From a virus (taxonomy: Duplodnaviria; Caudoviricetes): a DNA stretch of 38,094 nt. Numbering within the stretch: position 1 is the first letter of the stretch; every line of letters begins with the position of its first letter. The stretch lies in IMG/VR virus record IMGVR_UViG_3300007643_000034, positions 1-38,094 of that record; one strand, 5' to 3'. The notes below the pieces were generated by a model, which did no database searches, was not told where the DNA came from, and worked only from the letters and a program-made list of their open reading frames with translations. The position numbers were made by a program, and so were the translations under genes. This document shows, piece by piece, positions 1 through 38,094 of this stretch.

Positions 1-556
1 CGCGCCGGCAAACAATGAACAGCCGCACACGCCGCGTTGCTTCACCGTATTCCGCAGCGTTCAGCAGCTTCCACTCGACGTGATACCCGTGCGCTCGGAT
101 CGCCGCGACCCAAGAGTTGAAGATCTCGCCGGCCTTGGATTTCAGCTTCTTGCCATCGGTGCTGATGGGGCCCCACTTGAGAAACTCACGGACGTTCTCA
201 AACACGCACCACTTCGGCCGGAATCGCTCGATCCAGTCGAGCACACGCCAGGCGGATGTTCGCCGTTGGTCGTTGATGGGGGCCGCGCCCCGGGCGTTGC
301 TATGATGCGTACACTCCACCCCTCCCATCACTACGTCGATTTCCGGCAAGTCGTGTTCGCTGCGAAGGTCCATGTCCTCGATGCGTGCGCAAATGTGCCG
401 CGTGCGAGGGTGGTTGTGTTCATGCGTGAAGATCGCCGTGCGCCAATGATTCACGGCAAGCACCACGTCGACGGCTCCGGATTGCTCCGCGCCGAGGGTC
501 ATGCCGCCGGCTCCGCAAAAGAGGTCGACCGCTCTGTATCTTGTTGATGCAATCAT
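1..556 (-). CDS. C5 cytosine DNA methyltransferase (N-terminal part; runs off the window)
   Basis: Hand translation from ATG at 556 (ATGA overlap with the ASCH gene): MIASTRYRAVDLFCGAGG (motif I)...GGVECTHHS (motif IV Cys)...FENVREF (motif VI)...LNAAEYGEATRRVRLF (motif VIII). Not in the ORF track because the stop lies outside the window. Confidence 0.9.
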   Translation of the reverse strand, partial: MIASTRYRAVDLFCGAGGMTLGAEQSGAVDVVLAVNHWRTAIFTHEHNHPRTRHICARIEDMDLRSEHDLPEIDVVMGGVECTHHSNARGAAPINDQRRTSAWRVLDWIERFRPKWCVFENVREFLKWGPISTDGKKLKSKAGEIFNSWVAAIRAHGYHVEWKLLNAAEYGEATRRVRLFIVCRR

Positions 557-1050
557 TGGTGCGCTTTCGTTGTCTTCATCGCTTTGGCGGTCACGTTGCC
601 GTGAACCTCAAATAAGCCTTGCTTGCCGCGATAGGGAATGGGCTCTTCAAACCGCCGAACGTCCTCAAGCACCCAGCAGAACTTCCCCTCGACATGCTGG
701 TGGGAATCCAGCCACGGAAAGCGCCGGCGGTAGTACGTCGGGATCTCGGTGACTATTCCGCCGTGACGGTTTCTGTAAGTGCGAAGCTCGAAGCACCCAG
801 CTAATTCGGCGACGCCAACAAAAGCGCCAAACGCCATGGCCGACAGGGGAACGTCGTAGGTGCCGTCGAACTCTTCGCCGTCCTCTTCCTGTTCGATTTC
901 AAGCCACTGGCGAGACTTGCCGGCGTGAATCAAGAGGGGACCTCGATACTTGGTCGGCCAGCAACGGTTCTCGACACGCTTTGCACGATCATCCTCGTCC
1001 GGTAGGCAGATCAGGTGAGCGTACGGTTGGCAGATCGTTAGAGCTTTCAC
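553..1050 (-). CDS. ASCH domain protein
   Basis: KALTICQPYAHLI...KRVENRCWPTKYRGPLLIHAGK...PIPYRGKQGLF matches the ASCH signature. Confidence 0.85.
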   Translation of the reverse strand: MKALTICQPYAHLICLPDEDDRAKRVENRCWPTKYRGPLLIHAGKSRQWLEIEQEEDGEEFDGTYDVPLSAMAFGAFVGVAELAGCFELRTYRNRHGGIVTEIPTYYRRRFPWLDSHQHVEGKFCWVLEDVRRFEEPIPYRGKQGLFEVHGNVTAKAMKTTKAHQ

Positions 1051-1376
1051 TCTCCACCTCCACAGCGACAGTTGATCAGTCGCTCCAAACAGTCAGGACA
1101 GGACTCTCGCTCTTGGGGGTCGTTTTGAAGACCCGACTCCCTTGGCAAGCACGATTCCAAGAGGCCAACCAGTGGTCGGACCTGCGCACGCACCGCGTCT
1201 GAATCGCTGCCAGCCAAGAGCAGCCTGAGTCCGGTCGCATATTGCGCGGCGTCGTACCGGTTGACGTGGACGCCAGCGTCAGACAGACCGCTGGTGACGG
1301 TTATCACTCGACCGAGGTTCACCTCTTGGCCGAGTTCCACTCCTTGAAGATCGCTTTGAAGATTCAATCCACTCAT
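1047..1376 (-). CDS. hypothetical protein
   Basis: Overlaps the ASCH start by 4 nt, same strand; C-terminal CxxC/CxC. Confidence 0.5.
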   Translation of the reverse strand: MSGLNLQSDLQGVELGQEVNLGRVITVTSGLSDAGVHVNRYDAAQYATGLRLLLAGSDSDAVRAQVRPLVGLLESCLPRESGLQNDPQERESCPDCLERLINCRCGGGE

Positions 1377-1758
1377 CGACTTCCTCCTGAGTAATTCGAT
1401 TAGGTGCGTTGGGGTTCACTAAAAAGTTGAAGGCTTGTAGGTCGTAGTGTTCCGGTGAGAACGTCTTGAGGACCGCCAGTTGCCTCGCCTGTGGCCAGTT
1501 GGCCTTGTCCATGACTTCTGACTGGTTGCAGTGGAAGCACAGAACTAGAATCGCGTAGGGTTGATCGAGAGCCGCTTGGCGAAGAGGACCGTTGGCGATC
1601 TCGTGACAGCACAACTGGTTGGATTCAGGAAGACGGTGCTTTTTCTTTTTCGGGCTGGCGCCGCAGATCATGCACTCACCGGCTTTGGTGATCAAAGCGT
1701 CTCGGATTGGCTTGGATTCCGCCTCCCGGCGTCTACGTTTTGCGGATTTGAATCGCAT
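1279..1758 (-). CDS. HNH-like Zn-binding protein
   Basis: Likely start MRFKSAK at 1758; CMIC...HEI...VLCFHCN pattern resembles HNH/NinG-type nucleases. Confidence 0.5.
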   Translation of the reverse strand: MRFKSAKRRRREAESKPIRDALITKAGECMICGASPKKKKHRLPESNQLCCHEIANGPLRQAALDQPYAILVLCFHCNQSEVMDKANWPQARQLAVLKTFSPEHYDLQAFNFLVNPNAPNRITQEEVDEWIESSKRSSRSGTRPRGEPRSSDNRHQRSV

Positions 1759-1760
1759 TT

Positions 1761-1973
1761 CTATTTCTCTCTCTTCCCTCGCCCGAGAGTTCGCACCGGA
1801 ACTTGGTAGCGATCCGACCACTCTTTAGCCTGCTGTTTCGCGTAGTCGTGCTTCCGTTCGCCGTGGTAGGTTCTCTGGCGAAGAACGCCGCCGAAAACGT
1901 CGATCAACTCGACGTACGAACCGTTCAAGACAACGTGATTCGACGCCGACATGAGGTGGAATTCGGAAAGCAT
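1761..1973 (-). CDS. hypothetical protein
   Basis: Packs tightly into the minus-strand operon. Confidence 0.5.
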   Translation of the reverse strand: MLSEFHLMSASNHVVLNGSYVELIDVFGGVLRQRTYHGERKHDYAKQQAKEWSDRYQVPVRTLGRGKREK

Positions 1974-2009
1974 GGCGAACCGTCCTTGCTTCAGGTTTCA
2001 GGCTCTTGT

Positions 2010-2198
2010 TCAGGTTTTGTTTCGGTAGCCAATGAACCGGCCGCAGCGACCGCACACCGTGCGGATACGTCCGCCCGTGTTGGTGTCGACCCAGTTGCTT
2101 GGATCGCACCAAGTGCCGCAAAGGTCTTCATTAGAGTTATCGCTAGACTGTGCCACCGTGGCACAAATAGGTACGTCAAAAGTCGTAGTCGTCTCCAC
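2010..2198 (-). CDS. small Cys-rich (Zn-finger-like) protein
   Basis: C..WC...[11 protein letters not shown]; overlaps the end of the upstream gene; contains palindrome copy 1. Confidence 0.4.
2128..2156 (-). promoter_or_regulatory. phage promoter-like motif copy A
   Basis: Minus strand GTGGCACA-gtctag-CGATAACTC-TAATGA. Confidence 0.65.
2150..2164. repeat. 15-bp palindrome copy 1 (central C variant)
   Basis: GTGCCACCGTGGCAC. Confidence 0.9.
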
Positions 2199-2433
2199 CT
2201 GACGCCTCCTTTTTTTCGCCGTTCGGCTTGTCTTTGGATTTGTTTTTTTGCTTGTCCTTCGGTTTCACCGACAGAGACAGAAACTTCCCCGAACCGTTTC
2301 GGCGTTCTTTGATCCAGCCGTCGAGGTAGAACTCTTCACCGCTTATGGTGAGGCTGCCGGTGTAGTCGGCGTGATTGGGTTGTGTCTTGCGGTCGTTCTT
2401 CGAGAGAATCCCGCTGTTGTCGTACTCAGGCAT
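2176..2433 (-). CDS. small phage ssDNA-binding-like protein (DUF736-like)
   Basis: KNDRK...[22 protein letters not shown]...GKFLSLSV, with an acidic-aromatic tail DDYDF. Confidence 0.6.
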
Positions 2434-2755
2434 GGCTGTCCTCGGGGTCAGTTTCCGGGTTTGCGTCGAGTTGTGATTTGATCTCTTGGACCGTGGCGGC
2501 CAGTTGGGTGAACAGGTCTCGCGCTCGGTCGATACGCTGGTCGTTGTCGGCTGTGCGATCGGCTAGGCTCTCGACCTGGCCGGCCAACTTGCGAACGGCG
2601 GCGAACATTTTCTCTTGGCGTTCAATGTTCTTTTTGTAGTCCTCATGGATCTGGTTGAGCCTCAGACCCAGGTAGGCGATCGAGAGTTTGGCGTTGCTCT
2701 CCAATAGCTTGTCGACCTCCTCTACGCTGGCGGCGATTTGCTGCTGTCTGGTCAT
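2426..2755 (-). CDS. coiled-coil hypothetical protein
   Basis: Overlaps both neighbours; helical heptad-like composition. Confidence 0.6.
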   Translation of the reverse strand: MTRQQQIAASVEEVDKLLESNAKLSIAYLGLRLNQIHEDYKKNIERQEKMFAAVRKLAGQVESLADRTADNDQRIDRARDLFTQLAATVQEIKSQLDANPETDPEDSHA

Positions 2756-3426
2756 GGAGAAGCCTTCCCTTCGGGTTCAAGATAGAGTTCCGCAAACCGC
2801 TGCTGCGCGGCACACAGCCAGCCAGCGTCGGCAAGGTTGTAGTCGCGACCGGGAAGGCCGTCGTCGATGTAGCTTTGATCGATTTCGTATAGTCGTTCGT
2901 AAAGCTCATGTTCCATTGGCTCGCTGCCGTATTCCCAGCACTCGTTTACGAGAATCGATTGCAGCGCATCCCGTTCGCTTGGCGGCGTGTCGTCGTCCGC
3001 GATCCATTCTTGGATGTACTGCTTTGCGACTTCCCACTGCCATTCCTTCGCGAGGAACTTTGAGCAGAGGTAGGTTCCCGCCGCTCTGGAAAACCAAGCG
3101 AAGTCATAGCCGCCCGTCGACACGCATCCGTGAGGTCCGCCTATCGTCAGGTCGCCGACTAGCACCAAGTGGGCAGCAACCTGGGCGATGTTCAGGGAGT
3201 ACATTCCCGTTCCTGGTCTGCGCAAAAGCATGTGGTTGTCGTCGATTCGTTCTAGAACGTGGTCGGCTAACGCCTTAGTCATGTGCGGTTCGATGTAGTT
3301 CACGGGTTCCTCCCAGTGTTGATTAAAAACGCCGCAACCGAAGCTCGCTTTCGCGATCGCCTTAAGCCGACAATCGACATGCCTGCGGCCACTTCGGTTT
3401 GCGACTTGCGGCAACGCGCCGCTCAT
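2752..3426 (-). CDS. hypothetical phage protein
   Basis: 224-aa ORF with ATGA overlaps; protein-like composition. Confidence 0.65.
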   Translation of the reverse strand: MSGALPQVANRSGRRHVDCRLKAIAKASFGCGVFNQHWEEPVNYIEPHMTKALADHVLERIDDNHMLLRRPGTGMYSLNIAQVAAHLVLVGDLTIGGPHGCVSTGGYDFAWFSRAAGTYLCSKFLAKEWQWEVAKQYIQEWIADDDTPPSERDALQSILVNECWEYGSEPMEHELYERLYEIDQSYIDDGLPGRDYNLADAGWLCAAQQRFAELYLEPEGKASP

Positions 3427-3452
3427 TCACCGAGAAATAGAAGCCCGGCTAG

Positions 3453-3495
3453 TGGCAGGTGAGCGAATCGAACGCTCACGGAATCCAATCCTGCC
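3453..3495 (-). ncRNA. tRNA-like minihelix (acceptor stem + T arm only)
   Basis: GGCAGG-ATTGGATTCCGT-GAGCG TTCGATT CGCTC-A-CCTGCC-A; no D arm or anticodon arm. Confidence 0.55.
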
Positions 3496-3656
3496 ATGTT
3501 GCTGGACTCAACATATATCCAGCGTGGTCGCTTACAGCTTTGGCTCGACTCGCCCCCGTTGGTCTTCTCCTGCGGGATGTAGTTGGATTTGTCCCGGTGT
3601 ACTCCGGCTGCATGCCATCCCAACGCTAGGCAAGCAATCCCTTGGGATTAGTACAG

Positions 3657-3779
3657 TGGCTCCGGCAGGACTCGAACCTGCATAGATTGATCCGGCTACT
3701 CAATTCACCACTCGGAGGATCAGACCGAGAATCCTTTAGCCCTCTCGGGCACAGCGTCTACCAATTCCGCCACGGAGCC
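3657..3779 (-). tRNA. aberrant 123-nt tRNA-Leu-like element without a canonical anticodon arm
   Basis: Perfect acceptor GGCTCCG/CGGAGCC plus A73, Leu-type D arm GCG-GAATTGGTAGA-CGC and T arm GCAGG-TTCGAGT-CCTGC. The central ~70 nt do not form a 5-bp stem with a 7-nt anticodon loop. Confidence 0.7.
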
Positions 3780-4111
3780 ATGTTGCCCACTTTGCTGAGG
3801 TGTGGGCGGACCTCGTAACGCCTTTTCGGCTACGGCAGTTCATGCCGCGTAAGTGCTCTCAACAAGGGCCGCGCGGGTGCAGGGGGCGCGGCGCCCAACA
3901 TCAAACGAACCCAGAGGGGTACCGGCCACGCATTGAATAGCGAGCAAAAGCGAATGCACGCCGGTTTATGCAATTGTCGCGTTTACCCCATTCGCGATTC
4001 GTTCTTAACTCGATCTCGAATTGACACTCCCAATCACCGGCAGCGGCGAAGGCGACAATTGCGACCAGTAGAAATGCACCTGGGTTCATTCTGAATTCCC
4101 GTTTGAGTTAG

Positions 4112-4189
4112 TGGCCATCGCGAGACTCGAACCCGCGTGCGGTATCGCTATGCTCCGAGCAGCCCAATCCCGCAGAAACCTTCCTGGCC
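4112..4189 (-). ncRNA. tRNA-like element lacking a D stem
   Basis: GGCCA-GGAAGGTTTC-TGCGG...CCGCA-CGCGGG TTCGAGT CTCGCG-A-TGGCC-A. Confidence 0.55.
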
Positions 4190-4199
4190 AAATTATTTT

Positions 4200-4214
4200 G
4201 TGCCACTGTGGCAC
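4200..4214. repeat. 15-bp palindrome copy 2
   Basis: GTGCCACTGTGGCAC, 2 nt past the helicase stop. Confidence 0.95.
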
Positions 4215-4216
4215 AG

Positions 4217-5818
4217 TTAGCCACCGCTTTTAACTGTCCTCAGGTCCTTCACGTGTACGTCTTTGACTCTTCTGTGCCACTGCATGGAATTGGTCGGCAT
4301 GTTGTTCAGGTCCCTTGGCGGCCAGTAGCCGTGCGTCCGAACGAAGAACGCTTCCATTTGAGCAAACGTCTTGTTGAGACCTTTGTTCTTGTATCCCCAG
4401 TACATGTTGTCCCAGAGTCGTTGCGTGTTGCTGCGGCGCTGAACGTGCTTGCGGGGTATCAGGTCGCCGTCACGGGTCACCATGCGGCCGTCTTCCATGA
4501 TCACTTCACGGCGGCTCTTGGCGTGCTCGTATCCGCAGTGGGGACACTTGGGTCCGTGCAGTCGCTCGCCTTCGCACTTGGGACACCGGATCGGTTCGGG
4601 GGTGTCGCCGTTGCGTATTTCGTTCTCGTGCAACTGAGAAGCCACTGCGTTGCTAAGGGTCCAGAGCGTTTCCCAATCTCGATCGTGGTTGGGGGACCCG
4701 TGCCTCAGGTAATTGCCGCCGTGGTCAGTGATCAGAGCAGCGTCTTTTCCGGGCGCCGACCTTAGGCACCGGCCGACGGTCTGCAAGTAGCTGGCCAGCG
4801 AGCCAATCGGCGTGGCCAGAATCACTTGGTAGACGGAAGGCAAGTCAACGCCTTCGCGCAATTTGAATCTTGAGCTGATCCCCTTGAACGTTCCGTCTGT
4901 AACCTTCCCCAAAATGTCGTCCCACAGGTTTCGGTTGAGCGTGTATCGCTTGCCGCCAAAGTATGCGTCGGTGGCGTCAACATGCACCCAAGGGATTCCG
5001 GCCGCTTCGAACTGTTGCGTTCCCCAGACCGATTCCGGCTTGCCTGGCCAGTAGGCCATGGTTGGCCGTGCGTCTGGGTTGTACTTCTTCCAGCGATCAA
5101 TCACGTTTCCGACGATCGTCTGCGTGTAGACCTTGCGTTTCTCGGCGCCAAGATCGTATTCACCCGTGGCGGTGCGTTTGATCTTCGATAAGTCTGGTTG
5201 TTCGATTGACTTCACGACACCCGGCACCAGCAAGCCGCAATTGCGGAATTCTTTCAGTGTTCCCGACACAACTAACTTGAGGTTGTCGGTCATTTGGTGA
5301 AGGCCGATCGGCGTGGCTGAGAGCAGAACCACCTTGGCGCCGTTGCTCTTGTGGTCAGCGATGATTTGCTTCATCGTCTGACCCTTCTGTATGTGAGCTT
5401 CGTCCACGACGACTAGGCCGCAGTCGTGGCGAGGCCATACAGGATTTTCGCCGTAGACTCTCACCCGCTCAGTGTTCGCGCTGGCGATCTGAGTCGGTGC
5501 GTGAGGGTAGAACCCGTCTTCGTGATCGGCTGCGCGGATTCCAAAATCCAATCCAAGCGACGCGAACCGGTCCGAAGTCTGGGTCACCAACGCTTTCCGG
5601 TTGACGTAGAAACTGCCGCCTCCAAGCTCCTTCTCTGCCCAACGCAGCAGTTCAGTAGCCATGCGAGTTTTGCCTGAACCTGTCGGCGACTGAAGACAAA
5701 CGTCGTGGCCTGCGCGGATCAAGTTGACGACCTGCCAATAGGCTCTCTCTTGTGGAACCTTGAGTCCAGCAGCGGGTATCGCTAAGTCAGTTGTGGTAGA
5801 AGAAGTTGCGATCGTCAT
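4217..5818 (-). CDS. superfamily 2 (DEAH) helicase with C-terminal Zn finger
   Basis: SPTGSGKT Walker A, DEAH, SATP, EGVD, QTVGRCLR, CPKC/CPHC. Confidence 0.92.
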   Translation of the reverse strand: MTIATSSTTTDLAIPAAGLKVPQERAYWQVVNLIRAGHDVCLQSPTGSGKTRMATELLRWAEKELGGGSFYVNRKALVTQTSDRFASLGLDFGIRAADHEDGFYPHAPTQIASANTERVRVYGENPVWPRHDCGLVVVDEAHIQKGQTMKQIIADHKSNGAKVVLLSATPIGLHQMTDNLKLVVSGTLKEFRNCGLLVPGVVKSIEQPDLSKIKRTATGEYDLGAEKRKVYTQTIVGNVIDRWKKYNPDARPTMAYWPGKPESVWGTQQFEAAGIPWVHVDATDAYFGGKRYTLNRNLWDDILGKVTDGTFKGISSRFKLREGVDLPSVYQVILATPIGSLASYLQTVGRCLRSAPGKDAALITDHGGNYLRHGSPNHDRDWETLWTLSNAVASQLHENEIRNGDTPEPIRCPKCEGERLHGPKCPHCGYEHAKSRREVIMEDGRMVTRDGDLIPRKHVQRRSNTQRLWDNMYWGYKNKGLNKTFAQMEAFFVRTHGYWPPRDLNNMPTNSMQWHRRVKDVHVKDLRTVKSGG

Positions 5819-6765
5819 GCTTCACCGTCCTTAGAGTACGATTCACGGATCTCTTGCAGGGTGCTGCTGATTTTTCTCAGGCCTTCGTCTATGCGACGCT
5901 TCCAGTGGTTCGCCTTGATTCCGCTACCGATGCCATGATCGCCAAACACTTGATCGACAGATCGACCAAATGCGCCGCCGGCTCGCTCCGCGTTCTCGAT
6001 CAGCACCGAGGGGTCAGTTGTGACCAGCCTTGGAGGTTCAGGAAGTGGCTCTTCAGGCTTGTCAGCAGGGTCTTCGACCGGTTGAACCGGCGGTTGGTCG
6101 GTCGGCTGGACTTGAGTTTCCAGCGGAAGTGGTTCATTCTTTGGTGCGTCCTTTGCCGCTTCTTCTTTGCCTGGAAACTTCGCCTGAAGCGCGCTCGTGT
6201 CGCCATCCTTCACGGTCGCGTCGAAGAGCCTCTTCTGCTCTCGATCGCTAAGACCAGCCAAGGGCGTGACGTACTTGGCGACCTTTCCCACCGTCCGTGA
6301 TTTGATCGAGTCCTGCCACTGAGGTATGAGATTCTCAAACGACTTGGCGTAGGCGGATTGCCGGTAAACCGATCGCCTGGACTGGCCAGTTGCTTCCGCC
6401 ACCTTGCCAGCCGCGTCGCCAGTATCAGCCGTGCGATAAACCTTGAGCAGGCGACTGGCGAGCATGGATCGATCGTGGTCCAACAGGTTTCGCCTGGCCA
6501 ACTGGTTTTCCAGCATCCACGCTTCCACCGCTTGGCGATCTACAAAGCTTCGCCGTTCCACCTCAAAGGGTAGTTTGCGCCGCAGGCAGATCGCATACCG
6601 CCGGTGGCCGTCCACCAGCAGGTTTTCCTCGTCCCACACAACAATCGGTTCTTTGGCTCGTCCGAGCGAGACGATCGACTCTTCAAGTAGCTCTCGCTCA
6701 AGTTCGTTGGCTTCAGGAAGGAAATCCCGCAAGCCTTCGTCGATTGCGAATTCTGTGTCGCTCAT
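5815..6765 (-). CDS. ParB/Srx N-terminal domain protein with putative HTH
   Basis: LEESI...EPIVVW...LLVDGHRRY...ENQLARRNL, then HTH-like AAGKVAEATGQSRRSVYR. Likely ATG at 6765; the GTG at 6798 lies inside a palindrome. Confidence 0.8.
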   Translation of the reverse strand: MSDTEFAIDEGLRDFLPEANELERELLEESIVSLGRAKEPIVVWDEENLLVDGHRRYAICLRRKLPFEVERRSFVDRQAVEAWMLENQLARRNLLDHDRSMLASRLLKVYRTADTGDAAGKVAEATGQSRRSVYRQSAYAKSFENLIPQWQDSIKSRTVGKVAKYVTPLAGLSDREQKRLFDATVKDGDTSALQAKFPGKEEAAKDAPKNEPLPLETQVQPTDQPPVQPVEDPADKPEEPLPEPPRLVTTDPSVLIENAERAGGAFGRSVDQVFGDHGIGSGIKANHWKRRIDEGLRKISSTLQEIRESYSKDGEA

Positions 6766-6791
6766 GTTCTCTTCCGTGGTAATCCGCTTTG

Positions 6792-6806
6792 GTGCCACTG
6801 TGGCAC
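6792..6806. repeat. 15-bp palindrome copy 3
   Basis: GTGCCACTGTGGCAC, just upstream of the ParB-like ATG. Confidence 0.95.
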
Positions 6807-6828
6807 AAACATGACTCTGAAAAACTAA

Positions 6829-8187
6829 CTAGCTCACAATCTCAGGTTCTGGAGCGTCTGCGGAATCTTCGGGATCTTTGGCCGACCCGTCCTGAAAGAC
6901 AACCGCACACCGCGCCTCGTCGGCTTCGCTACGGGTAACCACTTCCAGCAGCATTTGGAAATCGTTCTCTTTGAGAGCATTGTCGAGAGCAGCCATGGTT
7001 TCGTTGTCCAGGTCGTTGCCGTCCTCGCAGACCAGCAGGCGAAGTTTAGGGTTGAGCGCCATGCCGACCTTTACCGAGGCCAGAACTCTCTCGGCCTTGC
7101 TGGCCTGCTCAAACGGCAGTCCGTTGAGCAGCACGCCGGATTCGTCGAGGGACATACCCGGTAACGGCCATGCGGCGTTTTCTAGTTTGCCTTGCTTCTC
7201 TTTGTCGATCGCCTCGATTCGATCGGTGAGAGACTTCGATTTCTTGCGCAGGTTTTCGACAGCCTGGAATAGTTCGGCCTTCTTTTGCTTGGCGGCGACG
7301 GCTTGGTTGATCTGATCCGCCGATCGAATCTGCTCTTCCAGGTGCGAAACGTCGATCATTGTCGCCGCTTGAGCTTCAGCGTGAAGCTTCTCTTGAGCGG
7401 TTATCTCTTCCGCCAGCGCAGGCTTGCGTTCTTCGATTTCCGCGAGACGGTCGCGAAGCTTTTCCTCTTCGGCTTCCAACTTCTCACGTTCGCTTTCGAG
7501 CCTGGCCCGTCCTTCCTTCTGTCGCGTCAGGTTGTGGCTTACTTCGCTGTTCGCGGCCTTGGCTCTCTCAAGCTGCTCGAACAGTTCCCCGGCGTTCACC
7601 GGCGTGTCTGGGGTGTCTGGCGGGACAGTCACGGCGTCGAGTTGAGCCTTCGTCGCTTTGCCTTCGCTGTTGATCCGGGTGCGTTCGCTGTACTTCTCTT
7701 TCCGTTCTTCGTCCAAGGGGGTGAAGTCCAGGCCAACTAGGTCGCGCAGCAGTGCGTCGCGATCCTTCGGCTTCGCTCGCTCGAAATCCAGAGGATCGAA
7801 CGCACGCATTTGATACAACTGCTGCAACAGCGTCCGAGGTTCTGGCGACTCTTCGCCGGTTGAGTCGAGTACGCGGATCTCGTCAACGATCTGGCCGTTT
7901 CGCTTGCGTTTGAGGAACAGTTCCACGGTGAAGCCAACGGAATCGTGAAGTTCGTCGTCCCCAGACAGGTTGACGCGAACCCAGCCTTCTTTCTCGCCTT
8001 CCTTCAAGGCGACGTCTGGCCATTCCATGCCGCGTTTGCCGCATAGAGCCATCAGCAGTGCTTTCAGTGCGGACGACTTTCCCTGGCCGTTGGCGCCGCC
8101 GACCAGCACAAGGTTGGCACCGTCCATGCTGAGGTCGACGTCGGCGATCCGCAGAACATTGCGGACGGTGTAGGACAAGATTTTCAT
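6829..8187 (-). CDS. SMC/Rad50-like ATPase
   Basis: GANGQGKSS Walker A, central coiled coil, ASKAE signature and LLVCED Walker B-like motif. Confidence 0.85.
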   Translation of the reverse strand: MKILSYTVRNVLRIADVDLSMDGANLVLVGGANGQGKSSALKALLMALCGKRGMEWPDVALKEGEKEGWVRVNLSGDDELHDSVGFTVELFLKRKRNGQIVDEIRVLDSTGEESPEPRTLLQQLYQMRAFDPLDFERAKPKDRDALLRDLVGLDFTPLDEERKEKYSERTRINSEGKATKAQLDAVTVPPDTPDTPVNAGELFEQLERAKAANSEVSHNLTRQKEGRARLESEREKLEAEEEKLRDRLAEIEERKPALAEEITAQEKLHAEAQAATMIDVSHLEEQIRSADQINQAVAAKQKKAELFQAVENLRKKSKSLTDRIEAIDKEKQGKLENAAWPLPGMSLDESGVLLNGLPFEQASKAERVLASVKVGMALNPKLRLLVCEDGNDLDNETMAALDNALKENDFQMLLEVVTRSEADEARCAVVFQDGSAKDPEDSADAPEPEIVS

Positions 8188-8233
8188 GGTTTTTCGCTCG
8201 CTGGTTAAGTGTTCAGTCTATCAAAAATAGTTT

Positions 8234-8248
8234 GTGCCACTGTGGCAC
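8234..8248. repeat. 15-bp palindrome copy 4
   Basis: GTGCCACTGTGGCAC, intergenic. Confidence 0.95.
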
Positions 8249-8277
8249 AGAACAAGGCAAACCCCAAAAATACCAGG

Positions 8278-8910
8278 CTATCCGACCCGCAATTCGGCTT
8301 CGCGCTGGGCGATCTCTTCCATCAGGTCGCGTCCCTGTTCGGCCTCAATGGTCTCGTCGGCGACCATTTCCTCAGTCTTCTCGCGTAGCTCTTCGAGCCG
8401 TTCCAGGCTGTCGGCGGTGCGGATACGACCGGCAGCGACCCGCATAAACTGGTCGCGTTTGCCGTACTTCACCCCCGCGCCTTTGACGTACTGTTCGTCC
8501 TCAAATTTCCCCATGAAAACGTCGGCAGAGAAACCAAGGTAGGACAGAGCTTTGCTGCGAGCGCTGGTGAGAAGCTTCTTGCAGCAGTCGTCGCCGTGGC
8601 GAAACTTGGCGTCGACGGTGATCTCAAAGGACGCCGTCGGATAGAAGAACTCGGCGCTGAGCATCATGGTCATTACACCGTCGTGATCCAACTGTCCCCA
8701 GCTGATCTTACGCAACCCCCAGCGAAAGCCGTACGGTCCCCACAGTTCGGTGGCTTTTTGAAGTTGGTACTGCGGATCAACGCACGTGAATTTGTACCGG
8801 CCGTTGGTTGTATCTTTGGTGTACTTCGGATCGGTTGACTGCACCCTCTTCCAGAGAGCCATGTTGGATTCTGGTTCCGTCTGCACAACATTGTTAGCTT
8901 TAATCGACAT
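8278..8910 (-). CDS. Sak/Rad52-like single-strand annealing protein
   Basis: ATELWGPYGFRWG...KKLLTSARSKALSYLGFSADVFMG; adjacent to an exonuclease gene. Confidence 0.65.
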   Translation of the reverse strand: MSIKANNVVQTEPESNMALWKRVQSTDPKYTKDTTNGRYKFTCVDPQYQLQKATELWGPYGFRWGLRKISWGQLDHDGVMTMMLSAEFFYPTASFEITVDAKFRHGDDCCKKLLTSARSKALSYLGFSADVFMGKFEDEQYVKGAGVKYGKRDQFMRVAAGRIRTADSLERLEELREKTEEMVADETIEAEQGRDLMEEIAQREAELRVG

Positions 8911-9130
8911 TGCTTGCCTCGCATGTTACGGGGGTTATGGTCCGGGGTGCGCCGGGTAGATATTTAATCGCACCTTTCCGGCTGAGCGCTTCGATATGGC
9001 ACTTGGCGCCAGCGGGACTGGCGAAGTCGAACCGCTTGCAGATCTCTCGCAGGGTAGGTGAGAATCCGTGTTCGCCGCGGAACTCGACGATAAAATCCAG
9101 TACCTCTTGTTGGCGTTCGGTGAGTGTCAT
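8900..9130 (-). CDS. stand-alone LexA DNA-binding domain protein
   Basis: LTERQQEVLDFI...GFSPTLREIC..F...SP.....HIEALSRKGAI...PGAPRTI; no peptidase domain. Confidence 0.88.
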   Translation of the reverse strand: MTLTERQQEVLDFIVEFRGEHGFSPTLREICKRFDFASPAGAKCHIEALSRKGAIKYLPGAPRTITPVTCEASNVD

Positions 9131-9771
9131 GCGGGCACCTTTGCTTCGAGTTTGGCTTCGAGTTTGGCGTAGCGAATCTCAAACTGCTCGAGGAACCGCT
9201 TCACCCGGCGTTCAAGTTCTTCGTGCTTCTCTTCGTCGGCCTCGGCGCGACAGACGAACAGTTGAAGGCCTGGCGGCATACGCGGATCGAACGAAACGAA
9301 GTCCCACCACGATCGACCGGTGACCCACATTAGGCCTTGAACTTGCCAGTCGTATTCCTTGGGGACCTCGCCAGCTTCGAGGTAGGCCAGGTGGTTCCGT
9401 GAATTCTGCGGACACTTAATCTCGACGCCGCCGTCCTCGCCAACCAAGCCGTCGGGCGATCCGCCAACGCCATCAATTGTCGGGTGGGAAGCAAACCCAA
9501 GCTGAGTAACGCGAACGTCCCTGAGCAGGCAATACATGGCTCGTGCTTCGGGTTCGTGGTCGTGTCCCCACTGCACGGCACGGTTGTCGATTTGGCCTTG
9601 AGGTTCCCCGGTAAGGCGTTCAGCGATCAGATCCCGCATGTAGGAATAGGCCGTCTGCCCCATGCTTCCCGTGCCGCGGCCGTTGGCCATGACGTCTTTG
9701 AATCGTGAGGCGGTGACCTTCCCAAGTCGCTTCTCATGCCACTCTTTAGTTCCTTGCCGCATGGTCCTCAC
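9127..9771 (-). CDS. YqaJ / lambda-exonuclease family protein
   Basis: QGTKEW..RLGKVTAS...WGHDHEP.AR...GSPDGLV...EIKCP...QVQGLMWV. Confidence 0.93.
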   Translation of the reverse strand: MRTMRQGTKEWHEKRLGKVTASRFKDVMANGRGTGSMGQTAYSYMRDLIAERLTGEPQGQIDNRAVQWGHDHEPEARAMYCLLRDVRVTQLGFASHPTIDGVGGSPDGLVGEDGGVEIKCPQNSRNHLAYLEAGEVPKEYDWQVQGLMWVTGRSWWDFVSFDPRMPPGLQLFVCRAEADEEKHEELERRVKRFLEQFEIRYAKLEAKLEAKVPA

Positions 9772-9816
9772 CCCCGCTGGAATTTGTTGGTCGCTTAAGT
9801 TGATTTCGTTTCCCTC

Positions 9817-9845
9817 ACACTAGAGTTATCCAAGCGGTGTGCCAC
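9817..9845 (-). promoter_or_regulatory. phage promoter-like motif copy B
   Basis: GTGGCACA-ccgctt-GGATAACTC-TAGTGT, pointing at the exonuclease operon. Confidence 0.7.
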
Positions 9846-9866
9846 GTTGTGCCAAAAAGAACAAAA

Positions 9867-9895
9867 TTGGCACACTCACTCGATAACCCTAATGT
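9867..9895 (+). promoter_or_regulatory. phage promoter-like motif copy C
   Basis: TTGGCACA-ctcact-CGATAACCC-TAATGT, divergent from copy B. Confidence 0.7.
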
Positions 9896-9902
9896 AGAGT
9901 TT

Positions 9903-9917
9903 GTGCCACTGTGGCAC
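9903..9917. repeat. 15-bp palindrome copy 5
   Basis: GTGCCACTGTGGCAC at the predicted TSS of motif C. Confidence 0.95.
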
Positions 9918-9969
9918 TAACAGCCGGCAACCGGTCGCCCAAGGCAGAACTGAAGGAAGGAACTGGAAA

Positions 9970-10296
9970 ATGTCTCATCAAACACTCAACAGCAAGATCG
10001 TCAACGTGTTCTTGGACGACGAGCAAAACCCAATCACGGGCTGCATTCATCTAGAAGGCGAATTGCAGTATGAGATTCGGCCAGCTTCACCGGGAACCCC
10101 CGATACGCCAGGGACGTGCGAAGAGTATCACGCGATCAACTTTGAACTGGCGAAGATCGACGGCGGCGACTTGAGCCACCTTTCGGAAGAAGCCATTGAA
10201 GAACTCAACCTCTTGGCCGTTCAGGAGGTGAACGATTGGGAATGGGACGAACAAAAAGAAGTCCTAGGAGACTCGGGAGATTTCTATGAAGACTGA
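9970..10296 (+). CDS. acidic hypothetical protein
   Basis: ATG at 9970 after a purine-rich RBS; very D/E-rich. Confidence 0.65.
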   Translation: MSHQTLNSKIVNVFLDDEQNPITGCIHLEGELQYEIRPASPGTPDTPGTCEEYHAINFELAKIDGGDLSHLSEEAIEELNLLAVQEVNDWEWDEQKEVLGDSGDFYED

Positions 10297-10453
10297 AAGC
10301 GAAGCAGTGGAAGTGGTGTTAGACCTGATCCGCCACAACGAAGGGATCAATCGATTTGAGTTGTCTCAGGAGTCGCGCCTAACCCTTGTTCGAGTGGGAG
10401 AGATCGTGCGCGAGCTTGAGGAATGCGAGTTAATTGAACAGGTGGCGCCGTGA
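10286..10453 (+). CDS. small winged-HTH protein (55 aa)
   Basis: Hand translation MKTESEAVEVVLDLIRHNEGINRFELSQESRLTLVRVGEIVRELEECELIEQVAP; GGAG RBS; GTGA overlap with the next gene. Confidence 0.7.
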   Translation: MKTESEAVEVVLDLIRHNEGINRFELSQESRLTLVRVGEIVRELEECELIEQVAP

Positions 10454-10842
10454 CGCCTACTCGAATCCAACGCAAGCGAACCAAGGGCTGGCGATCGCCG
10501 CCGGGCACAGTGCATTGCTCGCGACCCAGCAAATACGGCAACCCATTTCGGGTGTTGTGCGACGAACGCAGCTGGTTCGTGAGCGACGGGAACTTTCGCG
10601 TTGACTGCGGCTCGGAGTCGGCGGCCAGAAGTGCTGCCTGTCGCATGTACCGCGTGTGGCTGCTGAACGACGGAAGCCAACCGGGCCAGGATCGCAAGGC
10701 GGGAGGCGAATCCACCCTAGAGCGTGCGCGAAAGGAACTGCGAGACGCCAAGCACCTGTCCTGCTGGTGTCCGCTGCATAAGCAATGTCACGTTGACGTG
10801 CTGATTGATCTCTTAGACCCGAGGGGCGAATCTGATGGCTGA
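10450..10842 (+). CDS. DUF4326 domain protein
   Basis: PTRIQRKRTKGWR.P...RPSKYGNPF...LSCWCP...CHVDVL. Confidence 0.85.
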   Translation: MTPTRIQRKRTKGWRSPPGTVHCSRPSKYGNPFRVLCDERSWFVSDGNFRVDCGSESAARSAACRMYRVWLLNDGSQPGQDRKAGGESTLERARKELRDAKHLSCWCPLHKQCHVDVLIDLLDPRGESDG

Positions 10843-11389
10843 GAACACGAAAATACAGTGGGCTGACCACACCCTAAATCCCTGGCGAGGCTGCACCAAA
10901 GTGGCGGAGGGTTGTAAATTTTGCTACGCCGACGAACTAAGCAAGAGAAACCCCGGCACGCTTGGCATTTGGGGCGACGAAGGCTCGCGAGTTGTGGCTT
11001 CGGAGACGATGTGGCAGGAACCGGTGAAATGGAATAAGGCGGCAGAACTGAACTTCTACCAAGCCTGCTCTTTGGGCGACGAAAAGGAGTACGTTCGCCC
11101 CCGCGTTTTCTGCGCATCGCTTGCCGATGTGTTTGAGGATTGGAAGGGGCCGATGATTAACAGCAGCGGAAGGCAGCTTTGCTGGGTTGGGGGCCGGATG
11201 CAACCAGAGCATCCCGATTCGGCGTCTCGGTTCAAACCCGTAACAATGGACGACGTTCGCGCCCGCCTCTTCCGCCTGATCGACGATACACCGCATCTCG
11301 ATTGGCTGCTGCTCACGAAGCGACCGGAGAACATTCGGCGGATGTGGCCAGCTTATTTTCCGACACCGCGAAAGGAAAATGATGGATAA
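10835..11389 (+). CDS. phage Gp37/Gp68 (DUF5131) family protein, apparently C-terminally truncated
   Basis: TKIQWADHTLNPWRGCTKVAEGCKFCYA...VFCASLADVF...LLLTKRPEN, then an early stop. Confidence 0.8.
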   Translation: MAENTKIQWADHTLNPWRGCTKVAEGCKFCYADELSKRNPGTLGIWGDEGSRVVASETMWQEPVKWNKAAELNFYQACSLGDEKEYVRPRVFCASLADVFEDWKGPMINSSGRQLCWVGGRMQPEHPDSASRFKPVTMDDVRARLFRLIDDTPHLDWLLLTKRPENIRRMWPAYFPTPRKENDG

Positions 11390-11798
11390 CAGAATCCTCA
11401 ACATCAACGGAACTGGCGACGAGCTTCTTCGAGGCGCTATCCAACTTGCGTATTGGCAGGATGGCCTTTTGGGGACGAGAGAAACTCTGGCCACCAACTG
11501 GCACGTAGATGAGAAGTATGGTTTTGTCGCGTTCGCATACGCGCCGTACAACTTCAAGGACGCCGCAAAGTTCCCTGTTGGGCTCGATAGCAATGGGCTC
11601 TTTGAAACTGTTGTTCGTTGGTTGAGATCGACAGAATCAGAAGAGATCGCTTGTGAAGGTTGGGATCGAAACTATGTCGGCGACGCCTCCACCGAGAGAG
11701 GTTGGCGAGTCTACGTTGGCGATTGGGGCCATGTTGGAAGATACAACAGCGGAGTCATCTGCGCCATCAAACCGGCTTACATGTGGTACGGGAAATGA
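11379..11798 (+). CDS. hypothetical phage protein
   Basis: Overlapping start/stop with neighbours; aromatic-rich and globular-looking. Confidence 0.65.
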   Translation: MMDNRILNINGTGDELLRGAIQLAYWQDGLLGTRETLATNWHVDEKYGFVAFAYAPYNFKDAAKFPVGLDSNGLFETVVRWLRSTESEEIACEGWDRNYVGDASTERGWRVYVGDWGHVGRYNSGVICAIKPAYMWYGK

Positions 11799-12091
11799 AC
11801 ATCGAACTCCAACACCTCCTAACCGAACTCGACACCGACCGCGACACGCTGCACGTTCTCGCCGACTGGTACGAGGAACGCGACGATCCGCTGGCGATGG
11901 GGTTTCGGTGGATTGTGCGGGCGAAACCTTTGCTGGATTCACTTCACAGCGAAAACCCGTTTACTTGGTGGTCTGAATGCCTTCCGCTTGCGGTGTTTAA
12001 TGCGTGCAAGCCACCCGAACCGACTGACTGGCGAGACGGACGAACGCCGATAGACTCCGCCTCGGCTCGCATGTCGTACGCGATCTGTTAA
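11795..12091 (+). CDS. TIGR02996-like domain protein
   Basis: ATG at 11795; DRDTLHVLADWYEERDDP resembles the planctomycete TIGR02996 motif. Confidence 0.6.
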   Translation: MNIELQHLLTELDTDRDTLHVLADWYEERDDPLAMGFRWIVRAKPLLDSLHSENPFTWWSECLPLAVFNACKPPEPTDWRDGRTPIDSASARMSYAIC

Positions 12092-12184
12092 AGACTCGAC
12101 TAGAGCTAACCGACGCTCGCAACGAACTAGAAAAGCGCCGCCACGCACTGAACGCTCTGCGGCAGCAGATAAGGGATGGAAGCC

Positions 12185-12451
12185 TCAACTGACGAGGTTT
12201 TTGCGGTGATCAAATCCAGGCGCCTGCCTTCTTTCGACGGCATCAACCGCTTCGGTTCGGCCTACTGGATATTTTGGGTACAAAACCGGTTTCAGGGATT
12301 TGTTGATTGCGTTGAGAAGCGTGGACTCTTCTCGCCACCACGTTTGGCGACAATCACACTCGATCGTTACTTCCTCTGGGTCGCCAACCAAGAACGCAAA
12401 GAAGCTACGGAAGACGATACGCAGAAAGTTCACCGGTTTTATAAATCTCAT
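12185..12451 (-). CDS. hypothetical protein
   Basis: ATGA overlap with the upstream gene. Confidence 0.5.
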   Translation of the reverse strand: MRFIKPVNFLRIVFRSFFAFLVGDPEEVTIECDCRQTWWREESTLLNAINKSLKPVLYPKYPVGRTEAVDAVERRQAPGFDHRKNLVS

Positions 12452-12972
12452 TGCTCTTCTTTCTCGACAGGGGATTCGTCAGTTTCTTCACTAGGCAGAT
12501 CGCTCAGTTCAACACGCGATCCCGGCGGAAGCGGCATCGGTCCGTACCACCAGCCTTTCTGCCAATCTGGGAGTGCGTATTGCTCGTTGCCGATCGATAC
12601 AAAGGCTTGCCCCTCGTCGACGTATACAGCCACCACGCCGCCGGCGAGGATCTGCTGACCGTCGGGGGTGAAAGCGTAGGCGCCTTCGTGCAGAGGCTTG
12701 TCTCGCCACGCTGGCGCCGGTTCAGCGTCGCGGAACTCATGTTCCATGGCGATCCACTGAGACACGGTTAGAAGCGATTGATCGTAGGCCTTGCGCTCTT
12801 GCGGGTTGAGGTCGCGACCCATGAGTTGCTGGTCTTCGTCGGACAGCGGATCGGTGATCTGTGCGAAGTGGCGCAGCATACTGAACGCAAACTGAACCCT
12901 GGCGGGAACACGATTGTCGCCGGGGATAGGGTGTCCATTGAACATGGGACCAAGGCTGTCGACTGCAAGCAT
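12448..12972 (-). CDS. hypothetical protein
   Basis: 174-aa ORF downstream of rusA on the same strand. Confidence 0.6.
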   Translation of the reverse strand: MLAVDSLGPMFNGHPIPGDNRVPARVQFAFSMLRHFAQITDPLSDEDQQLMGRDLNPQERKAYDQSLLTVSQWIAMEHEFRDAEPAPAWRDKPLHEGAYAFTPDGQQILAGGVVAVYVDEGQAFVSIGNEQYALPDWQKGWWYGPMPLPPGSRVELSDLPSEETDESPVEKEEQ

Positions 12973-12995
12973 GGTTCGGCCTCTGCTGGTTTGTG

Positions 12996-13652
12996 TTACT
13001 CAGGTTCGTAAACGATCTCGACTTCAAGTGACGCTTCCGGCGCCCACACCTTTCGCAGGTGTCCAGAGGGAATCCCCGAATCGCCACCGGCGGACTCAGG
13101 GAACAGCGAGTCTAGGACTGCTTTGTCGATATTGTCTCTGTCTGGCTTAGATCGGTGCGGTTGACCCAGAGCCGCTTCGCGTTTCTTCTTTGACCAGGAC
13201 TTTGGCGGAACAAAATTCGCCACCCAGGAAAGCGACTTGACGACGTTCGCAGGGTGTCCGCCGGCTTCCCGCAACTGCGAGGCCGCTTGGTCTTTCCAAG
13301 CGAACCAGCGTTCAACGCACGGTCGATTCTTCCACTTGTCTCGCTGGGTCATGCGAGGCTTGCCGATCGGCGTTCCGGGAATCGTGATCTTCAGCCTTGG
13401 GAGTCTCAGCCGTTCCTCGGTTGTTCCGGCAACCGTTTTTTCTGGCCAGCAGTCCATTGCGTCAGCAAGTCTTGACGCCTCCTCAACCTTGTCCTGAGGT
13501 ACGCCTCCTTGCGCTGCCATCACGCACCACGCACGCACGGCTCTCGCTGATAGTTCGTCGCGTGCGCGAAGCACGAACAGAAGCTCGTCCGGCGGGAGGT
13601 CGCCACAGTCCAGCTTGAGAGACAGTCGCCTCAGTTCTTCGTCCGCCCGCAT
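12996..13652 (-). CDS. rusA: RusA-family Holliday junction resolvase with extra N-terminal domain
   Basis: IPGTPIGKPR...PPKSWSKKKR...KPDRDNIDKAVLDSL...D; GGAGG RBS. Confidence 0.85.
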   Translation of the reverse strand: MRADEELRRLSLKLDCGDLPPDELLFVLRARDELSARAVRAWCVMAAQGGVPQDKVEEASRLADAMDCWPEKTVAGTTEERLRLPRLKITIPGTPIGKPRMTQRDKWKNRPCVERWFAWKDQAASQLREAGGHPANVVKSLSWVANFVPPKSWSKKKREAALGQPHRSKPDRDNIDKAVLDSLFPESAGGDSGIPSGHLRKVWAPEASLEVEIVYEPE

Positions 13653-13691
13653 GGTAAACCTCCGTCTTCCAAAAGTGTCCGGTGAATTTCG

Positions 13692-13720
13692 TCACTAGAG
13701 TTATCGCGGCAGTGTGCCAA
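13692..13720 (-). promoter_or_regulatory. phage promoter-like motif copy D
   Basis: TTGGCACA-ctgccg-CGATAACTC-TAGTGA upstream of rusA. Confidence 0.7.
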
Positions 13721-13753
13721 TTGCGTGTACGAGAAAACACTTGCGAAAAAGTG

Positions 13754-13782
13754 TTGACTAGCGAAAGGGAACCTGACACAAT
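13754..13782 (+). promoter_or_regulatory. sigma70-type promoter for the sigma-like gene
   Basis: TTGACT-N17-CACAAT with TGn extension. Confidence 0.55.
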
Positions 13783-13797
13783 GCCAATATCTTAGTT

Positions 13798-13812
13798 GTG
13801 CCACAGTGGCAC
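13798..13812. repeat. 15-bp palindrome copy 6
   Basis: GTGCCACAGTGGCAC just downstream of the promoter. Confidence 0.95.
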
Positions 13813-13872
13813 ACATAAAACCAGCGAGGCCCGTCAACCCTCGCTTAGCTTGTGTTCCGGGAGAACTTTCTT

Positions 13873-14358
13873 ATGCGTAATTCTGAATCTTCAGTCAATT
13901 CCTCTGAGTTGTACGTTCGCGTTCGCCGCTGCCTCTTAGGCCGTGTCCGCCGCCTTAGTCTTTCGTTTCAGCCTGCCGACATTGAAGATCTAACCCAAGA
14001 ATCGCTCTGCAAGACTCTCTTGGCCATGCAGCGAAACGAATACACGCAGCATGGCCTAAAGTCTTTGGTCTGGCTAACAGTGAGAAGTTCACTTGCTGAC
14101 TGGATTGATACCCAAGTCAACGAACCTGGAATCGTACGCGGAGAAGGTCAACTGATCACCAAAACAATTCGCGTCAACGCATGTGAGCTTCCTAAACGGG
14201 TGCTCGATCTGGCAGGCGACCTGGCGCCCGTCGCAGTCGAGCTATCCAAGGGAATGTCCAAACAGGCCACTGCGGACTCGCTAGGCTGCTCTCGTCGTAC
14301 GATCTACCGGCAGATCGATCGCCTGCGCGAGAGACTGAAGCCTTTGGCTCGGGTTTAA
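13873..14358 (+). CDS. ECF sigma-factor-like transcriptional regulator
   Basis: Region-2-like DIEDLTQE...WLTVRSSLADW and region-4 HTH GMSKQATADSLGCSRRTIYRQIDRLR; located just before the late operon. Confidence 0.7.
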   Translation: MRNSESSVNSSELYVRVRRCLLGRVRRLSLSFQPADIEDLTQESLCKTLLAMQRNEYTQHGLKSLVWLTVRSSLADWIDTQVNEPGIVRGEGQLITKTIRVNACELPKRVLDLAGDLAPVAVELSKGMSKQATADSLGCSRRTIYRQIDRLRERLKPLARV

Positions 14359-14360
14359 GT

Positions 14361-14375
14361 GTGCCACTGTGGCAC
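14361..14375. repeat. 15-bp palindrome copy 7
   Basis: GTGCCACTGTGGCAC, 2 nt after the stop. Confidence 0.95.
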
Positions 14376-14415
14376 TAATAAGCCAGAAACGAGACTCATA
14401 GACGCTTGAACACCG

Positions 14416-14444
14416 TTGCTTGGCGTGTCAGCCAGGGATACTAT
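14416..14444 (+). promoter_or_regulatory. sigma70-type promoter of a late leader RNA
   Basis: TTGCTT-N17-TACTAT. Confidence 0.6.
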
Positions 14445-14521
14445 CAGGGTGTTCTCCGCGATCGCCACACCAAACAGCCGGTGTGACAACCGGTTGAGCG
14501 ATCACCAAGAGGGCACAAGCG

Positions 14522-14558
14522 ACACGCCGCGGGTTAATCTCGCGGCGTGTTTTTCTTT
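14522..14558 (+). terminator. intrinsic terminator
   Basis: ACACGCCGCG-loop-CGCGGCGTGT followed by TTTTCTTT. Confidence 0.8.
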
Positions 14559-14607
14559 GCGCGGTTCGCTTTCGGGGCGCTGGCGAGATCGCTGTCTTGT
14601 CCGATGT

Positions 14608-14622
14608 GTGCCACAGTGGCAC
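14608..14622. repeat. 15-bp palindrome copy 8
   Basis: GTGCCACAGTGGCAC. Confidence 0.95.
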
Positions 14623-14690
14623 TTGAAGGACGGCCAGCCGACCGGTACTCTTTTGGTGTACCAATCACCGATTCGTGAGGACCGAACCCC

Positions 14691-15073
14691 ATGGTCGCTT
14701 CACTCTTGCTGGTTTTGTGCGTCGTCCCTCAAGTCGTCCCCAGGGACGGCCTGTACATAGACGATCAGGTCGAAGCAATCGAGATCAACGCCGTCACAAA
14801 CCAAAACGGCGCAGTTCTCACCGAGAAGATTATCTTCTGGGAGCAAGGGGTGTCCGAGACTGGAGAGACCCATGCAACTGCAAGGTCATTCAACTCGGCC
14901 AGGAATCCATTTGGATAGAGATCCAGGGGAAACGCAAGGTCTGGCGAAGGGTCCGAAGCGATAGGTTTATCAAGTCCTGGACCGAAGAATGTCGGCTGTG
15001 CGAAGACGAGCGAGTCTTCAAGGCGGATCTTCGGCGAGGTCTCAGTGAGAGCTTTAATCCGAGTGCGCCGTGA
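14691..15073 (+). pseudogene. exported hypothetical protein apparently split by a frameshift near 14847-14850
   Basis: The signal-peptide ORF 14691-14918 (...IIFWEQG) reads on plausibly in the -1 frame (GVRDWRDP...RRGL) up to the TerS start. Confidence 0.45.
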
Positions 15074-15765
15074 CAGATAACAACAAGCAAAAGAGCGAGG
15101 CCACTGAACAGGCTGCCGAAACTGTTGAAGCTGCTGAGTCGACAGCAGTTGAGTCAGCAGAAGAAGCGACAGGACTGACCGCAAGCCAAGCGGCGTTTCT
15201 CGCGGCCTACGCTGAGACTGGCAATATCTCATGGGCTGCAAGGGCTGCTGGTATCTCAAGGCAGAGGCACTACGTATGGTCCGAGCAAAGCGAAGCATAC
15301 CGCGAGGCGGCTGCAGTCGCGCAGAGCGAAGCGGTGGAATTCCTGGAACTGGAAGCTAGAAAACGAGCCGCAGAAGGCATGCGGCAGTACAAGTTTCACG
15401 AAGGCACGCCGATCCTGCACCCGATCACCGGAGAACCGTACTACGAGGAGAAGCGGTCGGACACGCTGCTGATTTTCCTTCTCAAGGCTCTCAAGCCGGA
15501 AATGTACCGTGAGCGATCCGATGTGAAGATGGACGTTTCACATAGCGGCCAGGTCGCGGTGAACGTGAAGCAGGCTTCCGAGATCCGCTTAGAAATGTTG
15601 GGGGACGATGGTTACTTGGAATACCTCAGAGATCGCGCAGAGGACGCTGACGCCGGGACTCTTCGCGAGAGCGGTCACCCAGAACCTCAACCGACCTTGG
15701 GTGATGGCGCGGCACCTGAAGTTGTTGGACAGGAAGCTCAGCCAGATAGCAGCGGGGACGTGTAA
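15070..15765 (+). CDS. terS: terminase small subunit
   Basis: HTH QAAFLAAYAETGNISWAARAAGISRQRHYVW; SDTLLIFLLKALKPEMYRE; lies upstream of TerL. Confidence 0.8.
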   Translation: MTDNNKQKSEATEQAAETVEAAESTAVESAEEATGLTASQAAFLAAYAETGNISWAARAAGISRQRHYVWSEQSEAYREAAAVAQSEAVEFLELEARKRAAEGMRQYKFHEGTPILHPITGEPYYEEKRSDTLLIFLLKALKPEMYRERSDVKMDVSHSGQVAVNVKQASEIRLEMLGDDGYLEYLRDRAEDADAGTLRESGHPEPQPTLGDGAAPEVVGQEAQPDSSGDV

Positions 15766-17020
15766 GCGGCTTATTGTCCAGCTGCCACCTCGACACGGCA
15801 AGTCGGAACTGATCGGTCGCTACCTCCCAGCGTGGTATCTCGGCACATTCCCCGACCGCAACGTCATGTACACCAGCTACGAAGCTGGTCAAGCTCGCAA
15901 GTACGGTCGACTATCGCGACACCTCTTCGAGGAACACGGTCTGTCGCACTTTGGTGTTACCGTGGCGGACGACTCGCGCGCTGCCGATCGCTGGAACGTG
16001 CACGGCCACGACGGCGGCATGGTTACCGCTGGCGTCGGCGGACCGCTCACCGGCAAGGGTGCGCATGTCCTGATCTGCGACGATCCAATTAAGAATGCAG
16101 AGCAAGCCGCCAGTGAGGTGATTCGCAACCGTATCTGGGACTGGTGGGAGTCGACCGCCATGACTCGCTTAGAGCCGAACGCCTCAGTGATCGTGGTGCA
16201 GACCCGTTGGCACAAAGAAGACCTGGCCGGCCGCTGCCAGACCGACATGGCTTCCGAAGGTTGGGAGGTGATCGACCTACCCGCGATCGCTGAAGAGGAC
16301 GACATGCTTGGCCGACAGCCGGGGGAAGCGCTCTGGCCAGCGCGATATCCGATTGAGGTGCTGCAGGCGATCAAGGCAAGCCGGTCTCTGTACTGGTGGA
16401 ACTCTCTCTATCAGCAGCGACCCACCCAGCACGCCAGTATCGAGTGGCCGTCCAAATACTTTGAGTCGCCGGGATTCTGGTTTGAGCGATGGCCGGAAGA
16501 CGTTCAATTGCGGCTGGTCACTCTGGATCCTTCCAAAGGCAGAACACGCCACAGCGATTATTCGGCGTACATTCTGCTCGGTAGATGCTCACGTGGTCAC
16601 TATTGGATCGAGGCCGACCTGAAGCGCAGACCCGTTGGCCAGATCGTCGAGGACGGGATAGAGCACTGCCGCAACTTCCGGCCGCAGTCGCTCGGGATCG
16701 AGTCCGAGGCATGGCAGGACCTGCTCGGGCCAATGTTCGAGCCAAAACTGGTCGACCTTGGCATGTTCGGGATCGATATTCACGAGATCTATTCCGGCGG
16801 CGTGTCCAAAGAAAACCGGATTCGACGCTTAGACCCATGGCTGCGAAACGGCGCTATCCACGTGAGAAACACCCCAGGCGGAAAGCTGCTCGTGCAACAG
16901 TTGCGGGAGTTTCCCATGGCCGCGCACGACGACGGACCCGACGCATTGGAAATGGCCGTACGCTGGGCCGAGAGCCTGCTGGGTCACAGCGAACCAGAAG
17001 AGGAGTACCTGCGACCATGA
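15608..17020 (+). CDS. terL: terminase large subunit
   Basis: PPRHGKS Walker A, ICDDPIKN Walker B, QTRWH, nuclease motifs DPS...DYSA...HDDGPDA. Start uncertain. Confidence 0.93.
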   Translation: MVTWNTSEIAQRTLTPGLFARAVTQNLNRPWVMARHLKLLDRKLSQIAAGTCKRLIVQLPPRHGKSELIGRYLPAWYLGTFPDRNVMYTSYEAGQARKYGRLSRHLFEEHGLSHFGVTVADDSRAADRWNVHGHDGGMVTAGVGGPLTGKGAHVLICDDPIKNAEQAASEVIRNRIWDWWESTAMTRLEPNASVIVVQTRWHKEDLAGRCQTDMASEGWEVIDLPAIAEEDDMLGRQPGEALWPARYPIEVLQAIKASRSLYWWNSLYQQRPTQHASIEWPSKYFESPGFWFERWPEDVQLRLVTLDPSKGRTRHSDYSAYILLGRCSRGHYWIEADLKRRPVGQIVEDGIEHCRNFRPQSLGIESEAWQDLLGPMFEPKLVDLGMFGIDIHEIYSGGVSKENRIRRLDPWLRNGAIHVRNTPGGKLLVQQLREFPMAAHDDGPDALEMAVRWAESLLGHSEPEEEYLRP

Positions 17021-17220
17021 GCGACCGGAATTCCAGCGAATCGAACGAATTGAATGATTGCCGTGTTGAAGAGGATCTCGGCTTGGTCTGCCGTAAGTGC
17101 GGCAACACGACGTTCTACGTGACAGACACACGGCGAGGCGAAGATCTGATTATGAGACGGCGCCGGTGTTTGAAATGCGGACGGCGGATTATTACTGAGG
17201 AGAAGATGGTGGTGGAGTGA
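17017..17220 (+). CDS. NrdR/Ogr-like Zn-ribbon protein
   Basis: ATGA overlap; CRKCG...VTDTR...IMRRRRCLKCGRRIITEE. Confidence 0.75.
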   Translation: MSDRNSSESNELNDCRVEEDLGLVCRKCGNTTFYVTDTRRGEDLIMRRRRCLKCGRRIITEEKMVVE

Positions 17221-17231
17221 GTGCATTGGGC

Positions 17232-19106
17232 TTAGTTCGCGGCTTTTCGATAGAAGCCGAGTGGGACATAGAACTGAATTGGACATTTGAGATGAGACTG
17301 CAAGTGTTTCATCCTGCCAAAACTGCTTTCATGATCTGGACAAACATCCAGAACCTTGATTGACTCACACTTCTCGCCGATTTGGGTCTCTAGAAAAGCG
17401 TATACATTTTGGGAAACAGTCCTCATCGGAAGAGGGCCTGAGCGAATTACATTTTGGGGATCGCCGATTATCACATGATGAGATGCCGAAATGTCGCCAT
17501 AGTATGAACGCTTGAGAACGTCCTGGGCCAGAGGCTGTTTCAAGATCAACGTCAGCTCGCCAGCACTGACGTAGTCAGGAAGAACAAAAACGTCGTGGCA
17601 TTTCAAGGGAAGAGATTCATGGTGGGAGACAAGCCGGACATCTGCAGGTCTGCGTTGTCGTTGGCCAAACCGGGATACCCTTCCAGTTTCAGTCGACGGT
17701 CGGGAGACGCCTAGCACTTCCGATATCGGAAGTGCAATTAGTGAGTATCCGGCTGGGTACTCTGCGTTTGACTGTATGTACAGATCAGCACTCCCCTTTG
17801 TGCAAAACGCACCTGCCAAATGCGACTGATAAAACTCGCACTCAACGAGTGAATCTGACAGCGGGAGTAATGCTGCATTGAAGCGACAGTACCTAAACAT
17901 GCAGTTTTTAAAAACTACGTTGCTTAAGTCAGCATTGTCAAACCGACAGAAATCAAACTGCACTGAGTCAAACCGTGACCCATAAAGTTCCAGCTTGCTG
18001 AAGTCTATCTGGTAAAGCCGCTGGTTTGCGATCTCACAATATGTAAAGTCGGACGACCGAAGAGGGGCTAAATCGAATGTCTGACGAAGAATCGCAAGAG
18101 CAAATACACCCTTCGCCGACTGGTAGACATTCTCCACAGACGATTGCCGAGTGAGAAGCTCAAGGAAAGTTGAGATGTCTTGGTACGATTGGTCTGAGAG
18201 TCTGACCGGGTCAAAGTGACTAGACGAAGGGCCTTCCCATGCCATTCTCGTCGATCGCGTAGCAAGTGCTTGCCTGGACTTGATTTCTGCCCTGTTGATA
18301 TGCACCGAATCCGGCATTCGTTCGTAAGTTGCCGCGAAGAAAGAGTATGCGTCCTCCTCATTAGATTTCTCTTGGACGAGCTCTGACCAAGTGCCGCCAA
18401 CGCTTCCTTTCAATGCTGCGTTAGATTCTTCAAGTTCCTCAGCGGTAGGCGGTTCAACCGACGCAGTGAATTCCATCACTTCACTACGAACGTCTCGGAG
18501 TATCTGAGTCGTGTCTGCCATTAACGACCTTCGCAATGAGACGCTTTCTAGTTCTTGTTGTGTCGCTTGGATTGCCGCTTGCTCTTGCAGTAACTGAGAC
18601 TGTGTCGCGAGTATTTCTTGCTCACGTTGCACGAGTTTATTCTGGCCCTCAATCAAAGTGTTCTGCCGAAACATTAGCATGCCTTGGATGTAAAACGCTA
18701 TTGACCCCACCAAGGCGAAAAACAAAGCCAGAATTCGGAATCTTACCACCGCCCATGTGTATATCGCCGCAAGTTCGCCGAGAGCAGTTTTGGCGGGGAT
18801 CATAGCTTCTCGAAATTGTCCCTGTCCAACTCTGTCTGCCAACTCGTAGGAAGACGTGAGAACCTGATTGAACGAGCCCGTCGCACCCTTGAAGAGCAGC
18901 TTCAATATCCTGTCGCGAAACACCACTAAGATAGAAATAAAAACTGCCAGAACGATAAGCAATTTCAACATCCACCACACAATTGCCGCAGAGCTATCTG
19001 CAAGGTAGAACAACGTTGCTATCGTGATCGGGACGCCTACGCCCATTCCGATCGAAACTCCCAAAACAAACTTCCATGGGTCATCTCTGGGAGTTTTCTT
19101 ATTCAC
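17232..19106 (-). CDS. membrane protein with coiled coil and pentapeptide repeats (moron)
   Basis: Three hydrophobic segments, a Q-rich coiled coil and pentapeptide repeats (SRFDS VQFDF CRFDN ADLSN VVFKN); antisense to the late operon. Confidence 0.8.
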   Translation of the reverse strand: MNKKTPRDDPWKFVLGVSIGMGVGVPITIATLFYLADSSAAIVWWMLKLLIVLAVFISILVVFRDRILKLLFKGATGSFNQVLTSSYELADRVGQGQFREAMIPAKTALGELAAIYTWAVVRFRILALFFALVGSIAFYIQGMLMFRQNTLIEGQNKLVQREQEILATQSQLLQEQAAIQATQQELESVSLRRSLMADTTQILRDVRSEVMEFTASVEPPTAEELEESNAALKGSVGGTWSELVQEKSNEEDAYSFFAATYERMPDSVHINRAEIKSRQALATRSTRMAWEGPSSSHFDPVRLSDQSYQDISTFLELLTRQSSVENVYQSAKGVFALAILRQTFDLAPLRSSDFTYCEIANQRLYQIDFSKLELYGSRFDSVQFDFCRFDNADLSNVVFKNCMFRYCRFNAALLPLSDSLVECEFYQSHLAGAFCTKGSADLYIQSNAEYPAGYSLIALPISEVLGVSRPSTETGRVSRFGQRQRRPADVRLVSHHESLPLKCHDVFVLPDYVSAGELTLILKQPLAQDVLKRSYYGDISASHHVIIGDPQNVIRSGPLPMRTVSQNVYAFLETQIGEKCESIKVLDVCPDHESSFGRMKHLQSHLKCPIQFYVPLGFYRKAAN

Positions 19107-19219
19107 AGTCTTCTCCTTCCTGTTTGTTGATCAGTCGATACTAAGGCCATCGCAGATTGTACTACATCTAGTACCGAACTGCGTTGCCTCAAAGCACATA
19201 GGTCTCCGATAATTCATGC

Positions 19220-21052
19220 ATGAGCGAACACAACGCCATGCAGGTGATTTCCGAAGCGATCAACGCGGTCACCCAGGATTCTCTCAATGAGTCTTGGGGC
19301 GACTTGGTGGACCGCCGTGAATATCTCTACGACACGCCAGGCTTTGGCGTTGGCGGCGGTCCCGTTTCGATTCTGTCCGATCGTTTGGACGGCAAGGATA
19401 CTCGATTATTTGAGAACGAACACGAGCTCGCCATTACTCGCGGGATCGGCCAGTTCCTGGTTGCGGAATTCCCCAGCGCGATCAATATCTTAGAGTCGCT
19501 CACCAACTACACGATCGGCACAGGGTACACCTACGAGGCGCAGGCAGAGAGCGACGACACGCCACTAGGCTTGGCCGACGCGGTACAGAAGGTGGTCGAC
19601 GTCTTCATTGAGGATAACGACTTCGCTTGCGATCTGGAAAGGGAGATCCACGAGCGAAGCCGAGAAGACGGGGAATCGGCCGTCGCTCTTCTTCCCAACG
19701 GCTGGAAAACTCAAGCTCAAATTGTTGAGTCGGCGGCGATCACGGAGCCAGCGAACACGCGACAACTTGAGGACTGGCTTGGTCTCGACGGCTACGCTTC
19801 GTCCTGGTCGTTCGGCGTCCACTCACCGGCCAACGATCCTTCCCGGCCAATCGGCTACCACGTCGTGCGAGACGAGACCGGCCGCGATTGGGACTACTAC
19901 CCGGCGGAAGACGTCGGAATCGCACACAGGGCTCGCAGCGGATTGCTGGAGCACTTCAAACGCAGCCGTCGCAACGTGAAGCGCGGCGTGAGCGAGTATT
20001 ACCAAGTCCGCAAATTCCTTAACCACGCAGACGGCCTCTTAGAGAACTCAGCACACGGCGCCAAGATCCAAGCGGCGATCGCCTATATCGTCGAGCACAG
20101 TGCAAATTACACCAAGACTCAGGTAGCCAACCACGTTGCCGGCCAAGCCACTTCCAAGCGTGTCGAGACGCCGCAGACCGGTCCTAAGACGTACCAAGAG
20201 CAGCGATTCCGACCCGGGAAAGTAGTCCACACCCCCAACGGCACGGTCTACAAGCCGGCGCCAATGGGAAGCAGCAACGCACCCAACTTCATCATTATCG
20301 AACAGGCTCTCTTGAGGTACGCCGGCCTGCGTTGGTCGATGCCGGAATACATGGTCAGCGGGGATGCGTCCAACGCGAACTACTCGTCAACTCTGGTCGC
20401 CGAATCCCCTTTTGTGAAGTCTCGCGAAGCCGACCAAATGTTCTACGTCTCACGCTTCCGCCGCATGATGTGGAAGGTGATCAAGATCGCTCACGCCGCT
20501 GGTTTCTTCGACAAGTTCGGCGTGACGTTCGACCAACTGATGCGGCTCATTCGATTGGCGGTCACACCGCCGGAAGTCGCCACCCGCAACAAGTACGAAG
20601 ACGCACAGACCAAAGAGATTGAGAAACGCAACGGCGTGCTGTCGGCCAAAACCTGGGCCAAGGAGACAAACCGGGACTACGACGAAGAACTGGAAAACGG
20701 CGTCGCTGACGAGAGTGCCACAGTGGCACAAGGCTCGAAAGGACATGACGAGCCGATACCCGGTGTCCCCACGCAGCCAACCGGCGAGTTTGGCGACCTG
20801 TCCCGTATGCAACTCAAACGGAACCGCAAGGCGATCAACGACGTACTCGGCGAACTGCAATCCAGCGACATTACGGCGGCCAGAGCGGTCGAAGAGTTGA
20901 CCATGCTCGGGATTGAGCCAGGCCGTGCGGAGAGACTCGTAGCCGACACCCAGGACGCCGACGGTCCAACCGAACCGGAGATCGCCGCGGCGTTGGAATC
21001 CATTCAAACACTTGGCGAAGCCAAAGACTTTCTGGCGGAGGTGTACCCGTAA
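19220..21052 (+). CDS. portal protein (lambda-like)
   Basis: Position after TerL; RSREDGE, RGVS and GDASNANYSS motifs. Confidence 0.85.
   Translation: MSEHNAMQVISEAINAVTQDSLNESWGDLVDRREYLYDTPGFGVGGGPVSILSDRLDGKDTRLFENEHELAITRGIGQFLVAEFPSAINILESLTNYTIGTGYTYEAQAESDDTPLGLADAVQKVVDVFIEDNDFACDLEREIHERSREDGESAVALLPNGWKTQAQIVESAAITEPANTRQLEDWLGLDGYASSWSFGVHSPANDPSRPIGYHVVRDETGRDWDYYPAEDVGIAHRARSGLLEHFKRSRRNVKRGVSEYYQVRKFLNHADGLLENSAHGAKIQAAIAYIVEHSANYTKTQVANHVAGQATSKRVETPQTGPKTYQEQRFRPGKVVHTPNGTVYKPAPMGSSNAPNFIIIEQALLRYAGLRWSMPEYMVSGDASNANYSSTLVAESPFVKSREADQMFYVSRFRRMMWKVIKIAHAAGFFDKFGVTFDQLMRLIRLAVTPPEVATRNKYEDAQTKEIEKRNGVLSAKTWAKETNRDYDEELENGVADESATVAQGSKGHDEPIPGVPTQPTGEFGDLSRMQLKRNRKAINDVLGELQSSDITAARAVEELTMLGIEPGRAERLVADTQDADGPTEPEIAAALESIQTLGEAKDFLAEVYP
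20715..20729. repeat. 15-bp palindrome copy 9 (inside portal CDS)
   Basis: GTGCCACAGTGGCAC, encoding SATVAQ. Confidence 0.95.
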
Positions 21053-21705
21053 TGGAAGTCGCCAATCGCAACGAACTGGAAGCGAGTTTCGCCAGGCGGT
21101 TTCAGCGTCTGTCAGGTCGCCACCGGCGTGAACTCAAAGAGCTAATGGGGTCGCCACCGGACCTGAACAAAGTCACCCAGGACTTCTGGGATCGAGTCAA
21201 GCGAGAGACTGAGGAAGTGTTGCTGATTATTCTGCTGCTAATCTTCGTGACGAGCGCCACCCAGCACGGCATGGCCAGGAAGGATGCTCAAAGCACCGGC
21301 CTAAAGTGGTCTGCTCGGCGATCGGCGAAGGTCTCAACAGGATACGTAAAGCACAGCCGCGAAGAACTAGCCAGGATCGGCGGAGGCTGGGAGTTTCCCT
21401 CTGCTCGATCTGCGGAAGAAGATCTCAAGCGGATCTTTGGTCCAGAGCGGTCAGGGAGGGTTGCAGCCACGGAAACGACCGATGCGGCAACCAGCGGATC
21501 AGAAGCGGGAGTGAAGGCGACGGTGGGATTCTCAGAAGACGACACTTGGTTCACACGCAGCGATGGCAAGGTCTGTGAGATCTGCCAGCCGCTGCACAAC
21601 AAACCCCGCAGCGTCTGGTCTCGGAAGTTCCCCGACGGTCCCGGCGCCGACGTTCACCCCGATTGTCGTTGTTGGATTCAGTACGCCTTAGAGAAAGCAC
21701 GTTAA
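21052..21705 (+). CDS. MuF/SPP1 gp7-like minor head protein
   Basis: RVAATET...W....DGKVCEIC...HPDCRC; follows the portal gene. Confidence 0.8.
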   Translation: MEVANRNELEASFARRFQRLSGRHRRELKELMGSPPDLNKVTQDFWDRVKRETEEVLLIILLLIFVTSATQHGMARKDAQSTGLKWSARRSAKVSTGYVKHSREELARIGGGWEFPSARSAEEDLKRIFGPERSGRVAATETTDAATSGSEAGVKATVGFSEDDTWFTRSDGKVCEICQPLHNKPRSVWSRKFPDGPGADVHPDCRCWIQYALEKAR

Positions 21706-21707
21706 AT

Positions 21708-22862
21708 ATGCCAACGTCCACCCTGTTCAAAATGCAGATCTGCGAGCGACTTTCGTCGGCGGCCAATATCGACCGGGAATCCGGCGTGATCAAAGGCGTC
21801 AAGATTCTTGGCCGCACCTCGCTCAACGGACGCACGTACTCTGATCAGGCGTTGGACGACGCCGCGCGATTGTACGAAGGCGCCAAGGTCAACCTCGACC
21901 ACCCTTCCAAGACCGACCCCCATGCCGACCGCAGCATTGCCGATCGGCTGGGTGTTCTGCGGAATATCGAACGCCGGTCAGACGGCGTGTACGGCGACCT
22001 GCACATGCTCACCTCACACCCGCTGGCGGCCATGGTTATGGAAGCCGCCGAGAAGTTCCCCGACACGCTTGGATTGTCGCAGAACGCTCACGGCCAGGTG
22101 CGCAAGGAACGCGGAGAAACAATCGTTGAGACGATTGAAGTTGTCCACAGCGTAGATCTTGTTCAGGATCCGGCGACCGTTGCCGGCCTATTTGAATCAC
22201 TGGAAAACAAGGAGCCAGCAATGGCAAAGAAGAAGCTCAAGAAGATCCTCGAATCGGCCAAAAAAGCTGGCTGCAAAACGTGGTATTTCAAGCGTCTCAC
22301 TGAAATGGTCGGCGACGAAGAAATGCAGGAAATGGACGAAATGGAAGTCGAACTTCCTGCCGAGCAGTCCGCCGAACAGTCGGTGAAAGCGGCGTTCCAA
22401 GCGGCTGTCATGGCGGTCTTCGCGGACGACTCATTATCCGCCGAGGAAACCAAGGCTCGGATCGTCAAGCTGATCGACGCCGCGGAAGAGGCCAAAGGCG
22501 GCGGCGAAGAAGTTCAGGAAATGGAAGACGACGAGGAAGTCACCGAAAGTCGCAAGACCGGGAAGAACTTTGATCCTCGCGTCGAGTCCCTACTTGAGGA
22601 AGTCCGCGATTTGAAGAGCGAGCGAGACGACGCTCTGTTGACCGAAAAGTGCCGATTGCTCCTGGAATCCAAGAACCGCGAAGCGACCGACATCCGAGTG
22701 AAGGCTCTCAAAGCCTGCGGAAGCGACGCCGAACGGAAGGAACTGCTGGAAACTTGGAGCGAGAAGAACGCCAAACCAGCGGTCAGCCGACCTGCCTATC
22801 AGGGTCTGTCGGAATCCTACGAACCGACTGACGGCAAGTCTTTCGCCGACGCCATTCGCTAA
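21708..22862 (+). CDS. prohead protease/scaffold protein
   Basis: SLNGRTYS...NLDHP...GLSQ...SVDLVQDPAT, then an acidic helical scaffold region. Confidence 0.75.
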   Translation: MPTSTLFKMQICERLSSAANIDRESGVIKGVKILGRTSLNGRTYSDQALDDAARLYEGAKVNLDHPSKTDPHADRSIADRLGVLRNIERRSDGVYGDLHMLTSHPLAAMVMEAAEKFPDTLGLSQNAHGQVRKERGETIVETIEVVHSVDLVQDPATVAGLFESLENKEPAMAKKKLKKILESAKKAGCKTWYFKRLTEMVGDEEMQEMDEMEVELPAEQSAEQSVKAAFQAAVMAVFADDSLSAEETKARIVKLIDAAEEAKGGGEEVQEMEDDEEVTESRKTGKNFDPRVESLLEEVRDLKSERDDALLTEKCRLLLESKNREATDIRVKALKACGSDAERKELLETWSEKNAKPAVSRPAYQGLSESYEPTDGKSFADAIR

Positions 22863-22900
22863 CTCGCCCCAAACTACCGACCCACCGGACCAGATACTTT

Positions 22901-22915
22901 GTGCCACAGTGGCAC
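22901..22915. repeat. 15-bp palindrome copy 10
   Basis: GTGCCACAGTGGCAC, intergenic. Confidence 0.95.
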
Positions 22916-22941
22916 TAATTCACACACGGAGACCTTGACCA

Positions 22942-23661
22942 ATGAAGTTAATCAACCTTCCCGACGAAGCTCACCAGTTGCGTTTGACGCATGGGTTCTT
23001 CGAGGACTTCGATCACTTCGTGGACGGTGATCGATGGACCATGGTAGACGCCGACTCTGGCGCCTCGGTGGCCGAAGACGCTGACGGCGTTGGCGGCGTT
23101 GTGCTGCTCACGACCGGCGCCACCGACAACAACGAAGCGGTCCTGGCGACGTCCAATGAACTGTTCAAGTTCGCTTCCGATAAGCCACTCGTCGCCGAAG
23201 CTCGCGTCCAATACGCCGAGTCCAACACCGACGACGCCAACGTGTTGTTCGGTGTGATGGACGCGATTGGAGCCAACTCCTTGCAAGATGGCGGTGCGGG
23301 ACCCAAAGCTTCCTACTCGGGCGCTGTCTTCTTCAAAGCCGACGGCGACACCGTTTGGTCGGTCGAGAGTAGCTTGGCTGGCGCCCAGACCACGACGCAA
23401 TTAACTGCGACGAACAGCCTTGATGGCGCCGCTAAAACCGCCGGTGGATCTTCGTACCAGACGCTCCGTATTGAGGTGCAACCTCTCGCCGGAAGCGTGG
23501 CCGACATCATGTTCTACATCGACGAGATTCTGGTCGCCAAACACAAAGGCGTGAGCATCACCAGTGCGACCGAAATGATGGTTGGCGTGGCGGCGAAGGC
23601 TGGCAGCGCCAACAGTGAAGTGGTCAGCGTCGATTACATTTCCGCGTACCAGAAGCGTTAA
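22942..23661 (+). CDS. putative head decoration / structural protein
   Basis: Beta-rich A/S/T/G composition; lies between scaffold and capsid genes. Confidence 0.55.
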   Translation: MKLINLPDEAHQLRLTHGFFEDFDHFVDGDRWTMVDADSGASVAEDADGVGGVVLLTTGATDNNEAVLATSNELFKFASDKPLVAEARVQYAESNTDDANVLFGVMDAIGANSLQDGGAGPKASYSGAVFFKADGDTVWSVESSLAGAQTTTQLTATNSLDGAAKTAGGSSYQTLRIEVQPLAGSVADIMFYIDEILVAKHKGVSITSATEMMVGVAAKAGSANSEVVSVDYISAYQKR

Positions 23662-23810
23662 TCGAGAACGTTTAACGCATGAAAAAGCGGCGACTCTCGC
23701 ACCAACGAGAACCGCCGCCTCACAGAAACCGCAGCGTTTGCCGTGGCTCCCATACCACTCGCCATTGTGGCAGACGCCTCACCTACACACAACTTTTGAG
23801 GAGTTTGACC

Positions 23811-25013
23811 ATGGTAGCTATCGTCCCTGTAAAGCGTCGTCGGGCGCAGAACCTGCGACGCCTCTTTGAAGCGGCCAAGCGAGACCGCCGTCCTGATCGG
23901 TTCTTCGCTGACCTGCAGGAGGGTCTGACCGAGAAGCACATCGACGTCGGTCGGGATCACTCGATCCGATACCTGTTCGAGGAATTTGTTGAAGACGGCC
24001 ATGAGTTGGTCGAGACGTTCAACCCTCGCAACCGTGGCTCGGTTCACATCGTGGAAGCGGCCGACGTAAGCACCGCCGACTTCGCCAACATCACCGGCCA
24101 GATCGTGTACAGCCGCGTGCTCGATTCGTTCGAGAATCCGCAGTTCCTCTGGTCGCGTTTGGTCGAAACGATCCCCACCGAATTCGACGGTGAGAAGATC
24201 CCCGGTATCGGCGAGATCGGCGACCAAGCCGAATCGATCATGGAAGGCGAGAACTACCCGCTCGCTGGCGTGTCCGAAGAATGGGTCACCACGCCTGAGA
24301 CCACCAAGCGTGGTTTGATTGTTCCGGTGACCAAGGAAGCGATCTTCTTCGACCGCACTGGTCTAGTGCTTCGCCGCGCTGGCCAAGTCGGTCACTCGCT
24401 CGGCCTCAACAAAGAGAAGCGGATTCTCGACGTCGTGCTTGGCATCACCACCACGTACCGCCGCAACGGTGGCGCCGCACAAGCGACCTACGGCGACAGT
24501 CACAGCCAAGGTGACTTCGACAATCTGGTTGCATCCAATGCTCTGGTCGATTGGACCGACATCGAAGCGGCTATTCTCGCGTTCTCGGCGATCACCGATC
24601 CGAACACGGGCGAGCCAATCGACGTCATGCCGAACATGGTAATTGTTCCCCCGGCTCTGCTGATGACCGCACGGCGAATTCTCAACGCCACGCAGATTCA
24701 GTACGGTCCCGGCGGTTCCACCACCAACGCTACGGTGGCGACGTCCAACAGTCCTGTCGCCGGCATGTTCGGGCCCGACTCGATCGCCAGCAGCCAGTAC
24801 GTGAAGAACCGCACTTCCAGCGACACGACCTGGTTCATCGGCGAGCCTCAACGAGCGTTCGGGTACATGGAGAACTGGCCGATCACGGTGATCCAGGCTC
24901 CCGACAACAGCCACGACGAATTCCACCGCGACATTGTGGCGCAGTACAAGTCGTCCGAACGTGGCGCCGCCGCAGTTCTCGAACCTCGCCGCATGATCAA
25001 ATGCACCGGCTAG
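23811..25013 (+). CDS. major capsid protein (HK97 fold, Mu gpT-like)
   Basis: GAGGAG RBS, ATG at 23811; EGENYP...KRGLIVPVTKEAIFFD...IVPPAL. Confidence 0.85.
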   Translation: MVAIVPVKRRRAQNLRRLFEAAKRDRRPDRFFADLQEGLTEKHIDVGRDHSIRYLFEEFVEDGHELVETFNPRNRGSVHIVEAADVSTADFANITGQIVYSRVLDSFENPQFLWSRLVETIPTEFDGEKIPGIGEIGDQAESIMEGENYPLAGVSEEWVTTPETTKRGLIVPVTKEAIFFDRTGLVLRRAGQVGHSLGLNKEKRILDVVLGITTTYRRNGGAAQATYGDSHSQGDFDNLVASNALVDWTDIEAAILAFSAITDPNTGEPIDVMPNMVIVPPALLMTARRILNATQIQYGPGGSTTNATVATSNSPVAGMFGPDSIASSQYVKNRTSSDTTWFIGEPQRAFGYMENWPITVIQAPDNSHDEFHRDIVAQYKSSERGAAAVLEPRRMIKCTG

Positions 25014-25107
25014 GCGTTTAGCCGGTCGCAAGATCTGCAAGACGGAAGTTCCCCGCCGGTTTGGATCGCCAAGCCGGCTACTCACACCCAAGAGAGCGAA
25101 TAAACAC

Positions 25108-25578
25108 ATGGCCAATTCCAACAAGCCAAACCAACCCGTCGACCAAGAGAAGGAAGCGTTGCAGAAGGAACTCGCGCGGCTGCAATCGGAAAACGATCAA
25201 CTCAAAGCCGAGAATGCACACTTGGCCGACGGACCCACGATGATGCCGGCGAACGGTTCCGATATTGCTTTGCAGACCTCGACCAAAGGAAAGCTTTGGC
25301 GATTCGAGGTTGCAGGCCGAACGTCGGTCAAAGGCAAGCCAGTCCAACTTTCCAAAATGGAAATCGAAGCCGTCGACGAGTCGGAAGCCAAGCGGCTTTA
25401 CACCCTCTTGGAAGATCGACCAGACGGCAGTCGCGGTCAACGTAACCGTCCGCTCAACCCGTCCACGCACTCGATCAGCGTCGTCTGCCTGGACGAGAAG
25501 GAACGCAAGGCGGCGATCCGCGGCCAGTACAAGACGGGTGGCGTTCCAGGCGACTACATGCCGGCCGGCGCCAAGTAG
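25108..25578 (+). CDS. hypothetical protein (head region)
   Basis: In operon; N-terminal coiled coil. Confidence 0.65.
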   Translation: MANSNKPNQPVDQEKEALQKELARLQSENDQLKAENAHLADGPTMMPANGSDIALQTSTKGKLWRFEVAGRTSVKGKPVQLSKMEIEAVDESEAKRLYTLLEDRPDGSRGQRNRPLNPSTHSISVVCLDEKERKAAIRGQYKTGGVPGDYMPAGAK

Positions 25579-25603
25579 TAACTAATTTCTGATCGCCAAG
25601 TTT

Positions 25604-25618
25604 GTGCCACAGTGGCAC
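25604..25618. repeat. 15-bp palindrome copy 11
   Basis: GTGCCACAGTGGCAC, intergenic. Confidence 0.95.
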
Positions 25619-25648
25619 AGAATGAAGACTCAACCCTGTGAGGAACCC

Positions 25649-25969
25649 ATGGCCAAAAAGAAAGCAGCCACGAAAAAGGGCGTTGAACCAACGTCTGACC
25701 CAGCGTCTGACCCAACGTCCGACGAAGCGATTGAAGCGGTGAAGTCCAAGGTCGCTGGTCATCTCGACCGACCGTGGTACCTGGTGTCCGCCGACGATCT
25801 ATCGCCGATCAAAGTGCAAGCGGTCGACGCTTCAGACGCGATTCGGGTCTACCGCGAGAACCTCAACCTCACGACGCGACACCACTGCCGCAAGTACAAA
25901 GTCGAACGGGTCAAACCGGAAGACGAACCCAAGGCCGAAGAGGTCGAGGAAGCCGAAACCTCAGCGTAG
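25649..25969 (+). CDS. hypothetical protein
   Basis: GAGGA RBS, ATG at 25649; internal P(T/A)SD x3. Confidence 0.65.
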   Translation: MAKKKAATKKGVEPTSDPASDPTSDEAIEAVKSKVAGHLDRPWYLVSADDLSPIKVQAVDASDAIRVYRENLNLTTRHHCRKYKVERVKPEDEPKAEEVEEAETSA

Positions 25970-25970
25970 T

Positions 25971-26010
25971 CAAACGCCGATCAAACGCTGACCAAACGCT
26001 AACCAAACGG
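25971..26010 (+). repeat. 11-bp-period intergenic tandem repeat
   Basis: CAAACGCCGAT CAAACGCTGAC CAAACGCTAAC CAAACGG. Confidence 0.8.
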
Positions 26011-26017
26011 CCTCACC

Positions 26018-26275
26018 ATGACCTGGCTAACTGACCTGAAAACCCGTCGCGACGCGATTACCGCCGAACTGGCTGCGCTCAGTAGCACTGCCGCCGGCGG
26101 CAAGCCTAATGCGTCCGGCGGCGATCAGGTTGACCACGTTGGGTACAAGAAGGGTCTCTACGAAGAGTTGCGGCAGATCAATGCGGCGATCAAAGAAGCG
26201 GCTGAAACTGCCGCAGCGGAATCAGCTGCGGACGACGGACCGTATGAGATCGAGATCTACGGGACGGACTACTAA
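26018..26275 (+). CDS. head-tail joining protein (gpW-like)
   Basis: Small helix-hairpin-helix-like protein in the neck position. Confidence 0.5.
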   Translation: MTWLTDLKTRRDAITAELAALSSTAAGGKPNASGGDQVDHVGYKKGLYEELRQINAAIKEAAETAAAESAADDGPYEIEIYGTDY

Positions 26276-26610
26276 TGACCAGCCGACCAGCCGGCTACAC
26301 CCTGTACGCCAACGATTATCTGTACATCGACGGCGTGGAGGATCTGACCGTTGTGTCGGCCGACGGCAACACGACCGCCGCATCGGCCAAGGGAAGGCGA
26401 GACGATCTCGACAAGCTGGAAGCGTCAGGGTCTATCATTGAGGTATCGAGCGAGGATCTGGTGTTTGTTCTGTACGACACAACTCTGGACGGTTACGAGC
26501 CAACCGGAAGAGCGAAGATCACCGCCGACGGCGTGAACTATCGCGTGCGAGCGGCGCGCAGCATGAAGTACGGTACGCAATGGCGGTGCATTTGTCGGGA
26601 AGAGGTGTAG
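26275..26610 (+). CDS. head closure protein (gpFII-like)
   Basis: Size, position and C-terminal ITADGVNYRV...WRCIC. Confidence 0.55.
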   Translation: MTSRPAGYTLYANDYLYIDGVEDLTVVSADGNTTAASAKGRRDDLDKLEASGSIIEVSSEDLVFVLYDTTLDGYEPTGRAKITADGVNYRVRAARSMKYGTQWRCICREEV

Positions 26611-26611
26611 C

Positions 26612-27076
26612 GTGGCTTCGACCTACAAAGACATTCTGGACGCCGTTCAGTCGACGATTCAAGGTCTCGATTTGACGGGAGTTGCAGACGCCAACGTGGT
26701 GATCGGCAAGGTGCCTGTCGCCGACAAGAACCAAGGCGATCTGTTCAGCAGCTTGCCTGCGGTTTTGGTGGCGCCGTTCGGAACGAAGCAATCGCCACCC
26801 AACGCGGGAACCAACGCCTCGGACGACATCACCTACCCGGTGCTGGTCGCCACACTGGAAGCCAGCAACCAAAGCCAGACGTCAAACCTTGACCGCGGCT
26901 TGCAGTGGCACGAAGACATCATGGACGCCTTTATCAGCAAGCGACTATCCGGCGTGGCCACCGTTTGGAACTGCATTATCGACCCGCGCGACGTCTTTGA
27001 CCGTGGCATGTTCGCTCGGAACCTGGACGTCGGCGGCATGATCCTGCGGTTTGTGAGCCGGGAAGTGAGAAGCTAA
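26612..27076 (+). CDS. tail terminator/completion protein
   Basis: Size, position and LPAVLV motif. Confidence 0.55.
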   Translation: MASTYKDILDAVQSTIQGLDLTGVADANVVIGKVPVADKNQGDLFSSLPAVLVAPFGTKQSPPNAGTNASDDITYPVLVATLEASNQSQTSNLDRGLQWHEDIMDAFISKRLSGVATVWNCIIDPRDVFDRGMFARNLDVGGMILRFVSREVRS

Positions 27077-27080
27077 CACG

Positions 27081-27311
27081 ATGCAATACTTCTTGGTTCA
27101 TTGGGAGGATTCACACGGCGACGGTTCGTGGTGCAATCCTGAAGACGTAGACGACTGGAGTCTCGGTATTACATCCATCGGCATTCTGGTTTCCGAAGAC
27201 GACCAATCCATAACGCTATGCACAAGTAAGAGTGACGGCGGCCAAGTTCAAGGGTGCATCAAAATCCCGAAATCCTGCATCAAAAAACAATGGGAGGTTG
27301 ATCTCTCGTGA
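27081..27311 (+). CDS. small hypothetical phage protein
   Basis: LVHWEDS...SW...SIGILV...IPKSCI; fits the operon. Confidence 0.6.
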   Translation: MQYFLVHWEDSHGDGSWCNPEDVDDWSLGITSIGILVSEDDQSITLCTSKSDGGQVQGCIKIPKSCIKKQWEVDLS

Positions 27312-27778
27312 CTGCACCACAATGGACCCTCAGCAAAGTCGAAGACCTGCAAGGCGTGGTCGACGGCGTACAGCAGCAGTTCGACCAAGCGGACTACACC
27401 GAGACCCTGAACGGCATCGCGACCTTCCTGGAAGAACAGCACGCCGAATACTTCAGCGGAGATCACAGTCCGTCAGGTGACGCCTGGCCGGCATTGTCGC
27501 CGTACACCGTAGCTAGGAAAGGCCACGACACGATCCTGGAAGAGTCGAACGCTTTGGAAGAATCGCTCACCGGTCAGACCCCCGACAGCATCCGAGAGGT
27601 AGTGAGTGACGGAAGCCAACACGGCCTCAGTTTCGGCACGTCCGACGAGAAGAGCATTTTCCACCAGGAAGGGACTTCGCGAATCCCTCAGAGAGAACAC
27701 GTTGGGACGAACGAAGAGCAGGTCGACCACATGGCCGAACAAGTTGCCGACGCGGCTGTTCAAGCACTTTTATCTTAA
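27308..27778 (+). CDS. virion morphogenesis protein (Mu gpG / P2 gpS-like)
   Basis: PSGDAWPALSPYTVARK...L..S..L..S...FGT...FHQEGT.RIPQR. Confidence 0.8.
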   Translation: MTAPQWTLSKVEDLQGVVDGVQQQFDQADYTETLNGIATFLEEQHAEYFSGDHSPSGDAWPALSPYTVARKGHDTILEESNALEESLTGQTPDSIREVVSDGSQHGLSFGTSDEKSIFHQEGTSRIPQREHVGTNEEQVDHMAEQVADAAVQALLS

Positions 27779-27802
27779 CCACCCAAATCACCAGAGAGCG
27801 AT

Positions 27803-28108
27803 ATGAGCAAAGAAGCCAACGAAGCCAAAACGCAGAAATCACCCAAGCCAAAACCAGACCCCGACGTGATCGCCAACGAATATCACGGCTGCAAGATAAC
27901 CAGCCACCTGCGCACCGGTGAGCATGTCGTCTCAAGAGACGATCAGGATACGCGGGGGTTCACCACACTGGCCGACGCGATTTACTTTGCTCGGCATGGA
28001 CGGGTGCGACCTGCGGAAGAGAAACAGGATCCAAAGTCGGCTAAGAAGCCAGTGAAGAAGAAGGCCGCCAAGCCGGCCAAGAAAAGTGCCACAGTGGCAC
28101 AAAATTAA
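27803..28108 (+). CDS. hypothetical protein with Lys/Ala-rich tail
   Basis: In operon; ends KKSATVAQN across a palindrome. Confidence 0.6.
   Translation: MSKEANEAKTQKSPKPKPDPDVIANEYHGCKITSHLRTGEHVVSRDDQDTRGFTTLADAIYFARHGRVRPAEEKQDPKSAKKPVKKKAAKPAKKSATVAQN
28086..28100. repeat. 15-bp palindrome copy 12
   Basis: GTGCCACAGTGGCAC at the 3' end of a CDS. Confidence 0.95.
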
Positions 28109-28163
28109 CGAGCAATCAGTGCCAACCTGAACCCACCGACCATACTGAACACAAGGACAAACC

Positions 28164-29078
28164 ATGGGAACGCCGTCACAAGGATCGCTCGCCAGCCTTT
28201 GCGTTGAGCCTGGTGCGTCCGCTCATACGTTCGACAGCAGCAGCGAGCCGTACGAGATCTTACGGGAAACGCTCACTGAGAAGACCGAGATCCTCGACAG
28301 CAACGGGATCCGGGGGACACGCTCACGACATTCTGCGCGAACGCGGTTCGGCCTCAACAACGTCGGCGGATCGATCGTCTTCAATCCTTCTCCCAATGAT
28401 CTCGACAACTGGCTTCCCCGGATTCTGGGCGCCTCAGAATCTACCGATTCCTTTGCACTGGCCGATACGCTGCCAGTGTTCGGCGTGCTGATCGATCGCG
28501 TGGCTGAGACGTTTGAATACAAAGATTGCTCGGTCAACCGTGCGATCTTCCGGGGATCTCCCGGCCAGTTGATCGAGCTTGAACTCGACATTCTGGCCAA
28601 GAGCCAGGCAACAGGCACGAGCTACCCGAGTCTCACGTTAGGGACGGCTAACGTCGACCAGCCGTTTGCGTTCACCGACGGCGCGTTCACCCTTGCTGGG
28701 TCTGCCAGGGACACCATGTCGTTTGAACTCACGATCGACAACTTCCTGGACGCACGATTTGTGAACTCACGGAACGCCGGATCGATCACGCCGCAGGACA
28801 GGCTGATCTCACTGCGCACCACGCACCCGTACACCAGCGACGAAACGGATTTGCTGTCTCAGTCGCTCACCGGCGCCGCGGGGACGATTGTTCTCACCCC
28901 AACCGGCGGCGGCATGTCGGGGGTAAGCACTACGTTCACGTTCGGTCGACTTCAGAACGAGGACGAAGATCCAACGGTTCCCGGCAAGAGCGAAATTTTG
29001 CTGACATTGAACATGATCGCTCGCATGACTGGATCGACCAGGGAACTGGTTGTGACACACGATCCGGCGGCGGCGTAG
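28164..29078 (+). CDS. tail tube (major tail) protein
   Basis: 304 aa, beta-rich, SFELTIDN motif; precedes the chaperone and tape measure genes. Confidence 0.75.
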   Translation: MGTPSQGSLASLCVEPGASAHTFDSSSEPYEILRETLTEKTEILDSNGIRGTRSRHSARTRFGLNNVGGSIVFNPSPNDLDNWLPRILGASESTDSFALADTLPVFGVLIDRVAETFEYKDCSVNRAIFRGSPGQLIELELDILAKSQATGTSYPSLTLGTANVDQPFAFTDGAFTLAGSARDTMSFELTIDNFLDARFVNSRNAGSITPQDRLISLRTTHPYTSDETDLLSQSLTGAAGTIVLTPTGGGMSGVSTTFTFGRLQNEDEDPTVPGKSEILLTLNMIARMTGSTRELVVTHDPAAA

Positions 29079-29096
29079 AAAGATTTCGATAATTTT

Positions 29097-29111
29097 GTGC
29101 CACTGTGGCAC
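29097..29111. repeat. 15-bp palindrome copy 13
   Basis: GTGCCACTGTGGCAC, intergenic. Confidence 0.95.
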
Positions 29112-29236
29112 TCCTTGAATTACTTGATTTTGTTTCTCGCTTCGGCGGCTGCTGCTGGGCCCACTTCGCTCCCCGGCGGCAGTCGCCAGCGATTCAACTA
29201 GAGCGAAACCTGAGCGAAGAACTCTTGGAGCGAATT

Positions 29237-29674
29237 ATGATCTCTGGTTACATTCACGACGGACAGACCAGGCAGGGGTATATCGCCGAAGTCCCACGGC
29301 TTCACCCAGCGTTGCGGTTCACCTATCGAGTGATGCTCGGCGCCGATCGCGCGGTGATCACCGACCTGATTGGCAAGTCCGATCCCAAGCGAGGTGAAAC
29401 GCTGGCTGCCGAAGCTATTGCAAAATACGTCCTATCGTGGGATCTCAAAAACGAGAAGGACGAATCGGTCCCCGTGGAAGCCAAGCATGTTCTGCGATTG
29501 CACCCGGCCTTGGGTGGCGTGCTGTGGTCGATCGTGATTGGTACTCGAGCGCCGGACGCTCTGCCAGACGAGAGCGACGAAGAGTCTTCCAGAGCGTCTG
29601 AGGAAGCGTTTCGTGCTGCTCTGGACGGTTGTTCACCCGAGGAACACGCGGCAAAAAACTCCAAGAAGGCGTAA
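29237..29674 (+). CDS. tail assembly chaperone (gpG-like)
   Basis: GGAG RBS, ATG at 29237; VLSWDLKN; ends at the slippery AKN codons. Confidence 0.75.
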   Translation: MISGYIHDGQTRQGYIAEVPRLHPALRFTYRVMLGADRAVITDLIGKSDPKRGETLAAEAIAKYVLSWDLKNEKDESVPVEAKHVLRLHPALGGVLWSIVIGTRAPDALPDESDEESSRASEEAFRAALDGCSPEEHAAKNSKKA

Positions 29675-30051
29675 CGCTTCTTCTGTTCCACCCAGAGATA
29701 GCGCTACGCGACTGCACCCACTGTCAGAAGTACTTGTACGACGAAGAGAAAGGGGCGCCGGTGATCAGGCGAGGTGAGTTGGTGGAGCGATCACCGGCCA
29801 CGCCACCGCCTTGCAGAGTGCGGACCGGTTGTCCGAAGGGGACGCCGGAGAATAGCCGAGAATTGACGTTTCGGAATCTTGAGGCGTACGGACACTACCT
29901 GGAATGCAAGGCGGTGGGGCGGTTTCCTGACGATTCGATTGTTTTGAGGAACGCAGGTATAATACGGGGAATTGAGGATTCCGTCGTGAGGCGGGATGCG
30001 ATGGAGCAAAAGACTCTCTTGCAAATCCTCATGGCCAAATCCTCTGTATGA
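29653..30051 (+). CDS. -1 frameshift extension of the tail chaperone (gpGT-like)
   Basis: Slippery A AAA AAC at 29653-29659; the -1 frame is open to 30051 and lacks a good start. Confidence 0.7.
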   Translation, partial: KKLQEGVTLLLFHPEIALRDCTHCQKYLYDEEKGAPVIRRGELVERSPATPPPCRVRTGCPKGTPENSRELTFRNLEAYGHYLECKAVGRFPDDSIVLRNAGIIRGIEDSVVRRDAMEQKTLLQILMAKSSV

Positions 30052-30061
30052 GAATCGCACC

Positions 30062-30328
30062 ATGACGCCTCTTGAATTTCGGATCGCTGACCTTCGCGTG
30101 CAGCTCACAAGTCTGCAAATGGCGAACAAGGAAGGGGTGAGAAAGGTATCCAAGGTTCATCCTGAGTTTTCCACCCCAATCGACTACGCCAACATGCAAA
30201 GAGAAGTGGTCAACATGGCGACCAAGCAATACGAGTTCTGTGAAGCCATGCTTGAATTTTTGGATCTGATGCAACCCGACGAAGCTAACGCTGTGAGGTG
30301 GGTCGACGATGAGCGAGACAATTCGTGA
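30062..30328 (+). CDS. hypothetical protein
   Basis: ATG at 30062; overlaps the tape measure start. Confidence 0.5.
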   Translation: MTPLEFRIADLRVQLTSLQMANKEGVRKVSKVHPEFSTPIDYANMQREVVNMATKQYEFCEAMLEFLDLMQPDEANAVRWVDDERDNS

Positions 30329-32105
30329 TGTTGTTATACGTGTTTCACTGGAATCTGATTCCAAGAAATTCAAGATCCCTGAACTCAAGGGTGCCGAAGA
30401 TGGCGTCAAGCAGATCTCTGTGAGGGCCGACTCGGCAAGGAAGTCTGTCGCACAGGTCGCAGAGGAATCCAGCAAGGCTGTCGCGGAAATGAGACAGCTA
30501 TCATCAGAAGCGCAGTCGGCGGGAAAAACGGCGAACGACGCGTTCTCGACAGCCGCAGGAGGCGTGCTTAACTTCGGTCGCGGAATTGCACTCGCTAGTG
30601 TGTCTGGCGAGAAAGACCTCGCCAAAATGGCTGAGGCAATCGTCGGAATTGAAGCCGGCGTCTCTGTTTTTGTTGGCGTGAAAGACGCTATCTTCGGGGT
30701 TGTTGAGGGTGCTCAAGCCATGGCCAGCGCATCTAAAGCTGCGGCGGCGGCGAACTCTGTTGTGGCGACGAGCAACACCGCAGTGGCTACGACGGGCACC
30801 GCAGCTTCCGGCGCGATGATCGGACTTCAAGCGTCGCTTGGACCGATCGTACTCGCAGCAGCGGCTCTCTCGGCGGGGGTTTATCTTCTTGTCCGCGCAT
30901 GGTCCGAAAACGAGAAGAAGGTGAAGGCCAACCAAGAGCGATTGAAGCAGTACGGCCGCACCATGGTCGAGGTGGCGAGGGAGAGTCGGATCGCTAAGGC
31001 CGACATAGCGATAGGCGGACTGGGTCGCGTTGCTGGCACACTCGAAGGTGCAGGGCTGCTCGGCGAGTCTCTAACCGTCCGTGAAGAGCAGAAGAAGGCA
31101 GCGGCTCAAGCCGTAGCCAGACAAAAGAAAACCCTAGGTAGCGACCAGTCTTCGATCCAGGCTGCGGCCAGAGACGCTGAAGGCGCTACCGAGAAGGTTC
31201 GCAAACTCCGCTCTGAGATCGGGAGCCTGCAAGACACGATCCGCAAGATAGACTCCACGAGCCAGGATGGGTTCGGCGGACTTGGCGCCAGTTCGCAAGA
31301 CGAGTCGCGACTGTCCGTTAAGCAGCAGGAGTTGACGAAGGCTCTGGCGGATCAGGCGAGGTTTCAAGAGCGGCTCAAGGATACACGGTTGCAAGCTGCT
31401 AAGAGTGCGGAACAACTTCTCAAATTTACCGACCAGCAAATCGAAGCGGAAGAGAGCGTCCGCGCGACCGCGAGGGCAATTGTTGAGGAACGGCGAAAGG
31501 CGATCCAGTTGCGGCGGGACGAAATCAAATCAGCCAAGGAACTGTATGAGGCAGAGCGAAACCGACAGAAGGACGAAGCAACGCGGGTTGGGGAACTGCT
31601 CGCCGATCCAAGACGCCTGCAACAGTTTCAGCAGCAATCAAAAAAGGTGCAGGCCGCTGGGGCCAGTGCTTCGGCGAGGGATCTTGTGCGTCTGCGGGAA
31701 CTTGGCGGCGGACTTGCTGACTCGTTCGCCAACTCGCGGCTAAGCGACCTAGGAACAGCGGCACTGAGAAAGAGCGACTTTCTCAAGTCGACACGCGAGC
31801 GGTTTGCTGTCGAACGCGACGAGTCAGGCCGAGTCTCGACGCGAGGAACAGGTAGGTTTGGCGCTGGCGTAGGCGATACGTTCGCTGGAATTAGAGCCGT
31901 TGTTGGCGCCGAGAAAGATCTGAACGAAGGGTTGAGCGAAGCAGTGCGCGAACTCGGAACGCTCAAAGAGACAGAAGCCAAGTCGACCAGGGAACTGGTG
32001 GAGATCGTCAAAGGTCTGGTACGCGATCGCCAGGTGACCGCCGCGGAAGTTGAGCAGATCAAGAGCGGGCTGAAGCTCGCGCAGGGAGCAAGGAGGCAGG
32101 GCTAG
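30309..32105 (+). CDS. tail tape measure protein
   Basis: Ala/Gly-rich helical protein with a hydrophobic patch, following the chaperones. Confidence 0.75.
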   Translation: MSETIRDVVIRVSLESDSKKFKIPELKGAEDGVKQISVRADSARKSVAQVAEESSKAVAEMRQLSSEAQSAGKTANDAFSTAAGGVLNFGRGIALASVSGEKDLAKMAEAIVGIEAGVSVFVGVKDAIFGVVEGAQAMASASKAAAAANSVVATSNTAVATTGTAASGAMIGLQASLGPIVLAAAALSAGVYLLVRAWSENEKKVKANQERLKQYGRTMVEVARESRIAKADIAIGGLGRVAGTLEGAGLLGESLTVREEQKKAAAQAVARQKKTLGSDQSSIQAAARDAEGATEKVRKLRSEIGSLQDTIRKIDSTSQDGFGGLGASSQDESRLSVKQQELTKALADQARFQERLKDTRLQAAKSAEQLLKFTDQQIEAEESVRATARAIVEERRKAIQLRRDEIKSAKELYEAERNRQKDEATRVGELLADPRRLQQFQQQSKKVQAAGASASARDLVRLRELGGGLADSFANSRLSDLGTAALRKSDFLKSTRERFAVERDESGRVSTRGTGRFGAGVGDTFAGIRAVVGAEKDLNEGLSEAVRELGTLKETEAKSTRELVEIVKGLVRDRQVTAAEVEQIKSGLKLAQGARRQG

Positions 32106-32362
32106 TCAATTCCGCCTTTTTGCTTTATCAAGTCCCGGAGAGACTCCTTCATCTTCCTGAGTTCGCTTTCCTCTTCCTCAATGTACGCAAGATCCGAGTC
32201 GCTGTTACTGATTCTCCTGAACGTAGCGAGTTGATCCTCTTTCTTCTCGATGTCCAGTTCAAGAATGCGTATTTCCGCTTCGATTTGATCCTGTCTGCTC
32301 GGCCCGCAGCCGCCAGATGTCATGGCGAGAATCCCAGCTATAGCCAATAGTAACCATTTCAT
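32102..32362 (-). CDS. small lipoprotein (coiled coil)
   Basis: MKWLLLAIAGILAMTSGGC lipobox-like signal; ATGA overlap with the upstream gene. Confidence 0.65.
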   Translation of the reverse strand: MKWLLLAIAGILAMTSGGCGPSRQDQIEAEIRILELDIEKKEDQLATFRRISNSDSDLAYIEEEESELRKMKESLRDLIKQKGGID

Positions 32363-33459
32363 TCTTGCACCTCGCCTTCGCTCTGAACGCCTTGAGGCGA
32401 AGAGCTTTCGTAAAATTTCGGCGCCGACCTGATTTCGTCAGCAAAGCTGTAAATGTCGTCGAGAGAAGCGATAGCGTGCCGAGTTACCTGTTTGTTTTCG
32501 TCGAACAGCCCCAGGTACTTTTTCGAGGAATTAAAGTACATCCGGCATATCGGCTTGCGGTTGTTATCGTCCAAAAGGACGCCGCAATAGCTCTGCGTGT
32601 CGCGCATAAAGACGCGATCTGGTGACACGGCCTCTCGCAAGATCGACTTGATAATGTAGAAGCCTTCAATTTCTTCGTCCGTAGTTTCGATCAAGCTTTC
32701 TTCGCTGGCTGGCTCCGTTTCCTCTTCCTTAACCCGCACATCGGACGAGGGGTCCAAGACAGTTTTCAGCCGCTTATTGATCTGGTCACTTACGAAGAGG
32801 TGCAGTGCTCGCTTGGTCAAGCCGCCAAACTGCTCCAGGACGGATTGGGTGATTCGGCCAGAGTAAAGCCGGCTGGAGAAAATGCGTATGAATTCGTCAG
32901 ATGGGTTGACCCACTCCTCAGCGAGGATGCGTTTAATTCCCTTGACGTATTTCAGTTCGTTCGCAGTCGAGAGGATGTTGTCGAGGTCAAAAGCATCCTT
33001 GGAGAACTTCTTCAACTCGTTGGCTACTGCGTCGGTGATTTGAAGCAGGCTGAACTCAAAAAATGGAAGCTTGTCCATTTTGTTAGGCTGCTCCAGGTCC
33101 GTGAAGAATCGGAAATCGACTCCGTTTGTCAGCACGCCAAACCTAGCTTCGGTGACCGTGAAGTAGCGGAATAACTGCGAGGCGTGCTCTCGCTCTAGGT
33201 TAGCGCCGAGTTTCTTGCACTCGATAAGGATCATCGGATTTCCGCGAATCTTTATCGCGTAGTCAACCTTCTCGCCCTTTTTTACGCCCACATCGGCAGT
33301 CAGTTCAGGGACCACTTCCAGAGGGTCAAACACGTTGTAGCCAAGCGAGTTGATGAACGGCATTATCAACGCGTTCTTGGTGGCTTCTTCCGTTTCGAGG
33401 TGTCCTTCAAGTTGCGGAATTTTCGAGGACAGATCCCTCAGTCGGTCGATTAGGTCCAT
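32359..33459 (-). CDS. stand-alone HsdR N-terminal (type I restriction-like PD-(D/E)xK) domain protein
   Basis: TEEATKNALIMPFINSLGYNVFDP.EVVPE...GEKVDYAI...LIECK...QLFRYF...LTNG. Confidence 0.88.
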   Translation of the reverse strand: MDLIDRLRDLSSKIPQLEGHLETEEATKNALIMPFINSLGYNVFDPLEVVPELTADVGVKKGEKVDYAIKIRGNPMILIECKKLGANLEREHASQLFRYFTVTEARFGVLTNGVDFRFFTDLEQPNKMDKLPFFEFSLLQITDAVANELKKFSKDAFDLDNILSTANELKYVKGIKRILAEEWVNPSDEFIRIFSSRLYSGRITQSVLEQFGGLTKRALHLFVSDQINKRLKTVLDPSSDVRVKEEETEPASEESLIETTDEEIEGFYIIKSILREAVSPDRVFMRDTQSYCGVLLDDNNRKPICRMYFNSSKKYLGLFDENKQVTRHAIASLDDIYSFADEIRSAPKFYESSSPQGVQSEGEVQE

Positions 33460-33496
33460 GCTTTGTTGCCCTTAAGAGAGGAAAGTAAGGGAACCT

Positions 33497-33526
33497 ATTT
33501 TAACCACCTGGGTGAGGTGCTCGCAA
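33497..33526 (-). promoter_or_regulatory. sigma70-type promoter for the HsdR_N gene
   Basis: TTGCGA-N18-TAAAAT. Confidence 0.45.
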
Positions 33527-33543
33527 CAATCAAATGCGAGCGC

Positions 33544-33577
33544 AAAAAAAAGGCCGTCTCGGCAGAAGAGACGGCCT
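33544..33577 (-). terminator. intrinsic terminator
   Basis: AGGCCGTCTC-loop-GAGACGGCCT followed by a T run on the minus strand. Confidence 0.85.
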
Positions 33578-33690
33578 AAAATCTTGTAACCCACGACGAA
33601 TCGTGAGTTGCCGGGATGGTGATTGAATTCGGCAGCAACGAATTCAACCTACTTCACTAGGAGTCAGTGTAGGTTTCACAGACTATACTG

Positions 33691-33719
33691 AGCATAGTGT
33701 ACGTATTCGGTCTGGTCAA
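33691..33719 (-). promoter_or_regulatory. sigma70-type promoter of a putative sRNA
   Basis: TTGACC-N17-TATGCT. Confidence 0.65.
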
Positions 33720-33736
33720 CTGCCAATCTTTAACAC

Positions 33737-33973
33737 TTATGCATCTTTGAAGTTTGAAGACTCGAATTTCAAGCTGCAGTGATGGCAGGTAACGGTTTCC
33801 GGCTGCATAACGAAATCCCCGTGCTCCCACGGCTGAATGCCGTGATCTTCACGAAGCTCCGTGGTCTCTTCGGACGAAAATTCACGCACGACAGCACGAG
33901 AAAAATTTTCTCGGTCGCACTCTGGACAGTCCCAGGAAAACGCTGGCCTAAGTTCCACCATTTTTGCGTTCAC
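33737..33973 (-). CDS. Zn-ribbon protein
   Basis: WDCPEC...VTCHHC. Confidence 0.65.
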   Translation of the reverse strand: MNAKMVELRPAFSWDCPECDRENFSRAVVREFSSEETTELREDHGIQPWEHGDFVMQPETVTCHHCSLKFESSNFKDA

Positions 33974-34096
33974 TTTCTACCGGAATTTTTGTACACTGGA
34001 CGGCGGTTGAGGGCTGATACCACGCTAGTTCTCGCAGCAAGAGAACCAGCACTCTCTAAATTCAGCCCATGTAGGTTTTATAGGAGGTTTAGCCCC

Positions 34097-34267
34097 ATGG
34101 CTAAATCGAAGAACAATGGTGGTGCGACACCACCGGGTGACGGTTACGAGTACATTTTTGTCGCATACATCACTCTCCGAAATGGAAAGCGATTGTATGC
34201 ATGGCAGAAAGGTCTCAAAGCGTTCCGAATTCGGGTTAAGAAAGGGGGTCGGCAGAAGGGCTCTTAA
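34097..34267 (+). CDS. small basic protein (56 aa)
   Basis: AGGAGG RBS at 34082; MAKSKNNGG...YIFVAYITLRNGKRLYAWQKGLKAFRIRVKK. Confidence 0.7.
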   Translation: MAKSKNNGGATPPGDGYEYIFVAYITLRNGKRLYAWQKGLKAFRIRVKKGGRQKGS

Positions 34268-34429
34268 TCCGAAATGAGCTGATCGTCCTGTCGGGTCTTG
34301 TTCCGGCAGGGCGATTTTTACTTTAGTCGAGCGATATGTCTGTTGCAAGGATTTGGATGATACAATTTTCTTTGTCTCAAGCCAACATCAATGTCGTTAG
34401 TCAAACCGTTGAGTAACGATTCAAGCGAG

Positions 34430-34675
34430 TTATCGCATTCGCTGGTACCACTCTAGAGCCGCTTCCGCTCGATCCCGGCGTTCGCGAGCGGCAACGAGGT
34501 CCATGAACCTCTCTGCGCTGTCGCCCCCTTGGTGCTCGACTGAGGTGACCCAGGACGCCTCGGTGCTGGCTTCCTCTGAGAGACAGTCGGCTACGTGTTG
34601 GGTGAGAGCTTCCCGGTGGTCGGTGGTGGGGCCGGCGCCGAGGATCGAGAGTAGGACGAGAATGAGGTGCAACAT
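34430..34675 (-). CDS. small exported protein
   Basis: Hydrophobic N-terminus; starts 8 nt after the upstream stop. Confidence 0.55.
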   Translation of the reverse strand: MLHLILVLLSILGAGPTTDHREALTQHVADCLSEEASTEASWVTSVEHQGGDSAERFMDLVAARERRDRAEAALEWYQRMR

Positions 34676-34683
34676 GGTTTTTC

Positions 34684-35109
34684 TTACTTGCTTCTAGCAA
34701 AACCGATTGCAGCGAGGATTCCGCCTCCGAAGAAAATCAGACCCGGAAGGACGATCACAAGCAGCCACATTGCCACGGGGTGCGCCTGAGACATCGATTT
34801 GCCGTCGGACTCAATGAAGTCCTTCGCCATGCAAGCGATCGTTGGTCCCAGTCCAGCAATGAACGTACCCACGGCCGCGTGAACACCAGGTCTCGCCCAA
34901 ACTGGAGGCTGCTTCTTAACCAGACCCGATTCCTTTAACACCCGGTGAGCGTCCTCGACATGCGGAACAAGCACCATTTCGGCGTTCTTCGATCGAGCAA
35001 TTTCTTCCGCCACAGTGGACAGGCTGTCCGAGAACTGTTCAGCAATTTCTTCGGCGCAGGCTAAGGCTTCGCTGCTTTGTGGAATTGAAGAGCGTTCATT
35101 CGGCGCCAC
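34684..35109 (-). CDS. histone-fold-like protein with two C-terminal transmembrane helices
   Basis: SSEALACAEEIAEQFSDSLSTVAEEIARSKNAEMVLVPHVEDAHRVL fits the histone alpha2-L2-alpha3 pattern; two hydrophobic segments follow. Confidence 0.6.
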   Translation of the reverse strand: MAPNERSSIPQSSEALACAEEIAEQFSDSLSTVAEEIARSKNAEMVLVPHVEDAHRVLKESGLVKKQPPVWARPGVHAAVGTFIAGLGPTIACMAKDFIESDGKSMSQAHPVAMWLLVIVLPGLIFFGGGILAAIGFARSK

Positions 35110-35422
35110 GACAGTCCTCTGCGAAGACCTGACAGAACGTCTGCAGTTCTAGCATTGCTTGCTTCTGATCGTCGCTCAGGTGCGGCGTACAATCTTGCAG
35201 TTGCTTGAGACTTTGGCAAAGCGTTTCCGCGGCATCGGCAATGTCGCAACTGTCCACGAGCGGCATGCCGCTTGGTGTGCGCCCGGCGGTGTTCTTCGCA
35301 GCCATCCTCAAGATAGTCTCTGAGAACTCACCAGACATCTCACGCAACAACGCACTTGCGTTGCGTTCGATAGCGAATTGAGGGGTTGCGTTGTCTGTCG
35401 CCACTTTGATCTCCCGCCGCAT
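35096..35422 (-). CDS. soluble histone-fold-like protein
   Basis: IERNASALLREMSGEFSETILRMAAKNT...LVDSCDIADAAETL; the true start may be GTG at 35404 after GGGAG. Confidence 0.55.
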   Translation of the reverse strand: MRREIKVATDNATPQFAIERNASALLREMSGEFSETILRMAAKNTAGRTPSGMPLVDSCDIADAAETLCQSLKQLQDCTPHLSDDQKQAMLELQTFCQVFAEDCRGAE

Positions 35423-35651
35423 CCATGCCGGTTACATTGCCCATCAGCATTATTCTTCGGCTGCTTAGGGGTGTCAACTGGACCAAACCCTGCACCCATT
35501 TGACGTTACCGATACGTTGGGTTGGTCTTGCTAGCAGGCCGCTAGCAAGTCGAATAGAAAAGAAACGCCGTCCGCAGGCCTTGGTTGTTAGTTTCCCACG
35601 GAAACAGTTTTACCCACGGACGGCGCTAAGTCATTCTAGTCGCTGCCAACT

Positions 35652-36038
35652 TCACGCAGTAGGCGCCACGTGCATTGCCAGCTTGGTTACCACCAACTGG
35701 TTCAGCGAAACCCCTTCTGCTTCCGCTTCACTCACCAGAGCTTTATGAAGCGATTTGGCCATGCGGACATGAAGCGAGCCGCTGTACTCTCGTTTGGCCT
35801 CGCCAGCGTCGTTCAGCATTGGCTCAGCCTCTTCTAGCTCTCGGACGATCTTCCAGACGGCTTCGTATTCCTCCGTCTTGGCGAACGCTACACGCGAAGA
35901 CTTCGTAGGGAACAGTTCAGCGGACTTTCCAGTAGGTCCAAAGATCGCGTTGTTGGCTTGAACGTAGTTCGCTCCACCGTCGCGCAGCGATTCGGCAAAG
36001 CGAAGCACCTGTACGGCGCGGTACCTGATAGTTGCCAT
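35652..36038 (-). CDS. HicB-family-like protein with C-terminal ribbon-helix-helix
   Basis: YSGSLHVRMAKSLHKALVSEAEAEGVSLNQLVVTKLA; likely ATG at 36038. Confidence 0.75.
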   Translation of the reverse strand: MATIRYRAVQVLRFAESLRDGGANYVQANNAIFGPTGKSAELFPTKSSRVAFAKTEEYEAVWKIVRELEEAEPMLNDAGEAKREYSGSLHVRMAKSLHKALVSEAEAEGVSLNQLVVTKLAMHVAPTA

Positions 36039-36127
36039 AGTGTCTTGTTCCTCGGGTAGAGTGTTTATGAACAGCAACCGGCCGGGGGCGAGTCTTGCCG
36101 CCCCCGGCTTGGATTGCTTTGCGTCGC

Positions 36128-36442
36128 TTAGTCGGTGTCGATGATCTCAACCCCGTCAGCGTATCGCACTTCAAAGTACATTGCCTTTTGGGAAAGACGC
36201 TTTCCCGCCCAGACAACGAACTCCCGGGCTTCCGTCAGTCGCGCCGTGTCGCAGAAGATTTCCAAGCCGTAGCTGGCTTCTGAGTACACGCGACCGTCAT
36301 CGTCCCGCCACGATCCCTGATCTGGACCAGACAGGGTGTAACCGCCGAACTTGACTTGCGCCTCGCGAAGAACTTCCTCGCGACGTTCTGCGGTCGACTC
36401 GCCCTCGTTATCGTGGGTAACAAGGCGAGTGATGAACAACAT
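36128..36442 (-). CDS. small ferredoxin-like-fold protein (DUF3574 / phage SAM-lyase-like pattern)
   Basis: GGAGG RBS; FGGYT....GSW....G.VYSEAS...RLSQKAMY. Confidence 0.55.
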   Translation of the reverse strand: MLFITRLVTHDNEGESTAERREEVLREAQVKFGGYTLSGPDQGSWRDDDGRVYSEASYGLEIFCDTARLTEAREFVVWAGKRLSQKAMYFEVRYADGVEIIDTD

Positions 36443-36467
36443 GGCACCTCCCGTGGGTTAAAGGAAC

Positions 36468-36515
36468 TAACAACCAAGTAGTTGTTATGGTAGTATATTC
36501 GGTACCAGTCGTCAA
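36468..36515 (-). promoter_or_regulatory. sigma70-type promoter with overlapping inverted-repeat operator
   Basis: TTGACG-N17-TACCAT (36515-36487) and TAACAAC-N6-GTTGTTA (36468-36487). Confidence 0.6.
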
Positions 36516-36575
36516 GTCTTAGAAACTACTTCGGGTTTATTTCAATTTTCTTTTTTCGGTCCGCAGGTCAGGTGA

Positions 36576-36590
36576 GTGCCACTGTGGCAC
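36576..36590. repeat. 15-bp palindrome copy 14
   Basis: GTGCCACTGTGGCAC. Confidence 0.95.
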
Positions 36591-36948
36591 AAACTTCCTT
36601 GTCTCTAAAAGAAAGGAATCAACAGCCGCATGAGAGGGAACGACGCACCGGCCAGTAGAGAGCGAAGCGGAGCGTCTTGGGTCAATCCGGCAGCGGATAG
36701 TCGAAAGAGCACCAACGCGAACCCGGACCGCGCAGTGCCCCCCTCCCGCACCGCTGTAAGCCGCAACACCGTCTGTGGACGGTCCCTCGCTACCGGGAAA
36801 GAATTTGAGCCTTTGAGGGACTCACAATCAGAGATCACACCCCGGATCGTTCGTCGCAGCTTTTGCCCTCGAGAGCGGGGGCTTTGGTCCCCTGGGCACG
36901 GTACTGCGACCGTTTAACCGTTTTGCACGTTTTGAGGTGCTATAAATT

Positions 36949-36963
36949 GTGCCACAGTGGCAC
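36949..36963. repeat. 15-bp palindrome copy 15
   Basis: GTGCCACAGTGGCAC. Confidence 0.95.
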
Positions 36964-36973
36964 AGTCACGCCG

Positions 36974-37060
36974 AAATAGAAAACGCCTCTCGGTGGCCGA
37001 TTAAGCTGCCAAGCAAAAAGAAGAGCCAACCGAGAGGCGAAGTGTTTTGGTGCTTGGCAG
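36974..37060 (-). ncRNA. putative ~85-nt pseudoknot/attenuator RNA ending in a terminator
   Basis: Two interleaved inverted repeats (11 and 10 bp) and a T-rich tail, directly downstream of motif copy E. Confidence 0.5.
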
Positions 37061-37064
37061 AGCG

Positions 37065-37093
37065 TCAGTAGTGTTATCGAAACAGTGTGCCAC
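37065..37093 (-). promoter_or_regulatory. phage promoter-like motif copy E
   Basis: GTGGCACA-ctgttt-CGATAACAC-TACTGA. Confidence 0.65.
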
Positions 37094-37112
37094 ATCCTTG
37101 GAAAACTTGATA

Positions 37113-37127
37113 GTGCCACAGTGGCAC
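37113..37127. repeat. 15-bp palindrome copy 16
   Basis: GTGCCACAGTGGCAC. Confidence 0.95.
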
Positions 37128-37190
37128 TTCAATTCCTTCCGCAGACTGCTAAGATACCAGGGGGACCGGTATATCTGCGTCCTGGGATTT

Positions 37191-37205
37191 GTGCCACAGT
37201 GGCAT
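37191..37205. repeat. 15-bp palindrome copy 17 (one mismatch)
   Basis: GTGCCACAGTGGCAT. Confidence 0.9.
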
Positions 37206-37234
37206 AACTTCGCTTGCGATCCTGGGGATTGGCA

Positions 37235-37948
37235 ATGTACTTCAAGTACGGCGGATACCGACACGACGACGACGAGGTGAATCTGCGGGAATTCTCGCAA
37301 CAGTTGATCCGCTCGGACCGCGGCAAGACGGTGACGAAGAAAAGCCGCATGGTGATCGAGGTGGTGATGATCGCTAGTTCTCAGTCGGCTATCAAATCGA
37401 AGGTTCAATCGCTGGAAGCCGCTTACTCCAAGTCCGCCGACGCTGGCTTGTACCACGACAACGGCAACGCCAGTCCGCACTTTCTCAGCAACGCTGGGAG
37501 CCTTTCCGGCGTTCGCGTAGTCGACCTCAAATACGACAAGTCGGACGGCGCCGAGTACGCCACCGGTCGCACGGCGGTGATCACGCTGGAAGCCGACTAC
37601 CAGATTCCCGGCGGCGACAATCTGTTGTCCTGGCAAGAGACGTTGGTGATCACCGGAACAGGCGGACCGAGCTTCACGATCAAGACGGTGCTCAACGGTC
37701 CGCCACAAAAGCAGATCGTCGCCGCTGCGACGCCTGTTGTCGCTCAACAGACTGGATCGGCTTTCGGGCTACTCTCGCGACCGTTCCCGCCGCCGCCGAC
37801 GTTCCCCAATGCCGAAAGGCTAGACCGGCGCCAAATCGTTCAGATTGCGCCGAAGTTTCAAGGTGCGCAATACACCGACTGGGGTGTCGCTTGGAACTAC
37901 TATTTTGAGTCGCCGACACCGCTAACCGGATCACCAAACTACAGGTAG
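37235..37948 (+). CDS. putative tail (distal tail/hub region) protein
   Basis: ATG at 37235 (MYFKYGGYRH); resumes the plus-strand structural operon after the island. Confidence 0.55.
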   Translation: MYFKYGGYRHDDDEVNLREFSQQLIRSDRGKTVTKKSRMVIEVVMIASSQSAIKSKVQSLEAAYSKSADAGLYHDNGNASPHFLSNAGSLSGVRVVDLKYDKSDGAEYATGRTAVITLEADYQIPGGDNLLSWQETLVITGTGGPSFTIKTVLNGPPQKQIVAAATPVVAQQTGSAFGLLSRPFPPPPTFPNAERLDRRQIVQIAPKFQGAQYTDWGVAWNYYFESPTPLTGSPNYR

Positions 37949-37952
37949 CACC

Positions 37953-38094
37953 ATGGCACAACGACGTTGGACAGGCAGTGCGGTGGCGATCGCTCAGGTG
38001 AGCACGATCACCGTTGCAAACACGTGGGCGACTTCCGACACCGCAACCGTAACGATCAATGGCAACGATCTCACGGTGACGATCGGCAGCGACA
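37953..38094 (+). CDS. putative tail protein (partial, runs off the window)
   Basis: MAQRRWTGSAVAIAQVSTITVANTWATSDTATVTINGNDLTVTIGSD; Thr-rich beta pattern. Confidence 0.55.
   Translation, partial: MAQRRWTGSAVAIAQVSTITVANTWATSDTATVTINGNDLTVTIGSD

Follow-up and report, generated by a model that had tools for sequence, protein, structure and literature searches.

Palindromes dispersed through phage genomes were reportedly described in 2015 without their reader being known, and for most orphan ParB proteins of phages we know of no target or role. The precedent for a dispersed grid is that of the Cluster O mycobacteriophages, whose 17-bp dyad repeat, of unknown function, occurs genome-wide, inside and between genes, and is absent from the host (PMC4351075). 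These phages encode a protein with a ParB-like domain (Corndog gp90) and no parAB; the authors count gp90 as one of three candidates, doubt a role in genome stability, and draw no contrast by gene presence (PMC4351075). An orphan ParB that likewise uses dispersed sites is Noc (PMC7383237, PMC12704722).

We analyzed a window of 38,094 nucleotides, positions 1 to 38,094 of the uncultured-phage record IMGVR_UViG_3300007643_000034, which is about 75% complete and whose hosts are probably Pirellulaceae bacteria. It carries dispersed palindromes that are absent, above the control level, from sampled genomes of the host phylum and are associated in relatives with a ParB-like gene lying just before a helicase gene. 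Like the Cluster O repeat, these sites have invariant arms, an odd variable center, and a genome-wide distribution mostly off promoters, host absence here being that of a phylum sample; the word and the host phylum differ (PMC4351075). No Cluster O record was among the 20 tblastn matches of the window's ParB-like protein. The likeness to KorB and its OB operators in plasmid RK2 lies in the ParB-family fold, in dispersed palindromes with an odd-length core, and in possible long-range action, but KorB is part of a partition system and its best-understood repression needs KorA, whereas no ParA was found here (PMC11790492, PMC3597684). The window would share with KorB-OB the pairing of dispersed palindromic operators with a ParB-fold protein that binds them. 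Chromosomal ParB-parS and Noc-NBS have the same nucleotide-binding and HTH architecture, the GxxR motif, and a residue equivalent to R173 that varies with the outer base; their sites are 16 bp and even, however, whereas the window site is 15 bp and odd and its protein is without a ParA motif (PMC7383237, PMC12704722). RedRock-type mycobacteriophage parABS also places a phage ParB on repeated sites, but those phages have parA, and their direct repeats form two clustered loci on the flanks of the cassette (PMC7157519). Cluster A stoperators are likewise numerous and dispersed in each phage genome, but they are asymmetric and oriented with transcription, whereas the window sites are palindromic with only the center base biased (PMC4351075). 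An iteron origin of the HTH_36 initiator kind was not found, the window sites being single and PF13730 scoring above cut-off in 0 of 15 records. In our literature search, which most subscription papers lay outside, neither this clade nor a tested phage grid of an orphan ParB was described.

The 17 dispersed copies listed by the first-pass annotation are real, and all 17 coordinates proved correct (Table 1). The exact word GTGCCACWGTGGCAC occurs 15 times in the window and not once in 100 shuffles; with the center set to N and up to two mismatches allowed, the 17 copies compare with a chance mean of 0.24 and a maximum of 2. Arms are perfect in 16 of the 17, including site 2150 with its C center, and site 37191 has one change. 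No window position stands at two mismatches from the palindrome and a single one stands at three. The suggestion that T/A-rich flanks extend the site held only in part: the 5-bp flanks are 77% A/T, but the full TGT...ACA 17-mer is kept in just 6 of 17 copies. Of 13 unambiguous sites, 11 have A as the center base of the sense strand (p 0.02). Regular spacing is ruled out by random-like gap sizes (CV 0.94), and the sites are dispersed along the window rather than clustered as in a centromere. A scan of viral contigs for the exact word yielded 44 stretches, each with three exact copies at most; the same 15-mer is tightly clustered within HTH_36 initiator-like genes of unrelated viruses, with helices mostly of the form R[TS]VxR. 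Capsid relatives (42-51% identity) are without such sites, and the exact word was found in none of the clade relatives.

Table 1. Palindromic sites and selected protein genes of the window.
Feature	Position	Strand	Context
Site 1 (C center)	2150..2164	.	straddles predicted start of small Cys-rich ORF
Site 2	4200..4214	.	helicase stop 2 bp before
SF2 helicase	4217..5818	-	start overlaps ParB-like stop
Orphan ParB-like protein, 316 aa	5815..6765	-	domains: nucleotide-binding (DGHRR) and HTH (helix SRRSVYRQ); also acidic linker and C-terminal helical pair; likely reader
Site 3	6792..6806	.	22 bp past SMC-like stop; ParB-like ATG 26 bp away
Short SMC/Rad50-like ATPase	6829..8187	-	sites 3 and 4 on its flanks
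Site 4	8234..8248	.	in gap upstream of SMC-like gene
LexA DNA-binding-domain protein	8900..9130	-	weak rival reader
Three additional TGTGCCA half-sites (9838, 9848, 9868)	9838..9874	.	adjoin site 5
Site 5	9903..9917	.	in divergent control region
Site 6	13798..13812	.	15 bp past promoter-like match; upstream of sigma-like gene
Sigma-70-like protein	13852..14358	+	similar helix SRRTIYRQ; rival reader
Site 7	14361..14375	.	sigma-like stop 2 bp before
Site 8	14608..14622	.	intergenic
Site 9	20715..20729	.	within portal gene, unconserved linker just past conserved part
Site 10	22901..22915	.	head operon, short gap
Site 11	25604..25618	.	head operon, short gap
Site 12	28086..28100	.	3' end (last codons) of ORF 27803-28108
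Site 13	29097..29111	.	tail tube stop 18 bp before
Site 14	36576..36590	.	divergent non-coding region
Site 15	36949..36963	.	divergent non-coding region shared with site 14
Site 16	37113..37127	.	region shared with sites 14 and 15; additional half-site at 37086
Site 17 (one change)	37191..37205	.	next ATG 29 bp on

Placement was described beforehand as mostly intergenic, and 14 of the 17 sites are clearly so, against a coding fraction of about 0.88; the exceptions are 2150 at a small-gene start, 20715 in the portal gene, and 28086 in ORF 27803-28108. Sites are indeed missing from the pentapeptide moron and the island, as had been noted, which is uninformative because they avoid coding DNA anyway. 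The further claim that sites follow promoters as a rule did not survive: of 12 distinct promoter-like matches (13 listed, a number about the chance level), only 13754-13782 directly precedes a site. Across 14 genomes, a -10 element at sigma70 distance follows 4.1% of 320 half-sites and 4.0% of controls, ruling out half-sites as -35 elements.

A full ParB fold is predicted for the window's ParB-like protein, with the HTH DNA-binding domain coming after the N-terminal part. Its predicted model (pLDDT 85) matches ParB/Spo0J over residues 1-198 (Foldseek E 2e-5) and superposes on Caulobacter crescentus ParB with Z 11.8 (rmsd 4.5, 175 aligned) and on KorB 8qa9 with Z 9.9. The Box II sequence DGHRR aligns to AGERR of Myxococcus xanthus ParB, and GxxR is present in 19 of 19 proteins; the window has ENQLARR at Box III, the hydrolysis motif ENxxR, whose Glu-Asn pair is missing from the 18 relatives among the 19 proteins compared. 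Neither Pfam ParB_N nor NCBIfam gave a match to the window protein, and none of the 20 tblastn records covers 80% of it, so that no close relative was found in a cultured phage. The ParA-binding motif [LFI]G[KR]G[LFI], as defined in PMC12704722, is absent from all 19 proteins. None of 15 records, of which 9 are at least 90% complete and the window record about 75%, gave a match to ParA (PF13614), with the control found in 14 of 14. The label "parS-like" given to the sites therefore stands as a resemblance but not further, in view of the missing ParA and ParA-binding motif and the odd-length dispersed sites. In 18 of 18 records the gene lies upstream of a helicase gene at a distance of no more than 2.6 kb; for 11 of them the distance is no more than about 170 bp, and the two genes often overlap.

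We compared 42 clade records, 18 with the ParB-like gene and 24 without, at an enrichment cut-off of p<0.005. Enrichment of the sister word TG[A/C]C-N5-G[T/G]CA was seen for 13 of 18 gene-bearing and 2 of 24 gene-free records, and for 8 of 11 against 1 of 12 when only records of at least 40 kb are counted. An out-of-sample batch, fetched once the word was fixed, gave 6 of 7 with the gene against 1 of 9 without (p 0.009). In an all-against-all protein comparison the ParB-like family was the best associated (14 of 15 against 1 of 11), and no other family tracked the sites. Carriers and non-carriers interleave on the marker tree, for example G745 and G750 with G751 and G742 within one starred clade; the tree-corrected test, underpowered with only three independent pairs on starred branches, was not significant. 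Among loci of at least 9 kb, many with more distant ParB-like genes, only 11 of 135 have a dispersed palindrome of any kind. In G026, a syntenic Pirellulaceae prophage, the ParB-like gene is divergent and the word is not enriched (3 against 2.1). Eleven stretches with ParB-like matches, from ten genomes of the order Pirellulales, include one with a REP-like repeat and none with a comparable word. The SMC-like ATPase is not an obligatory partner, being absent from six site- or gene-bearing records and present in several site-free ones.

The HTH helix also varies in part with the site. With the register of R173 taken from the alignment and PMC7383237, records with Glu at the equivalent position have an outer C in 7 of 8 cases, and those with other residues in 1 of 9. 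Co-variation between HTH and palindrome, proposed as a check, is thus partial: the outer base partly tracks this residue, the exceptions being G748, with Glu and a mixed outer base, and G729, with Lys and an outer C. All three genomes of the window's ParB subclade depart from the common TGAC word. G001 and G009, which are the nearest ParB relatives with DNA, are without the enriched sister word, carry different palindromes, and each encode a second candidate reader. The arm pairs of G009 (A/A 7, T/A 4, A/T 4, T/T 3) vary independently, as expected for protein half-sites. Together, the fold prediction, the gene-site association, and the partial co-variation support the annotation's best candidate, and we conclude that the ParB-like protein is probably the reader of the palindromes.

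A different phage protein might instead read the sites, the ParB-like gene merely traveling with them; candidates are the sigma-like HTH protein, a small HTH protein, or the product of a gene from the quarter of the genome that is missing. We consider this unlikely. In its favor, G726 (70.7 kb), whose row is closest to the window's on the marker tree, has 10 sites against 1.3 expected, and HMM, Pfam, and tblastn searches gave no ParB-like gene in it; the first-pass annotation had stated that relatives keeping the sites without the gene would refute the ParB link specifically, and G726, apparently complete with its first ~131 bases recurring at its end, is the one such case. However, one of its sites lies 8 bp past the SMC-like stop, the point where ParB-like genes begin in relatives, a position that fits recent loss of the gene. 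A search for a hidden reader in G726 (Pfam on 58 ORFs, domain HMMs, helix pattern, tblastn) left only an HTH_3-like gene and one HTH-like gene beside a site; HTH genes of G726 lie at 11687-11908 and 12626-12898. In L427/G747, a record that is 35% complete, there are 4 sites and the ParB-like gene is absent. In the window, the sigma-like protein has a near-identical helix and one site on either side, but a homolog was found in G009 only, and the other named candidates, the LexA-DBD and 55-aa wHTH proteins, have no homolog (E<0.01) in relatives carrying sister sites.

If the ParB-like protein is the reader, its clamp could serve mainly for repression in the manner of KorB or stoperators, blocking or dampening transcription at the sites, its own operon included. 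Several window sites lie 26-68 bp ahead of a start codon, four are grouped in one divergent non-coding region, and a site falls within 60 bp of the start or stop of the SMC-like gene in 7 records; KorB, moreover, silences from distal operators (PMC11790492), and the sense-strand bias of the center base fits the same idea. Many window sites, however, occupy 60-90-bp gaps within co-directional operons, and in the relatives G015, G745, and G750 the majority are inside genes. There is no link to -10 elements, the gene belongs to the replication operon rather than an immunity region, and no KorA-like partner was identified. Such a main purpose seems rather improbable to us, and genome-wide silencing by one protein, a conjecture of the annotation, is not favored by promoter position; the annotation's interpretation overall is partly supported.

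Position before the helicase, often in overlap, raises the possibility of a dispersed-site replication factor that recruits the neighboring helicase for initiation or restart. In gene-free relatives, unrelated HTH genes occupy the same slot with their own dispersed word inside their own gene (7 copies in G019, 5 in G732), and the clusters of the identical 15-mer in HTH_36 initiator-like genes point the same way. Against this, the sites of the window occur singly and show no obvious unwinding element, R[TS]VxR helices are common, with one in site-free G742 as well, and gene adjacency is weak evidence; we regard the proposal as doubtful. Equally doubtful is an interchangeable pre-helicase slot, filled by a ParB-like clamp or an unrelated HTH protein, in which each occupant would impose a palindrome of its own across the genome and load the helicase at many dispersed sites, giving a multi-site start of replication based on a ParB clamp.

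A host repeat, a host-protein site, or an RNA hairpin is very improbable. The arms could form a 6-bp stem with a 3-base loop, and the center base is biased by strand, but mismatched arm pairs in G009 are as frequent as matched ones. The motif is not dense in chromosomes of the host phylum, a possibility raised at the outset: 2 of 301 Planctomycetota genomes contain it, one copy each (control 2), in this sample of the phylum; 0 of 61 genomes from the order of G026 have the sister word CTGACAANTTGTCAG. A host repeat is largely refuted, and the palindrome appears to be phage-specific. Despite the predicted ParB fold and five complete site-bearing relatives with no detectable integrase, a parS centromere of a plasmid prophage is scarcely credible for unclustered sites lacking ParA and a ParA-binding motif, and the best reading is that these sites are not one.

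We tentatively propose, as a possibility rather than a probability, that the main purpose of the sites is a docking grid for the orphan ParB. The partner-less protein, presumably expressed along with the replication genes, would dock on the palindromes as a dimer through its HTH. Nucleotide-gated clamp loading and sliding may follow, as in ParB, Noc, and KorB; the nucleotide bound by ParB-family proteins is not predictable from sequence (PMC12704722). Bound protein would mark and organize the phage chromosome during replication, acting as a grid rather than through promoter-by-promoter control. Protein and site form natural pairs in this clade, with differences at single positions, and there are relatives with and without the gene, so the reader can be tested in vitro from synthesized genes, although the clade yielded no cultured member. 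If the docking-grid proposal is true, ParB clamps would extend beyond partition to the organization of phage chromosomes.

The dispersed array reported in the first-pass annotation is real: the 15-bp palindrome is present in 15 exact copies and in 17 copies at ≤2 mismatches, against 0.24 expected by chance, and 16 of the 17 have perfect 7-bp arms. Its mostly intergenic placement also holds: with coding sequence taking up approximately 88% of the window, 14 sites are clearly intergenic, one overlaps a predicted start, and the other two are inside genes. The copy at 20715, in the portal gene, falls just past the region shared with the closest related portal. Spacing is random-like. The flanks are A/T-rich as described, the extended 17-bp TGT...ACA form being confined to six copies, and the proposed placement just after promoters was not borne out as a rule, the sites having no tie to promoters. 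Additional TGTGCCA half-sites occur in two divergent control regions (Table).

At 38 kb, this linear viral contig is approximately 75% complete. Its leftward recombination–replication operon encodes YqaJ, a LexA-DBD protein, an unnamed recombination-module product, an SMC/Rad50-like ATPase, the ParB-like protein, an SF2 helicase, and SSB; the morphogenesis arm runs rightward. A pentapeptide-repeat membrane-protein gene has been inserted, in the opposite orientation, between the genes for terminase and portal, and a reverse-strand island splits the tail module. The closest morphogenesis modules, those of L045 and L046 (capsid approximately 51% identical), are devoid of sites; this arm may therefore have acquired its copies only once it had been united with the replication module. 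A planctomycete is the probable host, because among bacterial genomes the one close relative of the SMC-like protein that came to light belongs to a syntenic prophage of a Pirellulaceae MAG. The word is not a dense host repeat in the sampled planctomycete genomes: just 2 of 301 genomes from this phylum contain it, with a single copy apiece, a number matched by the control, and a sister word is present in none of 61 genomes from the order of the prophage host. Near the syntenic prophage module, a 100-kb stretch (G026:C5) has two copies of CGTGACAC-N3-GTGTCACG, approximately 3.9 kb apart.

The candidate reader at 5815-6765 is named ParB by PHROGs, weakly, and not by Pfam or NCBIfam. Its AlphaFold model (pLDDT 85) matches Spo0J, ParB, Noc, and KorB over the nucleotide-binding and DNA-binding domains, and the GxxR motif is retained, yet the ParA-binding motif is absent from all 19 ParB-like proteins and no ParA was found in 15 records; as modeled, it is an orphan ParB-fold protein. 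The parS-like label holds as a resemblance, and the system falls outside parABS. The nucleotide used by a ParB-fold protein cannot be predicted from sequence, according to PMC12704722.

The collection of relatives started from three genes, the SMC-like one, the ParB-like one, and a small conserved one at 1279-1758, and at no stage from the motif itself. An unbiased palindrome scan recovered sister words in ParB-like gene carriers (Table), that of L167 differing from the window word by one base pair per arm. TG[A/C]C-N5-G[T/G]CA was enriched over a third-order Markov expectation in 13 of 18 gene-bearing and 2 of 24 gene-less records at p<0.005, a threshold set after the data had been seen; seven rows had been removed beforehand (six repeating or closely resembling counted records and the negative 100-kb G026 host stretch). 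A second batch covered 24 of 26 new records, 8 read as loci and 16 taken whole, the latter picked with gene status known and sites unseen; among the 16 whole records enrichment was found in 6/7 gene-bearing versus 1/9 gene-less. Of the two comparisons, this later one is the cleaner. In all-against-all protein clustering, the ParB-like family ranked first (14/15 site-positive, 1/11 negative records), the positive set including G007 and G729, both below the later threshold. The compared records are distinct at the DNA level, two pairs excepted; with only three independent contrast pairs on starred branches, a tree-corrected test cannot reach significance.

By motif register against ParB sequences, window R130 is equivalent to Caulobacter crescentus R173, which reads base 1 of parS (PMC7383237). 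The outer base is mostly C in 7/8 records with Glu at this position versus 1/9 with another residue, and mostly G in five of those nine, the window included; the p of 0.003 overstates the association, the rows being related. Co-variation of helix and palindrome, suggested as a check in the first pass, is partial, with G748 and G729 as exceptions. The window protein groups with those of relatives G001 and G009 (SH-aLRT 92, branch unstarred), and none of the three has a TGAC word: in G009 the palindrome is TGWAACGTTWCA, present 18 times with its two arms varying independently, and in G001 it is GTCTACCATGGTAGAC, present three times. Because G001 and G009 each encode a second candidate reader, their words are not assignable. 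Some G009 copies are placed as in the window, before the SMC-like gene, and G009 (L253-L256) has two different ParB-like genes.

Contrary evidence comes from G726 (L484-L487), an apparently complete circle with 10 TGAC-N5-GTCA sites in which no ParB-like gene was detected, the kind of relative the first pass had named as refuting the ParB link; the proposed reader has the predicted fold and the gene–site association in its favor. One G726 site lies 8 bp past the SMC-like stop, where the ParB-like gene begins in relatives, a position that fits recent gene loss and is not proof of it. A G726 site lies directly upstream of a small HTH-like gene. Distant ParB-like genes mostly have no accompanying word. 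The sigma-like protein could be the reader instead, having a similar helix and a site on either side of its gene, but its only homologue is in G009. In an unrelated low-GC phage contig, G025 (L272-L273), which gave no ParB-like match, a 4.3-kb stretch contains the window word four times, twice exactly and twice with one change.

In carriers, the ParB-like gene is always shortly upstream of the helicase gene; in gene-less relatives another HTH gene, putatively DUF3102-like, often occupies this slot. Only the L155 slot gene, which may or may not be kin to the others, passed Pfam DUF3102. In G019 and G732 the slot gene bears its own even palindrome, within the gene and across the genome (Table). 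In unrelated viruses, the exact window 15-mer and one-base variants form tight clusters, probably origin iterons, within initiator-like genes of the HTH_36 type; four of six such proteins tested were above the Pfam cut-off, and their helices are mostly R[TS]VxR. By sequence comparison, these clusters support reading of the window word by this HTH type; the helix is, however, common.

Coordinates and words of features in the window and in compared records
Feature	Record	Coordinates (strand)	Word or remark
TGTGCCA half-sites	window	9838-9877; 37086	divergent control regions
Pentapeptide-repeat gene	window	17232-19106 (-)	
Reverse-strand island	window	32102-36442 (-)	
HSDR_N endonuclease gene	window	32359-33459	in island
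HicB-domain gene	window	35652-36038	in island
Sister word	L167		GTGACAC-N-GTGTCAC
Sister word	G017		GTGACA-N3-TGTCAC
Sister word	G015		CTGAC-N5-GTCAG
Sister word	G007		ACTGACA-N3-TGTCAGT
Small HTH-like gene	G726	12626-12898	
Window-word copies	G025	18603-22943	
Slot HTH gene	G019	66742-67527	even 16-bp palindrome just after helix; 7 copies genome-wide
Slot HTH gene	G732	61246-62085	even 16-bp palindrome just after helix; 5 copies genome-wide
15-mer clusters in HTH_36 initiator-like genes	unrelated viruses	L002:6368-6483; L038:6666-6725; L039:3746-3793; L035:3553-3621; L021:10001-10123; L034:114-309; L020:5258-5337	

Since the sites have no promoter tie and are mostly inside genes in three relatives, site density seems more important than position. 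We tentatively favor a role as a docking grid, on which bound ParB-like protein would mark and organize replicating phage DNA. KorB-like repression through the sites, the main rival, is unlikely, given the same lack of a promoter tie, and loading of the helicase through the sites, the other main rival, is improbable. The system would work like KorB-OB or Noc-NBS, a ParB-fold protein acting with dispersed sites; the closest published case is the Cluster O dyad repeat (PMC4351075). What is new is a probable planctomycete phage clade with dispersed sites and an orphan ParB-like gene, a comparison of relatives with and without the gene, backed by an out-of-sample check, partial residue–base tracking between the ParB-like protein and the dispersed words, and an interchangeable reader slot near the helicase.
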